64,000 nucleotides of DNA from the IMG/VR virus record IMGVR_UViG_3300044634_004095; one strand, written 5' to 3'. The notes under the pieces are model-generated. The model was not told the origin of the DNA, searched no databases, and was given only the letters and a program-made list of their open reading frames with translations. This DNA is from an uncultured virus (IMG/VR IMGVR_UViG_3300044634_004095). Lineage: Duplodnaviria; Heunggongvirae; Uroviricota; Caudoviricetes. The number at the start of each line of letters is the position of its first letter. Positions within the stretch are counted from its first letter, which is position 1. The position numbers and the translations under genes were made by a program. Below, in pieces: positions 1 to 64,000 of the stretch.

Positions 1-3000
1 AATGTAGACGACTCCACTATTGTAATCTTGATCACTCAATGATATTTCCTCTTCAAATCTACGAACTGGCACCCCGAGTTTCTCTTGCATTTCAAGCTGT
101 TGTTCTGCGGAAATCTCATCATCATCGCGCAGTAAGATGTAAGCAATGTCGTCTTTTGTAACCCCGCTTTTACCATTCCCTGGGTGAACTTGGGCCTCTA
201 TGTAGTCAACTGCTGTTTTAATTTCTCCACCAAATATGTCATCATCTAAGTCTATGTACTGATCAGACATTGCCCTCATTCCAAATCCTGGAGCATTGAA
301 TGATGACGCAGATGCCATTGTCGAAAGTGAGTCAACCTCAGAAACGGTAGATCTAGAATTTACGCTCGGCTTAAGAACTACAAGGAACTGCCCATACCCT
401 AAGCCTATGTCCTCCATCTCTTCACCTATTCCTCCGTAGGTTGCGAAACCGTATATCGGACGCAGGCGAGGCTCCATCGATGGATGATAGCCGAACATCG
501 ATACTTCTTGAGCAGCCCTGTAGCCAGGGTCGTATGCACCATTTGATCTTCCTGCTTCAAATTGAGAAAGTATTCTTCGATCGTCTCCAGTGCCATCAAA
601 AATTTCTTCTAGCGCGTCCATGTCAAGAGCAATGACCACTCTGTCCTCTTTGAATGGACCTCGGCGCATTGTTCCGAATGTTTTAGGAACAAAATCAGAA
701 TCTGTTAGCTGGAAGTAATAATCTGTAAGTCTTCTAGTCTGATTTATCATTTTTTCGATTAGTGACGATACTGTAACTCCCAATTCTTTAGCTTCTCTTT
801 CTGCCCATAGCGTGCGCGTTGCAATAGTTGTTGCACGCTGGAGTAGTCCATTGGCAATGATGTCAGCTTCAAATTCGCGCAAGTCTGAATACTTTCTTTG
901 CAATATTTCAAGCATTTTAATTTTAGATATCAATAACTGGCGCCTGACTTCACCAGTTATATCTGGAGTCCGAACGGAGGCATAAGGGTGTATTTGATTG
1001 TATTTGAAGTAAAATTTAAAATCTTTATTATTCAACAGTTCATCGATTAGTTCACCCATGGATTCGCCTATCTCCGGGTCTATTGTCTCGTTGAGTAGCC
1101 AAGAAAGTGGTCTTCCTTCGTTTTTTGCCACCTCTAAAGAATTTGTTGGTTTTCTGAAATCAGCATCTACTGATTTCTTACCTTCTTCAAGACCTAATCC
1201 AGCAATCACTCTTGCATTTGTATTCTTTATATGACTGTATATTTCACCAGATTTAAATCGGTTACGCCCAGTGTTTTCTCGTTTCCCACTGCCTGAATAC
1301 TCATCGCTACCGCTAGATAGTCTTGCTTCTGGAAGGTCGTATGTTCCCCAGTCAACGTCTCCTGATATGAATTTTCTTTCAATTTCGGCAAACTTGTCTG
1401 ATAGCGCAGAGGGCCCATTGGGAAGTTCATGTATCTGAGTAACAATTGCTTTTCTTTTTTTGCCGAGGGTTACGATCTCGGACTCATTTAGGCACCCCAT
1501 GCCGGTAAATGGGTTGGCTAGAATTTCCTCTATGGGAATATAGGTGAAATATATGTGTGGAACTTCTTCTTCTACTCCGGCCATGCGTAAATCTGCAAAA
1601 TCAAAAGCCGTATTTCGGTTAGTGGACCAAGATGAAATCGGTCTACTTTCAATCGAAGCCTCGAATAAGAGTGGTTCATTAGTTTCTGGAATTTTCGTTA
1701 TTCTTCTAGAATCGTAACCGGATTGTTCTACTGTCATAAGTGATCCACGATAAGCCGGGACATGTGTGATGCCTTTTGACTTATAGTATTCCTGCGTTGA
1801 CTGATACATCGATGAAATAAACTCTTGCAATACTTGCGCTTGAGAAGGGGTCAACTCTGGCGCAGAATCATATTTTTGTGATCCGTTTGAGATGATGTCT
1901 TCTTCTGCCAAGGTACGAAGAAATCCAGGCTTACTTAACGATAAAGCAGAAGATTGAAAAAGATCGGCCGTGGTTGCTGAAGGCTTTACTTGCCATCCTA
2001 CCGCTTCATCCAGAGAGAACATCCCCCTTGCTACATGCTGTATTGCTAAAGACACTGGGTTTTCGTCATTTGCTGATATTGACCATGAACGAATTAGTTC
2101 GGAAACAATTTGTTCCTTTAGTATATTTTCAAAATCAGAACTATCTTTTGAAATAATGTCTTGACCGAAGTAGCTCTTTATGAAAGTTTCTTGGTCAATA
2201 AACCCCGACAAATAATACCTATTTTCAGAAAGCGGGAACGGGGTCCCCTTCAACGGCAGTTCCCCATCGACGAATGCTTCCCAGAATTGATCAGCTTTGA
2301 TTTTTCCGGTTTTCACGTATTGGTAAAAACCTAAATTTAACGCACTTGTGAAGTTTGTATTGTACATGAGTGAACTAAGCTGCTCAAAAAACTTAGGAAA
2401 TTTTTCGTAGTTTTCTACAATCGAATCCATTAACTTAACGTCAACTTCTTCAGGATTGCCAGAAATTGTAGAATAAATTTTTGTCATTGCTTCCGTTTGA
2501 AAGTCAAAATAAAACTTTTTATTTTCCCAGTAGTTTATTGTTTCTAGTTTAGACACAACACTGTAGATCTCTTCGTCTACCCTGTTTCTGTATTCGTCTT
2601 CGCCCATATCTATAATTGGCTGAACAAATATTTCATGCAGCTCTTTTCTTTTTTCTAGGGTCAGATCTGTTACTTCGTCTACTCTTGTTTTCTCATTAAA
2701 TATTTGTCCATCGGTGATATTCAACAAGAATTTGCCTGTTCCGCCATCTTCTACGTCAACCAGTATCTCAACTACTCTCTGAAAAGAGTCACCGTCCGTG
2801 ATGAAGGGGAGTCTATCAAAATCTCTTGGATCATCAGAAAGAAAGTTTTGAATTACTGGCTTAGCTCTTCCTTTTTCAACAAAAGCGTCCACAATTTCAC
2901 GCAATGAAACGTTCATTTGTCGAGAAATGTTTTTAGCTATAAAAGATTTTGCTCGAGACGCTGGACTAACTGCCATATCCATGTCTTGTTGTCTTGTAAT

Positions 3001-6000
3001 TTTATGGATGTCGTCTAGCAAGTCTGAGTTTATGTCCCAAGTCGAAGCAGTAACTTGCCCATTATTTGTTTTTTGTGCTTTTAGCTTAGGAGATGCTCCT
3101 GGCTTGAAGAAAATCTGCCCATTATCGTCTTCGACCATGTATTTTGATTTCTTAGCCTCTTCCCCTGAAGAGAAACTGTCGCTTATTTTTTCGAGGACTA
3201 CGACATCTCGATCCATCATTCTTTTGCTGTATGGATTTTTTATTTGTCGTTTTTCAATCCCTGATACCTTGAACTTCCCTGAAACAATGCCTTCCACAAT
3301 CCCGTAATTTCCACCTTCGGCGCTTGGCTTGCCTCTTGCTGACAATCCTTGCTCGTCGAAAAAAATTCCTCTTGTATCATCGGGGAATTCAAATATAAAC
3401 TTTTCAGGAATTGAACGAATAGCTGACAATTCATCGTACTCATATTTGATGGCGTCATTTATCCCGGAAGCAACAGCTGCTGCTCTAAAATTCAGTTCTT
3501 CTCCAATATTTACTACTGACCCAACATCGGGAGTCAGTCTTGCCACCCTGTATGTCCTGTGGCCGATAGGAGGGGCAGACTCAAGACCATTCCTGATTAT
3601 CTCAGCAGCTCGATAAAGGGCGGCGTCTTCGGGTACATTCTCTAGATTTTCGACCTCACCAGCTAGATGTCGACTAATCTTCCTACTTTCAGCAAAGCTA
3701 CTGCGCCACAAATTGAGAGTATCTCCCAATTCGGTATCACTCGGTACAATGCCAGGATGCCAGTGTGAGCGAATTAAGAAATTGCTCATCCTGTTTCTGT
3801 CGTTCAGCTTGTCAAGGGCATCTGAAGAACTGTCCAACTCTCCGCTTGTCGGCACGTATCTATACTGATTGCCATATCCAGACTCTTTTCTAAAATGCAT
3901 ATTTGGGAATCTTGCGATCATCACACTCATTGGGAATTCGTCTTTGAACCATGCTTCTGGAATAGAGATGCGTTCCGGGCCAGTTCCGGCAGATCTAATT
4001 TGGCTTCGGGCTGAGTCGGGATCTACAATTTCGTTTATGTTCGACAATATCTCGCCACCAGAAAAAAAAGCAGTTTGACCGGACTCGTCAACTGGGGTTG
4101 AATAATCGTTTCTAGATGTTGAAAATCTGTCATTATTTGCAATTCTTAGAATTGCGTTTTCGCTCAATAGGTAAAGAAGCGTATCTTGCTGTAATCGATC
4201 GTCTTCTCCGATTCTGAATATATCTTTTATTTTAGGGTCAGATGTGAAAGCCGTTATACTTTCTAACTTTAATTGCGTGCTTCCAGAGTGCGGTCTTGAA
4301 TCAACTCTTAGATCAAAAGCAATGTCGCGCATTTTTAGATCTATATTTTCCTTTGATCCATCTTCCCCACCGGGGAGTATCGGCGTTACGTATTTTGAGT
4401 TACCGGTCGCTTGTACTCCTGCTTCCCCGAGAGCTTCGTTTACAAGTCTTTGTCGCTCTTTCATAGTTTCGGCAAAAGCTGATTCCCAAACTTGTTGCTG
4501 TTCTGGAGTCCACTCATATTGGAGACCTTCAGGTTTTTCAACCTTAGAGTAGTCGGCTACGGCTGGTAGCTCGATTACGCGATAGGTGCCTGCTGAAAAT
4601 AAAATTCCATCTTCGGGTGGGGGCGTTAAGTAGCTGTCGACGACATACAGGTTCTCTAGAGACCCGGGATTATCCTCGTTTACTTTTTTCATCTGACTTA
4701 CGATTGCATAACTTTTTCCCTGTGCGCTGGGCCTGTACAGATGACCTTGAACAAGGTGATTTAATGAAAAATGGACACTGTGCCTATTCGTCCTTAGTGG
4801 CTCCCCGGTATATGGGTTTATTACGACTTGTTGAGTATCTTGATTTACTACATCGTAATCGCCATTTGGGTAAATTCTTAAATTTCCATCTTTGTCAATT
4901 TGTGGCTTATGAACAGTTTCATGGACCAGGAATAAGTCATCAAATTTTAGTATCCGAGTTTTGGACTCATATTGATCTTTTTCAGTGGTAACCATGATAT
5001 CGCCTGCGCGGTAGTTATTTACCCACCATGCATCGTCTCTATCTTCCGGTCTTACTCCTCCAAGGGAATACCTAGGGCTTGAACTGAAGAAATTTTCTCT
5101 TCTGTCTGTGAATATTTTTTCAGCAACGGCACTCAGTCTTTCAAGTTCTGCTAAGGCATCCCTGTCTCCACGGGCCGCAGCATACAGTAAGGCTGATGTT
5201 CTTGATTCCCGAGAACGGTCTTCATCTACTTGCGCAACTGTGGCCATAAACCAAAGACGAGCGAATTCTCGCCCCTCCTTTGACTTTGGTGAGGTATTGG
5301 AAATGACATATGGGTTCACTGGGAGTCGAAGCACACCTGGGGCATCAATTGAATCTCTTGTGAATGCTATTTGTTTTCCATTTATGTCGTGAACTGGAAC
5401 AAGTGTATCTGTCGTTTCGTTTCTGTCAGGCCTTGCGTATATCTTTCCTTTTACTTCTGCCACTGGATCTTTGGATACAGTTCCTATTCTGTCGATATCG
5501 TTTGCCCCAGAGGAGAGCCGCATGCGTTGTTCTCTAAATGAATTGCGTTGTCTAGTTGAAACCCCAGACCTCTTTGAAGGTCTTCTTAGAACTATCCTAT
5601 CCCGTGGGCCAAGATAAACCCCACCCACTGTTCTGCCGGTAATTTCATCTATTCTTCTATCCGATCCGCTTGCAAAATTTCTTCTTTCCGCGCTGCCTTC
5701 TTCGTATTCGTCATGGGTTATAAAGCGGTCGGATGTATTTGCAATTCTTGCTCGATGATTGTCCGACAATACTGCCCAACTAATAGGGTCGACAATTAAA
5801 TTCCTCAATTTGTCTTCGTCGTCTGTGACTTTCTCTATGTCATGGGAGTTTGAGTTGAAATGTCCCCTGGCAGTGACCATTAATTCAGTTGCGATTTGTC
5901 CGACCTTGAGGTCCTGATGATCATTCGAGCTCGATCCTCCGGTCTCTCCACCATCAAACGAGTTAGTACCGAAAGATAAAAGCAACTGTCTCAACTCTTC

Positions 6001-9000
6001 ATCTACATTTTCAGATGACTCGTTATTTTCAAGTATTGTTGCTCCACGTAATACGAGTGGTTTTTCTGGTTCTGGGACAAACCATGAATCAATAACGAAC
6101 AAGTTTTCAAGAGCTCCTGGATTATCCTCTATAACACTTCTTAAAGGAGTTACGATAATATTGGATTTAGATTTTCTTTCCCTGAATGAATGTCCCCTGG
6201 CTAGGTGATTCAACGTAAAGTGAATGGTTTGTCTGTGATGCTTATATACACCACCATCTTCCGTTGGGATATAACCATAGTCTCCGGCTGGTCTAAGAAG
6301 TACGTTTCCAGCTTCATCTTTTACTATGTCGTATGTTGTTTCATGAACGACATAAAGATCATCTATTGAAAGATTTCCTATACCTTTTTCATCTGCGGTA
6401 GCTTGAAAATACTTTATTTGCGCTGGAGAAAGACGTCCTTCTGTTTGTATTCTTCTTTGTTCTTCTATTAGAAGCTCGCCCTTTTTCGCAAGATCTTCAA
6501 ACTCCAACATCGAATCTGCGTCTCCACGCATTCCAGCATAAAGTAAAGCGTCTACATATGTTGATGCTTGGTCCCCGGAACTTTCGTAACGAGCAGCTCT
6601 TGCCGCTATCCAACGGATGGCCGTGTCGCGCCCCTCTGCCGAAGTTGGCGAAAGGCCACTTATGACGTACGGGTTTAATGGAATAATCTTTATTTCTTTA
6701 TCAGTAATTTGGCTCTTTATTTTTTCAGGAATATGACCAAAATAAATTTTATCGTTCCCTATGGCGTGAACTTCTCCACGCATGCGGACATCTTTACCAT
6801 TTCTGTCCTGATAAACATTAGACAATAACGTTTTTTGAGTCTGTTTATTAAAAGCTCCAGCTGGGTATACTTGAGCTGGGCCTCCTGAAGAAAATCTTAA
6901 ATCTTCGTTTTTGAGTATCTCTCTTCTGTTTGGTCCAAGCATCTCCATTGCAAGAGAGGAAGCTGGCCCGGATCGATCACGACCCTTTGGATTATTAACA
7001 AGCCTAAGTTTTGAAGAGGAGCTTTGATTTGTATTCTGTGGAATCCGACGTTGACGTTCAGCACCAGATGACAAACGCATATCTATGACTTTTCTAATTT
7101 GACTTCTAGCTACGTCGATGCGGTCTCTGGCTGCGCTTCTTAAATTTGTACCAATAGAAGTTCTTTTGATTAACCTATCTCTCTCTTCTATTTCTTTCCA
7201 CGGCGTCTCTCCGTCCCGCAATCCAAGAAATGCACGAGCATCATCTCGTAGTTTTTTTGTAATCCATCTTTCTTGAGCGGTTGGGTCTGGATGGAGAACC
7301 GCTACTGCTCCTTCTGCCAATGCCTCTATCAGGTTTGTGTTCCCGTAACTGTGCGCCGTGCTTGCAAAAGGAAGATTTAACCATTGCTCGTCAAATCCTG
7401 CTCCGTTCGGGTCTTTGGCTAGCGTGCTCTTTTGAATACTCTGTTGATCTATTAATGGTTCGAAACTATAATATTCTTCCGCGACACGTAGACCTCGGTA
7501 GCGTGCCGCTCTTCCCTCAGCGGTGCCGTAGTCTCGAATGTACTGACGACCCGTCGCTTTTAGGTCTCTGTAAGGAAGTGCGGCTGGGTTAGTAGCAAAA
7601 ACCCCTCCCAGCTCAGCCTCAATCATTGCCCGCATATGTATGTAATGAACGAGTTCGTGTTTAAAAACAGCAGATATAGATCGATCCATCACTGTTGTGC
7701 TGCCAATACTGAATTCCGAGGTAAGATCTATTTCTCCCTGAGATGTTCTTCCGGTTTCAATTGCTTCCCACGCAGCAACAATGTTCAGAGTTGGGACAAG
7801 TTGATCCAGCCAGGCTGCAGAAAGCGAATCATCTGTCTGAATGTTTTTTACTATAGGGGGAGACCCGAATGTCTCCATTAGCCATTTAAGCTCAGGACTC
7901 GCATCGAGTGAAGCTTCAACAGCTTTTCTCAAAAGATTTACATTTTGCGGAGAAAAATCAATTTCTGTCTTGCGCGATTTTAGCAATTCAATTATTAGTT
8001 TTCTCATTAATGTTCGTATTTCTTCTGGTGAAGCCCAATTGCTCGGAGGAATTGGAAACAAATCAAAAATAATTTCCATGTATTCATCTTCACTAGAAGG
8101 CACCATTAAGTTTGCAATCTGACTTGATGATAGCCCCTGCAAGAAACCAGGAGTTGATATTCTTAGTTCAACACCCATCTCCGTTATCTGCCCATATCTA
8201 TAATCCATAGATTGATGCCTCTTGAGCTGCTCTAACTCATCGCGACGCAGTGGCTTAAGGAGAGGATCAATCTTTATTATTGGCCTGTCTCTATCTGGTT
8301 TTGCAGGAGGTATTCCGACATCCAGTATTGGTCGGTCATCGTCCCCCGAGGAAAACCTTGCAGTTTCACTTTCAAAATTTATAAATCTTCTCTTAGCTGC
8401 GTCAAATTCTTCACGTGCAGTTTGAAAATTCTTTGTTCTCTCGTCTAGGAAATCTTCTCTTTGGGCCCTGTCTAGAATTCTGTTATCCCAACCGCGACTT
8501 TCTGCCTGATTAATCATCGCGTGCATGACCATTCCGGCAGCAGTTGCATCCTGTTCCGCTGAATGATGCCTATCGAGGCGCACTTCAAGATATTCGGCTA
8601 GAGCGCTTAGTGTAGTAGATGCGACTCTTGTGTCTCCGCGGATGACTGATGGACCATCTTTGTTTTCTTCAGAATATTTTGGAAGAACCATTTGAGCCAT
8701 ATCAAGAGAATCAATGTATCCAGATGGACGCCACATAATCCCGGCCTCCGCGAGAGCATCCTCAAGGACGTTTTTGTCAAATATTGCGTTTTGTACGCCC
8801 ATTATTGCGCCCGGGCCAGCGAACTCAGCGACCATGCGATGAGCGTCCTGAATACTCATCTGCTGTGCAAGCCACTCATCGGTAAGCGGCTCTCCGTCTG
8901 TTCTGTAAAGATTCAACCTTGACCACTCTCTCAATGGTTCGGTCGGATTCATAAACAAATTTAATTTGTCTATAACTTTTCCACCTCTCATCTTCACAAG

Positions 9001-12000
9001 AGCTATTTCTACTGGCTTACCATTGCTCGCACGTTCCCTGAAGCGGTCAAAGTCAATACCTGTAGTTTCGTAATCAATAAAAATTATGTCTCTATTGTTA
9101 AATATTTCTCTTAGCTCGCGCCAAGTTTTTGCTTCACCAAATATGAAGTCAGCCTCACCTATAAACGGTCCGTAACTTGGTTCGCGGGGAAATGACGGCA
9201 TTTTTACTTCACCACTGCTAAGGCGTCGGGGGTTATCGTCTGGATCATAACCAAATTCGAGAAGAGAATTTCCTTCAGTGAAAAGGTGCTTTGCTTTTAC
9301 TCGCTGACTTACTATTCTGTATTTTCCTTTTCCTCCCAGATTGGAGTCTCCGTGAAGTTTTGCGTATGACCGCAATGGGCTAACCCAGTCGCCAGCGTTT
9401 ATTTTTAGATTTTTGTCAATGTGCTTTGCATTCCTAAGCATTTCTATTTCTCGACTAATTTCGTCATAGTATTCGTTTATGTCTGATATATCTGCAGAAA
9501 CATACTTTGGAACTCGGCCATATTGTAAAATATGTGATTTCTGTGTTTCTAGTTCTTTTATTCTCTCATTGGGGAGTAAAGGAACAGCACGATAGACCGT
9601 AACTAGCGCTTCAGGCTTGCCCTTGATTTGCTTTATAATTCTAAGTGCTTCTGGAGCCAACGGGTCGGTACTGGCGTAGAGGGCAGCACCGTTTGGCCCA
9701 TAGACTTCTTCTGGATACATTCCGTCAGCAATATTGTGCATCGGAGCGCCACTGTTCCTATCGGGAGCCTGGTGGAAACCTCTGTAGTCTTCGTCCTTAC
9801 TAAATGGAACATCGGAAGTACCGCTTGAAAATCTGTCAGACCCAAGTTTGCTATCGAAACGCCTATCAGTCACATTAATTAACGCCGAGCGACGAGGCCC
9901 CTTTACGGGACCAGTCCCTCCAGTTGCGGCCTTCCACCATTTGTCGCCATCGTCTGTTGTCGCTCCCGCTGAAATCTCATAAGTTGGCATACTGATGCGT
10001 AATGCGTCAAGGAGGGCCGACCCAATCCCCATCCTTTTAAAATCTTCGCCTACTTCTATCATCGCCACAACAGCAGTACTGTCGATACTTTCGGAATTGT
10101 AATCAATGTATCCTGCTAGCTTCCCACTTTCATCGAAAGCAGCTAAGTATCCGTTGTACTGATCACGACCGGGGGAGTCACCGCCATGAGACAAAGTAAA
10201 CCTTTTGCCCCCAACATTGAATCCGACCGGGTCATCAAACGGTTTATCTTTTCCTAGCCGCTCAATTTCTATCGTTACTTTCTGGCCTGAGGAAAATTTA
10301 TTATCGTGATCCTTAACTGCTGATGAAAGAAATTTTATTGGGCTTATTTCCCCCGATGCTAGCGGAAGTTTGTTTTTAGTTGCAGCGTTCCGTGAGTTCA
10401 TTTCGCTTGTAGACCATTCGTCGACTACTGACGCAGGGAGCCGATCAAGCAATAGCTTTAAGCGGAGATCTTGATTTTTTTGATATCGCTCCTTATCTAT
10501 TACTCTGCGATAGCCAACTTCTATGCCATTTCCGTTATTCAATTCCGAAAAGAAAGTAGATAAAGATTCTTTATTTGCTTTTGACAGCATCTCTTCAGGA
10601 TTCTTAAAGGATGAATAAGTCATTCCGTTTTCAGTGTAGTAACCGCTTAGGAGTTGTTCTCTTTCTGTTTTTGTAAAATATTTTTTTGTTGCGGTGTCGT
10701 TGTTTTCTGCCAAAAGCTGCCTATGCAGCGCCCCGACCATTTTTGATCTAGAGGCGGCCCCATTCCACTCAAAACCGTTCATGCCCCAATAGGTTGCTCC
10801 GTTTGAGGAATAGGCATCTCCAAATGGAGAGTCCTTCACTATGTCGGATCTGCCGGTGAGACTTATTGAATCAACTTCTAGAGCTTTCCATATATTTTCA
10901 GAGTAAGCCATGAAAGAAGTGCTAATCCCTGAATTCCTAAGCTCAGGCTTTACGAAAATTTGGTTTAAATCAACCGAGAGACCGGTATTTGTAATTGATA
11001 ATTTAAAGCTAGCCGTACCAACGTCTGACAATTCTTGAACATTTGTTCCAGCTACATTTTCTTGAGGAAAACTTAATTTTACATCAACATAAACGGGCAA
11101 AGATTCTCCCGATGCAACAACGCTCGCTCCGTAGTCCACGCTGCTTACTTGAGATGATAAAGGCAATTCTTCTTGTGCGAATATGTTTGATCGAGAAACA
11201 TCGATCAACAATTCTGATCCAAGATTGAACCTCTCTCCACTAGAGCTTTCTACTACAACATTATTTCTTAGAGGAATAGAAATATTGTTAAATAATTTAT
11301 TCAGTGATTGCAAAAAGTTGTCTTTTAGGCTGTCGTCATCGGCAAATTCTAAGTATGAAAATCTTTCTGGCTGCTCAATATTCTTGTTTTCTGGAGTAAA
11401 TAATTTTCCAGAACGCCATTGAATCGATGGTAAAACAAAGTTGACAATCATGTCTCTTGTGTCGAAAGCGTTGGTAAGTTTTTCACCATCTAGTTTTTGT
11501 CTTTCGACTTCTGTTTCATAATTGGCACCAGAAGAAAAGGTGTCCGAGCCACCATCGACGGAGCTAATTTCTCTATCTTCAAAGTCTATTGAAGTATTTT
11601 TATCTAAATTATAAAACTCGTGAAGGTTAGAAATTGTATTTAGCAAACCATTTAATGGTCGATTAGCAGGGGTTGCCTCTGCGAATGCTCTACCGTCATC
11701 GCTAAGTGCGTTGCTGTGTTGAAGGTTGAATTCTGGAAAAGCTTCTCTTTGCGTGTAGAACATCTCTGCCGCAATACCGCGCCTGCGGTGACCGCGTCTT
11801 GTCTGGATTTCCAAAACTTCTAGCTGGCCATCATTTGGAGCCCAAACTGACATCCTTGCTATGACTGGTGCGGTTCCTTTTCCCGTAAGGCTCCGAAGTA
11901 CGTCCTGGTCATCGACATCATTTGGACCAATTGGTGATTTCTTTTTATTAAAAGGGTTTTCGCCTTGTTCGTCAAATATTTTTGCAAGAGAATTGCGTTC

Positions 12001-13671
12001 TTTTTCAATGTCTGACTCCAAATAGGATACGACATCTCCATTTTGCGTGACGATTATTCTATATTCAGTATCTTTATTTTTAACTTTTTTTGAAGCGAAT
12101 ATATCTCCATAGTCGTGAAGATTCAGTGGTGACAGTTGCTCCATACCGCTGGAAAACGCACCAACAAGCTCTCTGTCGTTACTTAATCTGCGCTCGTACC
12201 CAATTGTTACGTTTTTCTCCTGAAACAAACTAGTTGCCTGTTCAAAAGCAAGAAGTTCTTCCGCGCTTGAATCTGTTTCAAACACAGAATTACCATCTAC
12301 TCTTCTTTCTTCTATTAGGAGAGATATCCGTTTTCTCTCTTCTTCGCTAAACCAATTTTGCGTTTGGTCGTCAAGTCCATCTTTAATTACGCGAAGAAAA
12401 TCTTGTTTTGCTTTTTCTCCAGACCACGTAAATCCATTTTTTGGCCAGTGCGTTGCCCCAATTCGATTTCCCTCTTTGTCGGACAACCCGCCCGTATATA
12501 TTCTTTTTGCGTCAATCGCATTATATATTTTTTCATTACTTGCATTAAATAAGCTACCTATGCCAAGACCCTGTGATGGCTCGTTTAGAAAGAAAGTATC
12601 GTGGATAACTGTTATTCCAGAGTCTTTTTCTCTAGTATTAAACATTATTGTCCTGGAAGATGAACCAAACTGGATTCGGTCAAGTTCCGGAGTTCCTTCT
12701 GGGAGTGCATAAGCGTTTTCGAGCATTTCTTCTGGCACTCCGGCTTTCGCCAACCGATCCATTGCTTCCTCTGACGGAGCCAACCTCATGCGAAGCTTTA
12801 TATTCATAAATGTTTGTTTTTCGGAATCTTCATCAAAAATTGTTGTATATAGCTGTTCTTCTGCCTGTTCATTAATATCATTTAAATTTATGTCCGCTAG
12901 CTCAATATCCCAGCCCTTATATTTATTACCTGGCCGGACAGAAATGCGAACCGTTTTTCCTAAATTTATTTTTTCACCGTTTTTGGCGGTAACTACAATG
13001 TCTTTTTCCAGTTCTATTTCGCTATTAAAAATTTCCGCGAGCAAATCATGTATTCTTTTTTTTGCTTCCAACCGCTCCGGTGAGTCGGCCAGTTCTTTCG
13101 TGTCTTCGTCAAAAATGTCTTTGATTGTCGTGAATTCATCTTGCTCAACAAGCAAATCACTTCTTAGTAGTTCTTTTAGTTCTTCTATTTTCTGTAATTT
13201 TTCTTGCGTTAATTCGGGCCGGGAATCAACAAGCTCTTGATATGTTGCTCCAGAAGAAAAAGTGGTTGACCTATCTGGAGATTCCTCACCGCCAAAAAGC
13301 TGACTTCCTGACGATGGTCTGGTTTTTTTGGGGGAAAGTTCCGAATCCCTAGTGCTCTGTTTTGGTTTTTTACCCTCGGATGCAGTGCCAACATATATTG
13401 GCTTTGTTGTTCCTTCGTCAGCCCAGCCGTCACCGTCTGGGTCTCTTCTTGAGCCAGTCGGCTTTCTTGTGCCGGGCTTACCTCCGGTGGGTAGGTCTAT
13501 GTCTCCCTGGCTGCGCCCGCCGCGACGACGGCCAAGGCTAGGAATCCCGGAAAGCCTGTTTGAAGCATAGGAAGCAAGACGTCGACCAAGAGCTTTTTCC
13601 TCAAGGTCTGGTTCGCGGCCTTTGCGTGATTCATCAAAGGGGATGAGAAATTCATTTTCTTCACTTGACAT
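1..13671 (-). CDS. Giant polyvalent protein (>=4557 aa, 3' end beyond the window): 4 GNAT, 3 ADP-ribosyltransferase-like, DEDDh exonuclease, zincin peptidase, duplicated unknown domain, DUF3626-like domain
   Basis: ATG at 13671 (MSSEENEFLIPF...). Manual translation found no in-frame stop. The ORF track lists no minus-strand ORF in this frame, consistent with an ORF open to the edge. Motifs read: SQGLGIG, HRRRGIA, LRNSGIS, FKRMGIG, VYRAVP..GDWVS, IDYETTG..HSAEQD, HELVH, AYRG..SSWS..ESEIV, RPIYG..YIEAQVH. Confidence 0.9.
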   Translation of the reverse strand, partial: MSSEENEFLIPFDESRKGREPDLEEKALGRRLASYASNRLSGIPSLGRRRGGRSQGDIDLPTGGKPGTRKPTGSRRDPDGDGWADEGTTKPIYVGTASEGKKPKQSTRDSELSPKKTRPSSGSQLFGGEESPDRSTTFSSGATYQELVDSRPELTQEKLQKIEELKELLRSDLLVEQDEFTTIKDIFDEDTKELADSPERLEAKKRIHDLLAEIFNSEIELEKDIVVTAKNGEKINLGKTVRISVRPGNKYKGWDIELADINLNDINEQAEEQLYTTIFDEDSEKQTFMNIKLRMRLAPSEEAMDRLAKAGVPEEMLENAYALPEGTPELDRIQFGSSSRTIMFNTREKDSGITVIHDTFFLNEPSQGLGIGSLFNASNEKIYNAIDAKRIYTGGLSDKEGNRIGATHWPKNGFTWSGEKAKQDFLRVIKDGLDDQTQNWFSEEERKRISLLIEERRVDGNSVFETDSSAEELLAFEQATSLFQEKNVTIGYERRLSNDRELVGAFSSGMEQLSPLNLHDYGDIFASKKVKNKDTEYRIIVTQNGDVVSYLESDIEKERNSLAKIFDEQGENPFNKKKSPIGPNDVDDQDVLRSLTGKGTAPVIARMSVWAPNDGQLEVLEIQTRRGHRRRGIAAEMFYTQREAFPEFNLQHSNALSDDGRAFAEATPANRPLNGLLNTISNLHEFYNLDKNTSIDFEDREISSVDGGSDTFSSGANYETEVERQKLDGEKLTNAFDTRDMIVNFVLPSIQWRSGKLFTPENKNIEQPERFSYLEFADDDSLKDNFLQSLNKLFNNISIPLRNNVVVESSSGERFNLGSELLIDVSRSNIFAQEELPLSSQVSSVDYGASVVASGESLPVYVDVKLSFPQENVAGTNVQELSDVGTASFKLSITNTGLSVDLNQIFVKPELRNSGISTSFMAYSENIWKALEVDSISLTGRSDIVKDSPFGDAYSSNGATYWGMNGFEWNGAASRSKMVGALHRQLLAENNDTATKKYFTKTEREQLLSGYYTENGMTYSSFKNPEEMLSKANKESLSTFFSELNNGNGIEVGYRRVIDKERYQKNQDLRLKLLLDRLPASVVDEWSTSEMNSRNAATKNKLPLASGEISPIKFLSSAVKDHDNKFSSGQKVTIEIERLGKDKPFDDPVGFNVGGKRFTLSHGGDSPGRDQYNGYLAAFDESGKLAGYIDYNSESIDSTAVVAMIEVGEDFKRMGIGSALLDALRISMPTYEISAGATTDDGDKWWKAATGGTGPVKGPRRSALINVTDRRFDSKLGSDRFSSGTSDVPFSKDEDYRGFHQAPDRNSGAPMHNIADGMYPEEVYGPNGAALYASTDPLAPEALRIIKQIKGKPEALVTVYRAVPLLPNERIKELETQKSHILQYGRVPKYVSADISDINEYYDEISREIEMLRNAKHIDKNLKINAGDWVSPLRSYAKLHGDSNLGGKGKYRIVSQRVKAKHLFTEGNSLLEFGYDPDDNPRRLSSGEVKMPSFPREPSYGPFIGEADFIFGEAKTWRELREIFNNRDIIFIDYETTGIDFDRFRERASNGKPVEIALVKMRGGKVIDKLNLFMNPTEPLREWSRLNLYRTDGEPLTDEWLAQQMSIQDAHRMVAEFAGPGAIMGVQNAIFDKNVLEDALAEAGIMWRPSGYIDSLDMAQMVLPKYSEENKDGPSVIRGDTRVASTTLSALAEYLEVRLDRHHSAEQDATAAGMVMHAMINQAESRGWDNRILDRAQREDFLDERTKNFQTAREEFDAAKRRFINFESETARFSSGDDDRPILDVGIPPAKPDRDRPIIKIDPLLKPLRRDELEQLKRHQSMDYRYGQITEMGVELRISTPGFLQGLSSSQIANLMVPSSEDEYMEIIFDLFPIPPSNWASPEEIRTLMRKLIIELLKSRKTEIDFSPQNVNLLRKAVEASLDASPELKWLMETFGSPPIVKNIQTDDSLSAAWLDQLVPTLNIVAAWEAIETGRTSQGEIDLTSEFSIGSTTVMDRSISAVFKHELVHYIHMRAMIEAELGGVFATNPAALPYRDLKATGRQYIRDYGTAEGRAARYRGLRVAEEYYSFEPLIDQQSIQKSTLAKDPNGAGFDEQWLNLPFASTAHSYGNTNLIEALAEGAVAVLHPDPTAQERWITKKLRDDARAFLGLRDGETPWKEIEERDRLIKRTSIGTNLRSAARDRIDVARSQIRKVIDMRLSSGAERQRRIPQNTNQSSSSKLRLVNNPKGRDRSGPASSLAMEMLGPNRREILKNEDLRFSSGGPAQVYPAGAFNKQTQKTLLSNVYQDRNGKDVRMRGEVHAIGNDKIYFGHIPEKIKSQITDKEIKIIPLNPYVISGLSPTSAEGRDTAIRWIAARAARYESSGDQASTYVDALLYAGMRGDADSMLEFEDLAKKGELLIEEQRRIQTEGRLSPAQIKYFQATADEKGIGNLSIDDLYVVHETTYDIVKDEAGNVLLRPAGDYGYIPTEDGGVYKHHRQTIHFTLNHLARGHSFRERKSKSNIIVTPLRSVIEDNPGALENLFVIDSWFVPEPEKPLVLRGATILENNESSENVDEELRQLLLSFGTNSFDGGETGGSSSNDHQDLKVGQIATELMVTARGHFNSNSHDIEKVTDDEDKLRNLIVDPISWAVLSDNHRARIANTSDRFITHDEYEEGSAERRNFASGSDRRIDEITGRTVGGVYLGPRDRIVLRRPSKRSGVSTRQRNSFREQRMRLSSGANDIDRIGTVSKDPVAEVKGKIYARPDRNETTDTLVPVHDINGKQIAFTRDSIDAPGVLRLPVNPYVISNTSPKSKEGREFARLWFMATVAQVDEDRSRESRTSALLYAAARGDRDALAELERLSAVAEKIFTDRRENFFSSSPRYSLGGVRPEDRDDAWWVNNYRAGDIMVTTEKDQYESKTRILKFDDLFLVHETVHKPQIDKDGNLRIYPNGDYDVVNQDTQQVVINPYTGEPLRTNRHSVHFSLNHLVQGHLYRPSAQGKSYAIVSQMKKVNEDNPGSLENLYVVDSYLTPPPEDGILFSAGTYRVIELPAVADYSKVEKPEGLQYEWTPEQQQVWESAFAETMKERQRLVNEALGEAGVQATGNSKYVTPILPGGEDGSKENIDLKMRDIAFDLRVDSRPHSGSTQLKLESITAFTSDPKIKDIFRIGEDDRLQQDTLLYLLSENAILRIANNDRFSTSRNDYSTPVDESGQTAFFSGGEILSNINEIVDPDSARSQIRSAGTGPERISIPEAWFKDEFPMSVMIARFPNMHFRKESGYGNQYRYVPTSGELDSSSDALDKLNDRNRMSNFLIRSHWHPGIVPSDTELGDTLNLWRSSFAESRKISRHLAGEVENLENVPEDAALYRAAEIIRNGLESAPPIGHRTYRVARLTPDVGSVVNIGEELNFRAAAVASGINDAIKYEYDELSAIRSIPEKFIFEFPDDTRGIFFDEQGLSARGKPSAEGGNYGIVEGIVSGKFKVSGIEKRQIKNPYSKRMMDRDVVVLEKISDSFSSGEEAKKSKYMVEDDNGQIFFKPGASPKLKAQKTNNGQVTASTWDINSDLLDDIHKITRQQDMDMAVSPASRAKSFIAKNISRQMNVSLREIVDAFVEKGRAKPVIQNFLSDDPRDFDRLPFITDGDSFQRVVEILVDVEDGGTGKFLLNITDGQIFNEKTRVDEVTDLTLEKRKELHEIFVQPIIDMGEDEYRNRVDEEIYSVVSKLETINYWENKKFYFDFQTEAMTKIYSTISGNPEEVDVKLMDSIVENYEKFPKFFEQLSSLMYNTNFTSALNLGFYQYVKTGKIKADQFWEAFVDGELPLKGTPFPLSENRYYLSGFIDQETFIKSYFGQDIISKDSSDFENILKEQIVSELIRSWSISANDENPVSLAIQHVARGMFSLDEAVGWQVKPSATTADLFQSSALSLSKPGFLRTLAEEDIISNGSQKYDSAPELTPSQAQVLQEFISSMYQSTQEYYKSKGITHVPAYRGSLMTVEQSGYDSRRITKIPETNEPLLFEASIESRPISSWSTNRNTAFDFADLRMAGVEEEVPHIYFTYIPIEEILANPFTGMGCLNESEIVTLGKKRKAIVTQIHELPNGPSALSDKFAEIERKFISGDVDWGTYDLPEARLSSGSDEYSGSGKRENTGRNRFKSGEIYSHIKNTNARVIAGLGLEEGKKSVDADFRKPTNSLEVAKNEGRPLSWLLNETIDPEIGESMGELIDELLNNKDFKFYFKYNQIHPYASVRTPDITGEVRRQLLISKIKMLEILQRKYSDLREFEADIIANGLLQRATTIATRTLWAEREAKELGVTVSSLIEKMINQTRRLTDYYFQLTDSDFVPKTFGTMRRGPFKEDRVVIALDMDALEEIFDGTGDDRRILSQFEAGRSNGAYDPGYRAAQEVSMFGYHPSMEPRLRPIYGFATYGGIGEEMEDIGLGYGQFLVVLKPSVNSRSTVSEVDSLSTMASASSFNAPGFGMRAMSDQYIDLDDDIFGGEIKTAVDYIEAQVHPGNGKSGVTKDDIAYILLRDDDEISAEQQLEMQEKLGVPVRRFEEEISLSDQDYNSGVVYI

Positions 13672-13714
13672 TTAGAGCAATAATACCATTTGTTGATGGC
13701 TTAAAATGCGGAAA

Positions 13715-14074
13715 CTAAAGCCTTTGGCCACACTTTGTGCATATTTTTGCCCAAGGGTAAAAACGCGTCATATTCATAGGGTGATCACATTCTAAAATAC
13801 GCTTAGCCTCTACGTTTAGCGCATTTCTTATCCACGCTGACAGCGATATCTGCTCATGTGTTGACGCTTCTTTCCATCTATTGCGTTCAGCATCCGTTGT
13901 TCGTATTAGGACCTGCTTGTCGGAAGGATTGCCATTCTCGTTTGGGTTCCCTCGGGCAATCGTCGGTTCAAGGTTTTCAGCAACCTTGTTCATGGCTGCA
14001 ACTATGTTGTTTTCTTCGTCGCTACTCATTCTCTTCCTCGGTCTCGTTGATATCTTCAACAATCTCAGCATCAA
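13715..14074 (-). CDS. Small DNA-binding protein (ribbon-helix-helix-like) with C-terminal Cys/His ribbon; true start may be at MSSDEENN
   Basis: QVLIRTTDAERNRWKEAS...SLSAWIRNALN pattern, plus CDH...CTKC. Confidence 0.5.
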   Translation of the reverse strand: MMLRLLKISTRPRKRMSSDEENNIVAAMNKVAENLEPTIARGNPNENGNPSDKQVLIRTTDAERNRWKEASTHEQISLSAWIRNALNVEAKRILECDHPMNMTRFYPWAKICTKCGQRL

Positions 14075-14654
14075 TTATTTCCGATTCGCTCTCTCCCATG
14101 AGGGCTTTTACAGTTCCTTCAGGCAAAACTCCTGCTATTGCCATTAGTTCTAGAAGTTTTCTTGCCTCTGATTCTGGATCAAACCCGGTAGATGGCTTTA
14201 TAACACCAGGCTGGCCAGCGATTGTCGCTCTAACTTGTTGATTATTATTGTCAACCTGAACATTTACATTTGTCTGCTCCATGCCCATTAGCTTACTTCT
14301 TCTGTCCATGATGGATAGGACTTGCTGAATGGCTTTCATGTCTGGTTCGACTTGAACTTCTGTCCCGTCATCCATGACCACTCGTCGATGCTGTGTCATC
14401 GGCCAAATTGCTTGTTGCAGGTTGTCAAGCCTTTCAAGCTCCAGCCTGAGAACCTCGGGGTAGGCAAGAATTGCCTCTCTGTTCATTTTTTGGAGCTGTC
14501 GCTCAATGGACCTAGAGACGCTAGGGGCAGACATACCAAATCTTCTTGCTATCTCGGTTACAGAAGTTCCAGCTTGTCGCATCTTGAATATGCGAAGATC
14601 ACGTTCGCTTAGGAATTCTTTTGTAGTTATTGGCTTAGCTTTATCGTCACTCAT
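14022..14654 (-). CDS. HTH DNA-binding protein, possibly terminase small subunit-like
   Basis: N-terminal HTH (GTSVTEIARRFGMSAPSVSRSI) followed by a helical LELERLD...IMDRRSKLMG region typical of actinophage HTH/TerS-like proteins. Confidence 0.55.
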   Translation of the reverse strand: MSDDKAKPITTKEFLSERDLRIFKMRQAGTSVTEIARRFGMSAPSVSRSIERQLQKMNREAILAYPEVLRLELERLDNLQQAIWPMTQHRRVVMDDGTEVQVEPDMKAIQQVLSIMDRRSKLMGMEQTNVNVQVDNNNQQVRATIAGQPGVIKPSTGFDPESEARKLLELMAIAGVLPEGTVKALMGESESEIIDAEIVEDINETEEENE

Positions 14655-16491
14655 TGCTTATTTTGGCCCACTCCGTAACTTCGAAGGGGAACATCCCTCC
14701 ACGTTTCATTTTAGTCGGCCAATTACGTTCGTCACGTGCACCACGAAAATGCTTAATATCGTAACCATACTCACCGACACACATCGGATCAGGCTGAAGT
14801 GAAATTCCAAATTCAGGCCACCTAGACCAGACTGCAGACCCAAAAGGGCGCAGATCGCGAGAGCTCCCAGAGGCGCCGAGAGGGGCATGATGCTCAATCC
14901 AAAGAGCACAGCCATAAATCACCCGAATCTGATCTAAATACCTTGCCATCTCAATCGCCACCGCCTCGGAAGTCCGAGAACCAGGGTCGACAAAAGCTTT
15001 GTAAAGTGGACCAATAAGGAGCAATTCTGGCTGTATTTCCTCTAGTGCATTTTCGAGCAGGGCCCTGTCTGCCCCTCTGAGCAGATCCATGCCGGACGGT
15101 TTTGTATAAAGATATGAATCAAGTCTTTTGCTGCCAGACCGAGTCATCGCTACGTTGGCGATCTTTCTACTTGTTCTTCTAATAATTGTGTCTGGATTTT
15201 CCAAGTCAATAGTCAAAGTTCTTATTGGGCGCATCGGCTGGTAAGAGAATGGATGTATTCCTGCCCCTCCGAGTATGGCTACCTGCCTGGCTAACATTGT
15301 CTTGCCGACGCCCTCCGCTGCAACCACTATTACGCGTTCCCCACGCTCGATGATATGCGGAATGACCCATTCGTACGTGTCTCGATCTGCTTCGGCAAGA
15401 AGATCATTCCACTGGATTAATCGACCTGCGTCAAGAACTGGACCCGATCCCGAAGACGAGATGATCAAACTTGATTTAGCCAACTTGAGTTTTGAACTTA
15501 AATCTTCCCTAGATAAAAGATCCTGAAGCTTTTCGATGGCTTCATCTTCAAACGATATTTCGTGTTCAGGCTCTTCTGATTCATTCAAAACAGCAGAATC
15601 TTGATTTTCATTGGACAGGGCTGTGTGGTCGACGAAGACGCCTTCGTCTTCGACGGGTTCCAACTCGTCTATTCCTTTCCCCGCTTCAATGTGATCTGTA
15701 ATGTCTTTATGAGTGGGAGAAATCCAAACTTGAGCTTCACACCCAGCTGCTCGCAACCTACGACAAACATCAACCGCATGCTGTATCCCAACGTCGTCGT
15801 GGTCAGCAATTATTTCTACTGTTTTAGCTCCACTGAGGGTTTCTGTATGAAGATCAAGCCAGCTTCCAGCACCATTAGGCATTGTCGTTGCAACTTGGCC
15901 TAGCGAAATGAGGGTATTTGCGTCTTTTTCTCCTTCGACTACCCATATTGTTTCGTCATTATTTTTAGCGCGAACAACTTCTGGCAAGTTATAAAGAACT
16001 TTTGGGATATCCGAAGCGCTATAAATCCAACCTCCGTTACCGTCTGGTTTCCTTTGTCTAAAAGTTTTCCGTCCAGCATCGTCGACCAGTCGTATTTTCT
16101 GAAAGAGTAAATTGCCGTCTTCATCCGTATAGTCGTAAGACTCAACGAACTTTGTTTTAGGAGCCGCTTTCACGGCTTTTTGTTGCCTTGGAATGATGGG
16201 TGGCTTTTCCCCACTAAAACGAGAAATATCAAGAACGCTTGGCGGGTCAGATTGAGGCATCAGATCGGATACCTTGATCCCCACTGAAGTACATATCTTT
16301 TCGACGTCGCAGGAAAGCCCCCGGTGGCACTTTATGAGTGTTCTACCATCATCCCCTTGCCCCACGGACAGCGACGGGTTGTCGTCGTCGTCTCTACAAG
16401 GGCAGCATGCCTGCCATCCCCCTGAAGTTTTTCTCACACCCTGCAATCTGTTAAGAAAGTTAAGAGTTTGCGTCGAAGGCGAGGTCGTCAT
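14647..16491 (-). CDS. DNA primase-helicase (Zn-binding + TOPRIM + RecA/AAA_25 ATPase)
   Basis: CCPC..D..PSLS..CH..C, VEGEKD and ADHDDVG TOPRIM motifs, Walker A AAEGVGKT. Confidence 0.88.
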   Translation of the reverse strand: MTTSPSTQTLNFLNRLQGVRKTSGGWQACCPCRDDDDNPSLSVGQGDDGRTLIKCHRGLSCDVEKICTSVGIKVSDLMPQSDPPSVLDISRFSGEKPPIIPRQQKAVKAAPKTKFVESYDYTDEDGNLLFQKIRLVDDAGRKTFRQRKPDGNGGWIYSASDIPKVLYNLPEVVRAKNNDETIWVVEGEKDANTLISLGQVATTMPNGAGSWLDLHTETLSGAKTVEIIADHDDVGIQHAVDVCRRLRAAGCEAQVWISPTHKDITDHIEAGKGIDELEPVEDEGVFVDHTALSNENQDSAVLNESEEPEHEISFEDEAIEKLQDLLSREDLSSKLKLAKSSLIISSSGSGPVLDAGRLIQWNDLLAEADRDTYEWVIPHIIERGERVIVVAAEGVGKTMLARQVAILGGAGIHPFSYQPMRPIRTLTIDLENPDTIIRRTSRKIANVAMTRSGSKRLDSYLYTKPSGMDLLRGADRALLENALEEIQPELLLIGPLYKAFVDPGSRTSEAVAIEMARYLDQIRVIYGCALWIEHHAPLGASGSSRDLRPFGSAVWSRWPEFGISLQPDPMCVGEYGYDIKHFRGARDERNWPTKMKRGGMFPFEVTEWAKISNE

Positions 16492-16829
16492 CTCGCATCT
16501 CGCAATCTTGGAATCACTGGATCAAATGGCTCTCTTTGAACCATGAGAATATTGTGTCGTTTTCTTAATAGTTTGCGCTCACGCTCCGTGGTTCCGCCCC
16601 AGATGCCAAAAATTTCATGATACAGCGCATAATTTAAACACGGATCGATTTGCTTGCAGTCACTGCATATCGCTTTTGCTAAGTTCGTTTGCTCATTTGC
16701 TTTTCGATACTGGACAGAGAAATCTCTTCCCTTGCTTCTTTCCGCATGAGGAAACCACATTTTTACATCTTTACCGATGCAGTCGCCTCCAGTTGGGGGT
16801 GTATCGATCCGTTCGTGTGTTGGTCTCAT
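16488..16829 (-). CDS. whiB: WhiB family Fe-S transcriptional regulator
   Basis: Four Cys (C...CSDC.....C) and the GIWGG motif. Start moved to ATG 16829, which has a GGAGGGG RBS. Confidence 0.9.
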   Translation of the reverse strand: MRPTHERIDTPPTGGDCIGKDVKMWFPHAERSKGRDFSVQYRKANEQTNLAKAICSDCKQIDPCLNYALYHEIFGIWGGTTERERKLLRKRHNILMVQREPFDPVIPRLRDAR

Positions 16830-16858
16830 TTCCCCTCCTATGGATTTAATTTTGCATA

Positions 16859-17281
16859 CTACCTTGGCGTTACGATTCTTGTCACATCTGCAGCAGATAA
16901 ATATATAACACAATTTCTAACAACCAAAGATCCAGCAACATCTTCAACCGAAAGACCGATTGCGTCAATTGGGACATTGAACCTAGCGGCCAATGTGGCA
17001 CGAATTTTTTCCACTCTTAGTTCTTCATCAACAAGACTTGGTCCATCATCGTACGAGGAGAGAGGAGTTGGTTGAGGAGAAAAAAGACCCCTTAATTCTT
17101 CTTCTCGCCCATCTGTGCGCAAACACAAGACACAAGTTATCTCCTCTGTCCTGGCTGCTCTTTTTCTACTTTCTGTATGTCCACAGTCAAGCGTGTGTAG
17201 ATACTGAAATTTACCCCAGGCACCAACGCGATCGACGCTGACAACACGGCGACGTGGGGCGCGCCTGTGTTCAGTTGTCAT
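16859..17281 (-). CDS. Hypothetical protein with CGH...CxxC motif
   Basis: 140 aa ORF, co-oriented with its neighbours. Confidence 0.6.
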   Translation of the reverse strand: MTTEHRRAPRRRVVSVDRVGAWGKFQYLHTLDCGHTESRKRAARTEEITCVLCLRTDGREEELRGLFSPQPTPLSSYDDGPSLVDEELRVEKIRATLAARFNVPIDAIGLSVEDVAGSLVVRNCVIYLSAADVTRIVTPR

Positions 17282-17290
17282 TTAAGGTCT

Positions 17291-17656
17291 TTATTTTTTT
17301 TTCGATTTAGTCAATCGAATTTTATTTAGGAATCTACGAATCCAGCTTTTTACGGCAACTACTTCAATATTCACTCCAGCTATTTCTTCAACATTCGACT
17401 CGACGCGGTTAATGACAGAATCAATAACTTCGACCATCTCTGTATGAAGTTTTTCGCTCTCTTTGTCAATTGCTAAAGCTGCCGAGGTGATTGTGTCATC
17501 GATAACTTCTTCGATGAACTTTGGGGCTTTGGGCTTGGCTGGTTTTTTGCTAGCTGTTGACTTGCTTGGCTGGCTCTTCTTTGTTTGTGCACTTGATTTT
17601 TTATGAGCACTTTTTTTAGAAGTTGTTTTTTTTGTTATTTTTTTATCTTCGGTCAT
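17291..17656 (-). CDS. Hypothetical protein with Lys-rich N-terminus
   Basis: Start placed at MTEDKK, preceded by TTGCAC-N18-TATTGT-N6-ATG. Confidence 0.6.
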   Translation of the reverse strand: MTEDKKITKKTTSKKSAHKKSSAQTKKSQPSKSTASKKPAKPKAPKFIEEVIDDTITSAALAIDKESEKLHTEMVEVIDSVINRVESNVEEIAGVNIEVVAVKSWIRRFLNKIRLTKSKKK

Positions 17657-17742
17657 GCCACAACAATAGCCGAAATTTTGCCTCCCGTGCAACACATAAA
17701 CTATTTACGATTTTTTTTAAAATCCATGTTTAGTATTTAGTC

Positions 17743-18378
17743 ATGGAGGAGTATGTCAACGATTTTGCCAAAATGGCGCTGGCCCTTGCCTCGGCGCAGC
17801 TTGCCAAAGAAACGGCAATCAAGGAGCAAGGAATTGGGGAAGACCTTAAAGCGCATTTTATGGGATGGAATGAAGAAGACTTAACGATCGTCGCCCAGAT
17901 GAAAGAAGATGTTTCCAGGTACTCCCAGGCAGACAGATTTGAAAGATGTGCAATACTCTGTAAAATCCTTAGAAAACATTGGTGGGTGTCTTCCCTGACG
18001 ATGGTGAGTGAAGGCTATTGCTCCCTGGACTACCCAACGACGGAAAATTACGATTTAGCAGTTGCCTATGCCGACACGTCACTTCCTGTTTTTGAGTGCA
18101 TTACTGTAATTCACGTCACCCTTGACGAGTCTGGAATAATTTCCCCTGTATCTATGGTGGCCGCCCCTTACGTGACGAAGATTGGGAGGGTTGTGGAGTG
18201 GCAGGACGTTCTAGTGTATCCGGAAATAACTGCCAAAAACCTTAGACAATACAAGTACCCATTAATGCTCACAAATTCTATGATGGAGCGATTGTCGGAA
18301 GATTCAAACGAAGAAACAATAATGCAAGCAAGAGCAGAAGTCGAACAATGCGGTTTCTTATTGCAAGAATTATATTAA
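17743..18378 (+). CDS. Hypothetical protein
   Basis: 211 aa ORF with a TAGTAT-N6-ATG leaderless start. Confidence 0.7.
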   Translation: MEEYVNDFAKMALALASAQLAKETAIKEQGIGEDLKAHFMGWNEEDLTIVAQMKEDVSRYSQADRFERCAILCKILRKHWWVSSLTMVSEGYCSLDYPTTENYDLAVAYADTSLPVFECITVIHVTLDESGIISPVSMVAAPYVTKIGRVVEWQDVLVYPEITAKNLRQYKYPLMLTNSMMERLSEDSNEETIMQARAEVEQCGFLLQELY

Positions 18379-18391
18379 GTACAATAATTAA

Positions 18392-18718
18392 ATGAACGCG
18401 TTTTATGAAAGCCCTAGCTTCGGAGGAAGCGAAGATTACGAAATTCTTGACGGGGTTAAAGTATCGCGAGCCGATAGAGCCCCTTGCCCGGTCTGTGGTC
18501 ACTCCACCGGCGATTGCGCACCGCCTGACGAAGTAGGCCCAGGCATCATTTTTGGGTACAACACAAATTCCACATTGGACGATACTCAAACGTTCGTTGT
18601 CCCTGAAGACATCTATGATCAAAGAGAAATTGCGCCAGGCGTAACTATGCGGCTACTTCTTTACAAGCAAGGAAAAGTAATTCCGCTTATCAAGGCCAAG
18701 GAGTTGGGGCTTATTTAA
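18392..18718 (+). CDS. Hypothetical protein with CPVCGH..GDC motif
   Basis: 108 aa ORF with TACAAT-N6-ATG. Confidence 0.7.
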   Translation: MNAFYESPSFGGSEDYEILDGVKVSRADRAPCPVCGHSTGDCAPPDEVGPGIIFGYNTNSTLDDTQTFVVPEDIYDQREIAPGVTMRLLLYKQGKVIPLIKAKELGLI

Positions 18719-18807
18719 AAATTTTTATTTCGCTGGACTTTTTCACTATTCAATATTGGGCTACACTGAACAGTTCCAAATCAAAACAATATTAGCTAGG
18801 AAAAAAA

Positions 18808-20733
18808 ATGGCATTTATCGAAGATAGCTTTGTAAAAGATTACTTGACACAGAAATCTCCGTGGGGATTTAACGGAATGGGCGAAATAGTTTTTTTGCGA
18901 ACATACAGCCGCAAGAAAAATGATGGAACAACAGAAGTCTGGCCAGAGACGATCCAGCGCGTTGTAAACGGAGCAATTGCTATCGGAGTTCCCTACACGC
19001 AGGATGAGGCTGAAAGGTTGTTTGATCACATGTTCAACCTTCGCTGCTCAATGAGTGGAAGAGCGCTATGGCAGCTAGGAACGCCAATGGTTGAAAAGTT
19101 TGGCGGAGCTTCTTTAAATAACTGTTATTTTACTAATATCGAAAAAGTGGAAGATTTTGAATTTTTGTTTGAGTATTTAATGCTGGGTGGCGGTGTCGGT
19201 TTTTCTGTAGAGCGCTCAAAAATACACGACTTGCCTAAAGTGAAAAATGCAGTAGTAATCACTCACGAGCGATCAAACGACGCTGACATAATTGTTCCCG
19301 ATAGTCGAGGTGGATGGAAGAGACTCCTCCACAGCGTTTTAAAATCTTATTTTGAAACAGGAAAATCTTTTACATATTCGACAATTCTGGTGCGCGAATA
19401 CGGCGCTCCGCTTAAGGGATTTGGCGGCACAGCGTCTGGTCCGGGTGCTTTGATTGACGGAATTGCGGATATATGTAAAGTCCTAGATAATAGAGCTGGA
19501 AAAAAATTACGCTCTATTGATGTCCTCGACATCTGTAACATCATTGGGCGCATCGTTGTCTCGGGCTCATCAAGAAGATCAGCACAAATCTCAATGGGTG
19601 ATCCGGATGATGCTTTGTTCATTAGGGCAAAGAACTGGGCGTCGGGCTCGATCCCTGCATGGAGAGCAAATAGCAATAACTCGCTCTATGCTGATGGGTG
19701 GGACGAGATCCCCTCGGAGCTCTGGAAGGGCTATGACGGTACGGGGGAGCCATATGGCCTTGTGAACCGAAAGCTCGCACGTCGCTATGGGCGGTTAGGT
19801 GAAGTCAGGGTAGATAATAGTATTGAGGGCTTCAACCCATGCGCCGAGATAGGTCTAGCTGATGGAGAATCATGTAATTTGGCGACTGTTTTCCTGCCGA
19901 ATATCGAATCCATAGAGCAATTCAAGGAGATATCCCGTCTTCTTTATCTAACGCAGAAGCAGATTACTCGTTTGCCGTATCCGTATGAAAAAACAACACA
20001 AATTGTCCGTCAGAATGCAAGACTTGGACAAAGCGTGACAGGGATTCTTCAATCAACAGCAGAACAGTTGTCTTGGCTGTCCGCTGGATACGTAGCCCTA
20101 AGAGAGCTAGACAAGAAGTATTCCGCCGAAAACGGGTTCCCGGAGTCTGTTCGTATGACGACCGTACAGCCCTCTGGGACGCTCTCTCTGCTTCCAGGGG
20201 TAACCCCCGGCATACATCCGGCCTATGCTCCGTATTATATCCGTCGCGTTCGTTTTGGCTCCAGTGACCCTCTAGTCGATGCCTGCCGCAAGCGTGGATA
20301 CAAGGTGATTTGGGATATCGGAATCGATGGACGGGAAGACCATACTCGCTATGTGGTCGAGTTCCCTTGCCGGTCTCCAGAGGGTTCTGTTCTCGCAGTT
20401 GACATGACAGCGGTTGAGCAGCTCGAATGGGTGAGGAAGATGCAAACAGAGTGGGCCGATAATGCAGTTTCCGTGACTGTTTACTACCGCAAGGAAGAGC
20501 TCCCGTTAATCAAAGAATGGCTTGAAAAGAACTACGACAAGAGCGTTAAATCCGTTTCTTTCCTGCTGCATAGCGATCATAATTTTTCCCTTCCTCCCTA
20601 CGAGGAAATTACAAAAGAATCCTATGAAAAACTTTCAGCGCGGGTTGACATGTCCATTCCCCTTGTCCAGTCAGCATTTGACGGAGAAATAATGGTGGAT
20701 GATTGCGCTACTGGAGCTTGCCCTGTAAAGTAA
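18808..20733 (+). CDS. nrdJ: Class II (adenosylcobalamin-dependent) ribonucleotide reductase
   Basis: LNNC, SRRSAQI, NPCAEI catalytic motif, TTVQPSGT, C-terminal CATGACP redox pair. Confidence 0.92.
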   Translation: MAFIEDSFVKDYLTQKSPWGFNGMGEIVFLRTYSRKKNDGTTEVWPETIQRVVNGAIAIGVPYTQDEAERLFDHMFNLRCSMSGRALWQLGTPMVEKFGGASLNNCYFTNIEKVEDFEFLFEYLMLGGGVGFSVERSKIHDLPKVKNAVVITHERSNDADIIVPDSRGGWKRLLHSVLKSYFETGKSFTYSTILVREYGAPLKGFGGTASGPGALIDGIADICKVLDNRAGKKLRSIDVLDICNIIGRIVVSGSSRRSAQISMGDPDDALFIRAKNWASGSIPAWRANSNNSLYADGWDEIPSELWKGYDGTGEPYGLVNRKLARRYGRLGEVRVDNSIEGFNPCAEIGLADGESCNLATVFLPNIESIEQFKEISRLLYLTQKQITRLPYPYEKTTQIVRQNARLGQSVTGILQSTAEQLSWLSAGYVALRELDKKYSAENGFPESVRMTTVQPSGTLSLLPGVTPGIHPAYAPYYIRRVRFGSSDPLVDACRKRGYKVIWDIGIDGREDHTRYVVEFPCRSPEGSVLAVDMTAVEQLEWVRKMQTEWADNAVSVTVYYRKEELPLIKEWLEKNYDKSVKSVSFLLHSDHNFSLPPYEEITKESYEKLSARVDMSIPLVQSAFDGEIMVDDCATGACPVK

Positions 20734-20801
20734 AGGCACGCTAGAAGTCATATCTCAATACGTGATCTTCTTGGCAATTAATGGTCAGATAAAAATCATT
20801 A

Positions 20802-20874
<73 letters not shown>

Positions 20875-20876
20875 CT

Positions 20877-22031
20877 ATGGAAAATGACATTTTTAACAAA
20901 GAACTGTATCGTGACCCTTTTGCCATGTTCGCACAGTGGCGCGCAAGTCCTACTTTGCCGTACGACAAAAAAACAAATACCTATGCATTGTCTCGGCACG
21001 CTGACGTAAATTTCGCATTGCGAAGTCCTGAAATATTTACCAGTTCGTTTGGGGGCAGGGCAAACTCAATAGCACAGCCTTTTATGGTTGACGTAGACGA
21101 CCCAGGGCACAGAGTGCAACGTTCAGTTATTGAAAAAATGCTCACTCCAAGTGCGGTTAGCAAGCATTCTGAATATGTTACCGCAGTGATCGACATAGCA
21201 GTAAAAGGGATAATCGGAGCTGGCAGCGTCGAGGTCGTAAATGCCATTGCTCAGACACTTCCCGTAACTTTTATCGGTTCCTTGCTGGGCGTAAGGGATT
21301 CTGACTTTCCTCTACTCAGGAAGTGGGGTGAAGCCATGGTGGAGGGAGCCGATGGATGGGAAAACGTCACAGAAGAAGTGGTTGAGGCTGTAATAAACTG
21401 GTTTGACTATTTTGACGATCTGTCGAAAACGGGATATTGGGACGACAAAGAAGGAATAATATCTCTGCTCTTGAATGCTTCAAAAGAAAATGGGAGCATA
21501 ACCTACGAAGAGGCTAGAGGTAATTCGTTGGCGATTCTCATCGGTGGAAACGAAACAGCAAAATATCTACTTTCTGGGGCTATCGATCTTTATGTAGAAA
21601 ATCCAGACATAGCCACAATCTACAAAGATGTAGGACCGGAAAAATTCATCAATGAGGTATTGCGATACCTGAGTCCTGTAGTTAGTTCAGCTAGAAGAAC
21701 GACAACGGATGTTGCGGTTGGTGAGAATATCATCCCTGCTGGAGCTCAGGTGATGCTGTTCTTGACATCTGCAAACATGGACGAATCTGTATTTGAGAAT
21801 CCAGAACTATTTAACCCAGCGCGTAATAGTTCAGCGCATTTGTCTCTTGGCTTCGGGCCCCACTTCTGCATTGGAGCATCCTTGGCGAAGATACAGCTTC
21901 AAGCGTTGTTTGAATATTTTATAAATAACAAAATAAAAATAACAAAAGACGAAAGCGCTCCGATGAAGTTTAAGTACTCAACATTCTTGCGTGGTATAAA
22001 AGAAATGCGTGCATTCGTTGAGAAAAATTAG
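20877..22031 (+). CDS. Cytochrome P450
   Basis: I-helix GGNET, EVLR (ExxR), heme motif HLSLGFGPHFCIG. Confidence 0.93.
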   Translation: MENDIFNKELYRDPFAMFAQWRASPTLPYDKKTNTYALSRHADVNFALRSPEIFTSSFGGRANSIAQPFMVDVDDPGHRVQRSVIEKMLTPSAVSKHSEYVTAVIDIAVKGIIGAGSVEVVNAIAQTLPVTFIGSLLGVRDSDFPLLRKWGEAMVEGADGWENVTEEVVEAVINWFDYFDDLSKTGYWDDKEGIISLLLNASKENGSITYEEARGNSLAILIGGNETAKYLLSGAIDLYVENPDIATIYKDVGPEKFINEVLRYLSPVVSSARRTTTDVAVGENIIPAGAQVMLFLTSANMDESVFENPELFNPARNSSAHLSLGFGPHFCIGASLAKIQLQALFEYFINNKIKITKDESAPMKFKYSTFLRGIKEMRAFVEKN

Positions 22032-22033
22032 AA

Positions 22034-22432
22034 TTATTTAAACTCGGACCAAGTTTTGTTTCCAACCCCAAAGTACTCTCGAGCGTAACCTGACTCTATG
22101 ATATCCAAATTCAAGCAAGCAGTTTTTACATCATCAATGTCTTCTGAGGAAAATATCCTTGCGAGAACCCGTCCGTATTTGTCATTTTTGTCTGGGATTG
22201 TATTCACGTAAACCCATTTATGCTTGGAAATCCAGTCTTCTGTGAATTTCTTTGCGCTCAGACCCATCTGCTTTTCGGCTAGGTCTTTTGTTCTTGTCTC
22301 GGGCGTGTTGACGCCATATAGGCGAACTCTAATTTTGTGGTGAATATTGAAACCAAGATCAATCATTAGATCGACAGTGTCTCCGTCTACAACCCTCAGT
22401 ACGGTAGCTCCGTACCAAAAGCGAGCACTCAT
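22034..22432 (-). CDS. Thermonuclease (SNase family)
   Basis: RVVDGDT, RVRLYGVNTPE, DKYGRVLA. Confidence 0.9.
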   Translation of the reverse strand: MSARFWYGATVLRVVDGDTVDLMIDLGFNIHHKIRVRLYGVNTPETRTKDLAEKQMGLSAKKFTEDWISKHKWVYVNTIPDKNDKYGRVLARIFSSEDIDDVKTACLNLDIIESGYAREYFGVGNKTWSEFK

Positions 22433-23427
22433 TACGAGGCCTGTGCCGGAATTAGTTTTTCTCCAGTTAGTGTAACTCTGTTAACCAAACGTGGGGAATG
22501 TCCAATATCTCCGACTACAGCGTGCTGTGTCGATATATTGTCAGAGAATATAACGTCTCCCTGAGTCCAGTGATGGCGGACAGTAAATTCGTAGCGAGTT
22601 GTATGTTTGAAAAGGAATTGAAGGATTGCGTCGCTTTCAGGTTTTGAAAAGTCCACAATTCTTCTTGTGAACCCCGGATTTATGAATAATGATTCTTCTC
22701 CAGTTTCCGGATGGACTATAACAACTGGATGACGAGCGGTAACTTGCGCAGCACGCTTCAGGTAATCCCAGTGGTCGACTAGTCCGTTTTCTTCTTTGCC
22801 GTTAATTCCTTCTATCTTTGCTCCAGTATTGGACATTCCACCTTTACCCATGCCCATGTCAGAAACTTCAGACGCATCGTGAATAGCCATTGTGCCTCGT
22901 AGTGCATCTTTCATTCTCTTGCTTAGAGATCTGAATGCCGCTTCTTGGTCGCACCACATGGTGTCTCCGCCAGCGTAGGGGATGATGACGCCATTCAGTA
23001 TTGAACATTTTGGCGGATTTTCAATAAACGTTATGTCAGTATGCCAGGCAACGCCACGTTCCTGAAACTTTGTTTTATCACTGTTCTCATATTCTGGATA
23101 CTGCACACCCGGAATGGTGTAATCAACTTCGAATATGTTTGGAAAATCTTTTTTACCAGGAAGAAGTGGATGAGCGCTTCTTGGTGTTCCAAAGAGCGCT
23201 GCAAAAGCTTCATGCTGTACAGGATTAAGATTTTGTTTTCTAAAAAAAACAACCTTATGACGCAACATCAGGTTATAAATTGTCTCAATAATTCCTGCAT
23301 CTTTATGGTCAATCAAGTCAATTAAATTAACTCCCTCGATTTCTGCTCCAAGCTTTCCGGCTACTGGCTTTACCAACAAGCCAGCTTCGGTATATTCTAC
23401 GTGATGCTCTTTAACCATTATTGACAT
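22432..23427 (-). CDS. tauD: TauD/TfdA family 2-oxoglutarate Fe(II) dioxygenase
   Basis: LGAEIEGV, WHTD, GGDT, HPVVIVHPETG, DN..TQH...R motifs. Substrate unknown. Confidence 0.88.
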   Translation of the reverse strand: MSIMVKEHHVEYTEAGLLVKPVAGKLGAEIEGVNLIDLIDHKDAGIIETIYNLMLRHKVVFFRKQNLNPVQHEAFAALFGTPRSAHPLLPGKKDFPNIFEVDYTIPGVQYPEYENSDKTKFQERGVAWHTDITFIENPPKCSILNGVIIPYAGGDTMWCDQEAAFRSLSKRMKDALRGTMAIHDASEVSDMGMGKGGMSNTGAKIEGINGKEENGLVDHWDYLKRAAQVTARHPVVIVHPETGEESLFINPGFTRRIVDFSKPESDAILQFLFKHTTRYEFTVRHHWTQGDVIFSDNISTQHAVVGDIGHSPRLVNRVTLTGEKLIPAQAS

Positions 23428-24304
23428 TTTTTTTGGCCTTTGCTATCTTTGATTTTTTATTTTTTTTCTTTTTTCTTATTCGCATCATATCAGTATGTGC
23501 TTGCCCCATGCGCTTAACGTCCCGAATGGATCCACCAACATATGATCCATACCCAGTCTTCGCTGCTATGACACTATTGGAAAGTTCTTCCAATACAAGC
23601 CTTCTTCTCCTGCTGTCGGTTATCTGATTCAAGTCCGAATCGTATACCGAATCGATCCCCTTCCCCGTCATGCCTTTCATATATGAAGGAACCTCAACAT
23701 TTATTAATGCTTTTGTTGATAAATGAGAAGTTACAACAACGTCTTCTGATAACGACTTCTTTTTTTTCTTAGCGTTTGCGTATCGCTCAAGGAGGCGTCG
23801 TCCCTTGGCAGCAAGAGCTGCCGCGTCGGAAGAGTTCTGGGGAACAGGCTCCCCCCACGCTGCAGCAGAAAGAGCCAATCTAGTAGAGCGCCCTTTGTCA
23901 TCTTTCATCGGCCCAGATGGATTTGTAAAAAATCTTGTTAAGAAAGAACCTTTGCGACGCATCTTTTCAGGAGTGTTCGCTGGCCCCATTACACCAGGTT
24001 TCAGATTTGATCCTTCTTTTCTTTTGAAGTAAGCCCTGCCCGCTGCGGTAAGCCCCCCCTTCGGATCGCGAAGCACTGGACGTCTTTTTGCCGCTTTGGA
24101 GTTCAGTTCATCAGCAGATATTTTTATTTCTCCGACAACAGTAGATCCCCAATATTCATCATAAATAGGCATCATTGAAGAGGACTTGAACTCCACAAAA
24201 GATTGCTCAATCAATTGATTAAATTCTTCTTCCTGGTCAAGTTTTTCTGAAAACTGCAAAAGCGAATCAAATAGTTCTTCATCTTTTTCATTTGTCATTT
24301 CCAT
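23411..24304 (-). CDS. Basic phage protein with DUF6321-like domain
   Basis: KGGLTAAGR..FKRKEG.NLK...RRKGSF..RF...TRLALS..AW pattern, recalled as DUF6321-like. Confidence 0.6.
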   Translation of the reverse strand: MEMTNEKDEELFDSLLQFSEKLDQEEEFNQLIEQSFVEFKSSSMMPIYDEYWGSTVVGEIKISADELNSKAAKRRPVLRDPKGGLTAAGRAYFKRKEGSNLKPGVMGPANTPEKMRRKGSFLTRFFTNPSGPMKDDKGRSTRLALSAAAWGEPVPQNSSDAAALAAKGRRLLERYANAKKKKKSLSEDVVVTSHLSTKALINVEVPSYMKGMTGKGIDSVYDSDLNQITDSRRRRLVLEELSNSVIAAKTGYGSYVGGSIRDVKRMGQAHTDMMRIRKKKKNKKSKIAKAKKNVNNG

Positions 24305-24341
24305 TATCCAATTCTGGCACAGGTCAAGCCGTATAAGCGAA

Positions 24342-24382
24342 ACCCCCTGGTTTCACTGCCAAAGCAATTACTCCCAGGGGGT
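24342..24382 (-). terminator. Probable intrinsic terminator after the capsid gene
   Basis: ACCCCCTGG/CCAGGGGGT inverted repeat with a 23-nt loop, followed by a short T run on the minus strand. Confidence 0.5.
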
Positions 24383-24405
24383 CCGTTAATTAAGGGTATT
24401 GTTAA

Positions 24406-25791
24406 TTACGCAGTAGGAGCGGCGTCGAATTCAACCTTGACGAATGCTTCTGGACGCTTTACCGCAAGGGCGAGGCGTTGTTCGGCGAGAATAACAATCG
24501 CGTTGCGGATGAAGAAATCGCTGTGCTGCTCACTGATGCGGATAGATGCCTGCTCGCGGTCATAAAGCTGAGCACCGGTGCCAAACGCGCCGACCAAAGC
24601 CATACCTTCCTGCATTGCTGGAGTATCAACAAGTGGCATTCTCCATACTCTTGGCTCGCCACCCATCGCAACAGAAACTGCGATGAGGTACTGGCCATTG
24701 ACGTCTTTTGTCAATTCGATGTCTTCCCAATCATTTGGGTGAACAACGATACCGCTTGGCTCGTAGTAAGCCAAGAAGGAGAGTGTAGCCGCACGGCGAA
24801 TTGCGTCAGCTTTGGTGTCACCAGCCGTAACGTTTGCAACTCCAGCAACACCGTCAGACCAAGCGTATTCCTGGACTCCTGGGGTGTTCATCACGCCGAG
24901 CAAGTTTTCGCCCAGTCCGTCACCGTTGAGGATTTGATTGTCCTCAAGGAGGCGCAAGCCGTACATAAGCTCGTTGTCGATGATTGAGCGAAGCTGTGGT
25001 TCATCGGCAAGAACGTTGCGGTGTGCTGCTTCCCAGTGAGCGAGTGTTCTAATTGGGGCCTGTTCACCAACGAACTGGAATGAAGATTGTGGCTTCAACC
25101 CAAATACTCCGCCAACTCTTTCAGCGACAGTAGACGCTGCGTTGTTGGTTGAGTAGGTGCTTGCAGTTACGCCTGGAGCAGAAATCGTCGTAAAACCGAT
25201 TTGACGGAAGTACTCAATAACTGCTGCTGTTGTAGTCCGAACAGGGAACAAGTCACGAACGCGCTTTGTGCGTGTTGGTGGTGTTACCATCGGATCGCGC
25301 TGAACCGTACCGAAAGAGCCGAGACGGCTGTCAGCTACGGTTGTTGAAGGCAAGCCAGAGAAGACATCCTTCACATTGTAGCCACTCAAAGAGATGTTTG
25401 CCATCCATGGAGCTGCCATGTTTGCGCCGTTACGGCCACCAGCAAGTGCCTTGAACTCTACTGAGTCAAGGAACATCTGACCGATGCTCTTGATCTCGCT
25501 TGAGGTCAATTGGCTGATTTCTGATGCTGCAGCTGAATAGCTTGATGCGACCGACTCTGATGCTGGCTGCGAAGACCAGCTGTCAACGTCACCCATTGTC
25601 TGCAAGTCAGAAAGGAGTGATTTAATTTCCTTAATGTCACGCATGTTCTTGTCGAATGCTGTTTTTTGTTCTGAAGAAACAACAACTGTTCCTTCTTCTA
25701 CCTTGAATGAGTCAGCAATGGCCTTATTGTCAGCCATTTTAACTCTGAGAGCTGATTGCAGCTCATCAATTCTTCCATTGTCTTGCGACAT
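24406..25791 (-). CDS. Major capsid protein, HK97 fold
   Basis: Coiled N-terminal delta-like region, EDNQILNGDG, VHPNDW, KDVNGQY, AEQRLALAVKRPEAF. Confidence 0.93.
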   Translation of the reverse strand: MSQDNGRIDELQSALRVKMADNKAIADSFKVEEGTVVVSSEQKTAFDKNMRDIKEIKSLLSDLQTMGDVDSWSSQPASESVASSYSAAASEISQLTSSEIKSIGQMFLDSVEFKALAGGRNGANMAAPWMANISLSGYNVKDVFSGLPSTTVADSRLGSFGTVQRDPMVTPPTRTKRVRDLFPVRTTTAAVIEYFRQIGFTTISAPGVTASTYSTNNAASTVAERVGGVFGLKPQSSFQFVGEQAPIRTLAHWEAAHRNVLADEPQLRSIIDNELMYGLRLLEDNQILNGDGLGENLLGVMNTPGVQEYAWSDGVAGVANVTAGDTKADAIRRAATLSFLAYYEPSGIVVHPNDWEDIELTKDVNGQYLIAVSVAMGGEPRVWRMPLVDTPAMQEGMALVGAFGTGAQLYDREQASIRISEQHSDFFIRNAIVILAEQRLALAVKRPEAFVKVEFDAAPTA

Positions 25792-25875
25792 ATTGACTCC
25801 TGTTTGTTGAAGGGTTGGTTTTATGATGCTTTTCTTTGCTCGGCTTAGGTAAGCACCCAGCCCTAGTAATAATCA

Positions 25876-25909
25876 AAAATAACAGATTATTCACTACCTC
25901 TATTGCAAC
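25876..25909 (-). promoter_or_regulatory. Candidate promoter GTTGC-N23-TATTTT upstream of the capsid gene
   Basis: The same spacing recurs at 39949..39982 (-) and 63889..63922 (+). Confidence 0.4.
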
Positions 25910-25950
25910 TAATTATATTTTGCAATTAAAGTGTGTAAATAGTAAATGAA

Positions 25951-26694
25951 TTACTTATTTTTGAGTTGTTCTATTAGGGCAACTTTCCTCTTCGGACGTC
26001 TTGAATCAAGGTCTGCAACAACTGTTCTAGTTGCTCTTTCCATTTCTCTTTTTTTATTTTTTTCAATATTTCTGCGGCCTAACGATGTTGTCCCGACCCT
26101 ATTTGCATAGTCCGTCATGTTTGTGCATGGCATCCAGACCGCTCTGCCATTTTTGCTTACTCGCCTACTAATTCCAATACAGCCAATTTGCCTTGACCGC
26201 GCACGAGCTGATTCCGGATCGAGGAAAACATCAGAATCTGATTCCCTAACAAATTCAGGGCCTACTGCAGATTTAGTTTTTATTGGAACACAATTGGGGA
26301 CAAGTTTTCCCTTTTTGCCTTTTTTCATACCCTGCATGACATACCCATCCCAGCAGGGGTTCACTTCTTTTGCCCCAAAAAGATTACCGGACACTAGACC
26401 ACTATCTATAGAGACAATCCCCATGATTGGTTTTTCGGTAAGGTTCTCCCAATCTTTAGGTCTTTTTTTTCGCTTTCCTTTGCTTCTGCTTTTGTCTTCA
26501 CTTTTTTTATAGCCAGGGACAACCGACCTCCATTTACCGGTTTCGGCTGTCTCGGAAATTCTATTTAGCTCATCCATTGACGAGCATGGCATCCATTCCC
26601 CATCTGAAGACTTGTGCGCCCCAGAGCACCCAATTTGCGCAGCAACTTTTAGAGCTTCAGCTTTTTTGGTTAATTCTGATTTTTCTTTTGCCAT
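25951..26694 (-). CDS. Head-region protein with two IGC.G...WMPC repeats (DUF3721-like) and a CWDGY...VPNCVP motif
   Basis: AQIGCSGAH..GEWMPC and RQIGCIG...VWMPC. Confidence 0.65.
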   Translation of the reverse strand: MAKEKSELTKKAEALKVAAQIGCSGAHKSSDGEWMPCSSMDELNRISETAETGKWRSVVPGYKKSEDKSRSKGKRKKRPKDWENLTEKPIMGIVSIDSGLVSGNLFGAKEVNPCWDGYVMQGMKKGKKGKLVPNCVPIKTKSAVGPEFVRESDSDVFLDPESARARSRQIGCIGISRRVSKNGRAVWMPCTNMTDYANRVGTTSLGRRNIEKNKKREMERATRTVVADLDSRRPKRKVALIEQLKNK

Positions 26695-26703
26695 TGCCTA
26701 TCC

Positions 26704-27444
26704 TTAATGAAGACGCGATTTTAATGATTCTTTAAACTTGTGAGAAAATTGTTTTGTTGATGAGCTTTCATCGTCAACTGCCGTAAGTGAGTTTGCTCTT
26801 CTATTTGCTCTTCTATTTACGTTTGAAGTGCTGTCTTGGACCGTAATTGACTTTCGTTGCATAAATCTTCTTACTGTCCCAGCCCCAGTCAGCCGTATGA
26901 CGCGATCTATGATCGCATTTGACATTGGATCGTCTTTTTTGGCAACGAGGATGTTTTTATTTGAGTCAAAAGAGATCTTGTTGCTATTTAAAGTGGCAAC
27001 TACGCTTCCGAGGCTGCTGGTTGTTACAAATTTTGACGCTTTGTAGTCAATCAGGTTCAATTTTGAATCAACGCTATTGGCAAGTCTGATGGGGACGGCA
27101 GACGAAGACATGCGCAACCTAGAACGCATAATAACGTTTCGCTCATTGTGTGATTTTGCAGTTTGTGAAGAACTTGCTTTATTTATTAACTTAATTCTTT
27201 CAATTTCCGGGTCGACGTATGTTTCTAAAACCATATTTGCAATGTTGTCACTCACGTGCTTGAAGTCGGTTGCTCCAAACCCATCAGGCAGGCCTTTATG
27301 GTTTATTTTGCCATTTGTTTGGATCGCCATAGCTATGCCTGCCCCAAACTCCGTTACTGACTTTGCAAGAATCGAGTCGCCTGTTCTTGCAACCACTACG
27401 TGAGGCGTTCCTCTTAGCAGATCTTTTATTATTGATATTTCCAT
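26704..27444 (-). CDS. Hypothetical head-region protein
   Basis: 246 aa ORF, translationally coupled to its neighbour. Confidence 0.7.
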   Translation of the reverse strand: MEISIIKDLLRGTPHVVVARTGDSILAKSVTEFGAGIAMAIQTNGKINHKGLPDGFGATDFKHVSDNIANMVLETYVDPEIERIKLINKASSSQTAKSHNERNVIMRSRLRMSSSAVPIRLANSVDSKLNLIDYKASKFVTTSSLGSVVATLNSNKISFDSNKNILVAKKDDPMSNAIIDRVIRLTGAGTVRRFMQRKSITVQDSTSNVNRRANRRANSLTAVDDESSSTKQFSHKFKESLKSRLH

Positions 27445-29459
27445 TACCTACCACCCATCAATATTGTTCGAATATCATTTTTTTGCGAGCTCAAAGAGTC
27501 CAAACGGCTTTCAAACAACTTAGTAATGATATTTAGATGTATTTTTTCCCCAGTTGACATTCCGTAATTTTTAGAGCCAGAGAACGAATTCCTTGGATTA
27601 TAAGTTCTTGCTCTTCTTATTAATTGATTTATATACTTGATAAAAAGAACTCGTTGATCAGCTTTTAATTGCTGGTAATAATCACTGTAAGCTGGGACTA
27701 GCTCAGCTTCGTAGAAATCTCTAAGACGTGCTTTCATCCTCTCTGTTATCTGCACTTTAGACAGATCGACTAATCCGGAAGATGTATTTTGTGCAAGTGC
27801 AGCCCTTAGTTCCTGTCCACTTGTTATTGGATAAATTGAAGTAGATGGACGAGATCTTTGATCAGTTAGATAATCAGAGATCATTATTCTTGCTACGTCC
27901 TCTGGGCTTAGATCTGTAAATTTTTTAGATGAGTCAAACTTTGCATCGGGGAATGTCATTTCAACGTCTTGTCGAATATATTGTCTTACTTCCCCTGGCT
28001 TGCCAATAGGCAGAACTTCCGGAGCAGGCAACCCAAGATACCGCTGCAGGTCGGAAGCAAACATCTCTCCCATGTGCTGAAATTTGGCAGGATTTTCGTA
28101 CACGAAATACTTGCCAGCCGAATCCTCTATTATCGATATGGTTTCATTTATTTTCTGTCGCTTCACAGCCTGCGTTTTGCTAAGGACATCGCCGATTATC
28201 TTCGGATCTAAGTCTGACAGCGTTCCGCCATTTTCTAGGTGCTGTATCGCGTTGTCGATATTGGATATTTTTTTCCTGGTACGACCAATGTCAATATCTT
28301 CTTCTTCATCCTGGCTTGCCTTCGGAGTTTTAATTTTTTTACCTGAAAGCAAGGCGGAAGCCCATTTTGGTTTTCCCGACTTTCCGATACTATTAGGGTC
28401 GGAAACTCCAATAATATTCTCGGAAAAAGCAATCGCTCCTTCGAGTTCTTGTGAAACGTTCTTTAGTCGCGCAGAAGGGTCTTTTGAATTATCGACTTCC
28501 ATTGAACTGTTCACAACTCTGCCGAGCTTTCTTCTTTCGCCAACTGAAAGTTTTCTTGCTTTTTCAAGAGTTAGGGTTGATCCTCCTGGAAGGACATAGA
28601 GCAGTTTCTGCACGCCGGTGTTAGAAAGCAAGCCGAGCTCTTCAGAACCTATTGAAGGAGAATCAAGTACGCCCATCATGAAGGTTGCTCCCTCCATGTC
28701 TCTATTGTCGGGGATTGCTCTTAGTACGTTATTGGCCACAACGGGCTCCAGAACAAAGCCATCGCGCCGTATCATTCTTCTTGTCGGCTCCGAGCTCTGA
28801 GAAAGGAAAGATCCTATTTCTTTTGTTAAAGTTTTGGCTTTTGCGGATGAAACTTGCCTGTTTTCATTTCCAACTCTTGGGATTTGAGCCTGTCTGGACT
28901 GAATTATGGAACTATCAGCCTGCTCTCCAGTTGCTATTCTCCCAGTAATTGTAGGGGTGGCTACACCTGAAACTGCTCTCCGTACTGCCGAAATTGCAGC
29001 TCCCAAAATTGAAGGGATCGCAAAAAGTTGAGCTCCGCAAGTTGTAAACCTATTATCTGTAAATCTTCCGCCATACTGATAGCCCTCGGGGCATCGATGA
29101 GCTCTGTTCTCTCCAGGTCTTGACCCACCTCTTCTGCCTCCGCCAAATCCAGGCGTCAAAGTTCGGTAGATTGACGACCTCACGGGGGATCTAAGAGGGC
29201 TTGAGTCACCAGGGATAGCTGAGCTTAAGATGCTACTTCCAATTTGACGTAAAGCGTTTGCCTTAAATTTTATTTCTCCATATTTAGAAACGGAAGTTTT
29301 TTTTCTAGTGTTTCCGTTTAATCTGGAAAGAGCTTTATACGTAACTAATTGCTGCGTTTCTGCTGGAGCTCCACGAATGTAGTCAGTAAATTCTTTTTGC
29401 TCCAGGTCTGAAACAACGACCCGGATGACATAAGTAACTTCTTCATCCACAGCAGTCAA
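27444..29459 (-). CDS. Head-region protein with degenerate HipA/PI3K-like kinase domain
   Basis: GEMFASDLQRYLGLPAPEV and IMISDYLTDQRSR resemble HipA-like motifs lacking canonical catalytic residues. Has an N-terminal RCPEG...GGRFTD..C motif. Confidence 0.55.
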   Translation of the reverse strand: MTAVDEEVTYVIRVVVSDLEQKEFTDYIRGAPAETQQLVTYKALSRLNGNTRKKTSVSKYGEIKFKANALRQIGSSILSSAIPGDSSPLRSPVRSSIYRTLTPGFGGGRRGGSRPGENRAHRCPEGYQYGGRFTDNRFTTCGAQLFAIPSILGAAISAVRRAVSGVATPTITGRIATGEQADSSIIQSRQAQIPRVGNENRQVSSAKAKTLTKEIGSFLSQSSEPTRRMIRRDGFVLEPVVANNVLRAIPDNRDMEGATFMMGVLDSPSIGSEELGLLSNTGVQKLLYVLPGGSTLTLEKARKLSVGERRKLGRVVNSSMEVDNSKDPSARLKNVSQELEGAIAFSENIIGVSDPNSIGKSGKPKWASALLSGKKIKTPKASQDEEEDIDIGRTRKKISNIDNAIQHLENGGTLSDLDPKIIGDVLSKTQAVKRQKINETISIIEDSAGKYFVYENPAKFQHMGEMFASDLQRYLGLPAPEVLPIGKPGEVRQYIRQDVEMTFPDAKFDSSKKFTDLSPEDVARIMISDYLTDQRSRPSTSIYPITSGQELRAALAQNTSSGLVDLSKVQITERMKARLRDFYEAELVPAYSDYYQQLKADQRVLFIKYINQLIRRARTYNPRNSFSGSKNYGMSTGEKIHLNIITKLFESRLDSLSSQKNDIRTILMGGR

Positions 29460-30090
29460 CCTTTGTCTCTAGTGTCGAATCATAAGGAAAAGCTACTTTT
29501 TTGCTTGAGCCGATTTCTTCTCCTTCAATTTCCCAGTTTTCGTCCCCCTGTAAAAATTTAACAAATTTTTGTTCCATCGCACAAAACTCGCCAAGTACTT
29601 CAATGGCATTTTTCATATCACTTTCGGTAACTACTTGACTCTCAGACTTAATATCGGGATCAATGAAGTCATAAAAAAATATGTCTTCATATTGGTCGTC
29701 GGATTTTTTTGATCCTCGTATAACGTTTTTGGGTTTTTTTCCAGCTAGTGCAGATAAGAATTGAGAATCAGTCCAGTTTGTCAACTTTTTTAATTTCTTC
29801 TTGCAGTTTTTCATTCCTGGATGGTGGCAACCTTCATTTGGCCACAATCCAGTCGTTTCATGGTGTAGCCACGCGCATATATTGCTTAGCGGGTATAGTT
29901 CTGGATGATTTGCAAGTATGACTCTGCATCTCGTAAAGCCACCTGGCTTTTTCATTATGGGACGCCAGTAACGAAGGAGTCTTTCCAGATTTCCTCGTCG
30001 GGGGCCATATCCACGCAGGATATCCCCAGTGACCAATTCTTGCGGCAAGATACCGCCAAGTGGGTCAGCTTTTTCGTTAACGTTTGACAT
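29443..30090 (-). CDS. Hypothetical head-region protein
   Basis: 215 aa, with YW...GGFTRC...ICAWLHHETTGLWP. Confidence 0.7.
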   Translation of the reverse strand: MSNVNEKADPLGGILPQELVTGDILRGYGPRRGNLERLLRYWRPIMKKPGGFTRCRVILANHPELYPLSNICAWLHHETTGLWPNEGCHHPGMKNCKKKLKKLTNWTDSQFLSALAGKKPKNVIRGSKKSDDQYEDIFFYDFIDPDIKSESQVVTESDMKNAIEVLGEFCAMEQKFVKFLQGDENWEIEGEEIGSSKKVAFPYDSTLETKVDCCG

Positions 30091-30093
30091 CTA

Positions 30094-30597
30094 TTATTTA
30101 CCTTCCAGATTACGCATAATCTTCATAGCCATCCACGCTTCTTTTCTTTCAGTTTGTGTCCCAAAAGAATAAGTTCCGCCTACTGACTTTAGCATTTCTC
30201 CGCAGCATGTAGAAGTAGCAGCAAGTTTATCGTCACTATTTGCAAGGAAAAGAAGAGCTCTTGCGTCTTTCGTTTTAATTTTACTGCGAGCTTCTCCGAC
30301 TGAAGTAAGGATTACGGCTTGCTCTAAAGATTTTTCTGGAATTTCTTTTTCTTTTGTTACAAAAGTCTTATACCAAGAACCATTGACAACGTTCTTTGGT
30401 TTATCCCATAGAAAGCGATGAAACCGAGTCGTTCTAAATTTTTTGAGACCAGAAACTTTTGATGTTGTTGATATGAAGTTCACTTTAATCGAAGACCCAT
30501 TTTGTCTTTCTATAATTCCATCTTTTTCTCCAGGGCCAGCGTCTGTTATGTAATACAACTTGTCATTATGAATAGAGCCCACAAGTACAGCCTTCAC
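30094..30597 (-). CDS. Hypothetical protein
   Basis: 167 aa ORF, coupled to the upstream gene. Confidence 0.65.
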   Translation of the reverse strand: MKAVLVGSIHNDKLYYITDAGPGEKDGIIERQNGSSIKVNFISTTSKVSGLKKFRTTRFHRFLWDKPKNVVNGSWYKTFVTKEKEIPEKSLEQAVILTSVGEARSKIKTKDARALLFLANSDDKLAATSTCCGEMLKSVGGTYSFGTQTERKEAWMAMKIMRNLEGK

Positions 30598-33500
30598 AAG
30601 AGGCCTCCTTTTTTGCCAACCAGAGATGGAGTTTTGCCATCCCTCATTGTTTTAATCATTGTTTTTGCTTGCTGGGTTATCTCGTTTAGTATTCTTTCCG
30701 CAAGAAGGGATTCTATTGAGTTTGCTGAATCGGCCCCCTTGTAAAAAGACCTAGGGTCATCCATGTCGATCCCTGTGGGGTGGGCAATCTTTACTTTGCT
30801 GAATCCTTTTGCACCGAGATCTTTTTTAATCTTATTTGCCGTTCGGTATTCTCTCAGGAGACGCATTGCATCGGTGTTTAATGAGCCTTCTCGGTTTACA
30901 GAATAAAAATACTGTATCTCCTCGTCGGAAAACCCTGCTTTGCGCAATCTTTCGGCAATTGACGTAGGGTTGACCACATCTTCAATCTTCTCACTACTTG
31001 CCATCTCGGATATTTTTGAGTAAGGAAAGTTTATTTGTTCGACTTCGCTCATATCAAAACCACCAAGGACCATAGCTTCTATTTGCTTACGCTCGGTAGC
31101 GTCAAGAGTATTGCTATCTGGAGTTAGCATTTTAGATTTTTCATCAAATGACGCGTTCACGATCGACAAGTCATTAGATTTATCCGCGGCGAGCATATGC
31201 AACATGGTTTCAACATTGCTTGAGGGAGAATTCTTGTTTGTAGAACCAAGAATAGCGTCTGATATATCTTCCCTGTTGGTTGAATTTAACCTTACAGGTC
31301 TTGCCCCAGACGTCAAGGAATCTCCGACCGAATAAGCTGTTCTGTTCGATACCTGTGGTTTGAGGACCACCTCGATATCCCCTAAGGCCGTGAGCCCGTC
31401 GCCGATTTCATCTTCGTCCCCTACTTCAAACACGGCATTAGCCAAAGAATTACCGACGCCATTTTTCTTGACTTTATTTTTTTTAGCATCAATGTGAGAT
31501 TTGTGCACTACGTATCCCGGTACTGGTAACATCTCATCGCTCATTTCTTCTGGAAGCCCTATGCGCGAGTAATATTCTTTGGTAATCCCATCGATGGCAA
31601 AGCCAACGTTTTTTCCAGAAATGACGTCTCTTTCTTCACTTACTGAACCACGCTTCATCTGACGTCGTACTTTGGCCAACCTGCTTGGCCCTCCTGTCCT
31701 TCCCGTGTCAATATCTTCGCTTGCGGCATTGTCTGTAGACTCTTTCAGAGCCTTCAATGCAGATTTAAATGCTCTTTCTATTGATTGAGCTTGATCCGGT
31801 AAAATATTTTGATCCGCAGAATAATCGATCGATCCGAGTATCTCAGCTATATCGTTCTTGTTTATCTTCCCGCGGTCGGCCATTTCCAGTAAGGCAAGTT
31901 TTGCAATGTCATTGCCTGAGCGCCTTGCAATTTCTGCCCCTATCTGCTCAATGCTTTCCCTTGGTAGTCGCCTTTCAGAGGATCCGTCGATTAATCCAAG
32001 TGCAAATTTTATTGATTCTTTTGTTTTTTTGTCTACATTTGTTCGAGAAATTGCAGCATCAACTATTGCTTCTGACTTTCTGATTCTTTGAGCGCTAGTG
32101 ATAGATGTTGTACGGCCCGAACTAAATGAATTAGCGGAGTCCCTAGATTCAAATTCTAATGCTTCTTCGATTTCGCGCTGTCTTGCTCGGGCAGCTGGGC
32201 CTGGCCTTCTCTCCGCGGCAAGTCTCTGTCTGTTTCTTGCTGCTTCAGCGTAATCTGGGTTATTCTTAAGACCAACTGATCCAAGCTGTATGAAGTCTCC
32301 ACTGTCGTACAATTCATCAATGCGCTCTCCGACTGTTTCGTCAAGGTTTGCCTTAACCATCGCTACTTCTTCAGGGGTAGCTGGAGCTACTTCTCCTTTA
32401 ACCCATGGATTTTCCACACCAAGACGAGCTTCTTTTATTCCAAATACATCTTGAAATACTTTTCCAAGGGTTAGCCCTTGAATTATGTCAGTCTGGACTT
32501 CGTTAACTCGCAATGGTATTTGCATGTCTTCATCCAGGGTACGGTTCGCTACGGTGTAGGCTGCCCACCTGTGATGGCCGTCAAGAATGAAACCATCATT
32601 GGTCGCGAGGATAGCGCCAGTCCACCAATGCTTACGGGCTCCATTGTCATCTTCTTCAAATATTCTCTTAATGTATTCTTCTCTAAATTCTGGAGTCCCC
32701 CTTTGGAATCCATCTTTCTCCATACTGGCGACAACGTTTAGTGAGTCCGATAAAATTGCTTCATTTATTTCGTCAACTTTTGATGCCACCAACTGGGACT
32801 GCGACGGAGCATAGCTAGAAGGAACTACTTCTTTTCTTCTAACTGCGTTTCCTCCGTCTGGTTGTTTAATAACATCTTCTAGAAAATCCATAAATTCAGA
32901 TTCAAGGTCAACTTCTGTATCTTGCCAGTTTGTATTCTGATAAAACCATGCTTTATCTTCTTCGCCTAGCGGTTCCTGCGGCCCCCCTTTTGATGGGTGC
33001 ATTTTGGAAAGTCTGTCATATCTAGTAGCATTTATGTAATCGTTAATGATCTCCGGATCTATTCCTTCAGAGCGCAGGCGAGAAAGATATTGTTCACTGT
33101 TTTCGGTATTGGACTGCTCTGGCAACAATTTTGTTATATCTTTTAGTTTTTTACCTGCATATGCCCATTTTCCTTTTGCTTGGCCAGATACGAGCATTTT
33201 TATAGCTAGAGACTCGTTTCCAAATGTTCGACCATTCAGCTGAGGCATTTTTTCACGCAAAATACCAATATGCCCAGAACATAATAGATTTTTTTCTGGG
33301 TTGTACAACTTGCAAAGGTCTGCTGTCCATTTTTCAATGTATTGTCTTTTTGCTTCTTTTAGATCTTTGTCGTTTCCAATATCCATCTGTGGATTGGATT
33401 TAGCAAATTCCTGCTTAAATTTAAGCCAATCAGGGTGCTCTGCTTCTATCTTGGCAGAGGCTCCTTCTTTTATTAATTTTTCAAATTGAGATTGAGACTG

Positions 33501-36500
33501 CTTAGTTAAAGTTTGATCTTCGTATCTAACGGCAACGTGATGTCCAGCCATCATCAGAGCAAGTGCGCTTTGAACGTTGTCTGCCTCGTATACAAATTCA
33601 ATTCGTTCGCTTATGGCGAGCCTGTCTGTGCGCTTGACTCTTCCCTGGAAAAGGTTGGTCAATTCACCTTCTGTCATGTCGTCGACATTTTTACCACTAT
33701 TTATAATTTCATCAAAAATCGTTAACGCTTCAGCAGCTGTCTTTTTCTCGATTTCACGACGCTCTAACAGCGAAGCCGAATCTTGAATTGCTCCCGAACT
33801 AAAGCGAGCAGATCTTTCCGATGAACCCATCGCGGCGAGTCTTTCAACTCTTCTTCCTCCAGGTATTTGACTTCCTCCGGGGGCGGACATGTTTGATCTA
33901 AATTTACCCGATCTAGAGAATTCCTCAAGATCAGCTTCGCGCATTCTTACGCGCACCCGTCTATCTAGTCCGGAGTGAAATCTGTATCCAATTTCATCAA
34001 GCTTCGTCTGCAGTTCAGCCGTAGAAAGAGAAAGTAGCATATCCCTCACGTCAGGGCTTATCGAATCAGCAGACAATTCTGGATATTTCTTAGACCCTCT
34101 TCCAGCCAAGACCGATCTTAGTTCGTTTACGTCAGAGGAAATTTGTTTAGTTCTTCGTCGTGTTCTTTGTTGCCGACTCTCTCTTGACCCTAAAACGTCG
34201 TCCCTGACTGCTCCGCTGGAAAACCTTCCGTCATCGGCCAGTATCCCCTCGCCAAAATATCCATCAAGGTCAGCCAGGTCCCCATTTATGCGTGAGTTTG
34301 TTTCTCCTATTGATGAGTTGTCATCTGAACTAGGGCCTACTACCCGACCACTTGAGCGCATGTCAAGGATTGCTTGATCTATCACTGGTCTTATTTTTCT
34401 TACTGCGCCGTCACGCCATATTTTGTCATCTACTATGCGAGCAGATCCTCGATCGTATCCTTCAGTGAGCGTTTGAACAAATCTGTCGGCGACCTCGACC
34501 GTATCCATCTGGCGAGCAGCTTCGACTATTAGCGATCCGTCATCAGAGCGACCGATTATCCTAAAGGAACCCGGAGGCATGACAAAATTCTGAGCACCGG
34601 AATCTTGCTGACCAGGAAATATTCCCCTATCCCCTTCTCGAACTCGAATAATTACTCGCACTCTATTCTTTAAGGTTGCTTCGTTCTTTTTGTCTGCCCT
34701 TGAGACCGCTGGAATCACGGCGTTGCTTCTAGATACAACCCCAGAAACAAAACCATCCTGCTCGACAATTCTGCCGATGGAATTCCCCATGGTTTTTCCG
34801 GGAGCTATTTCCATTATGGCTTCCATCTCGAAACCTTCCGATGCGGAAGATCTGTCAAATGCCTCAAGTGCTGGAAGTAGTATGTTCTTCACTTGCGCCG
34901 TAAGGTCTGCTTGCCCGGACTTGCTGTCATTTACCGCTAAGTTATTCCTAATTCTTCTTGCCGTAACTCTGTTGATCGCTCTGCCTGTTTGAACCTGAAG
35001 CTCGGGAGAAAGCATCAAAGCAATCGGATTCTCCTCAAAATCTGCAATTTCCCTTAAAGCTGCCGCTTGCTGTTTGTTGATTGACCTGCGATGTCTTGCT
35101 CTCTCAGCAGTCGCAAAGTCCGCTACGTCTTGAGCCTTTTTAAATTTCTTGGATGGTTTTGGCTTTGGAGAGATTGTTTCTTCAATTTTCTCTTCAAGAT
35201 CGCGCAGAATCCTTGCCCTGCTACGCTTGTCTCCGTTTTTAACAGATCTTTCTACATGCTCATTTTTCAGGATTTCTATTCCTGTTGCGATTTCTAGAGC
35301 TTGTGTTGAACCAGGCTCAATTGAAGGAAAGAGCCTGGTTGATCGAACAACTTCAGACAAGATGTCATCTTCCGACATGTCCTTAGCTCTATCGGTTAGC
35401 TCGTTCAGGGATAGTTGCTGAGCTGCCATTCTGGCTTGATCCGGAGTCCAGAGTCCAGCCCTCTCTCTGGCAGATACAACGTCGTCATCGAATCTTTCCA
35501 GCTCTCCGCGGGCACCTACCCCATATTTCTTGCGCCAAGCTTTTTTAACGTCATCATATTTTTTTTGATTAATATCAGAACGCTTTTGCCATGCGCTCAT
35601 TAACATGTCTCTGTGTTGGCGTTTTAGATCTGTAAGGCGAGGGTCTTCATTTGGATCATCTAGGATGTCCTGCTCGCGCAATGGTTTTAAGGAGAATTCT
35701 TCAATCGTGTCAACATTTAACGAATGTAATGCAGCCTCGTCTATCATCTCATTTTCGGAAAGATTGGCTATATTGGATATGTATTCTTTGAGTTGTTCTC
35801 TTTCAATCTCTTGCGTTGCTTCCATGTCTGAAGCTAGATTAACAAGATACTCATCTAACTGGTCAGCGTCCATTTGAGATACAGGAGTAGCAACTCCTCC
35901 TGCTTGAGTAGACGGAGCTCCTGCAGTGCTTGCTAAATCTGCTGCATCAGCATCAACATCTGAATCGACTCGCGCAACCCGAGACGGCCTAGCTGCTGCA
36001 TCATCTATAAAACTAAGTGCGGAATCTACGTCCTCCCCCCATACCAAACCAGCTTCGCGTAAACCCCAAATTTCGGCGGAAGCCTCAAGGCCCCATCTTT
36101 CGCTTCCAGCATAAGTGTCAGGATAAATACCAGCAAGCATTCTGACGTTTTCAATTTTAGACAATGCATTGTCAAGGTCTTTAACGTCTATCGAATCATT
36201 CATCTTATCCATTAGGTTAAATAAATCTGTACCAGTCATTTCTTCGATGCTTGATACAGTTTTAATCCCTAGAAACTTATTATCTCTGTCATAAACGGGA
36301 ACGTCAAGGCCCTCGGGTGATTGCATTTTTCTTTCGGCTTCCCTTAAGAACGCCAGACCTTGATACACGTGAGCAAATTCGTGTGCTCCAATAAATGCTG
36401 CAAATGTTTTTGGACCGCCTACGAGTCCAGCCATCCTTTTAGCAAAATGATTAGAGTTCACTAAGAAGTCGGCTACGGCTTCTTGCCCCGCTGCATCCGT

Positions 36501-38168
36501 TGCTGCTCCTACAGCGGCCACTCCTAATCGCTGGTCTGGCCTCAACGAAGGAAGCATTAATTCTTGATTGCTGAGAATCCTATTCATATTGACATTTATA
36601 GTTGCGTATATCGGCGCTCCACCCCTTCCCCCCCGGAATCCTGTCGAAGCTTCGTCGGTCGAGTTTGGGGTGTATTCTATTTTTTTGACGAATCTAGCTG
36701 CTGCTGGATTTTTAATAAATTGATCCAAAATTGATTCTAAAAAACCACGCTCTGTTTCGTAATATCTGCTCACGTCCGCTTCAAGCATTGCTTCTTTTTG
36801 TTTTGCATCAAGCCTTACCCAGTTGGGTATTTTTGCTAAACGCTCTTCCATTAATTGGCGAACCTGCAGGGGAGTAAGTCTTGTTGTGTCAAGCTCTATA
36901 TCCCAGATACCGCGTTCCCGAAGGGCTTCAAAAGTGTTAACCAAGTCTTCGTTTACCAACCGAGAAGATTCAGATGTGTCTACCCCTAGATCTCTTTGAA
37001 GTTGATTTACGCTAGCGTCCCTCGCGGCAGCAACTCGTTGAGCATTTGCCATTCCGTGCTTGAATAGCCGCATGTTTTCTGGGAGGTCGATCCCGGACCA
37101 GTCAGTACTGGGAATGCGCTCACCGGTGGCCATGTCATAGGAAACTGTTCTTCCTATTCTTGCTCTATCGATATCCTCTAAGGCGATAATCTCTTGTTGC
37201 AACTCAGGAAAGTCACTAAAATCAATTTGAGACCGAGAAGTTGGTCTAGTTTCTGAAGTATAAAGCCACCTGAAGAAACTGGAAGCTTTATTCCTGAATC
37301 CGCCAGTATCTTCCTGCTGTGAATCCGGATATAGATCTTGCGCTTGTCGTGCTGCGTATTTGGCAAATCTTGAACCACTGAACCCAAAGCAATTGGATCC
37401 AAACATGTCGGTAAACTGATTTGCTGCCGGAGTTCCCGGAGGGCAGCGAAATTTATTTCTTTCATCCATCAGAACGCCAAAGCGACCTGAAAATCTTCTT
37501 ATCAAAGACCCACCGGGGATCATACTTCCAAGAGAACGACCAGGAAGTTTTTTGGTCTGGATATCCGGACGCAGAATCTTCAAAGCGCTTAAAGCTTTTT
37601 GTCTTTCCTCAAATGTCATACCAGATATTTGAGCTAACTGATCTACTTTTTTTGCTGATTCGGGTTTTACCTGTCCCGTTTTTTTATCAACATCATAAAT
37701 TGTTAACTGAATTGACGGTTTTCGTTTTTCCTCTTCAAGAATTTGTTGAAATGACAACTTGGGGGGATCATCCAACCAGCCCATATTTGGCAACGTAGAA
37801 ATACTGTTTTGCGAAACATTAGAAGGAAACAAAACAAGTCTTTTACCTGGTCCTCCTTTTGATGCTGTTTCAACGCGATGACCAGGAATTAGTTCTTTTA
37901 CTCCTGGACGCGAGTCAGCGGTGAACTCTCGCTTTCTGTTGTCAGTATCCTCGTAAGCTTTCTTTCTTACTCCCGGGAACATGTCTGACAATGCTTTTGT
38001 TGCTACTCCAGCGTCTAACTTTTCAGATTTTACGGAAACAAGAACGGAAGATTTAAAAGCTGTTGCCCTTTCATCAATCGATTGACCGCAGCATTTTTGA
38101 GGAGCGACAAGACGCGAAGAGACAATTATTCTTTCTTTTTCAATGCTAATACCCGTCATGGCGGGCAC
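30594..38168 (-). CDS. Giant polyvalent protein (2524 aa): zincin peptidase, degenerate ART-like, ParB/Srx-like, degenerate DUF3626-like domains
   Basis: HEFAH...EASAE, VIIRVREGDRG...NFVMPPGSFRI, ILDGHHRWAA, VVLKPQVSNRT..GDSL..IEAMVLGG. Three FSSG motifs. Confidence 0.8.
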   Translation of the reverse strand: MPAMTGISIEKERIIVSSRLVAPQKCCGQSIDERATAFKSSVLVSVKSEKLDAGVATKALSDMFPGVRKKAYEDTDNRKREFTADSRPGVKELIPGHRVETASKGGPGKRLVLFPSNVSQNSISTLPNMGWLDDPPKLSFQQILEEEKRKPSIQLTIYDVDKKTGQVKPESAKKVDQLAQISGMTFEERQKALSALKILRPDIQTKKLPGRSLGSMIPGGSLIRRFSGRFGVLMDERNKFRCPPGTPAANQFTDMFGSNCFGFSGSRFAKYAARQAQDLYPDSQQEDTGGFRNKASSFFRWLYTSETRPTSRSQIDFSDFPELQQEIIALEDIDRARIGRTVSYDMATGERIPSTDWSGIDLPENMRLFKHGMANAQRVAAARDASVNQLQRDLGVDTSESSRLVNEDLVNTFEALRERGIWDIELDTTRLTPLQVRQLMEERLAKIPNWVRLDAKQKEAMLEADVSRYYETERGFLESILDQFIKNPAAARFVKKIEYTPNSTDEASTGFRGGRGGAPIYATINVNMNRILSNQELMLPSLRPDQRLGVAAVGAATDAAGQEAVADFLVNSNHFAKRMAGLVGGPKTFAAFIGAHEFAHVYQGLAFLREAERKMQSPEGLDVPVYDRDNKFLGIKTVSSIEEMTGTDLFNLMDKMNDSIDVKDLDNALSKIENVRMLAGIYPDTYAGSERWGLEASAEIWGLREAGLVWGEDVDSALSFIDDAAARPSRVARVDSDVDADAADLASTAGAPSTQAGGVATPVSQMDADQLDEYLVNLASDMEATQEIEREQLKEYISNIANLSENEMIDEAALHSLNVDTIEEFSLKPLREQDILDDPNEDPRLTDLKRQHRDMLMSAWQKRSDINQKKYDDVKKAWRKKYGVGARGELERFDDDVVSARERAGLWTPDQARMAAQQLSLNELTDRAKDMSEDDILSEVVRSTRLFPSIEPGSTQALEIATGIEILKNEHVERSVKNGDKRSRARILRDLEEKIEETISPKPKPSKKFKKAQDVADFATAERARHRRSINKQQAAALREIADFEENPIALMLSPELQVQTGRAINRVTARRIRNNLAVNDSKSGQADLTAQVKNILLPALEAFDRSSASEGFEMEAIMEIAPGKTMGNSIGRIVEQDGFVSGVVSRSNAVIPAVSRADKKNEATLKNRVRVIIRVREGDRGIFPGQQDSGAQNFVMPPGSFRIIGRSDDGSLIVEAARQMDTVEVADRFVQTLTEGYDRGSARIVDDKIWRDGAVRKIRPVIDQAILDMRSSGRVVGPSSDDNSSIGETNSRINGDLADLDGYFGEGILADDGRFSSGAVRDDVLGSRESRQQRTRRRTKQISSDVNELRSVLAGRGSKKYPELSADSISPDVRDMLLSLSTAELQTKLDEIGYRFHSGLDRRVRVRMREADLEEFSRSGKFRSNMSAPGGSQIPGGRRVERLAAMGSSERSARFSSGAIQDSASLLERREIEKKTAAEALTIFDEIINSGKNVDDMTEGELTNLFQGRVKRTDRLAISERIEFVYEADNVQSALALMMAGHHVAVRYEDQTLTKQSQSQFEKLIKEGASAKIEAEHPDWLKFKQEFAKSNPQMDIGNDKDLKEAKRQYIEKWTADLCKLYNPEKNLLCSGHIGILREKMPQLNGRTFGNESLAIKMLVSGQAKGKWAYAGKKLKDITKLLPEQSNTENSEQYLSRLRSEGIDPEIINDYINATRYDRLSKMHPSKGGPQEPLGEEDKAWFYQNTNWQDTEVDLESEFMDFLEDVIKQPDGGNAVRRKEVVPSSYAPSQSQLVASKVDEINEAILSDSLNVVASMEKDGFQRGTPEFREEYIKRIFEEDDNGARKHWWTGAILATNDGFILDGHHRWAAYTVANRTLDEDMQIPLRVNEVQTDIIQGLTLGKVFQDVFGIKEARLGVENPWVKGEVAPATPEEVAMVKANLDETVGERIDELYDSGDFIQLGSVGLKNNPDYAEAARNRQRLAAERRPGPAARARQREIEEALEFESRDSANSFSSGRTTSITSAQRIRKSEAIVDAAISRTNVDKKTKESIKFALGLIDGSSERRLPRESIEQIGAEIARRSGNDIAKLALLEMADRGKINKNDIAEILGSIDYSADQNILPDQAQSIERAFKSALKALKESTDNAASEDIDTGRTGGPSRLAKVRRQMKRGSVSEERDVISGKNVGFAIDGITKEYYSRIGLPEEMSDEMLPVPGYVVHKSHIDAKKNKVKKNGVGNSLANAVFEVGDEDEIGDGLTALGDIEVVLKPQVSNRTAYSVGDSLTSGARPVRLNSTNREDISDAILGSTNKNSPSSNVETMLHMLAADKSNDLSIVNASFDEKSKMLTPDSNTLDATERKQIEAMVLGGFDMSEVEQINFPYSKISEMASSEKIEDVVNPTSIAERLRKAGFSDEEIQYFYSVNREGSLNTDAMRLLREYRTANKIKKDLGAKGFSKVKIAHPTGIDMDDPRSFYKGADSANSIESLLAERILNEITQQAKTMIKTMRDGKTPSLVGKKGGLL

Positions 38169-38173
38169 CTCTA

Positions 38174-39913
<1,740 letters not shown>

Positions 39914-39948
39914 CGGGACATTGACCTATAAACTGTGTGGCAAACTAT

Positions 39949-39982
39949 AACGTATCACGTTCCGAGCCTTAAAATTAGCAAC
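39949..39982 (-). promoter_or_regulatory. Candidate promoter GTTGC-N23-TACGTT
   Basis: Same arrangement as upstream of the capsid and sheath genes. Confidence 0.4.
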
Positions 39983-40018
39983 ATTCAATGGCTTTAAGAA
40001 AAATAGTTTTTATCTTCC

Positions 40019-43000
40019 TTATTTGTTGATTATTTCTGGCGAGGTTTTTCTTTTTCCCTTACGTCCAGGAGCAGAAGGCTTGTACACCGTCGTGCCTTCC
40101 CTTAAGCGGGTCTGGGCATTCCTCAACTGCTCACCGCTGAAGATGTCTTCTATTGTGTGGTTTGTGCCAAATATTTTATTAAATTGATCAACGAATTCCT
40201 GCAATTCGGACCTCGAGAATCTAGGCACGTCGCCTAATCTTTTTGAAAAAGTCTTACCTCTTCTTTTTGCGGCAGCCTGCAGTACGGTCCCCATTTCCCT
40301 GCTATTGATAATAAATTGCCTACTTTGAACACTGTTAAGGCTTGAACCAGGGAATGACCTATCAATGAATTCTGTTAAAGCTTCATACACGTTGGCCTTG
40401 GATGCCAAAAGCTCCTCATCCAGCTTTTGGCCTGCCTTATTTACGCCGAATACATCGCGAGCATTCGGGATGACCCCAGTTCTGATCATTTCCGCAATAT
40501 AGGCAATGGGTACTCCATCTTTTTTCCACTCTTTCACGGCGTCTTCACCAAGTCCAACGTCTACCTTCTTCACGTCGTCTGGATCAAGTTCGGCGTCTAC
40601 CTTCTTCACGTCGTCTGGATCAAGTTCGGCGTCTAAATCCTCTCCAAAAGCTTTTTCCAGGATTGGCTTAAGTTGCTTCGGCCATTCATCTTCCGATATG
40701 CCGAGATGGTCAAGAAGTTGCGATAAAGTAAAATCTGCTCGCTGAACACGGCTACCCTTGCCTCTGCGGGCGTTGCTGGCAATATCAGGGGGAAGGGCCT
40801 CGAAAGCCTCGCCCATAGTTCCTTGATAGCTTAATTCTACCTCTGCCTCTGAGTCGTCCCTTGCGGCAGGAGAATTCTCGAACTTGCCTACGGCGTTGAA
40901 TCGTCTTGCTCCGTCCTCCAGGTCATCAAACTCTTCCGCGGTAAGCATCTTCCCTGACCCATAGATCTCCTCCTCGGCGATCCCCCCTATAAAGTCTCCC
41001 CTGTCGTGCCAGTATGGATAAGCGTCTGCTCCAAATGTTTCGATAATAAAACGATCTCTCATGTTTGCACGGCCGGTATTTTCGACGAGTCTTTCTATGG
41101 CGTTCATGCCTTCTTCTTCGGCTTCCATATCGGATACTGGAGAAAACAATCTCCACCCGCTAAATTCTGGCTGACTACCAATTTCGGCCAATAGATACCT
41201 TACGGTGTCGTGCGTGAGCGCAGCCGTATCGCCCTTAAGCTTTGCTTCTTCCGTAACGTTAAGTCCAAGGAGTTTTGCTAGTTTCGGGATGGTAAGCGGC
41301 TCTGACTGGGTCCAATATACCCCCACTTTGGGAGTAGCCACGTCCACGACCTCCTCCCCTTGTAGCTCCGAAGTTATAGTTCCTCTGGATATATCTTCTT
41401 GCCTGCGCCATCCAGTAGGGATTCTGACGGTGTCAAGTAGTTTGCTTATCGAAAGCATCCATGAATCACCGGAAGGATCATTGTTTGCAAAATTGTCGGT
41501 TGTTTTACCGATCTTAACGACTCTTGATCCGTCGCTTTGCTTTCTTGCTCGCATCCTTTCTCCGACTTTTATGATGTTGTCATTAATTTTTTTTGCACGA
41601 TCATTCTTCGATGTTGAATTTTGATCTGCTGGCATATCTAAGGCAATGCCTGTCTGATTGAAGGCGTTCCAGAATTGCATCGCATAACGAGTTACTCTGT
41701 CTCTATCTTGAGGGTCAATGCGCACATCTGTACGTATTCCTGCGAGCTCTAGGGCAGATAGGCGCTGCTGCATTCCTGCCCTATTCTCAAATCTGCTCAC
41801 GCGTCTTCCGAACCTGCCCTCTGGAGTTCCAGTTATTTTTGAAGCCCTACTCGAACCTTTTGCTACATCAGGAGCTTCCTCGGATGTTTCCGAAGGTTCC
41901 GCACCTGAAGAGAATCCAGCATCAAAATCTTCATCAAAATCATCATCATCATCATCTTCAGCCTCGATCGTGCTTATTTCGTCAAGCTCGTCAAGCACAT
42001 TGTCAGCGTCGTCCACAGTCAGGTCCTCGTCTGAAATCCCCCGCCCGTCATCTTCTCCCTCTGGAAACTGAGCGGCTGGGTCAAACATTGGACCATCGAT
42101 AATTTCGCGTGCTCGTTCTCTCATTATGCGGACGGAAGCATCACGTAACGTTTCTTCCGAAACATTTGCGTCGGCAAATTCATCCATCACTTCTTTTCTT
42201 CGTTTGATGAACCCTTGTGTTGCTACGTCAGGTACGCCTATTCGTCTCATTTCAGCAATTAATTCATCATCCGGAAGACTCAGGACGCTTCTTCTTGAAG
42301 CGTTAAAATCGGTTAGGTCTTTCCCTTCCGCGGCATACTCTTCTATTTCTCTATACACTTTTGGCAATTTGTCGAGTGATAATTCACTCTCTCTGTCAAA
42401 ATCTTCTGGCAAAATTTTACGTTCGACACCGTCGCGAATGAGGTCTGCAATTTCTTTACGCTTTTGACCTTCGGCAAAGTGCGCCATCCACATTCTCGGT
42501 GATAGTGATATCGCTCTCATAGCCCTAGTTACGACCACGTGTTGAAGATTCATTTCTTCTATCCAGCCCGGAGGTCCCGAACCGTTGCGCTTAGCTGCTT
42601 CAAGAATGTCTACGTTTAAGTCATCGTCAGGATCTGTAAAGTCATCAAGCACCAGAACAAATTTTCCTTCTTTGCCTTTTGCTGTTGTTCCAGTTTGTAT
42701 GACGACATCACCACCGCGTTTTTTTGCACTTTTGCGAACAGCATCACCAATGAGGTTTATTATTCTTGTAGCTTCTTCTGGGTCATCTTTTGCATCTATG
42801 ACGAATCCGTCATAATCTCTGCCCTTTGCGCGGCTCACCTTCGGGCCAACTCCGAAGCTCAGTCTCGTCCTCGACTGAAGCCCTAGGCGATCAAGTATCC
42901 CTAAAGTGTCGGACAGGTATGCTCCATCGAAGTTCCTTCCGGAAGTATCCGGGTACTTGTTCGGATCTGCATATACCGCCTGAGGTCTTCCAGTATCGAC

Positions 43001-46000
43001 TCCGTCACCAGAAAGAATTAATTTTCCAGTCCATTTAAATTGTTTAGTTGCATAAAAAGTTTCACGTGGATCTGTGCCCGTGTTTGATCTGCCAGCTGTA
43101 GCTGTCATAACAAGTTTATTTCGCATTCTTCGAAAAGCGATTTTTTCTAGTTCTTCTACCGTTTCAGCTTCTCCAAACTCAGCAATTGTCTCAAACTTTG
43201 GGGTTCCGTCAGCCTTTGTCCACTTCGATGTGACTCTTAATCTTTCTCCAGGCTGATCTGGTATTTTTTCTACAATAACCTGAAAGTCATCTGGGTTAAT
43301 AGCATCTTGGCCGTCTTTGAAATCATATTCAAGTTCAAAATAAACAGCATCCTTGGTTCCTTTTGCATCAGGCTGTACAACAAATATTTTTGTTGCGGCG
43401 TTAACATCTGATGATTTTGAACTCCTATCTGTACTTGACAGAATCTGACTAAGAGTTTTTTCTTCAAACTCCATCAAGCCTAGATCAAGGCTGTCCCTCA
43501 TTGGCCTGATGCTAGAAGAACGGTGCGACTTTGTCCCATCCGCAAGCACTACTCCGCCACCCCTTAGGGAAACAAGCATCTGGCTTGCAAACATTGTCTG
43601 AGATCCGGCTGGTTGTCCGTCTACTGGTTGAAACAACAATTGATACAATGAATTTCCTGGAGATTTTGATTTTAATTTAAATCTTTCTCTTATTGTTGCC
43701 ATATCCCAATAATCTCCGATTAAAGGTGATTTTTCTGGTTTTCTTCCAGGGTTTAAACCGGCTGCAGTTTTTTCAGCCCAGTCAATATGTTGAAAGAAAT
43801 CAACAGCTTCTTGCCATGCTGACTGAGTTAACATTATTTGAGGTTTGTCTTTTGAACTTAAAGGCTTAACGAGTTGATCAAATTCATTTTGAGTTAGATT
43901 CTGGGAATCACGCAGTGTTTCTGGATTGTCGATTCTTCCGCCAAGGAAAACTGCACTTTCAAGGAATAAGTCTTTCCATGTTTGAACTGCTAAATGGACA
44001 GTTTGAACTTTTCCACGCGACAGAGCCATGTCTGGCAAATTACCAAAATAAACTTCTTCTTTTTCATCGACAACTCGAGTGCTTAAGGCTTTTGCAATTT
44101 TAGTTTTTGCGTCGTCTATTTCTTTTCTTAATTCAGTAAGCGCTTTTGCTCTTGCTTTTGGCGTCATTCCTGCAAAGTTTTCACCGTTTAAATATGAATC
44201 AAAACTAACTCCATAAAGTCGCTTAACAGTATCGTTAACGCTGTTTGCTGCACCAAAATCGCCAGCTTTAACAAATGAAAAAATATTTTCTATGTGTCGT
44301 TTAGCTGCCGTGTCAGCAGCCCCTTCAACGTATTTCCACTGCTCTGCAGTTAACGGTTTGCCTTCATCCAAGAGATCCTGAAGTAACTTATTTTCCCGAC
44401 CAAGAATGAGCGTCGCCATGTACCCGAGAAGACTACCAAAGCGAAATGACTGTGTTAATTTCGGCACAAAATCGGGAGAAATTGACTGCATTATATTCTT
44501 TGAACCGTTGAAGCCAAGTATCTGCTGTCTGTCGTCGCCGACTGCTATTGTAGAAACTCTTTCTTTATTTCTGTTTAGTAATTCTTCCCAAACTTCATTA
44601 AGGTCTTGTGCTTCGTCGATCGCAAAAAGAGATATAGGTTTTTCTTTTGATGCGTATTGTTTTTTCAATTTGCCACGACTTCCATCGATAGAGACCACAA
44701 CCCATGGTTCTCCTTCCGATTTGTCCCATTGACGTATAGACGAAATTCTTCCAGTTTGCGGATCTATTACTTCATCATAAAATTTATTATTTTTTCCATA
44801 ATAGACAACATCGCCCCTGCGTATATTAAATTGTGCAGGTATTTTTTCATTCGCTAGGCTGTCTTTGCTTCCGTGCCCAAGAGCACCAGGATTTGTTGAT
44901 AGATCCGGATCGGCGAGCAGTAGCAGTTTTGGCAACTGCCCCTGAGTTGGGAGCAACATGCCGTTTCCATCAACCAATTCATCTGCGGCTTTTTTGACAT
45001 ATGAAAGCCATTCATCCATCAGTTTATCTGGAACGTTTTGAAGTTGTTCATCGATTGCTTGTGTTTTTTTCTGTGCCTTTTTAGTTGAGAATCTGCCGGT
45101 CATCGTGTCAGTTTGCTCGCGGAAGCTTAGATTAAAAACATCTTTTGTGACTTCCGGGTTTGAAGACAATGACCACCTTCTGAATGCCATTGCAAGGTAT
45201 TCGCCAAAAAAGTCTACTTCGATCCAATTATTCCCGTCAGGCATGGTAAAAGGGACATCATACACTTCAATATTTTTAGTTTTTGCCTTTTTGCCTTTTC
45301 CTCTTGTAACGCTTATTGTTCTTCTGGGAAGACTCACACCAGCTTTTTCGAGAAATGCAAGCATGTCCTTGCCAGTTTCCACGGTTGAATAGCCAAGATC
45401 TTTGTAGTTAGGCCTGTATCCAATGAATTGCATACTCTCTGAGTCATGCTGTCTTCTTGCTTGGTCATAACCATCCACAGTTATGGGTTGGTTTCTATTT
45501 TTAAACGATCTTCTTCTTGCATAGTCAGTTAGTAGTTCTATTTTTCTTCTCATCGACGGCGCATTTAATATTCTATTTTCCGGGCTGTCATTTTCTGCGA
45601 TTCCTTGACGCAAGGACCAGTAAGCAAGCTGAGTAGTCGTTCCTATTCCTGTGTTCCCAGGAAATGATTCAGCTGCTTCTAGGCGGTTTTCTTTACCGAA
45701 AACCGTGTAGTAGATTGTCGGTTTATTATCTTCCGTTACTCCACGAGATTCTCCCAATTCCCTGATTGCTTGGATTAGGGTTTTTTCATCTGTGCTCTCT
45801 GGCCAAAAAACATCAACGTCTTCAAAACCTTTTGCTGGGTACTTAGCTGCAAGATAATTTGCTTTTTTTAGTAGCTGTTGCTTTCTAGTAACAGCATCTC
45901 CGGCAAATCTTTGTAGAATGTCATCAACGCTAAATTCAGCATTGATTGCTGCTGCGAGCATCTTCATTGTGGTTGTTTTACCGGAACCCGCTGCCGCATC

Positions 46001-49000
46001 AACTCCGATAACTAATTTTTCTTGACCGTATACAGCTGCTAATCCAAGATCAATAATGTCTCGCTGTTCATCCGTAGGAGGAACAAGAAGATTAAGAAGA
46101 GACTTAACGTCTGTTGAAGCAGGAGTTCTTCTTACGGGTCTTTTTTTCGATCCACTACGAGCATTTATTGGATTTCCGCCACTGGCGAATCTTCCGTCGA
46201 GCGTAAGCGCCCTGCCCTGAGAGTCGGACACAGAGGCAATATCGCCATACATACGCTCTTCTTTTGACTGAGAGCCATATTTTCTTCTGTCTTTTGAAGA
46301 AGAAAGGTCTGAAGTGTCAGTAACGTCGTCCTCTTTGTCGAGGAAGGGAATTCCACTGGAGAAACGTTTGTCGATGTTGTCCGCTCTATCAATAAGGTCA
46401 ATGTCTCCCATTGGGCCGCTGATTGGTCTGCTTGTTGGTACTTTTGGTGAATCCTCATACCCTTCTAACATTGAAAGCGGAACGGTGTCTCTTGATGACT
46501 TTTTAGCTTTTCTTTCGTTATCCTCCATGCCCGATAGACGCCGCAATGTTTTGGATCTATTTAGCATCCAGTCAACGGCTTGCTGCGCTTGACCCATGGC
46601 AGTCTTGATAGCGTTTGGATCGTTTCTAATCTTTTCTGCCCAGAATTTTAGATATCCTATGTGATCTTCTCTAACCATGGGCGAAATGCCAAGCATTCCC
46701 AGCAAAAAGGAAGACCCAACTTCTGCTATGAGCTCCTCAAACGCGTACGCCGGTGACCCATATTTTGCAACTTGAGGTCTATTGTTCCGGCTTGGATGCC
46801 CAGTCCAGTGCGTCATTTCGTGCAATAGGGTTGAGTAATAACTTTCCGCATCATTAAACGTTTCGAACGGCGGCATATTTATGAAGTCGCCGTTTGGAGA
46901 GAAAAATGGCCCGCCAACATTTGACTCTCTTAATCTTGGATTTAATTCTTTAACTATCGCTTCTGCATTTTTAACACGAGCTTTTGGACTCAGGTTTTCC
47001 AGGTCGATTTCTGGCTTATACATTTCAGGAGGCAGACCATCAATATCCGCTACGTTATAGACTTCTTCAACTTTGTACTGACGTGGATCTGATCCAAGTA
47101 TCGGAACTAAGATATTTACAGGACGAGCATTCGGCGATGCTTTCCCTTTAAATTTTTTCCATTGACTTATCCCTGCCCATTTATTGGTTTCGTAACCACG
47201 TGATACCGCTATGGAGTTTAACAACATACGGTTGGTCCCCTGGTAGGACCAGCTTTTTTGACCTTGGTTCTTCTTTGTTGGGTTTCGGGGGTTGTGCTCC
47301 CCTTCTCTCCATGGCATATTCCATTTGAATTTTTCTGGATTATTTACAGCTTCTTGAAGCATTTCAAGAATTTGTTTGCCAATTTGAGCGTAGTATTCAT
47401 CGATTACGGCTCTGCCCTCAGCTGTTGCCGTATCTACTATGTCGCCAGGCTTTAGAGAATTATTACCGTCTCCTCCTGAAGAAAACTTTCCAGTAGAAGA
47501 AACTTGGTTAAAAAAGCCATCGAACTTAAACCGCTCATCTATGGTTTTGTCGCTTTCGCGTTTTCTTAGAAAATCCAAATAGTTTTTGTTTTTTGCCTGA
47601 GCCTGCTTCCTGGCCGCAGACATAGATCTACTTATCTCTTTTTTTGGTTTTGCTGTTACTATTTCCCGCGAACCACTGCCTAGCGGCCGAGCTTCTGTTC
47701 CCGCTACCGAGGAGCGCTCTGGGGCTTCAATTTTACCGGGGACTTTTGGATTATTGATTGAGCCTGGACCGTCTGGTGTTGGGTCGGGCTGCTCAAGAGA
47801 AGTACCACGAAGGAATATACCTTCGCCCACAATCCCATTGAGGTTGCGGTCAATAGCTGTCCTTGGATCAAAATTCTCAGCATTTGGGGTCGAGAAAAAT
47901 CTACCTGCAGATCTTGCTCCCCCGATGCCGGGTTTATTATTGGCTCTACTTCCTATGGCTCTTCCGAGCCTGTAGGCGGATACCTTAAATTCTAGATCGT
48001 CACTGATTAAACTTTTTTTTTTTAAATTATCTAAAGCTGTATCGATAGCGTCAATCAACTCATAAGAAACACCATTTGTTATTACTATTCCTTCTGGGTC
48101 AACATACGTATCTACCTTATGGTAGTCAAATACTGGATCTAACGCTTGCTTTACGTGAAAAGCATAATCTGTGGATACTGGCAGGAAATACGGCTTTTCT
48201 GGTTCAAAAGAATCTTCAAACGTACCGAACTCGGCTAGATGTTTGAATTTCCGCTTTTTTCTTCTTTTTCTTTTTACTATTCCACGCAGTCCGGCAATAA
48301 ACAGCTCTCCTGGATACTTGAACTCAAAGTCAGCAATATATTCGTTTTCGTTATCCTCTGTCTCGAATTCGTATTCTTTTTTGGCCATAAAGTCGCCTTT
48401 TACAACACCTGGTGGGATTATGGCAAAGCGACACTTCCCTTCAGGCTCTATTGCCATGTCGATAATCTGGCAGCTGTTGTCCTTGTTATAAAAAACGCAG
48501 TTTGAGCATTTAACCCCAATTCCAGCAACTGGATTTTGTGCAGCTGGTTTGTAGCCTGCCCAAATTCCATCAGAATCTTCGTTTATTTTTCCGTGACGCT
48601 TTACGATCTTTAGTAGTGCGTCTCTGAGGTCTGACTCTTCTTGATCCAGGTCATCGGCACTAATTGGCTTGCGGCTCTGCCCTTCGTACTGCACTGCTGG
48701 TAGGGGTACCACCGTCATTCCGTTTGGCCCTGGCTTTATGGCAATGGGAATCGATGGCATCTGGCTCGGACGAACAACCCTCTGGGGATCTACCGGAGGC
48801 AACCCGCCAACAGGCATAACTGGAGGTGAAGTTTGAGGCTTAGCAACGATCACTATTCTTTCTGGAGCGCCAAACATAAAGCGGCCATTGCCACCTCTGG
48901 AAAAATGACATTTATACTTTTCCATTGAATTTGACTGGTCTGTTCTGTTGAAGGAGACCATTCCGTTGTCTTCGTCAACTTCCGTCACAGAGACTTGATT

Positions 49001-49642
49001 TCCAAGAACTTTTTGCAATTCTATTTCTAGCTCATCGCTCATGGATGGACGTTGCTGAACCATAGGGCCGGAAGGGCTCTCGACGTCGTAAGTTCCTGGC
49101 ATCCCTGCTTTTACCGAAATAGTGCCTGTTAGTTGATTTGCTCCGTGGAGAACTGGGCTAACTTCGTAGAGTTCAAGCTCGTAGATTACGTTTGCTTGAG
49201 ATTTTTGGTCAAATTGAGCTCTAAGAGTTTTGTAGCCTATTGACCACTCTTGGTCTTCGCCAAAAAAAGCAACATTAGCGAATGCTTCTTTGCCCTTTTC
49301 TGAATTTAAATTAAACTGGACACGGGCAAAAAGTCCTCCTATGCCAGCCATTTTCATTTTCATTGGCAGTCTTGGATCGGTGGACGGAACTTCGTATATC
49401 TCTAGAACTTTGCCAATCGGGTCATTCCAGTTATGACCCCACACCACACGAGGCTTGCGCCGCATCAGGCTTTTGGTAAATGCTCCGCTCTGAACGATAT
49501 CGCCAACAGAATCTTTGTTCCCTATTCCGGAAACGAAGCACTCGACCATGCCTTGAGCCTCGTCAAGATTCAGTACGCCGGATTTTCCGTTGACAACGGA
49601 CGACATTGAACCAGCTTTATATTCAAAAGAATTTCCGGACAT
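40019..49642 (-). CDS. HK97-type prohead protease fused to a polyvalent cargo (HiPIP-like Cys motif, ArdC-N + zincin, SF1/UvrD-like helicase), 3207 aa
   Basis: Protease: GDIVQSGAF, WGHN, WSIGY, LYEVSPVLHGAN. ArdC: MPW..YQGTN..WAGISQW..HEMTHWTG..EELIAE. Helicase: AAAGSGKTT, DEAQD, GDDRQQI, TQSFRFG, VVVTRA. Confidence 0.88.
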   Translation of the reverse strand: MSGNSFEYKAGSMSSVVNGKSGVLNLDEAQGMVECFVSGIGNKDSVGDIVQSGAFTKSLMRRKPRVVWGHNWNDPIGKVLEIYEVPSTDPRLPMKMKMAGIGGLFARVQFNLNSEKGKEAFANVAFFGEDQEWSIGYKTLRAQFDQKSQANVIYELELYEVSPVLHGANQLTGTISVKAGMPGTYDVESPSGPMVQQRPSMSDELEIELQKVLGNQVSVTEVDEDNGMVSFNRTDQSNSMEKYKCHFSRGGNGRFMFGAPERIVIVAKPQTSPPVMPVGGLPPVDPQRVVRPSQMPSIPIAIKPGPNGMTVVPLPAVQYEGQSRKPISADDLDQEESDLRDALLKIVKRHGKINEDSDGIWAGYKPAAQNPVAGIGVKCSNCVFYNKDNSCQIIDMAIEPEGKCRFAIIPPGVVKGDFMAKKEYEFETEDNENEYIADFEFKYPGELFIAGLRGIVKRKRRKKRKFKHLAEFGTFEDSFEPEKPYFLPVSTDYAFHVKQALDPVFDYHKVDTYVDPEGIVITNGVSYELIDAIDTALDNLKKKSLISDDLEFKVSAYRLGRAIGSRANNKPGIGGARSAGRFFSTPNAENFDPRTAIDRNLNGIVGEGIFLRGTSLEQPDPTPDGPGSINNPKVPGKIEAPERSSVAGTEARPLGSGSREIVTAKPKKEISRSMSAARKQAQAKNKNYLDFLRKRESDKTIDERFKFDGFFNQVSSTGKFSSGGDGNNSLKPGDIVDTATAEGRAVIDEYYAQIGKQILEMLQEAVNNPEKFKWNMPWREGEHNPRNPTKKNQGQKSWSYQGTNRMLLNSIAVSRGYETNKWAGISQWKKFKGKASPNARPVNILVPILGSDPRQYKVEEVYNVADIDGLPPEMYKPEIDLENLSPKARVKNAEAIVKELNPRLRESNVGGPFFSPNGDFINMPPFETFNDAESYYSTLLHEMTHWTGHPSRNNRPQVAKYGSPAYAFEELIAEVGSSFLLGMLGISPMVREDHIGYLKFWAEKIRNDPNAIKTAMGQAQQAVDWMLNRSKTLRRLSGMEDNERKAKKSSRDTVPLSMLEGYEDSPKVPTSRPISGPMGDIDLIDRADNIDKRFSSGIPFLDKEDDVTDTSDLSSSKDRRKYGSQSKEERMYGDIASVSDSQGRALTLDGRFASGGNPINARSGSKKRPVRRTPASTDVKSLLNLLVPPTDEQRDIIDLGLAAVYGQEKLVIGVDAAAGSGKTTTMKMLAAAINAEFSVDDILQRFAGDAVTRKQQLLKKANYLAAKYPAKGFEDVDVFWPESTDEKTLIQAIRELGESRGVTEDNKPTIYYTVFGKENRLEAAESFPGNTGIGTTTQLAYWSLRQGIAENDSPENRILNAPSMRRKIELLTDYARRRSFKNRNQPITVDGYDQARRQHDSESMQFIGYRPNYKDLGYSTVETGKDMLAFLEKAGVSLPRRTISVTRGKGKKAKTKNIEVYDVPFTMPDGNNWIEVDFFGEYLAMAFRRWSLSSNPEVTKDVFNLSFREQTDTMTGRFSTKKAQKKTQAIDEQLQNVPDKLMDEWLSYVKKAADELVDGNGMLLPTQGQLPKLLLLADPDLSTNPGALGHGSKDSLANEKIPAQFNIRRGDVVYYGKNNKFYDEVIDPQTGRISSIRQWDKSEGEPWVVVSIDGSRGKLKKQYASKEKPISLFAIDEAQDLNEVWEELLNRNKERVSTIAVGDDRQQILGFNGSKNIMQSISPDFVPKLTQSFRFGSLLGYMATLILGRENKLLQDLLDEGKPLTAEQWKYVEGAADTAAKRHIENIFSFVKAGDFGAANSVNDTVKRLYGVSFDSYLNGENFAGMTPKARAKALTELRKEIDDAKTKIAKALSTRVVDEKEEVYFGNLPDMALSRGKVQTVHLAVQTWKDLFLESAVFLGGRIDNPETLRDSQNLTQNEFDQLVKPLSSKDKPQIMLTQSAWQEAVDFFQHIDWAEKTAAGLNPGRKPEKSPLIGDYWDMATIRERFKLKSKSPGNSLYQLLFQPVDGQPAGSQTMFASQMLVSLRGGGVVLADGTKSHRSSSIRPMRDSLDLGLMEFEEKTLSQILSSTDRSSKSSDVNAATKIFVVQPDAKGTKDAVYFELEYDFKDGQDAINPDDFQVIVEKIPDQPGERLRVTSKWTKADGTPKFETIAEFGEAETVEELEKIAFRRMRNKLVMTATAGRSNTGTDPRETFYATKQFKWTGKLILSGDGVDTGRPQAVYADPNKYPDTSGRNFDGAYLSDTLGILDRLGLQSRTRLSFGVGPKVSRAKGRDYDGFVIDAKDDPEEATRIINLIGDAVRKSAKKRGGDVVIQTGTTAKGKEGKFVLVLDDFTDPDDDLNVDILEAAKRNGSGPPGWIEEMNLQHVVVTRAMRAISLSPRMWMAHFAEGQKRKEIADLIRDGVERKILPEDFDRESELSLDKLPKVYREIEEYAAEGKDLTDFNASRRSVLSLPDDELIAEMRRIGVPDVATQGFIKRRKEVMDEFADANVSEETLRDASVRIMRERAREIIDGPMFDPAAQFPEGEDDGRGISDEDLTVDDADNVLDELDEISTIEAEDDDDDDFDEDFDAGFSSGAEPSETSEEAPDVAKGSSRASKITGTPEGRFGRRVSRFENRAGMQQRLSALELAGIRTDVRIDPQDRDRVTRYAMQFWNAFNQTGIALDMPADQNSTSKNDRAKKINDNIIKVGERMRARKQSDGSRVVKIGKTTDNFANNDPSGDSWMLSISKLLDTVRIPTGWRRQEDISRGTITSELQGEEVVDVATPKVGVYWTQSEPLTIPKLAKLLGLNVTEEAKLKGDTAALTHDTVRYLLAEIGSQPEFSGWRLFSPVSDMEAEEEGMNAIERLVENTGRANMRDRFIIETFGADAYPYWHDRGDFIGGIAEEEIYGSGKMLTAEEFDDLEDGARRFNAVGKFENSPAARDDSEAEVELSYQGTMGEAFEALPPDIASNARRGKGSRVQRADFTLSQLLDHLGISEDEWPKQLKPILEKAFGEDLDAELDPDDVKKVDAELDPDDVKKVDVGLGEDAVKEWKKDGVPIAYIAEMIRTGVIPNARDVFGVNKAGQKLDEELLASKANVYEALTEFIDRSFPGSSLNSVQSRQFIINSREMGTVLQAAAKRRGKTFSKRLGDVPRFSRSELQEFVDQFNKIFGTNHTIEDIFSGEQLRNAQTRLREGTTVYKPSAPGRKGKRKTSPEIINK
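40558..40635. repeat. Perfect 36-bp tandem duplication (DAELDPDDVKKV x2)
   Basis: cgtctaccttcttcacgtcgtctggatcaagttcgg at 40558 and 40594. Confidence 0.95.
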
Positions 49643-49738
49643 TTAAGCACCTTTTCTCGTCTAATGAGATGATAGGTTAAATTGCTAATCTGAAACGGAA
49701 AGTATTGTTATATTTTTTAAAGAAATAATATAAAGAAA

Positions 49739-51841
49739 CTATACTGTTTGAGCAAAAAGCCAGACCGATCGAGCTTCTGATTCAGCTATCTCAAACTGAT
49801 CATGAGCAAGAAGGTTGGCATACATCTCTCCAATTCCTTGCCTAAACGCTCTGAGTCTTTCTTCTTCGTTTGAAAAATCAAAAGACTTAATCATCAGATT
49901 GTATATTTCTGAAGATATATCGCTGTTAAGAGATTTTATTTTCATCAGGTGAGACTCGATAGTTTTTACAACATCAATTGTCGGAATGGACTTAACTTTA
50001 ATCCCATTTTCTGATTTAAATTCTTTTCGTGAATCGAAAGAATCATTAATGATCGATGTGAGCACGGGCTTTATGTCGTCTTCCATCTGTCTATTCCAAA
50101 CATCAACAGCCAGTACCTGCTCAATATCGAGAGTCCCAGCAGAAAGGGCTTTTTTGGCTTTTGCTCCAGAAGATTTCTCCATGACAACTCTTTGCTGACG
50201 CTCTAGCAGTCTTTCGATACTGCGAGCTAGTATCTCCGACCATCTCTCGATGGCTGTTTGACATTTTTCATCGTATGTCTCGCTGAGCGATTTTGTCTCG
50301 ATGGAGGCTTGACGTTCCCCCGCTGTTGCCATTTGCTGCTGCGGCATCCCCTGCGTGATTGCTTCCGATGGGATTGTAGTCTGAGCCAAATCGCCAGCTG
50401 GAGGAGTTGCCTGCCCGGCCATGGATTCGGCGATTGCCCCTTGCATAGTGTTTGGATCGAGCGGAGGAGGTGCTCCTTCCATCCCTGGCTGTCCTGGCAT
50501 ACCTGGGGGCATCCCTGGCATACCTGGGGGCATACCTGGCATACCTGGGGGCTGTCCTGGCATACCTTGCTGCTCCCCCATCATCGCCTGATTTTCTTCC
50601 ATTTTTTTCTTTGTGTTGGCAATTGGAATAAGATTTGGATTCATAAGCAAAGAGTCAGCGAGGTCTGCTTCTACTTCTTTTCTTGAAGAGCCGGTCCGGT
50701 ATTCGTTTGCACTGATTAATCCAGTCTGAAATTCCTGGAGCAAATACCTGTCTCGCTCCTGCTTGTAGAGCATTAGGATTGGAACTTCGGAGGTGTCGAA
50801 GTCTAAATAGTACTTATCGTCTAACTCGTCTAGCCCCCGAGCGAGTGGCTCTAAATGTGGAAGCATTGTTTCCATCCAGAAAACACGGATTTCTTCTGCG
50901 GCATTGCTAAAAGTACGACCGGACGCATTTCCGATAACAGACTCAGGAACTCCGAAAGCTGAAAGAATTTCTTCTTTTGTTATTTGTCGCATTTGTATGT
51001 ATGCGGCGTCTCTGGGACTTGCAGATGTGTCGACAAAATCAACACCATCGTCTGATGAGATTACGGTTGTGTGACCGGCTTTAGACAAGTTTCCCCTAAA
51101 TCTATTACGTAGCTCTTCTTTGTCATCGTCATCTATTTCTCCTCTTACTACGAGAAGACCGCCAGGTCTTCCATCGTTAAGTAAATAGTTCCTATTGTAA
51201 AGTTTTGCTAAGTTTTCTATTTCTATTGCCACCCCAGAAGCTTCAAGTGGAGTCAGTGAAAGATAAGGGTCAAGGGGGTGAGGTCTACGAATCCAGCAGA
51301 CGTCGTCTGGCTTCATAATAACCTTGTCTCCGGTTGGCATCATGACTTCATAGCCTGAAACAAAAGTTTTTGGGTGAGGAATCGGAGATGTGGATTGTGG
51401 CGGAAGAAGGTTTAGGGCGACAATTCCTCCATCGCGGCCACGAATTTTCTCTATAAACGCTCCTCGCGTTCCGAGAAGAAGCTGAGCTGAAAGCCTGTAT
51501 CTGAAAATAAAAGAGTTTTCGCCTATGTTTGATTTTGTGTTCAGAAGCTCAAGGAGGGTTGATCTTTTGGCTTCTCTGCCAACAACCAGTTCACCCATAT
51601 TGGAGTTATCTTTACGCAAAACTATAGGTAGTCGCGCTTGGTTTCCTGCGATCGCATCAATGCATCGATTAACCCAGGTTATCTTAGACATTCCCTCGCG
51701 GTATGCGCGCTCTATGTCCCACGAGTCCCTGTATGGCTTTCCTGCAAATGAGGGATTCATCGAAACGGGAGCGCCGTATACACCTAACTCTTTAGAGCTA
51801 GTGCTTTTAATTGATTTGTTTTGTGGTGTATTCCAGCCCAT
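49739..51841 (-). CDS. Portal protein (HK97 family) with PGM-rich linker and a C-terminal extension resembling a truncated MuF
   Basis: WVNRCIDAIA..ARLP, LTPLEA, NDGRPGG, ILSAFGVP..IG, ISANEYR. The C-terminus ends IAESEAR. Confidence 0.9.
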   Translation of the reverse strand: MGWNTPQNKSIKSTSSKELGVYGAPVSMNPSFAGKPYRDSWDIERAYREGMSKITWVNRCIDAIAGNQARLPIVLRKDNSNMGELVVGREAKRSTLLELLNTKSNIGENSFIFRYRLSAQLLLGTRGAFIEKIRGRDGGIVALNLLPPQSTSPIPHPKTFVSGYEVMMPTGDKVIMKPDDVCWIRRPHPLDPYLSLTPLEASGVAIEIENLAKLYNRNYLLNDGRPGGLLVVRGEIDDDDKEELRNRFRGNLSKAGHTTVISSDDGVDFVDTSASPRDAAYIQMRQITKEEILSAFGVPESVIGNASGRTFSNAAEEIRVFWMETMLPHLEPLARGLDELDDKYYLDFDTSEVPILMLYKQERDRYLLQEFQTGLISANEYRTGSSRKEVEADLADSLLMNPNLIPIANTKKKMEENQAMMGEQQGMPGQPPGMPGMPPGMPGMPPGMPGQPGMEGAPPPLDPNTMQGAIAESMAGQATPPAGDLAQTTIPSEAITQGMPQQQMATAGERQASIETKSLSETYDEKCQTAIERWSEILARSIERLLERQQRVVMEKSSGAKAKKALSAGTLDIEQVLAVDVWNRQMEDDIKPVLTSIINDSFDSRKEFKSENGIKVKSIPTIDVVKTIESHLMKIKSLNSDISSEIYNLMIKSFDFSNEEERLRAFRQGIGEMYANLLAHDQFEIAESEARSVWLFAQTV
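50480..50566. repeat. Imperfect ~21-bp tandem repeats encoding PGMPPGM in the portal linker
   Basis: cctggcatacctgggggcat units. Confidence 0.8.
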
Positions 51842-51849
51842 AATTTTAT

Positions 51850-52068
51850 TTACTCAAGCCCCAAGATGAATCCAAAAAGTCCGCAACCTATACCCGCAAC
51901 CACTATTCCAGCCGGTGGGAATATTAAGCCAACACCAATACTAGTAAGTATTATAAATGACAACATAAATACATAAGCGAAGGTAGTGCGATTTAGCTTT
52001 ATTCTTTGCTGAATCGCTAATCGCCAATTATTCTGTCGTTGTTTCTTTTTTTTGTCCTGCACTGGCAT
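51850..52068 (-). CDS. Small membrane protein upstream of the portal
   Basis: Two hydrophobic segments. Start placed at MPVQDK, preceded by TACTGT-N7-ATG. Confidence 0.65.
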   Translation of the reverse strand: MPVQDKKKKQRQNNWRLAIQQRIKLNRTTFAYVFMLSFIILTSIGVGLIFPPAGIVVAGIGCGLFGFILGLE

Positions 52069-52122
52069 ATAACATACAGTAGCGCACAATTTTGTCGCAG
52101 GAACAACTAAAGGTCTTTTACA

Positions 52123-53436
52123 ATGGATAATAAACCCAATTGGGCGGAGGTCCTCGAATACCTTCAACCTAAGGAACCTCCATTTTGCCCCGAGGAACCC
52201 TCTATTAACCAAAAAGTATTTCTTCGCACGAACGCTCTAGAAGCGTTGTTCGGGGGAGCGGCTGGCGGTGGAAAAAGTTCAGCATTGCTAATGGCAGCAT
52301 TGCAGTACGTTGACGTACCTGGATATTCTGCACTTCTTTGCCGTCGTACATTTGCCGACTTATCGCTCCCTGGAGCATTGATGGACCGTTTTAAGTCATG
52401 GATGAGCAACTATGACGATATCCATTGGAATAACAACACTTTTATTGCTACGTTTCCATCGGGAGCAAGAATATCCTTCGGTTACCTCAATAATGTCAAC
52501 GATTATCTTAGATATAAGGGTTCGGAATTTCAGTTCATAGGGATGGACGAAGTTACGGAAATACGTGAATCTGACTACAGGTATTTGTTTTCTCGCCTCC
52601 GTCGCCCAGCTAACGGTCCAGTTTCGCAAGTCCCACTAAGAATGCGATGTGCGTCAAACCCTGCTCCAAACTGGGTGCGTCAAAGATTTATAGTTGAAGG
52701 AAAAGAAACAAATAGAATTTTTGTACCCTCTACGCTGAAGGACAACCCAGGAATTGACGCCGACTCGTACAGGCAGTCATTGTCCGCACTCGACCCCGTT
52801 GAGCGGCGAAGACTGGAAGAAGGAGACTGGTGGTCTACGACTCTTGGCACAATGTTTGACAGAACATCATTTGAGATAATAGACCCAATTGACATCCCGA
52901 TAATAACCAGCGCAGCAAGAGTGGTTCGTTTTTGGGACCTTGCAGCTACGGAACCAAGTGCCTCAAACCCTGACCCAGACTGGACTGTCGGCACTTTAAT
53001 GCTTTTCAATGGCGGCGTAGCTTATGTTTTGGACGTAAGGAGAGCAAGAGTTCGGGGAGAAAAAGTAGAACAATTAATTTCTCAGACATCAATAGAAGAT
53101 GGGCATGGGGTAGCGATACGCATGGAACAAGAACCAGGCTCCTCCGGAAAAGCATTGCTGGATCAATACGCTAGATACGTAGTTCCTGGCTACGATTTCG
53201 GCGCTGTACGCGCTACGGGGGACAAAGTGACCCGCGCTAGACCATTCGCTGCAGCGGTAGCCAATGGAAACGTTCGGTTAGTTCGAGGTCCGTGGATAAC
53301 TGGATGGCTTGATGAATTTGCCTCTTTCCCGGAAGCCTGCGACCACGACGACCAAGTCGACTCGGCTGTTGGAGCATTTACTCATTTAACGGGCCTTGGG
53401 TTGCCACAGAGAAAACGAGCATCTATACTCATCTAG
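52123..53436 (+). CDS. terL: Terminase large subunit
   Basis: GGAAGGGKS Walker A, IGMDE Walker B, ASNP, nuclease WDLA...HDDQVD. Confidence 0.92.
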   Translation: MDNKPNWAEVLEYLQPKEPPFCPEEPSINQKVFLRTNALEALFGGAAGGGKSSALLMAALQYVDVPGYSALLCRRTFADLSLPGALMDRFKSWMSNYDDIHWNNNTFIATFPSGARISFGYLNNVNDYLRYKGSEFQFIGMDEVTEIRESDYRYLFSRLRRPANGPVSQVPLRMRCASNPAPNWVRQRFIVEGKETNRIFVPSTLKDNPGIDADSYRQSLSALDPVERRRLEEGDWWSTTLGTMFDRTSFEIIDPIDIPIITSAARVVRFWDLAATEPSASNPDPDWTVGTLMLFNGGVAYVLDVRRARVRGEKVEQLISQTSIEDGHGVAIRMEQEPGSSGKALLDQYARYVVPGYDFGAVRATGDKVTRARPFAAAVANGNVRLVRGPWITGWLDEFASFPEACDHDDQVDSAVGAFTHLTGLGLPQRKRASILI

Positions 53437-53462
53437 CAAATAACTAAACAAAAGGGGTATTA

Positions 53463-53954
53463 ATGCTAGATAAAATAAAAACTTTACAAAAAGAGCTTGT
53501 AAATCTCGACAATGAACTTCAAGATTTTCTGAAAACAGCAACAACGCCAGAAGAAGCTTGCTTAATTTTGTCAGAGATTAATTTTCTTAAACGTGATCTT
53601 TCCATTGTCTACGATGGGTACTGCGCCGGAGTGCTTCAACTTATGGGAGAGAGCGACGGCTATACGCTTGAGAACGGTGCGGAGATTGAAAGAAAATCAG
53701 GCTACGACAGAAAAGCTTGGAAACACAAGGATCTCGGCGCTGAAGTTGTCGATAAACTAATCTCCATGTCTGTTGACATGGACACTGGGGAAGTGACAAA
53801 ATCTACCAGACAAATAGCATTAGAAATTCTCGACTACTGCGCCCCCTCGTACTGGAGGATTAAAGAATTGGGCAAAATTGGCGTGAACCCAGACAACTAC
53901 TGTGAAGTAGGCGAGCTCAAAACCAGTCTCATCGTTCGTAAATCAAAAAACTAG
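53463..53954 (+). CDS. Hypothetical protein
   Basis: 163 aa ORF with RBS. Confidence 0.7.
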   Translation: MLDKIKTLQKELVNLDNELQDFLKTATTPEEACLILSEINFLKRDLSIVYDGYCAGVLQLMGESDGYTLENGAEIERKSGYDRKAWKHKDLGAEVVDKLISMSVDMDTGEVTKSTRQIALEILDYCAPSYWRIKELGKIGVNPDNYCEVGELKTSLIVRKSKN

Positions 53955-53976
53955 AAACAGAACAAGGAAAATAAAA

Positions 53977-54678
53977 ATGGAAATTAATGTAACTGAAATG
54001 TCCGCTGCCCTTAGTGCTCAATTTCCTCAGGAAATGGAACGAGTTATTGTAAAAAGCGGGGTCGAACTAATTTACCTCCCTATCAGCGAAGTTATTAACA
54101 GACTAAACAAAGTAATCGGTGTTGATAATTGGTCCTTTCAAGTCATCTCGGTTGAGCGTGACTCCGTAGACCAAGACGAGATCATCGCCCACGTCAGCTT
54201 GACAGCGGTTATTGATAATAAAAAAGTTGTTAAACATGGCGTTGGTGGACAGCAGGTAAAACGTTCCAAGAAAGATGGTCGAGTAATTGACTTGGGGAAT
54301 GACTTCAAGGGTGCCGTATCGGATGCGCAAAAAAAAGCAGCGCAACAACTAGGAATTGGGCTATATCTAGCTCGTTCTGCTGACGCCCTTGATGCGGAAG
54401 AAGCAATAGAAGCCCACGTCGCCCCTGAGATCTCTAGCTCTAAACCAGTCTCGTCAGAAGTTGACGAAAGATGGGAAGCATTTGTCGAGATCGTTGGTGG
54501 GTTGACAAAAGAACAAAAAGATCAGCTCAACACATTTTGGGCAGAACATGCAGGGGGCCGCGCAAAGCCAACCAAGGCAAGTGCCACTCTGGAAGATCTT
54601 GAACCACTTACCGTAGAAGCACTTCGTCTTCGTTTTGGTGGTTCTTATGTCAACAATGCGACTAGCAGCCCTGCATGA
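53977..54678 (+). CDS. Rad52/Rad22-family single-strand annealing protein (Sak-like)
   Basis: YLP..EVINRLNKVIG.DNWSF...KGAVSDAQKKAAQQLGIGLYL. Confidence 0.85.
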   Translation: MEINVTEMSAALSAQFPQEMERVIVKSGVELIYLPISEVINRLNKVIGVDNWSFQVISVERDSVDQDEIIAHVSLTAVIDNKKVVKHGVGGQQVKRSKKDGRVIDLGNDFKGAVSDAQKKAAQQLGIGLYLARSADALDAEEAIEAHVAPEISSSKPVSSEVDERWEAFVEIVGGLTKEQKDQLNTFWAEHAGGRAKPTKASATLEDLEPLTVEALRLRFGGSYVNNATSSPA

Positions 54679-55448
54679 GCGATAAAGAACTCATAGCTCC
54701 AGAATATTTATCACCATCCTCTGTCTCAACATTTAATCAATGTCCACTTAAGTTCAAATACAGTAAAATCGATGGCCTTCAGGACTCCGGAACAGAAGCA
54801 ACAATGCTTGGTAACTTCGTTCATGAAGTTCTTGAAGCAATGTACGGGTTGGCTCCTGATTTAAGAACACAAGAAACTGCAAAGGTTCTTGCTCGGGAGT
54901 TGTGGGCTTCAAAATGGAGCGACGAAATATCAACCTTAATTCACGACGAAAAGAATCTAAATCGCTTCCGCTGGACCGCATGGTGGTGTATCGAAAATCT
55001 TTGGCGCTTAGAGGATCCAGCCTTAGTTATTCCCCACTCTGTTGAATCTCACGTTAGAGGAGAGATTGGCGGAGTAAAAATACACGGCTTCATAGATCGT
55101 CTCGCTTTTGAAAACGACACAGCAACCGTAACTGACTACAAAACTGGCAAGACCCCTCGCAAAGGGGATCTAAATGACAGATTTTTTCAGCTAATAATTT
55201 ACACACAGCTACTTGAAAGCGTTGACATATTTGCTGCAAATAATTTAGTAGAGCTACTTTATCTCAAAGATGGGATCCGCTTCCAAAAAGAGATAAATAA
55301 AGAAGATATAAATCAGATTACCGAAAAGCTTCAGTCCACTAGGGTTGGCATTGAAGAAAGATGCAAGGCTGGGTACTTTGAGCCTTCAACTTCATTTTTG
55401 TGCAATTGGTGTGGATTCAAGCCTATCTGCCCAGCCTGGAAACGATAA
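54675..55448 (+). CDS. RecB/Cas4-like PD-(D/E)xK exonuclease
   Basis: LSPS..CP, GFIDR, DYKTG, QL..Y, C-terminal CNWC....C. Confidence 0.88.
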   Translation: MSDKELIAPEYLSPSSVSTFNQCPLKFKYSKIDGLQDSGTEATMLGNFVHEVLEAMYGLAPDLRTQETAKVLARELWASKWSDEISTLIHDEKNLNRFRWTAWWCIENLWRLEDPALVIPHSVESHVRGEIGGVKIHGFIDRLAFENDTATVTDYKTGKTPRKGDLNDRFFQLIIYTQLLESVDIFAANNLVELLYLKDGIRFQKEINKEDINQITEKLQSTRVGIEERCKAGYFEPSTSFLCNWCGFKPICPAWKR

Positions 55449-55450
55449 AA

Positions 55451-55984
55451 ATGCAACAACAAGAAAGATTCAAAATGAAAGTAAATGACGACGCCTTTGC
55501 TCGCATGGTTGCCGAAGAAGTAAAAAATAAACTTTCCCCTCTCCATAAAAGCGAATTAATGAAAGAGGAGAACTGGCATTTGTGGCAAGCAGCGCTTATT
55601 GCTCTTTCTGAAAACCTTCAAAGTCAAATCTTAACCATTGAATCAGATGCTGAGTCAGATGAAAAAAGGTACTCCTCCCTTGGGGTTGGCGGTAAAAAAC
55701 TTTCACATCAGGCCGCCTCTTACTACGGCGACAAAGCAACGCGAATCAAAAGATTCAAGTTTCACGTCGACAAACGATTAGATGAAGTATCTTTAATGAT
55801 TGAAACTGGTCAGGAGATGGAATCAGACGGCTGGGAAAAAGTAGATTTTTTTAGGCGAGCCATAACTAAGCATAGGAGCATGCTTAGGGAGTACGACATG
55901 GAAGATACGGCCATAGATAGATCCCTATGGGCTACACTTGACTACAAGTGGACGTTTGACGCTATTACTGAAGAAGATCTTTAA
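55451..55984 (+). CDS. Hypothetical protein
   Basis: ORF follows directly after the exonuclease stop. Start placed at MQQQERF. Confidence 0.65.
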   Translation: MQQQERFKMKVNDDAFARMVAEEVKNKLSPLHKSELMKEENWHLWQAALIALSENLQSQILTIESDAESDEKRYSSLGVGGKKLSHQAASYYGDKATRIKRFKFHVDKRLDEVSLMIETGQEMESDGWEKVDFFRRAITKHRSMLREYDMEDTAIDRSLWATLDYKWTFDAITEEDL

Positions 55985-56044
55985 TAATATTTATTATTAT
56001 TTATAAATCAAATTTGCGTTCACTTTTAGCAATGGAGATTTATT

Positions 56045-56407
56045 GTGATCAGACGGAACAAACCACTTAAAAATAAAACCGGCCTAAAACGTCAACAGAC
56101 CCCAATTGCAAAACGTTCAAAAAAAACTGAAGAAAAATATCTTGAACGTCGCCCTTTTGTTGAGAGAATTCTTAAGGAAAGGCCACTTTGTGAAGCCTGC
56201 AAAGTTTTTGCAAAACATGATGATAAATCTATATACAATCATCATATGAGCAAAGACGTACACGAAATTATTCGTCGGTCGCAGGGGGGCTCAATCTTGG
56301 ATGACGATAATGTTCTTGCTGTGTGCAGGCCATGTCACGTCAGAATAGGCAATTATCCTCAGCTTGCGTTTGACCTTGGATTGGCAAAGCATGGGTGGGA
56401 AAAATAA
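56045..56407 (+). CDS. HNH endonuclease
   Basis: CEAC...HE...SQGG...N..AVCRPCH. Confidence 0.8.
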   Translation: MIRRNKPLKNKTGLKRQQTPIAKRSKKTEEKYLERRPFVERILKERPLCEACKVFAKHDDKSIYNHHMSKDVHEIIRRSQGGSILDDDNVLAVCRPCHVRIGNYPQLAFDLGLAKHGWEK

Positions 56408-56445
56408 TTAGCAGAACTATTACTCTTTTCTGTAAAATGTTTTAA

Positions 56446-56731
56446 CCTAAAATCTTCTTAGGTACCTAATTCAGCGATAACTTTCGAGAATAGAAAGGTC
56501 AGGTGGTCCAATGTCTAGTGGTCTTATCCACGGCAAGGAAGCTGGAGTCGCGTCGAACTCATAGTCACAGTCGACTAACGCCCACAACCGCTGGCTCGCT
56601 CTGCAGGCCCCAGCGGTTGTTTGCTGTCTAGGAATAAAAATTGTTCTAACATATAGTTCTGGGCGCAACCAAAACCTTAGGATCGTTACAGATGCAGAAG
56701 CCGGGAGATTAATTTCTTCCGGCTTCTGCAT
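56446..56731 (+). ncRNA. Candidate structured non-coding RNA
   Basis: Intergenic gap of ~340 bp with TAAAAT -10 box at 56433, an 11-bp stem 56584-56594/56610-56620 and a 13-bp stem 56692-56704/56719-56731. Confidence 0.45.
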
Positions 56732-56748
56732 ATAGTAGGATCGATTTT

Positions 56749-57309
56749 ATGAACGTAATGGGGCTAGACCTTTCCTTGACATCGACAGGATGTTCCATAA
56801 ACTCAAGAACATGTGTGGTTGGCACTAAAACAAAAAGTGCCGAAAGACTGTCCGTTATTTCTAAGTTAATATTAAATTTGGCACTAGATAATTCAGTCGA
56901 TGTTGCAATAATAGAGGGATACTCATTTGCCTCTCGCAACAGTCAAGCTCACAGTATCGGGGAACTCGGCGGAGCAGTAAGGATGAGGCTATGGGAAAAC
57001 GGTATTCCCTTTATAAATGTCCCCCCAACATGCAGAGCTAAGTTTGCTACAGGAAAAGGAAATGCCGGAAAGAACGAAGTTATTTCAGCTATTTCTGCAA
57101 GGACAGGAATAGTCTGGTCAGGAGCGGGGGCAGACGACATGTGCGACGCCTGGATACTTGAGCAAATGGCTAAACAATTTCTCAATGAATCCTCTTTTAG
57201 TTGGCCAAAAGTAAATATTGAATCTTTAGAAAAAATTGATTGGTCTCCGCTGGTAGGATTACCTAAAATAAAAAAGAAAAAAGGTTTTGATGCGCAACTC
57301 CCCGATTAG
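56749..57309 (+). CDS. ruvC: RuvC-like Holliday junction resolvase
   Basis: GLDLSLTSTG, IIEG, KFATGKGNAGK, DDMCDA. Confidence 0.82.
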   Translation: MNVMGLDLSLTSTGCSINSRTCVVGTKTKSAERLSVISKLILNLALDNSVDVAIIEGYSFASRNSQAHSIGELGGAVRMRLWENGIPFINVPPTCRAKFATGKGNAGKNEVISAISARTGIVWSGAGADDMCDAWILEQMAKQFLNESSFSWPKVNIESLEKIDWSPLVGLPKIKKKKGFDAQLPD

Positions 57310-57625
57310 CCAAGTCGATATTGAAAATGAAATTTTACGTCTTTTGGATAGGCTTGAAAAAGAAACAGAGTCTTTTGAGTCACTTTCTGTTGACTCATCA
57401 AAAAAAGAAGCACACTACAAATCTAATTGGGCAAAAGAATATCTTGGGGCAAATGGAGCTATAAAGCAAAGAGAAGCATGGGCGGATTATAAGTTGGAAC
57501 AAGATTATTATGAATATAAAATTGCCGAGGCTTTAGTTAAATCAAAAAGAGAAGTGCTTCTAAGCTTACGGTCATCAATTGACGCAATGAGAACACTAAA
57601 TGCGAATGTAAGGGTCCAAGTATGA
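57287..57625 (+). CDS. Helical protein, possibly UvsY-like recombination mediator
   Basis: Coiled ~112 aa protein in a recombination cluster; the resemblance is weak. Confidence 0.4.
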   Translation: MMRNSPISQVDIENEILRLLDRLEKETESFESLSVDSSKKEAHYKSNWAKEYLGANGAIKQREAWADYKLEQDYYEYKIAEALVKSKREVLLSLRSSIDAMRTLNANVRVQV

Positions 57626-57912
57626 AATTTATAAAAAGAAATAAATCACTATTCCCAGAAAAACTAACAACGCATTGGGATTCCTTGCCTCATAAAAGAT
57701 ATTCAAGCATGAACGACGATGATCTTTGTCCTTGGAACCTGAGCCCAAAAACAATTGACGAGTTTGTGTTGGCATGTGATCAACGAAATGAGTGGCACAA
57801 GAATAATGCTGGAGATCCTCGTTACTCCTGGTGGTCATGTCTATTGACCCACGATCTAATGGAAGACATCGCAAGAACGTTAAAGGAAATTAAAGATGAA
57901 CAACATTCATAA
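57622..57912 (+). CDS. Hypothetical protein
   Basis: 96 aa ORF overlapping its neighbours. Confidence 0.55.
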   Translation: MKFIKRNKSLFPEKLTTHWDSLPHKRYSSMNDDDLCPWNLSPKTIDEFVLACDQRNEWHKNNAGDPRYSWWSCLLTHDLMEDIARTLKEIKDEQHS

Positions 57913-58756
57913 TTCTCTACAGCACTTGGCGGTTGACATATTGGACCTAATTCCACTTGAGGACAATCCCAGAAAGGGAAATGTTGACGCGATAGCATCT
58001 TCTTATCTTGAGTTTGGGCAGATTAAGCCTATTGTAATTCGACCAAACGATGACGGAACTGCAACAATCATTGCCGGAAACCACCAAGTCCAAGCAGCAA
58101 AGAAATTGGGATGGGATAAAATTGCTGCGGTTCCTTACGAAGTGGATAATCTTCGGGCGATCGCATTCGCAATTGCTGACAACAGGACGATGGAACTTGG
58201 TTACACAGAGCCAGATCTGCTTAATAACGTTATTTTGGAGATTGGAGATTACTATCCTGAGCTGATTGAGGGCTTAGGATGGGATGAATTTGAATTTGCC
58301 GAACTAGAACAAAAATCAATTCGAGAAGAAAATCAAGTGATTAGTTCAGGAAACTCCTACACTTCGCCTTCACTACAAACTCCCGCCAGCGATTTCGGAA
58401 ACGGATTTGGAAACGGATTTGGAAGCCGCGAAGAAGAAGAAGAGCCACGTGCCCTACGAGAGTCTCCACGAATAGACATGAATGCAATTTCGATGACAAA
58501 AGACAGAGACGGCAAAACTGAATTAAACGTGAGGTCTGGAGTTAATCAAGACGATGCAGTCGTGAGGGGATCAACAACCGTTTCTCCTTCATCCGCACCT
58601 CAGGCAGTTGTCCAGTACACAATAGTTTTTGATACTCATCAACAGCAGGCAAGGTGGTATGAATTTATAAAATGGCTTCGATCTGACCCCGCAGTTGCTG
58701 GAACCACAACAGCAGAGCGAATAATAGACTTCATCGATCAGCACATCGAGCTATGA
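57896..58756 (+). CDS. ParB/Srx N-terminal domain protein
   Basis: NPRKG..AIASS..EFGQIKPIV...IIAGNH...ADNR. Confidence 0.85.
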   Translation: MNNIHNSLQHLAVDILDLIPLEDNPRKGNVDAIASSYLEFGQIKPIVIRPNDDGTATIIAGNHQVQAAKKLGWDKIAAVPYEVDNLRAIAFAIADNRTMELGYTEPDLLNNVILEIGDYYPELIEGLGWDEFEFAELEQKSIREENQVISSGNSYTSPSLQTPASDFGNGFGNGFGSREEEEEPRALRESPRIDMNAISMTKDRDGKTELNVRSGVNQDDAVVRGSTTVSPSSAPQAVVQYTIVFDTHQQQARWYEFIKWLRSDPAVAGTTTAERIIDFIDQHIEL

Positions 58757-59883
58757 CGCGTCAACGCCTATTCCTTGACATGTCGTGTGTTGACGCAGCA
58801 CGTCAAAGAATAAGGCACGTTTACGACACTTTTGATACTGTTTGTGTCCAGTTTTCTGGAGGCAAGGACTCGACGGCCGTCTTGCACTTAGCGCGAGAAG
58901 TTCATGAGGAAAGAGGCCTAGGTCCAGTAAAAGTAATATTTCGTGACGAAGAAATGGTCAGCCCAACGGTGATCGACTACGTTGAGCGAGTCAGAAACTA
59001 TCCCTGGGTTGATATGGAATGGTATTGCTTGCCATACCCTGCGGAAATATGGGTTCTTGGCAGAAGGCTAACAACTCTTTTGTGGAGTCAGGAAAGATAT
59101 GAGCAAGGCCGTTGGGTTAGAGAGATGCCATCATGGGCTATAAGCGGTAAGAACTTTGGCCTATCTCACAATACATCACTCCCTGAGCAGACCGACTATT
59201 ACACCATGCAGGGAAAAAAGGGGAATGTTGCATTTCTTACTGGCGTGCGCGCAAGTGAGTCAATGGTTCGCTACAGGTCGGTTGTCCAAAAACTTCACGA
59301 AAACTATATAAACATTCCTTATAGGTTGAAAAAGGGTATTCCGTTAAAGTTTGCAAAAGTTATTTATGACTGGAATACAAATGATGTATTCAAGTACATA
59401 GCCGAAGAGTGCGGAGCCGAATATTGCGAATACTATGATTTAGCAGTACTAACTGGCAGCAACAACCGCATCGGTATTCCGCTGCACGCAACCGCCATCC
59501 GTAGAATCGGCGACGTAGTAGCAACTGAGCCTGAATTTTATGACCGACTATTTGAATGTTTTCCATATATCGATGCGCAGCGTAGACTATGGCCAGAATT
59601 TAATGTCGAAAAATTAATCTCTAGCTATTCAGCAGATGGATTCGATGGAGCGTCAAGGTTTATTGACGAGTACCTCATAGGGGATCGACGAAAAATGGAA
59701 GCCAAAGTCTATGTTTCAAAATTTAGAAAAAAACATCTGACAGATCCTCATGGTTATCCTGTCAGTTGGCTTATAAGGAATTTAATGCTGAACGAAATAG
59801 ATGTTAATTCACCAACCCCGGTGGGGCCAAAGACACGAGCGTATACCGTCCGTGAATCAGAAATAGAGGATGCAACGGAATGA
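58753..59883 (+). CDS. PAPS-reductase/PP-loop family protein (IbrA/YbdN-like)
   Basis: FSGGKDS, FRDEE, GVRASES..R, IYDW...DV. Confidence 0.85.
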   Translation: MTRQRLFLDMSCVDAARQRIRHVYDTFDTVCVQFSGGKDSTAVLHLAREVHEERGLGPVKVIFRDEEMVSPTVIDYVERVRNYPWVDMEWYCLPYPAEIWVLGRRLTTLLWSQERYEQGRWVREMPSWAISGKNFGLSHNTSLPEQTDYYTMQGKKGNVAFLTGVRASESMVRYRSVVQKLHENYINIPYRLKKGIPLKFAKVIYDWNTNDVFKYIAEECGAEYCEYYDLAVLTGSNNRIGIPLHATAIRRIGDVVATEPEFYDRLFECFPYIDAQRRLWPEFNVEKLISSYSADGFDGASRFIDEYLIGDRRKMEAKVYVSKFRKKHLTDPHGYPVSWLIRNLMLNEIDVNSPTPVGPKTRAYTVRESEIEDATE

Positions 59884-60431
59884 TAGATATTCAGTATGTC
59901 GAGCATTCTCAGCTCTCGGTCCCTGCTTGGAGAGCAACCTACGTTCTTCGTCCGGAGATGTTAATAATCGCTGGTTCACTTTCTCAGCATGGATTCATAC
60001 AGCCACTCCACGTAAGGAAGGATACTGGCGAAATAATCGATGGTTCAGAAAGATTCTTAATTGCTACGAGCATTCGTGAGCTTCTGAGAAAATCAGATGG
60101 CTTAATTCCCGTAGTTATGCACGACGTTGACCAAGCGGATGCGATGATGATGCACGTCCAGCTAAATAGAGGTCATTCGGTGATGACTGCAGCAAAAGTT
60201 TCAACGATAATCAGAGCACTAAAGAGATCAGGAAAGTATTCTGCTAGAGATTTTGAGTCGATCTTATGTATGCGGTCAGAAGAACTCTCATTAATGCTTG
60301 ACGGAGACCTAATAAAAAATAGAAAAATACTTGAACATAACTATGCTCGCGCATGGATTCCCATAGAAGCCCCCTCTTCAAAGGTGGAAGATGTCTTCGT
60401 TATTGAAAGACCACCCAATCCTGACCGTTGA
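59880..60431 (+). CDS. ParB-like protein (IbrB/YbdM-like)
   Basis: SL..HGFIQP...IIDG.ER...LNRG, directly after the IbrA-like gene. Confidence 0.75.
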   Translation: MIDIQYVEHSQLSVPAWRATYVLRPEMLIIAGSLSQHGFIQPLHVRKDTGEIIDGSERFLIATSIRELLRKSDGLIPVVMHDVDQADAMMMHVQLNRGHSVMTAAKVSTIIRALKRSGKYSARDFESILCMRSEELSLMLDGDLIKNRKILEHNYARAWIPIEAPSSKVEDVFVIERPPNPDR

Positions 60432-60477
60432 GTAAAGCTTTTTCTGGTATATTTTTTAAAAGCCAGAGGAGTTAAAT

Positions 60478-61257
60478 ATGCCAGGCGTACGCTACGGTCC
60501 AGATATTGCTGATGATGCCGCTTATGTTATGAATAACCTCGTCGACATAAATCGTCGATACAGGGAAACCGGAAAACTTCCTAGAGAATTTCAAAAATTT
60601 GCAAAATTAGCTAGAGAAGTATTCGGAGTAAGGGAATCCGACATAAGAAAAGGCAAGTACGGAGACCTTTCTAGACTTGCGCAATATAGCTCTGCAGGAA
60701 GAAGCGCACGCGGCAAGGCGTACCAGAGAGCAAAACTTGCACGAAGTTGGCGCACAAAGAAGATAATGAAACGCGGACTGCGCCAAGAGTTCCAAAAAAG
60801 GGGCGAGAAGCCATCTGGCCGAGCACAAAGCGGCGTACGTAAAACGAGCCGAGGAGATGCTATTTCGGGGATTTCCGGAGTAGAAAGGCAGGGCCGAGGT
60901 GGAGCCACTTATCTTGGCAGAACAAAGACCAAGACTTTTGATAAATTGGCAGATGCCGCCTATGCAAGAGCAAGAAGAAATAAAGTTCAAATAGGTGGAG
61001 CAAGAGTAACTCAAGCAACTGCTGCGTCAATAGACAAGCTAAATATAGCGCGAACAGGAAAATTTCTTCCAGGGTTTGATGGTCAGCCTTTTGGCGGCAC
61101 TGGCCGCAGGAGCGGTTCCAGCATTAGACCTCCAAAATCTAAAACCGCTGCGGCAGCGTCTCAAGCAAAAAGAGCAAAGACCGTAAAGGGAGCAGGAAAA
61201 CCAGGAAGAAACTCCACGGCAAGAGGTGGAAGATCTCCAAAGCGACCTAAAAAATAA
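60478..61257 (+). CDS. Highly basic Arg/Lys/Gly-rich protein, possibly nucleic-acid binding or core protein
   Basis: Amino-acid composition; GAGGAG RBS. Confidence 0.65.
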   Translation: MPGVRYGPDIADDAAYVMNNLVDINRRYRETGKLPREFQKFAKLAREVFGVRESDIRKGKYGDLSRLAQYSSAGRSARGKAYQRAKLARSWRTKKIMKRGLRQEFQKRGEKPSGRAQSGVRKTSRGDAISGISGVERQGRGGATYLGRTKTKTFDKLADAAYARARRNKVQIGGARVTQATAASIDKLNIARTGKFLPGFDGQPFGGTGRRSGSSIRPPKSKTAAAASQAKRAKTVKGAGKPGRNSTARGGRSPKRPKK

Positions 61258-61266
61258 AACACTTAA

Positions 61267-61656
61267 CTAAATAATCAAATGTTTTTCGTGCATCCCTATC
61301 AAGGGTTCATCGTCATTCTCGCACATGTCTTCTAGAAATGTTTGACTTTCATCTCCATAGTCCTCTTCGCACATGAATTTTTTAAAATCTTCTAAAGGTT
61401 TAACTTTTGCTATGTAATTTCCGTCTTCATCTTTGCCGACTATTTTTACACCTGCTGCTATGAGCGATATAACCGAGATGTCCCACATTGCTTGAAGAAA
61501 ATCGTTTAAATTCTCTTCGTATTCCAATTCCTTGTCTTCATCTTCAAAGAAGTAAAATAGCACCTCTAGCATTTTTTGCAAAGACTCCAAGGTTGCTTTC
61601 TTTGCTTCTTTTTTGCTTATTGGCGTAATGCTTGATATATCAAGTGATGTTTTCAT
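61267..61656 (-). CDS. Hypothetical acidic protein, paralog A
   Basis: Similar to 61713..61997; has its own promoter. Confidence 0.7.
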   Translation of the reverse strand: MKTSLDISSITPISKKEAKKATLESLQKMLEVLFYFFEDEDKELEYEENLNDFLQAMWDISVISLIAAGVKIVGKDEDGNYIAKVKPLEDFKKFMCEEDYGDESQTFLEDMCENDDEPLIGMHEKHLII

Positions 61657-61662
61657 GTTTTT

Positions 61663-61691
61663 AATCTACCCTCTCGAAGGACATTGGTCAA
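61663..61691 (-). promoter_or_regulatory. Sigma70-type promoter, leaderless
   Basis: TTGACC-N17-TAGATT-N6-ATG. Confidence 0.7.
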
Positions 61692-61712
61692 ACAGCGTTT
61701 TTACTTTACAGT

Positions 61713-61997
61713 TTAAGAATTGTTGTTTAAAAATTCTTTTACATTTTTTACAGGGGTAAAGCCGATAACGTACTCATCTTCTCCATTTTTTTCTAGAACT
61801 TCCATTCCGACGGAAGCCATGCAAGCCACTGCAATATTCCAAAGGTGATTAACAAATTCGCTGATTGCTTCTTCGTTGTCTAATCCCGTTTCATTTTCAG
61901 AAAAAAAATGCCACAGAACCTCGGTTACGTGGTTCAGGATATCGACAATTCCCTCTTGCCGCATTTCATCAGTAATTGCATTTTTGGGTGATGTCAT
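61713..61997 (-). CDS. Hypothetical acidic protein, paralog B (start MTSPKN)
   Basis: Aligns with 61267..61656. Confidence 0.7.
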   Translation of the reverse strand: MTSPKNAITDEMRQEGIVDILNHVTEVLWHFFSENETGLDNEEAISEFVNHLWNIAVACMASVGMEVLEKNGEDEYVIGFTPVKNVKEFLNNNS

Positions 61998-62003
61998 AGT
62001 CAG

Positions 62004-62032
62004 AAGATAGGCCTTTAGTTTCGTCGAGTCAA
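62004..62032 (-). promoter_or_regulatory. Sigma70-type promoter, leaderless
   Basis: TTGACT-N17-TATCTT-N6-ATG. Confidence 0.7.
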
Positions 62033-62115
62033 GTATTCTATATAGACCGAAGCCCTTGGCAAGTAGTGTAAAATTAAAAACATACGATTTCGAGATTGAT
62101 TGACATGAGGCAATA

Positions 62116-62760
62116 ATGCTTGTTGGACTACCCGACATAAAGAATTACATGGATATTTCTCTCACTACGCGTCAAGAAGACGCTGCCTTAATGATCCTTG
62201 CCGGTCTGCAAAGCGAACTTGAATCCTATCTTCGACGCCCGATAGAAGTCCAGGAATTCACCGAGAGCATCCGCCTTGACTCAGGACATATAGGCATCCC
62301 ATTGGGGTCCTTCCTCACGATGGGCGATAACGTCTTTGACACAAGTTTTCGCGAAACGACGGGAGTTGACGCAACGACTTTTGCGACTCCTCCACCGACG
62401 ATATATCTTAAAAATACTCCTATATCAAACATAATCGAAGTTAAAGTGACGCCCCTGTTTGGCTCAGAAAGAGTTTTGGTCGAAGACACCGACTACGTTG
62501 TGAGAAAATACGGCATTGATTACTACTATGGCTATGCAGACGATTTGGTTGAAATAACATACGAAGCAGGACTGGATGGGGATTCGATCCCAATTTTCAA
62601 GCTATTAATACTGCGTGCTGCGGCTCGAGAAATGCAAAACATGTATGACGACGTAGTTGGCGTAAAGGACTTAAACACAAGAAACGTTGGTCCATTGATA
62701 ACTGGCTTCCTTGATACGGAGCTTGCATCGGTCCGTAAACATAAACGATCGAGGATCTAA
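62116..62760 (+). CDS. Head-tail adaptor/connector protein
   Basis: DIKNYM...ELESYLRRP...VEITYEAG pattern, first gene of the neck block. Confidence 0.7.
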   Translation: MLVGLPDIKNYMDISLTTRQEDAALMILAGLQSELESYLRRPIEVQEFTESIRLDSGHIGIPLGSFLTMGDNVFDTSFRETTGVDATTFATPPPTIYLKNTPISNIIEVKVTPLFGSERVLVEDTDYVVRKYGIDYYYGYADDLVEITYEAGLDGDSIPIFKLLILRAAAREMQNMYDDVVGVKDLNTRNVGPLITGFLDTELASVRKHKRSRI

Positions 62761-62762
62761 AC

Positions 62763-63254
62763 GTGGCTGGCCGGAATGTAGTTGATGTAATAATTACAGT
62801 TGACGTCGATAACGACGAAGCCCAAGACAGACTCAAGGCAATGCGTGATCGAGCAAAGAATCTCAAACCAGTTTTAAGATGGGCTGGAGAAAAACTTGAA
62901 AGAGCTTATTCAGCTAATTTTTCTACAATGGGGAGTTTCTCCGCAATGGCCATGCTCCGTGGAGCCTGGCCACCTTTGGACCCGGCATACGCTGCGTGGA
63001 AGGCTACGAGGTTCCCTGGAGCTCCGACCCTAGTCAGGACTGGCGGGTTGCTCAAAGAGGTATCAAACATAAGCAGCAATTCAGCGAGCAATATTGACGA
63101 TATGGAAGCGGAATTCGCAGTCGTCGGAAAAATTCCTAAATTCCATCAGTACGGAACCGAAAACATGCCTGCACGTAAAATAATATTCGTACCTCGCAAT
63201 TTTGATCAAGATCTAGCGGATCAAACTGCTCGATTCATAAAGTTTGGGAGCTAG
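62763..63254 (+). CDS. Virion morphogenesis/neck protein (Mu gpG-like)
   Basis: WPPL.PAY...LVRTG.L...HQYGT.NMPAR. Confidence 0.72.
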   Translation: MAGRNVVDVIITVDVDNDEAQDRLKAMRDRAKNLKPVLRWAGEKLERAYSANFSTMGSFSAMAMLRGAWPPLDPAYAAWKATRFPGAPTLVRTGGLLKEVSNISSNSASNIDDMEAEFAVVGKIPKFHQYGTENMPARKIIFVPRNFDQDLADQTARFIKFGS

Positions 63255-63867
63255 TTGCTTGATTTACTTAATGAACGGTGCTCATGCTGCAAAAAGTTAC
63301 GTCAATGAGTATTTGACAACCGACATCCCAGTTCGGCTGATTACATATCGCAATGGGTGGAATCTAGATAGCACAAAGCTCCCAGACCCAGAGCAATATC
63401 TTGTCCACGAACCTTTGGCAATAGATGGTTGGCCATCAATAGTTACGCTTGTTCTTTCTACAAATCAGATGCAGCGTATTGGTTTTGAAAATAACAATCC
63501 TATTTATCGAGTTTCTTATTCTATGCGTACATATGTATGGATTCGCACCGAGGGGTCCCAGGAATGCAGCCTCATGAGGGACAGAATGATAACCGTTGTT
63601 AGGTCATCGATACTGGACTATCCCTGCCTAAAGGCATTCGATAGTAGATCAAATTTCCGAATTCTTATTGACGAGGGTACTATTCGTGAAGAATTTTCCG
63701 ATACAACGCTACTAAAAGGCGAAAGGTACATGGCCGGAGCCTTCCTAGGATATACCCTTGAAATTGACGAAGTTGTTGAAAGACTCGACGTCGGAACAAT
63801 AGCAACATTTGACTTCGGAATACAGACAGCTTCTATTGGTGGTCTACTGCCAATATTTAATGACTAA
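63244..63867 (+). CDS. Probable tail terminator/completion protein; start may be MNGAH
   Basis: Position between the neck gene and the sheath start; P.I.....YRV...TYVW. Confidence 0.5.
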   Translation: MGASCLIYLMNGAHAAKSYVNEYLTTDIPVRLITYRNGWNLDSTKLPDPEQYLVHEPLAIDGWPSIVTLVLSTNQMQRIGFENNNPIYRVSYSMRTYVWIRTEGSQECSLMRDRMITVVRSSILDYPCLKAFDSRSNFRILIDEGTIREEFSDTTLLKGERYMAGAFLGYTLEIDEVVERLDVGTIATFDFGIQTASIGGLLPIFND

Positions 63868-63888
63868 TTCAAAAAATACGAATAGATA

Positions 63889-63922
63889 GTTGCATAAAAT
63901 AATCATCACCGCTCTGTACAAT
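63889..63922 (+). promoter_or_regulatory. Candidate promoter GTTGC-N23-TACAAT
   Basis: Same arrangement as upstream of the capsid gene. Confidence 0.45.
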
Positions 63923-63962
63923 TAAAACCAGTACGGGATTCCCCCTAGAACAGGAAGGTCCT

Positions 63963-64000
63963 ATGCCAGGCGTAGTCATCTCAACATCAATTAGAACAGG
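63963..64000 (+). CDS. 5' end of probable tail sheath protein (partial)
   Basis: MPGVVISTSIRT (PGV start typical of sheath proteins), GGAAGG RBS. Confidence 0.45.
   Translation, partial: MPGVVISTSIRT

Follow-up and report, generated by a model that had tools for sequence, protein, structure and literature searches.

Three giant reading frames and their modules

The window, the whole stretch of 64,000 nucleotides that was analyzed, contains three giant ORFs termed g1, g2, and g3 (Table 1). No mutual similarity between the three proteins was detected by blastp at E ≤ 0.01. The ORF of 13671 nt assigned to g1 in the preliminary description was too short, as g1 in the full record continues for 23 nt beyond the first position of the window and encodes 4564 aa. 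Lying directly downstream of the portal gene, g3 fills the protease slot in the head module. Both g3 and g2 are placed between the portal and capsid genes, while g1 adjoins primase and nuclease (replication) genes outside the head module.

The modules proposed earlier were recovered in part. GNAT, exonuclease, S78, ArdC-N plus MPTase, and helicase domains were recognized by Pfam or PHROGs, while the ART, the ParB of g2, and the g1 zincin had no significant match, and no Pfam or PHROG family matched g2. The GNAT match in g1 is bounded by motif sites 1126 and 1281 and the exonuclease match by sites 1484 and 1773; in g3 the ArdC-N and MPTase module is bounded by sites 720 and 1094 and the helicase matches by sites 1152 and 2577. 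In a g1 homologue (P0125) an ADPrib_exo_Tox match at 315-475 is flanked by sites 297 and 509. Four HExxH strings were counted (g1 2005 and 2917, g2 596, g3 941) where three zincins had been claimed, and among these Pfam recognized only the g3 zincin.

The S78 domain of g3 has many columns that are invariant across homologues, H70 and S114 included. Its W.H.W signature was found within the first 200 aa in 117 of 120 g3 homologues among the matches listed, and the domain was always N-terminal, with an in-protein start at 1-55 in all 150 relatives among the matches listed. Its pLDDT in the g3 model was 25-59. A run of 10-11 A nucleotides was present at the same place as the A11 run of g3 in 10 of 35 distinct relatives.

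Table 1. Positions of the giant ORFs, their modules and motif sites, and neighboring head genes in the window.
Feature	Position	Strand	Remarks
g1, giant ORF	1..13671	(-)	4557 aa in window; 14 junction sites
g1 aa 138 FSSG	13249..13260	(-)	
g1 aa 506 FSSG	12145..12156	(-)	
g1 aa 712 FSSG	11527..11538	(-)	
g1 aa 1104 LASG	10351..10362	(-)	in pLDDT<50 segment; absent from preliminary description
g1 aa 1126 FSSG	10285..10296	(-)	in pLDDT<50 segment
GNAT acetyltransferase match, g1 aa 1171-1227	9991..10161	(-)	PF00583 E 2.5e-6; folded block in model
g1 aa 1281 FSSG	9820..9831	(-)	in pLDDT<50 segment
g1 aa 1484 LSSG	9211..9222	(-)	in pLDDT<50 segment; phrog_2579 match stops at 1482
RNase_T/DnaQ-type exonuclease match, g1 aa 1530-1712	8536..9084	(-)	PF00929 E 2.9e-11; folded block in model
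g1 aa 1773 FSSG	8344..8355	(-)	in pLDDT<50 segment
g1 aa 2200 LSSG	7063..7074	(-)	
g1 aa 2260 FSSG	6883..6894	(-)	
g1 aa 2666 FASG	5665..5676	(-)	
g1 aa 2719 LSSG	5506..5517	(-)	
g1 aa 3500 FSSG	3163..3174	(-)	
g1 aa 4118 LSSG	1309..1320	(-)	
Major capsid protein, 461 aa, N-terminal extension	24406..25791	(-)	HK97 gp5 homologue; PHROG 10 E 1.1e-56; PDB 1ohg E 4.4e-46
Capsid F144-S145-G146, related peptide	25354..25362	(-)	about 4 residues from projected HK97 mature N-terminus
g2, giant ORF, 2524 aa	30594..38168	(-)	in head module
g2 aa 1316 FSSG	34212..34223	(-)	
g2 aa 1456 FSSG	33792..33803	(-)	
g2 aa 2015 FSSG	32115..32126	(-)	
g3, giant ORF, 3207 aa	40019..49642	(-)	directly downstream of portal gene
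Peptidase_S78 (HK97-type prohead serine protease) domain, g3 aa 31-174	49121..49552	(-)	PF04586 E 1.3e-10, PHROG 80 E 6.9e-26; candidate processing enzyme
A11 run in g3 (aa 540)	48013..48023	(-)	stop within 1-4 codons after either frame shift
g3 aa 720 FSSG	47474..47485	(-)	no variation at S722 and G723 across 47 aligned homologues
ArdC-N + MPTase-PolyVal zincin module, g3 aa 749-1015	46598..47398	(-)	PF08401 E 1.2e-8, PF18818 E 7.1e-34; pLDDT 70-89
g3 aa 1094 FSSG	46352..46363	(-)	in pLDDT<50 segment 1042-1156
g3 aa 1152 FASG	46178..46189	(-)	in pLDDT<50 segment 1042-1156
P-loop/UvrD-type helicase matches, g3 aa 1202-1716	44495..46039	(-)	PF00580, PF13245, PF13604
g3 aa 2577 FSSG	41903..41914	(-)	
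Portal protein gene	49739..51841	(-)	directly upstream of g3; PHROG 2662 E 4.7e-63

Abundance, placement, and conservation of the junction motif

All motif positions listed for the giants in the preliminary description were real, with LASG 1104 as an additional site; FFSG is present at g1 aa 3202. Compared to 2000 shuffles per protein the expected enrichment of [F/L][S/A]SG was borne out, with 14 sites in g1 (shuffle mean 0.54, max 4), 3 in g2 (mean 0.27, max 4), and 4 in g3 (mean 0.30, max 3), or 21 sites in total against about 1.1 expected. FSSG was the most frequent and most enriched tetrapeptide of the pooled giants (14 copies vs 0.20 expected). An R or K directly precedes the motif at 13 of the 21 sites, in agreement with the earlier remark that it often does. 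The sites are encoded by 20 distinct 12-mers using both TCN and AGY serines, so that codons differ freely as claimed, which places the conservation at the protein level. Since g1, g2, and g3 share no similarity by blastp, the motif is not a duplicated linker or DNA repeat.

The 28 other window ORFs of at least 150 aa (9,132 aa) contained no motif site. The claimed confinement to the giants thus held in the window but not beyond its end, where a probable tape measure protein was found to carry the motif, as the only protein besides the giants among ORFs of at least 120 aa in the 104-kb record. Ordinary ORFs near the portal gene showed an apparent depletion (1 vs 12.3 expected) that was not upheld genome-wide, either in this genome (2 vs 2.2) or in a complete relative (2 vs 4.6, P=0.18).

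The position of the motif at module edges was upheld, as only 1 of 189 sites fell inside a Pfam match compared to 29.4 expected from 15.6% coverage. ArdC-N was preceded by a site at 6-23 aa in 11 of 11 proteins, with the module located anywhere from aa 982 to 3942. Ends of blastp HSPs lay at most 5 aa from a site in 14.6% of 19,143 cases, compared to 3.9% of random positions. In the model of g1 1090-1800, all five sites were located in segments with pLDDT<50, which make up 203 of 711 residues, and in the model of g3 1-1200 two of three sites fell in one 115-residue stretch with pLDDT<50. Hydrophobic residues were scarce in the site flanks (0.186 vs 0.276), and paired sites enclosed short spacers of 22-60 aa. 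These observations support that the motif marks module junctions, situated in low-confidence linkers.

The motif was also found in homologous giants of related phages. It was present in 120 of 120 g3 homologues among the matches listed (1278 sites vs 35 expected), in 10 of 10 g1 homologues with 6-15 sites each (0.3-0.7 expected), and in 24 of 24 g2 homologues (104 sites vs 7.1 expected), where site positions were retained down to 31% identity. LSSG came out as the top tetrapeptide without prior choice in the g3 homologues among the matches listed, with 1042 copies in 118 of 120 proteins against 147 copies of FSSG, and the extended family consensus was [RK]-[LF]-S-S-G-[RKA]. Judged from the sequences, FSSG, the form put forward earlier and enriched here, is a lineage variant of a mostly-LSSG family motif that is conserved at the protein level across three unrelated protein families.

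Distant giants led by an N-terminal protease of 60-84% identity had junction peptides of their own, of the form G-[LFM]-[A/R/S]-S, with over-represented peptides such as GFAS (21 copies), GMRS (14), and GLAS (13). R-type sites were found in 0 of 124 proteins with K57 in the protease and in 7 of 10 non-K57 proteins, a covariation without statistical weight because it reflects about two evolutionary changes and 1-2 independent pairs. None of the protease-core columns separated F-rich from L-rich lineages.

Capsid and tape measure proteins

The capsid protein carries FSG and not the exact motif FSSG. In the HK97 projection, where 1ohg residue 32 corresponds to residue 179 of the capsid protein, this peptide is close to the predicted cleavage point. 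A Gordonia phage homologue has KDVFSSGL at the same place, and VKD[VI][YF][ST][AG][LM]P is kept in 58 distinct family capsid proteins. A position-weight scan run over the complete record gave scores at or above threshold for no proteins other than the giants and the tape measure protein. The capsid protein, the one canonical prohead-protease substrate, therefore lacks the junction consensus.

In the tape measure protein, 3 sites were counted against 0.15 expected (P=0.0004). Sites at aa 36-39 and 647-769 were shared with 4 of 5 relatives. Tails of contractile-tail phages are assembled separately from heads (PMC10052503), and a protease confined to the prohead would thus miss this protein. Both the tape-measure sites and the inexact capsid motif weaken a version in which all cutting takes place in the prohead.

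Proposed processing of the giant proteins

While the observation in the preliminary description was confirmed as a whole, its interpretation was partly supported. Cleavage appears to fit the sequence patterns best, and it is quite probable that [LF]-[SA]-S-G is a cleavage site of one kind or another. Whether the S78 domain of g3 is the cutting enzyme we consider close to an even question. In its favor count the S78 lead of g3, the W.H.W signature in homologues and the protease-slot gene position, the location of F144-S145-G146 near the projected HK97 cleavage point, and the lineages in which a protease of 60-84% identity goes with separate junction peptides; the location of g1 beside primase and nuclease genes counts against head packaging with S78. 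Among the processors named earlier S78 is favored, and serine autoproteolysis in disordered linkers is without support.

It is quite unlikely that a zincin-like metallopeptidase makes the cuts, whether in cis or in trans and whether ahead of packaging or once ejected into the next host. The MPTase-PolyVal match in g3 is strong, each giant has at least one HExxH, a zincin ejected with the cargo could also meet the tape measure protein inside the host, and MPTase autoprocessing has been argued for polyvalent proteins (Iyer et al., 2017; PMC5512222). However, HExxH is absent from 18 of 130 giant homologues although these carry 5-12 sites, which disfavors action in cis more than action in trans from another protein of the phage. 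The tape measure proteins checked also lacked HExxH, Pfam detected a zincin in g3 only, and the MPTase, preceded by a junction site of its own, behaves like cargo and relocates between homologues where the S78 domain stays constant. That the motif mimics a host-protease site, cut in the producing or the newly infected cell, is very doubtful. In staphylococcal phage 80alpha a host protease does cut the capsid and scaffold proteins (PMC8569155). A cytoplasmic enzyme would access head cargo and tape measure protein alike, but the junction peptide varies by phage lineage ([LF]SSG, G[FL]AS, G[ML]RS) while the phage protease stays similar. We know of no host enzyme of this specificity.

The motif might instead remain uncut, as a recognition peptide (for packaging, portal/tail threading, or a chaperone) or a structural hinge at module borders, which we regard as unlikely. 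Giants and tape measure protein have it in common. All are very long chains, and tail passage is required for the tape measure protein and possible for the giants. A docking handle, however, need not mark nearly every border, occur in pairs 22-60 aa apart, or keep its distance ahead of ArdC-N wherever the domain moves. The small-residue core behind a hydrophobic residue also resembles assemblin-type protease sites, which counts against an uncut motif. There is little likelihood that the giants are expression polyproteins, cut in the cytoplasm by S78 or another enzyme into equimolar products that stay unpackaged, even though g1 lies among replication genes and cytoplasmic cutting would account for the tape-measure sites. 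It agrees poorly with the location of g3 and g2 between portal and capsid genes and with the obvious use in loading of cargo fused to a prohead protease. ArdC-type anti-restriction proteins, moreover, are described as acting at DNA entry and as transferred with DNA in plasmids (PMC5512222).

The giants resemble the polyvalent proteins of phages and conjugative elements described by Iyer, Burroughs, Anand, de Souza, and Aravind (2017; PMC5512222) in being many-domain proteins, in a portal-terminase phage, with ArdC-N, MPTase zincin, helicase, GNAT, and nuclease modules. For polyvalent proteins, packaging and delivery with DNA was predicted and peptidase processing proposed, and the sections of that paper used here contain no junction or cleavage motif (PMC5512222). 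The giants differ in having a constant N-terminal S78 domain and one conserved tetrapeptide between modules. Prohead-protease processing is comparable as well, with T4 gp21 acting on internal proteins and Alt, and phiKZ gp175 and SPN3US gp245 on ejection proteins. Short consensus motifs are shared by the capsid-protease substrates of T4 and phiKZ, and cleavage sites of the T4/phiKZ/SPN3US type end in Glu. In SPN3US one capsid protease with one short consensus serves many head and ejected proteins, and cargo is freed inside the head (PMC10052503). In these phages every substrate is encoded by its own gene and has a propeptide of its own, and the proteases come from a family other than S78. The giants here are instead polyproteins, as long as 4564 aa and with as many as 14 sites, with a hydrophobic-Ser-Ser-Gly core at the sites and the protease inside a substrate.

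The likeness to HK97 gp4 (Peptidase S78) and the gp5 delta domain lies in the PF04586 match and in a gp5-type capsid protein that is extended at its N-terminus and has a conserved peptide where the cleavage point is projected. The HK97 protease is a small separate protein, while here the S78 domain is part of g3. The HK97 capsid protein is cut after Lys and before Ser, and to our knowledge its protease has no polyprotein cargo. RNA-virus polyproteins and retroviral Gag/Gag-Pol would work alike, with several enzymes per ORF, an embedded protease, short junction sites, and spacer peptides similar to the 22-60 aa spacers of the giants. The A11 run of g3 is a possible slippery run that could set the ratio of short to long forms as in Gag/Gag-Pol. 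The giants are not members of these systems; they belong to a tailed phage with a dsDNA genome and are unrelated to those viruses in sequence.

Altogether, we infer the cutting, its enzyme and its timing in the infection cycle, and consider it nearly an even call that the motif is a proteolytic processing site in linkers of phage polyproteins with S78 as the most likely enzyme. Our guess for the scissile bond, based on the relatives' variants Phi-S-S, Phi-A-S, and Phi-R-S, is that it may lie between Phi-[S/A/R] and the following S. Gene order and protease fusion suggest that the giants are packaged in the virion. The S78 end would carry g3 into the procapsid, and g2 and g1 would also be brought there by some targeting. 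Inside the procapsid the chains would be cut at flexible linkers into separate enzymes, and the released products would include the ArdC/zincin anti-restriction module, helicase, acetyltransferase, exonuclease, and further modules. The freed enzymes would then exit the virion together with the DNA.

Genomic setting of the giant genes

The window corresponds to positions 34617-98616 of a virus record of 104,099 bases with an estimated completeness of 65%. Tailed-phage genes were recognisable, namely those for large terminase, portal, HK97-type major capsid protein, neck proteins, primase, ribonucleotide reductase and recombination. The three giant open reading frames (g1, g2 and g3) are all found on the minus strand. 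g3 lies directly after the portal gene and occupies the S78 protease slot, with the portal gene on one side and the major capsid gene on the other. Its product opens with a Peptidase_S78 domain, the HK97-type prohead serine protease (aa 31-174; PF04586, E 1.3e-10; 42 bits versus a curated cutoff of 21), which also matches the head maturation protease family phrog_80 (E 6.9e-26). This is followed by ArdC-N (PF08401), an MPTase-PolyVal zincin (PF18818), i.e., an HExxH metallopeptidase, and a UvrD-type helicase (PF00580). g1 has replication genes as neighbours and matches GNAT (PF00583) and RNase_T (PF00929), while g2 was without any Pfam or PHROG family match.

Coordinates of the genes, peptides and residues discussed (window positions unless stated otherwise)
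Feature	Position	Strand	Length or residues
g1	13671 to beyond window start	minus	4564 aa in record
g2	30594-38168	minus	2524 aa
g3	40019-49642	minus	3207 aa
Portal gene	49739-51841	minus	
Major capsid gene	24406-25791	minus	
F144-S145-G146 of capsid protein	25354-25362		
ORF between g3 and g2	38174-39913	minus	579 aa
A11 run in g3	48013-48023	minus	aa 540
Protease residue 57	49472-49474	minus	g3 aa 57
Second peptide in g1	13393-13443		aa 77-93
Second peptide in g3 (weak version)	47819-47851		aa 598-608
Probable tape measure protein	record G000:C1:101395-104099 = L083:2896-5600, beyond window end		901 aa

Polyvalent proteins (Iyer et al., 2017; PMC5512222) combine several conflict-related domains in one polypeptide, as g3 and g1 do, and come from conjugative elements or from phages with portal-terminase packaging, to which the portal, terminase, capsid and neck genes point here. 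Judged from their predicted domains and setting, the giants qualify as polyvalent proteins. Their capsid packaging and co-delivery with the DNA are putative, with two pointers: the protease fusion and the order of the genes (portal-g3-g2...capsid).

A junction motif at module borders

The preliminary description had proposed that the tetrapeptide [FL][SA]SG marks cleavage or recognition sites that release effectors from virion-packaged polyproteins. All the site positions it listed were correct, FFSG at g1 residue 3202 included, and one additional g1 site, LASG at 1104, was found. The motif occurs 14, 3 and 4 times in g1, g2 and g3, versus means of 0.54, 0.27 and 0.30 in 2000 shuffles per giant (maxima 4, 4 and 3), and FSSG (14 copies versus 0.20 expected) is the commonest and most enriched tetrapeptide in the three giants together. 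The enrichment is thereby borne out, as is the claimed absence from ordinary proteins: no copy was found in the 28 other ORFs of at least 150 aa (9,132 aa). Codons were also found to vary as freely as stated, since the 21 sites have 20 different 12-base spellings and use both serine codon families. As blastp detected no similarity among g1, g2 and g3 at E<=0.01 either, a DNA repeat or duplicated linker was ruled out, and the conservation is at the protein level, having arisen independently in unrelated sequence. The pieces predicted between sites are 22 to 1425 residues long, and several sites form close pairs at a distance of 22-60 residues. The 579-aa ORF between g3 and g2 has neither a family match nor a junction motif; runs of Met, Glu and Lys are abundant in its N-terminal third, e.g., MMPKKKKKGMGM and DEEEEME.

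The motif was found to recur in homologous giants of related phages, in the g1, g2 and g3 families alike. With g3 residues 1-720 as query, 280 giant proteins were found at E<=0.001 among 5271 candidates. All of the 120 listed carry at least three sites, giving 1278 sites in 387,152 aa compared to 35 expected. In an unbiased tetrapeptide count of these 120 proteins LSSG came first (1042 copies in 118 proteins, 95-fold), with FSSG present in 147 copies in 47 proteins; on these counts FSSG is the local spelling of a family-wide junction peptide. Residues [RKGS] precede and [RKA][RK] follow the sites of g3 homologues, and little else is kept. At the first g3 site S722 and G723 are invariant in a 47-sequence alignment. 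The 10 g1 homologues have 6-15 sites each (0.3-0.7 expected), and the 24 g2 homologues have 3-6 each (104 versus 7.1 expected in total), at positions matching 1316, 1456 and 2015 of g2 down to 31% identity.

The sole other motif-bearing ORF of at least 120 aa in the record follows sheath, tube and chaperone-sized genes and is cut by the contig end. It is probably the tape measure protein, since full-length forms in relatives are open frames of 1545-1738 aa. Its sites are at aa 36 (FASG), 594 (FASG) and 647 (FSSG), i.e., three compared to 0.15 expected (P=0.0004). Sites with the full extended consensus, at residues 36-39 and 647-769, are shared by this phage and four of the five relatives examined; in these four they lie at aa 39 and 682-769 in the full [KR]-[LF]SSG-A context, and the fifth, most distant relative has neither site region. 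One short consensus is thus common to g1, g2, g3, the probable tape measure protein and their homologues. When the record was scanned with a weight matrix, sites turned up in the giants and the tape measure protein and nowhere else.

That ordinary phage proteins are depleted of the motif was considered and rejected. Near the portal gene, one copy was found in 500 distinct ORFs versus 12.3+-3.6 expected (reversed motif, 12 versus 11.7), a result set aside because it was attributed mostly to relatedness of the loci. The depletion was gone in whole records, with two copies compared to 2.2 expected in this record and two compared to 4.6 in a complete 148-kb relative. The two FSSGs of that relative, which could be due to chance at this genome-wide expectation, are found in a 478-aa protein of unknown family (L091:6494-7930) and in a 698-aa minor tail or central-fibre-like protein (L092:2965-5061).

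Searched by tblastn against 50,697 phage records, g3 1-720 was matched in its protease part alone, with no place covering at least 80% of the query, so the collection holds no isolate with a protease-giant fusion. By capsid protein, the phage is nearest to Gordonia and Brevibacterium phages (45-54% identity). In Gordonia phage ChisanaKitsune (L001, 10744-23944), among the nearest cultured relatives by capsid, the likely counterparts are encoded separately in the interval from portal to capsid, by genes for an RNA ligase, a VIP2-like ADP-ribosyltransferase and a 970-aa protein annotated as HNH endonuclease, and by two genes annotated as head maturation protease. No junction motif was found in these genes, except the wider-pattern VASG in ORF 21724-22410.

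The proposal that sites fall at the edges of modules was upheld. In 13 diverse homologues Pfam matches cover 15.6% of residues and contain 1 of 189 sites, compared to 29.4 expected. A site precedes the ArdC-N module by 6-23 residues in 11 of 11 proteins, with the module start varying from residue 982 to 3942. Between family members, 14.6% of 19,143 blastp HSP ends are within 5 residues of a site versus 3.9% of random positions (median distance 35.5 versus 99.5 residues), the alignments being mutually non-independent. In the window each Pfam or PHROG match lies wholly inside the interval between two consecutive sites.

AlphaFold2 models of modest quality were used for their confidence profile alone. 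In g1 1090-1800 (mean pLDDT 63.5, 10-row alignment) three folded blocks, corresponding to GNAT, an unknown module and the exonuclease, are parted by segments with pLDDT <50 (203 of 711 residues), and all five sites are inside these segments. In g3 1-1200 (mean pLDDT 55.2) sites 1094 and 1152 are within a 115-residue stretch below pLDDT 50, and site 720, which closely precedes the ArdC module (70-89), coincides with a local drop in confidence (block mean 60, flanked by blocks of 77 and 81). Hydrophobic residues are scarcer in site flanks in the g3 family (0.186 versus 0.276), with a weaker contrast in the window's own giants (0.229 versus 0.293).

A second short peptide, DGW[AV]DEG..(P).[WYF], is located upstream of the first junction site and is common to the g1 and g3 families, near aa 22-81 in 9 of 10 g1 homologues and near aa 596-607 in 22 of the 120 listed g3 homologues. 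It was found in none of 24 g2 homologues and once in 120 shuffled sequences. The window's own g3 has a weak version only, DRNLNGIVGEG. It might serve both families in targeting or in metal binding.

Probable cleavage and the candidate enzymes

A short invariant core in flexible linkers, found at nearly every border, often paired, moving with shuffled modules and present in unrelated proteins of one genome, is the layout that marks a processing site in a polyprotein. The best available reading of this pattern is that the junction motif is probably a cleavage site of some kind; that it is an uncut peptide serving for docking or as a hinge appears unlikely. As for the enzyme, the S78 protease of g3 is the leading candidate, with roughly even chances on present sequence evidence. 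It would cut the giants at the junction motifs in the linkers between modules. The S78 domain is the constant element: its signature is found in the first 200 residues of 117 of the 120 listed g3 homologues, and the best 150 relatives among 1.84 billion library proteins all have it N-terminally, in proteins of 180 to 5358 residues. H70 and S114, presumably equivalent to the catalytic pair of the HK97 protease, do not vary in alignments of 47 and 23 homologues (pLDDT of the domain model, 25-59). A complex prediction for g3 1-190 (23-row alignment) with a 41-aa linker at g1 site 2719 gave a score of 0.00 with no controls, and this modelled result was counted neither for nor against binding.

More distant lineages (P0179-P0226), where giants are led by a 60-84% identical protease, have other over-represented tetrapeptides: GFAS with 21, 19 and 17 copies in three proteins (context D-G-F-A-S-R-G), GLAS with 13, GMRS with 14 and GLRS with 8. 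No clear repeated junction peptide was found in some long members of these lineages. The general form of the junction is a hydrophobic residue, then Ser, Ala or Arg, then Ser, from which we guess that cutting would take place after the middle residue and just before the invariant Ser. HK97 is said to cut before Ser and herpesvirus assemblin reportedly between Ala and Ser, both in agreement with this guess. The basic P1 reported for phage phi12 (PMC8569155) also agrees. Cutting after Phe by the protease of phage 80alpha was dropped as an argument, as the same text attributes that cut to a host protease.

Residue 57 of the protease is Lys in 166 relatives with Ser/Ala-type junctions, and Glu, Asp, Gly or Ser in relatives with Arg-type junctions. 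Proteins of R-type junction make up 0 of 124 with K57 versus 7 of 10 without; the 166 K57 proteins have 1517 S, 296 A and 45 R sites, and the 23 E57 proteins 18, 19 and 64. On the protease tree the two traits show 2 and 3 state changes and give 1-2 independent pairs. The pattern at residue 57 suggests a charge-matched specificity switch, a lead rather than a test since about two evolutionary events allow no significance. No column of the protease core (aa 25-178) was found to part F-rich from L-rich lineages. Giants apparently from one contig share their F/L preference (r=0.95, 9 pairs), weak evidence as the pairs represent about two lineages and contigs were paired by equal length alone.

The capsid protein is a close homologue of HK97 gp5. 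Residue 32 of mature HK97 aligns with its residue 179, which projects the mature N-terminus to about residue 148, and F144-S145-G146 is found there. The Gordonia phage homologue has KDVFSSGL at this position, and the block VKD[VI][YF][ST][AG][LM]P at the projected delta-domain border is conserved in 58 distinct capsid proteins of the family. Standing where the delta domain of HK97 is removed, this block implies a scaffolding domain that takes up about 145 N-terminal residues. The phage's own capsid protein lacks the exact junction consensus and has FSG, a related peptide.

T4 and phiKZ/SPN3US are established cases of a capsid protease that cuts packaged cargo at a consensus site (for SPN3US, PMC10052503). 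There, one short consensus is found across several virion proteins, as here in the giants and the tape measure protein. According to the same text, tails of contractile-tail phages are assembled apart from heads, so the tape measure sites imply that the protease is also active outside proheads, that cutting occurs after ejection, or that another enzyme is responsible. A host protease would have head and tail proteins alike within reach and has a precedent in 80alpha (PMC8569155); however, the junction peptide varies between phage lineages, and we consider a host enzyme improbable. Autoprocessing by the zincin, one of the processors suggested in the preliminary description, is proposed for the MPTase of polyvalent proteins by Iyer et al. 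(PMC5512222). Yet among 130 giant homologues 18 lack any HExxH and still carry 5-12 sites, and no HExxH was found in the tape measure proteins checked, so cutting in cis fails as a general answer; a zincin acting in trans is possible. The openly accessible literature contained nothing on phage cleavage at LSSG or on phage polyproteins combining a capsid maturation protease with ejected anti-restriction cargo, and on prohead protease sites in ejection proteins it contained T4 and SPN3US work only.

A possible polyprotein strategy

g3 contains an A11 run in a low-confidence linker. A frame shift of -1 or +1 at the run leads to a stop after 4 or 1 codons, which would give a short form of about 545 aa with the protease and one domain. 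Of 35 distinct relatives, 10 have an A10-11 run at this position and 25 have none.

Altogether, we tentatively envisage that a large group of uncultured phages with genomes of about 150 kb (148,355 bp in a complete relative), which probably infect freshwater Actinobacteria, follows a polyprotein strategy of the sort familiar otherwise from RNA viruses and retroviruses. The capsid protease would lead a series of exchangeable anti-defence enzymes, ejected proteins including the tape measure protein would be cut at a lineage-specific Phi-[S/A/R]-S co-evolving with the protease, and the slippery A-run might set the ratio of short protease to long cargo. We regard this combined picture as possible but doubtful.

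Phages and plasmids commonly encode polyvalent proteins, whose loading, delivery and release have so far been conjecture. The present family offers a short defined junction peptide in hundreds of natural variants, a candidate enzyme fused to its substrate, and lineages with differing peptides, which makes the cleavage question directly testable. If the cleavage reading is true, the motif would allow phage cargo to be divided into working units from sequence alone, and would provide a portable cleavage module for phage engineering.

What the first reader, a model, noticed from the sequence alone, without database searches (positions are those of the whole stretch)
1..13671. Uncalled giant ORF (>=4557 aa) carrying about 12 effector modules
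The ORF track shows only antisense and off-frame fragments here, but one minus-strand frame from ATG 13671 reads open to the window edge. Module order: GNAT, GNAT, GNAT, GNAT, ART-like, DEDDh exonuclease, zincin, unknown x2, ART-like, ART, DUF3626-like. It lies outside the head operon, has its own TGG-TATTAT -10 box, and starts with an N-terminus (EEKALGRRL..., DPDGDGWADEGT) resembling segments of the head-operon giants. Inference: a packaged anti-host or anti-defence arsenal.
Basis: partly seen in the sequence, partly recalled or inferred. Interest (0 to 1): 0.85.

Follow-up and report, generated by a model that had tools for sequence, protein, structure and literature searches.

The report
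Leader-tagged giant phage cargo polyprotein
A lake-water phage carries a real 4564-residue gene that strings about a dozen enzyme modules behind a shared address-like leader, with the same short linker motif between modules, so it is probably cut up and delivered into the host as a kit of enzymes.

Summary
Window 1-13671 (minus strand) is one open frame of 4557 codons. In the 104-kb parent contig it ends 7 codons later, giving 4564 aa. It was "uncalled" only because it runs off the window edge.

It belongs to a family of metagenomic phage giants of 2948-7630 aa. Three features define the family:
- A conserved ~105-aa N-terminal leader. In related phages the same leader sits about 600 aa into the head-operon protein that starts with the S78 prohead protease.
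- A linker motif, [R/K]-[L/F]-S-S-G, found 12 times here against 0.3 expected. Across related loci it occurs 195 times in the two polyprotein classes and never in about 109,000 residues of other ORFs.
- Modules that are shuffled between phages exactly at these motifs.

Module calls:
- Firm: one GNAT and a DEDDh exonuclease.
- Moderate: a DraT-like R-S-ExE ADP-ribosyltransferase (ART), a DUF3626/SopF-like module, an HExxH zincin, and three further GNAT-like modules.
- The two "unknown" modules are paralogues of a widespread unnamed family whose confident model has weak ART-fold matches only.

Best reading (about 0.55): a polyvalent protein loaded into the capsid through its leader and cut at the motif, with the prohead protease favoured as the enzyme. 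Packaging and cleavage are inferred, not shown. Polyvalent proteins are a known kind and this is a new variant.

The parts
1..13671 (-). Giant ORF, 4557 codons inside the window; the full gene is 4564 aa and ends 24 nt beyond window position 1
   Evidence: family of relatives
13680..13688 (-). TGGTATTAT extended -10-like element, 8 nt upstream of the ATG with no Shine-Dalgarno sequence; predicts a leaderless mRNA
   Evidence: TATTAT is present upstream of 16 of 16 class-1 starts, 7-9 nt from the ATG. The consensus scan found no -35/-10 pair.
13258..13671 (-). Leader, aa 1-138 (conserved core about aa 1-105, with an invariant PTGGxPGxRxPTG...DxDxDGWxDEGT block), followed by the first FSSG site
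   Evidence: The same domain lies about aa 590-625 of S78-led proteins.
12154..13257 (-). Module 2 (aa 139-506): GNAT-like fold, paralogue of module 4
11536..12153 (-). Module 3 (aa 507-712): weak GNAT signal
   Evidence: hhalign against module 5: 39.8%, E 3e-4. Acetyltransf_1 in 3 of 5 family members, best E 0.034.
10294..11535 (-). Module 4 (aa 713-1126): GNAT-like, paralogue of module 2
   Evidence: Pfam Acetyltransf_7 only at E 0.27.
9829..10293 (-). Module 5 (aa 1127-1281): GNAT acetyltransferase
   Evidence: Pfam PF00583, E 1.4e-5, 25.8 bits against a cutoff of 20.7; phrog_3810
9220..9828 (-). Module 6 (aa 1282-1484): unknown phage domain; 'ART-like' not shown
   Evidence: phrog_2579, E 1.5e-32. 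The Atlas gives viral hypothetical clusters of 195-207 aa and only a weak PARP lead at 0.77. No hhalign link to the ART module.
8353..9219 (-). Module 7 (aa 1485-1773): DEDDh 3'-5' exonuclease
   Evidence: Pfam RNase_T, E 5e-13; PolC exonuclease domain in the PDB; invariant D1533, E1535, D1632, H1703, D1708; found in all 14 relatives listed for it
7072..8352 (-). Module 8 (aa 1774-2200): HExxH zincin-like module (H2005, E2006, H2009, with invariant E2116/E2120 downstream)
   Evidence: Matched in all 14 relatives listed for it. No Pfam family. Only the HExxH helix aligns to MPTase-PolyVal (18.5%).
6892..7071 (-). Piece 9 (aa 2201-2260): 60-aa basic peptide between two sites
5515..6891 (-). Module 10 (aa 2261-2719, including a 53-aa tail piece after FASG 2666): unnamed widespread family with weak ART-superfamily fold matches
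4066..5514 (-). Module 11a (aa 2720-3202): paralogue of module 10
   Evidence: hhalign 100%
3172..4065 (-). Module 11b (aa 3203-3500): unknown. It is a separate cassette in relative P0003.
1318..3171 (-). Module 12 (aa 3501-4118): unknown N-terminal half plus a C-terminal R-S-ExE ADP-ribosyltransferase-like domain (R3975, S4013-S4014, E4063, E4065)
1..1317 (-). Module 13 (aa 4119-4564): DUF3626/SopF-family-like
   Evidence: Pfam E 1.7e-4, 21.2 bits, below the cutoff of 27. Homologous modules in L037 (28.6 bits) and L045 (30.9 bits) pass it. phrog_8314.
40019..49642 (-). 3207-aa head-operon polyprotein: S78 prohead protease (aa 31-174), degenerate leader (aa 531-578), then ArdC-N plus MPTase, then a UvrD-type helicase; FSSG sites at aa 720, 1094 and 2577
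30594..38168 (-). 2524-aa head-operon giant with three FSSG sites (aa 1316, 1456, 2015) and one HEFAH
13715..14029 (-). 104-aa gene directly upstream, syntenic in relatives; weak ribbon-helix-helix signal and a C-terminal CxxC

Best explanation
The ORF is a real gene for a leader-tagged, motif-punctuated polyvalent polyprotein.

Shown:
- One 4564-aa frame.
- A conserved ~105-aa leader.
- 12 strict [R/K]-[L/F]-S-S-G linkers that delimit autonomous, shuffled modules.
- The same leader and the same linker motif in the head-operon protein that begins with the S78 prohead protease.

Inferred, in order:
1. The leader acts like a capsid-targeting propeptide and brings the protein into the procapsid.
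2. Inside the procapsid the protein is cut at the linker motif into about 13-15 pieces. The trans-acting S78 prohead protease is favoured over the embedded zincins as the enzyme.
3. [quoted passage not shown] They include GNAT-type acyltransferases, a DEDDh exonuclease, a zincin, a DraT-like and a SopF-like ADP-ribosyltransferase, and two copies of an unnamed domain that may have an ART fold.
4. In the host they modify host or defence components before phage genes are expressed.

The gene appears to be transcribed from its own conserved extended -10 element as a leaderless mRNA.
For: Gene and family. The ORF is intact here and in separate assemblies. Seven strong relatives of 3213-4703 aa turned up, and giants of up to 7630 aa are in IMG/VR.

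Motif. There are 12 sites against 0.30 expected and 9-17 per relative against about 1 expected. Of 186 SSG in 17 polyproteins, 155 follow L or F and 121 have R or K at -2. [RK][LF]SSG occurs 105 times in class-1 ORFs, 90 times in S78-led ORFs and 0 times in all other ORFs of the loci, which include 14 portal, 5 MCP and 9 terminase ORFs.

Module borders. Motif-bounded segments align end to end with motif-bounded segments at other positions in other giants. A 93%-identical relative differs by one cassette swapped at the motifs. Both AlphaFold models have low-confidence termini at the motif.

Leader. It sits at the N-terminus of the class-1 giants. It also sits at about aa 590-625 of proteins built as Peptidase_S78 + ArdC-N + MPTase + UvrD. 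In both classes the first site comes directly after it. The phage's own S78-led protein keeps a degenerate copy (E 5e-5).

Protease. The S78 domain is 76-100% identical across the 80 loci kept, with invariant His, Ser and acidic blocks. All 29 full-length S78-led giants use [LF]SSG, 3-14 sites each. The three HExxH modules of this phage are not detectably related to one another, so a single trans-acting enzyme is the more economical reading.

Precedent. T4 internal proteins and Alt, and SPN3US ejection proteins, have N-terminal targeting propeptides removed by the prohead protease, and the SPN3US protease has a C-terminal targeting propeptide (PMC7411985, passages read). Polyvalent proteins as a class are described in PMC5512222 (passages read).

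It is not independent proof.
Against: - The gene lies among replication genes (primase, WhiB, SSB) behind a host-type -10 element and two putative regulators, not in the late operon.
- The MCP has a Delta-domain-like N-terminus but no [LF]SSG, and no portal or small head protein carries the motif. The canonical prohead-protease substrate therefore lacks the site.
- Each of the three motif-bearing giants of this phage has its own HExxH, as self-processing would require.
- In this phage the head-operon protein has only a degenerate leader.
- Among complete S78-led proteins, the full leader and a separate class-1 giant were never seen on the same contig. This fits a single-copy anchor but is unexplained.
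- No protein-level, RNA or virion evidence exists.
Confidence: 0.55

Rival explanations
1. Cytoplasmic self-processing polyprotein. The gene is expressed early from its host-type leaderless promoter. The embedded zincin (segment 8) cuts the chain at the motif in the infected cell and releases a set of enzymes in equal amounts. Nothing is packaged, and the leader has another role, for example calcium binding or regulating the protease.
For: - The gene sits among replication genes, with a conserved -10 element and regulators upstream.
- The segment 8 zincin is matched in all 14 relatives listed for it.
- Every motif-bearing giant of this phage has an HExxH.
- Iyer et al. predicted that zincins process polyvalent proteins (PMC5512222).
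- The MCP lacks the motif.
Against: - The same leader lies directly behind the prohead protease in head-operon proteins of related phages.
- Three unrelated zincin modules would all have to recognise one motif.
- The tape-measure ORF carries one site but no HExxH, although a single site could be chance.
Confidence: 0.25
2. Uncleaved giant multidomain protein. The motif is only a conserved flexible joint, or a recombination-friendly junction, between domains, and the protein works as a single chain.
For: - N4 virion RNA polymerase and some plasmid polyvalent proteins are transferred unprocessed (PMC5512222).
- Cassette swaps occur at the motif.
Against: - A flexible joint does not need an invariant S-S-G with L/F at -1 and R/K at -2.
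- A second lineage uses a different but equally strict motif, R-G-F-A-S-x-S, which looks like enzyme-substrate specificity.
- Pieces of 53-60 aa between two sites have no obvious role as domains.
Confidence: 0.12
3. 'Trojan horse' toxin. The ART modules are aimed at eukaryotic grazers that eat infected cells, as was proposed for VIP2-type ARTs of freshwater actinophages.
For: Kavagutti et al. report ART genes in 24 freshwater phages and propose this role (PMC6802176, passages read). The habitat label of the holding runs is lake water.
Against: - The ART here is nearest to DraT, not VIP2.
- It is one module among nucleases, acyltransferases and a zincin, behind a head-linked leader.
- No translocation (B) component was seen.
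- This reading does not exclude the best explanation.
Confidence: 0.05
4. Not a gene: a chance open frame or an assembly artefact.
For: None found. The parent contig has homopolymer-rich ends and a truncated tape-measure gene, which shows only that the assembly is incomplete.
Against: - 4564 sense codons.
- Pfam domains in frame.
- Conserved relatives down to about 30% identity.
- Identical ORFs in separate assemblies.
Confidence: 0.01

Closest known systems
Polyvalent proteins of phages and conjugative elements (Iyer, Burroughs, Anand, de Souza, Aravind 2017; PMC5512222)
   Same: One polypeptide combines many conflict-type enzymatic domains (GNAT, ART, zincin, nuclease), is encoded by a phage, is proposed to be delivered with the DNA, and is proposed to be cut into units.
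   Different: - No MuF, portal or MPTase-PolyVal domain in this ORF.
- It lies outside the late operon.
- Modules are separated by a strict, lineage-specific linker motif and preceded by a dedicated leader shared with the S78 protease protein.
- I found neither feature in that paper: 'linker' has 0 occurrences, and I read its 'cleav', 'processed' and 'prohead' passages.
T4 internal proteins and Alt with a capsid-targeting sequence; SPN3US and phiKZ-type ejection proteins cleaved by the prohead protease
   Same: - An N-terminal targeting propeptide followed by a protease site.
- An ART among the cargo.
- SPN3US propeptides are 111-130 aa, like the ~105-138-aa leader here.
- The SPN3US protease carries its targeting piece at its C-terminal end, like the leader's position in the S78-led proteins (PMC7411985).
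   Different: - Those are separate small or medium proteins, each with its own propeptide. Here one leader serves a chain of about 12 modules.
- The protease is S78 (HK97-type), not T4 gp21-type.
- The motif is [R/K][L/F]SSG, not the T4-like motif.
- The phiKZ comparison is recalled, not read.
HK97 gp4 protease C-terminal capsid-targeting tail
   Same: An S78-family protease is carried into the procapsid by a segment C-terminal to the catalytic domain, and that segment can carry foreign cargo.
   Different: Here the segment is a conserved domain of about 100 aa with a DxDxDG-type block, and it is reused at the N-terminus of a separate giant gene.
ArdC (ArdC-N plus MPTase) anti-restriction protein
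   Same: The neighbouring 3207-aa head polyprotein contains a complete ArdC-like unit flanked by two FSSG sites (aa 720 and 1094).
   Different: ArdC is a free-standing plasmid protein transferred by conjugation. Here it is one cassette of a protease-led head polyprotein.

Membership tests
Polyvalent proteins (Iyer et al. 2017) | Two to 15 or more distinct effector-type domains in one polypeptide of a phage or conjugative element | tested here: met
   GNAT, DEDDh exonuclease, HExxH module, R-S-ExE ART-like module and DUF3626-like module in one 4564-aa phage ORF
Polyvalent proteins (Iyer et al. 2017) | Link to virion packaging: late-gene context or fusion to MuF, portal or another head protein | tested here: inconclusive
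   The ORF is not in the late operon and has no MuF or portal domain. Its leader is shared with S78-protease-led head proteins.
Polyvalent proteins (Iyer et al. 2017) | MPTase-PolyVal zincin (PF18818) as the processing domain | tested here: not met
   There is no PF18818 hit in this ORF at E <= 1, and segment 8 shares only the HExxH helix with it (18.5%). PF18818 is present in the neighbouring 3207-aa protein. This domain is frequent in the class but not obligatory.
Prohead-protease-processed, CTS-bearing ejection proteins (T4 IP/Alt, SPN3US type) | N-terminal targeting propeptide followed by a conserved cleavage motif | tested here: met
   At sequence level only: a conserved leader with the first [LF]SSG at about aa 107-141 in 14 of the 15 class-1 proteins examined and at aa 59 in the N-terminally truncated P0007
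Prohead-protease-processed, CTS-bearing ejection proteins (T4 IP/Alt, SPN3US type) | Presence in virions, cleavage by the prohead protease, ejection into the host | not testable with these tools
GNAT acetyltransferases (Pfam clan; PF00583) | Score above the Pfam gathering cutoff | tested here: met
DEDDh exonucleases (RNase_T, PF00929) | Pfam cutoff and the D-E-D-D-h catalytic residues | tested here: met
   50.4 bits against 24; invariant D1533, E1535, D1632, H1703, D1708 across 8 family members
R-S-E clade ADP-ribosyltransferases (DraT / C3 / VIP2 type) | Arg, Ser-x-Ser-type and Glu-x-Glu catalytic motifs in order, plus family-level sequence similarity | tested here: inconclusive
   R3975, S4013-S4014 and E4063-x-E4065 are invariant in 8 and in 9 sequences. 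The Atlas puts a DRAT cluster at 0.94, with 13 of 30 hits. Pfam DRAT appears only at E 0.058 in 1 of 9 members, with no PF03496. The PDB profile search found nothing.
DUF3626 (SopF family) | Score above the Pfam gathering cutoff (27 bits) | tested here: inconclusive
   The window's own module scores 21.2 bits, below the cutoff. Homologous modules in L037 (28.6) and L045 (30.9) pass it and align to it at E 4e-66 and 1.5e-36. That SopF is an ART is recalled. The SopF-DUF3626 link comes from a search listing only.
ART superfamily fold (modules 10 and 11a) | Structural similarity of the core to solved ARTs | tested here: inconclusive
Peptidase_S78 (context: 3207-aa neighbour) | Pfam cutoff and conserved catalytic blocks | tested here: met
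   42 bits against 21; invariant WGHNW, EWSIGY and ELYEVSPV..GAN blocks in 6 of 6 sequences. Assigning these blocks to the catalytic residues is recalled.

The most novel reading that the evidence does not exclude
These abundant lake phages use a general cargo-loading code. One conserved leader addresses a chain to the procapsid. A short site motif, specific to each lineage, tells the prohead protease where to cut: [R/K][L/F]SSG in this lineage and R-G-F-A-S-x-S in another. Any enzyme cassette inserted between two sites is then packaged and injected. That would make these giants (up to 7630 aa) a dsDNA-phage counterpart of RNA-virus polyproteins, and a natural plug-and-play system for delivering proteins into bacteria. 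The unnamed module 10 family (445 clusters) would be a new branch of the ART superfamily.
Probability: 0.35. Interest if true: 0.85.

Novelty: new variant of a known kind. Interest (0 to 1): 0.7.

Why it matters
Several things would follow if cleavage and packaging are confirmed:
- The family would show how a phage can load and deliver a dozen or more enzymes with a single address label and a simple site code.
- It would explain why the modules are shuffled so freely between related phages.
- It would give a direct way to read the "first-minute" arsenal of uncultured lake phages from sequence alone, by cutting at the motif.
- It would identify a widespread unnamed enzyme family (module 10; 445 clusters at 50% identity) and several ART-type modules as candidate anti-host or anti-defence effectors.
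- The leader and motif could serve as tools for packaging foreign proteins into capsids.

Tried and rejected
- **BLASTP, leader against the two head giants:** not significant. A profile later found aa 531-578 of the 3207-aa protein only.
- **GenBank phage collection:** no relative of the exonuclease-plus-zincin stretch beyond generic exonuclease hits (6 records, at most 28% identity). The best terminase match is 44%.
- **PDB sequence and profile searches:** the whole protein finds only the PolC exonuclease. Profiles of segments 12, 8, 13 and 10 find nothing significant.
- **Foldseek against the PDB:** no match at E <= 0.001 for either model. BFVD gave only uncharacterised phage proteins.
- **Complex prediction, leader with MCP:** tool unavailable, nothing folded.
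- **hhalign between modules:** no link of segments 6, 11b or 13 to the ART module, and none of segment 2 to segment 5.
- **Pfam on 46 short homologues of module 10:** 45 with no family and 1 weak baeRF hit.
- **Sequencing runs:** no RNA holder listed. 20 lake-water DNA runs hold the stretch.
- **WhiB scan of bacterial genomes:** one marginal 30-residue hit, uninformative for the host.
- **Co-variation test of protease and motif in the GFAS lineage:** the three contigs found are 10-15% complete and hold no S78 gene.
- **Consensus promoter and terminator scan upstream:** 0 sites. The scan needs a -35 box, and the element has none.
- **Notes of this scan:** none for this genome and none by words.
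- **Literature searches for prior description of the leader or motif:** searches found none. Supplementary files of Iyer et al. (an ftp site) were not seen and may list related architectures.
Full report
**1. Observation**

The minus-strand frame from ATG 13671 is open to window position 1, giving 4557 codons. The window is bases 34617-98616 of a single 104,099-bp virus contig. In that contig the ORF runs 4564 aa and stops 24 nt past the window edge.

With open-ended ORFs switched off, only plus-strand ORFs of at most 150 aa are listed here. So "uncalled" is an effect of the window edge. Identical 4564-aa ORFs occur in other IMG/VR contigs.

**2. Context**

PHROG and Pfam scans identify the surrounding genes:
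- On the minus strand, in order: portal, a 3207-aa protein, a 579-aa protein, a 2524-aa protein, several small proteins, and an MCP of 461 aa.
- On the plus strand: terminase, Erf, an exonuclease, RuvC and ParB-like genes.
- At the contig end: tail tube, tail assembly chaperone and a truncated 901-aa ORF that is the tape-measure protein.

The giant ORF is not in this head operon. It follows WhiB, primase, a GerE/LuxR-type HTH protein (which PHROGs labels "Rnase E") and a 104-aa protein with a weak ribbon-helix-helix signal. The WhiB gene suggests an actinobacterial host. The 20 public runs that hold the stretch are labelled lake-water metagenomes. No cultured phage is close: the best terminase match is 44%.

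**3. The linker motif**

[FL]SSG occurs 12 times against 0.30 expected, and FASG, FFSG and LASG variants occur as well. In the whole genome the motif is otherwise found only in four places:
- the 3207-aa protein (3 sites);
- the 2524-aa protein (3 sites);
- the tape-measure ORF (1 site);
- one antisense ORF inside the giant.

Relatives found in the 5.8-billion-protein collection (7 strong hits of 3213-4703 aa, plus one marginal Nocardia toxin) carry 9-17 sites each against about 1 expected. The Nocardia toxin has none.

Pooling 17 polyproteins gives the consensus [S/G/T]-x-[R/K]-[L/F]-S-S-G-[R/A/K]. Of 186 SSG, 155 follow L or F and 121 have R or K at -2.

Across the related loci [RK][LF]SSG occurs:
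- 105 times in class-1 ORFs (58,797 aa);
- 90 times in S78-led ORFs (38,447 aa);
- 0 times in all other ORFs (about 109,000 aa), which include portal, MCP, terminase and the 579-aa protein's homologues.

**4. The motif marks module borders**

- Each motif-bounded piece of this protein aligns from its first to its last residue with motif-bounded pieces that lie at quite different positions in other giants. Module 3 matches L037 aa 3354-3539. Module 6 matches L037 110-302 and L045 6811-6946. The exonuclease matches L019 128-416 and L010 2462-2753.
- The 93%-identical relative P0002 matches this protein over aa 1-116 and from aa 504 onward. In between it has a 135-aa GNAT-like cassette where this phage has the 368-aa module 2.
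- Pfam domains fall inside pieces and never across sites.
- Both AlphaFold models have their low-confidence residues at the motif-bearing termini.

**5. The leader**

The first ~105 aa are the best-conserved part of the family, with an invariant block at aa 61-95. An IMG/VR scan with the family alignment returned 66 loci. In them the leader is found in one of two places:
- at the N-terminus of giants of 2948-7630 aa (class 1);
- at about aa 590-625 of proteins of roughly 2950-3320 aa built as Peptidase_S78, leader, ArdC-N, MPTase-PolyVal, UvrD helicase (class 2).

Class 2 has the same architecture as this phage's own 3207-aa protein. In both classes the first site follows the leader directly.

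A leader profile built from 23 distinct sequences hits the 3207-aa protein at aa 531-578 (E 5e-5, first half of the leader only). It hits nothing else in the genome better than E 0.32. BLASTP alone was not significant.

A second scan, with the S78 domain, found at least 573 relatives. The 80 loci kept are 76-100% identical to the query. One search examined 68 S78-led ORFs, of which 32 are complete:
- 29 are giants with 3-14 [LF]SSG sites, and 3 are short with none.
- 10 carry the strict leader motif.
- None of the 4 whose contig also holds a class-1 giant carries it, as in this phage.

**6. Which enzyme cuts**

Neither candidate was tested biochemically.

For the S78 prohead protease:
- It is nearly invariant across lineages that share the motif.
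- It is the only protease common to all three motif-bearing giants.
- The three HExxH modules are not detectably related to each other. These are HELVH in this ORF, HEMTH in the MPTase of the 3207-aa protein, and HEFAH in the 2524-aa protein.
- Cutting must come after leader-dependent loading if the leader is an address. This step is inference.
- T4 and SPN3US provide the precedent.

Against it:
- The MCP has a helical, Delta-domain-like N-terminus but no site, and no other head protein has one.
- Every motif-bearing giant has an HExxH.
- Iyer et al. proposed zincin autoprocessing for polyvalent proteins.

I put S78 at roughly 0.45-0.5, a zincin at about 0.3, and the rest on other causes or no cleavage.

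**7. Modules (aa ranges as in 'parts')**

Firm:
- Module 5 is a GNAT.
- Module 7 is a DEDDh exonuclease with all catalytic residues invariant.

Moderate:
- Module 12, C-terminal half, is an R-S-ExE ART nearest to DraT.
- Module 13 is DUF3626/SopF-like. It is below the Pfam cutoff itself, but homologous modules pass it.
- Module 8 is an HExxH zincin with a downstream invariant Glu pair and belongs to no Pfam family.
- Module 3 is a weak GNAT.

Unknown:
- Modules 6 and 11b.
- The N-terminal half of module 12.
- The 60-aa and 53-aa pieces.

- 445 clusters at E <= 0.001 and 160 at E <= 1e-10.
- Members range from 160 to 6526 aa.
- 45 of 46 short members have no Pfam family.

**8. Promoter**

TGGTATTAT ends 8 nt before the ATG, and there is no Shine-Dalgarno sequence. 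TATTAT is present upstream of all 16 class-1 starts examined (14 distinct sequences). The spacing is 8 nt in 13, 7 nt in 1 and 9 nt in 2, and 13 of the 16 have the TGn extension. The rest of the intergenic DNA is not conserved.

This geometry predicts a leaderless mRNA. That leaderless mRNAs are common in Actinobacteria is recalled. Only four such TATTAT- or TATAAT-type elements occur in the genome, all on the minus strand of the replication and metabolism arm. The consensus scan finds nothing because there is no -35 box. The function of the element is untested.

**9. Comparison with what is known, and novelty**

The object is a polyvalent protein in the sense of Iyer et al. 2017. Its likely loading and processing logic is that of the T4 and SPN3US ejection proteins.

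What I did not find described is the combination of these features:
- one leader serving a chain of modules;
- a strict, polyprotein-exclusive linker motif shared by three giants of one phage;
- cassette exchange at the motif;
- the same leader placed behind the S78 protease in related phages.

This rests on searches and passages read.

Verdict: a real feature, a new variant of a known kind, interest 0.7. Packaging and cleavage remain inferences.

Noticed in passing
proteins P0050, P0059, P0063, P0074; locus L150:429-11552: A second lineage of giants (2900-3700 aa) that carries the module 10 domain has no [LF]SSG. Instead it has 5-12 copies of R-G-F-A-S-x-S, and in three of the four the first copy is at aa 80-89, after an N-terminus with a similar layout (…KALGSNLG…FDPNAYDGDGDG…). 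The leader profile is not significant on them (E 0.11-0.19). In L150 a TACAAT lies 6 nt before the ATG.
   Followed up: partly
loci L084, L085, L101, L109 compared with L104, L105, L125-L131, L144, L145: The strict DxDxDGW leader is complementary in distribution. S78-led head giants on contigs that also hold a class-1 giant lack it (4 of 4). The 10 that have it are on contigs, up to 154 kb, where no class-1 giant was found.
   Followed up: partly
window 14022-14654 (-) and 13715-14029 (-): The two genes directly upstream look like DNA-binding regulators. The first is a GerE/LuxR-type HTH (25.9 bits against a cutoff of 23.5) that PHROGs labels 'Rnase E'. The second is a 104-aa protein with weak NikA-like/DUF6290 ribbon-helix-helix hits and a C-terminal CxxC. 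The small gene is syntenic upstream of class-1 giants in other loci.
   Followed up: partly
L072:2896-5600 (genome 101395-104099, outside the window): The truncated 901-aa ORF after the tail tube and chaperone genes, the tape-measure protein, carries one FSSG at aa 647. This could be chance (about 0.06 expected) or a processing site.
   Followed up: no
L045:7163-30055: A class-1 giant of 7630 aa with 19 strict sites. It includes NUDIX, DEDDh exonuclease and DUF3626 modules and is the largest member seen.
   Followed up: partly
L024:9998-19027 and L032:2895-13724: Class-1 giants in these loci carry long pentapeptide-repeat modules (Pfam E 2e-65 and 2.5e-59). L024 also has a firm GNAT module and L032 an Lcl_C-like piece. 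This shows how varied the cargo is.
   Followed up: no
window 40019-49642 (-), aa 720-1094: A complete ArdC-like unit (ArdC-N plus MPTase-PolyVal; phrog_7245 'anti-restriction protein', E 4e-60) is flanked exactly by two FSSG sites inside the protease-led head polyprotein.
   Followed up: partly
genome contig ends (G000:C1 bases 1-60) and window 20511, 27981, 33147, 48785: The contig starts with homopolymer-rich sequence (C and G runs) and ends inside the tape-measure gene, so the assembly is probably incomplete.
   Followed up: no
loci L093, L103, L142: Some relatives encode the same S78 protease as a short stand-alone protein (282-548 aa) with no linker motif, instead of at the head of a ~3000-aa polyprotein.
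   Followed up: no
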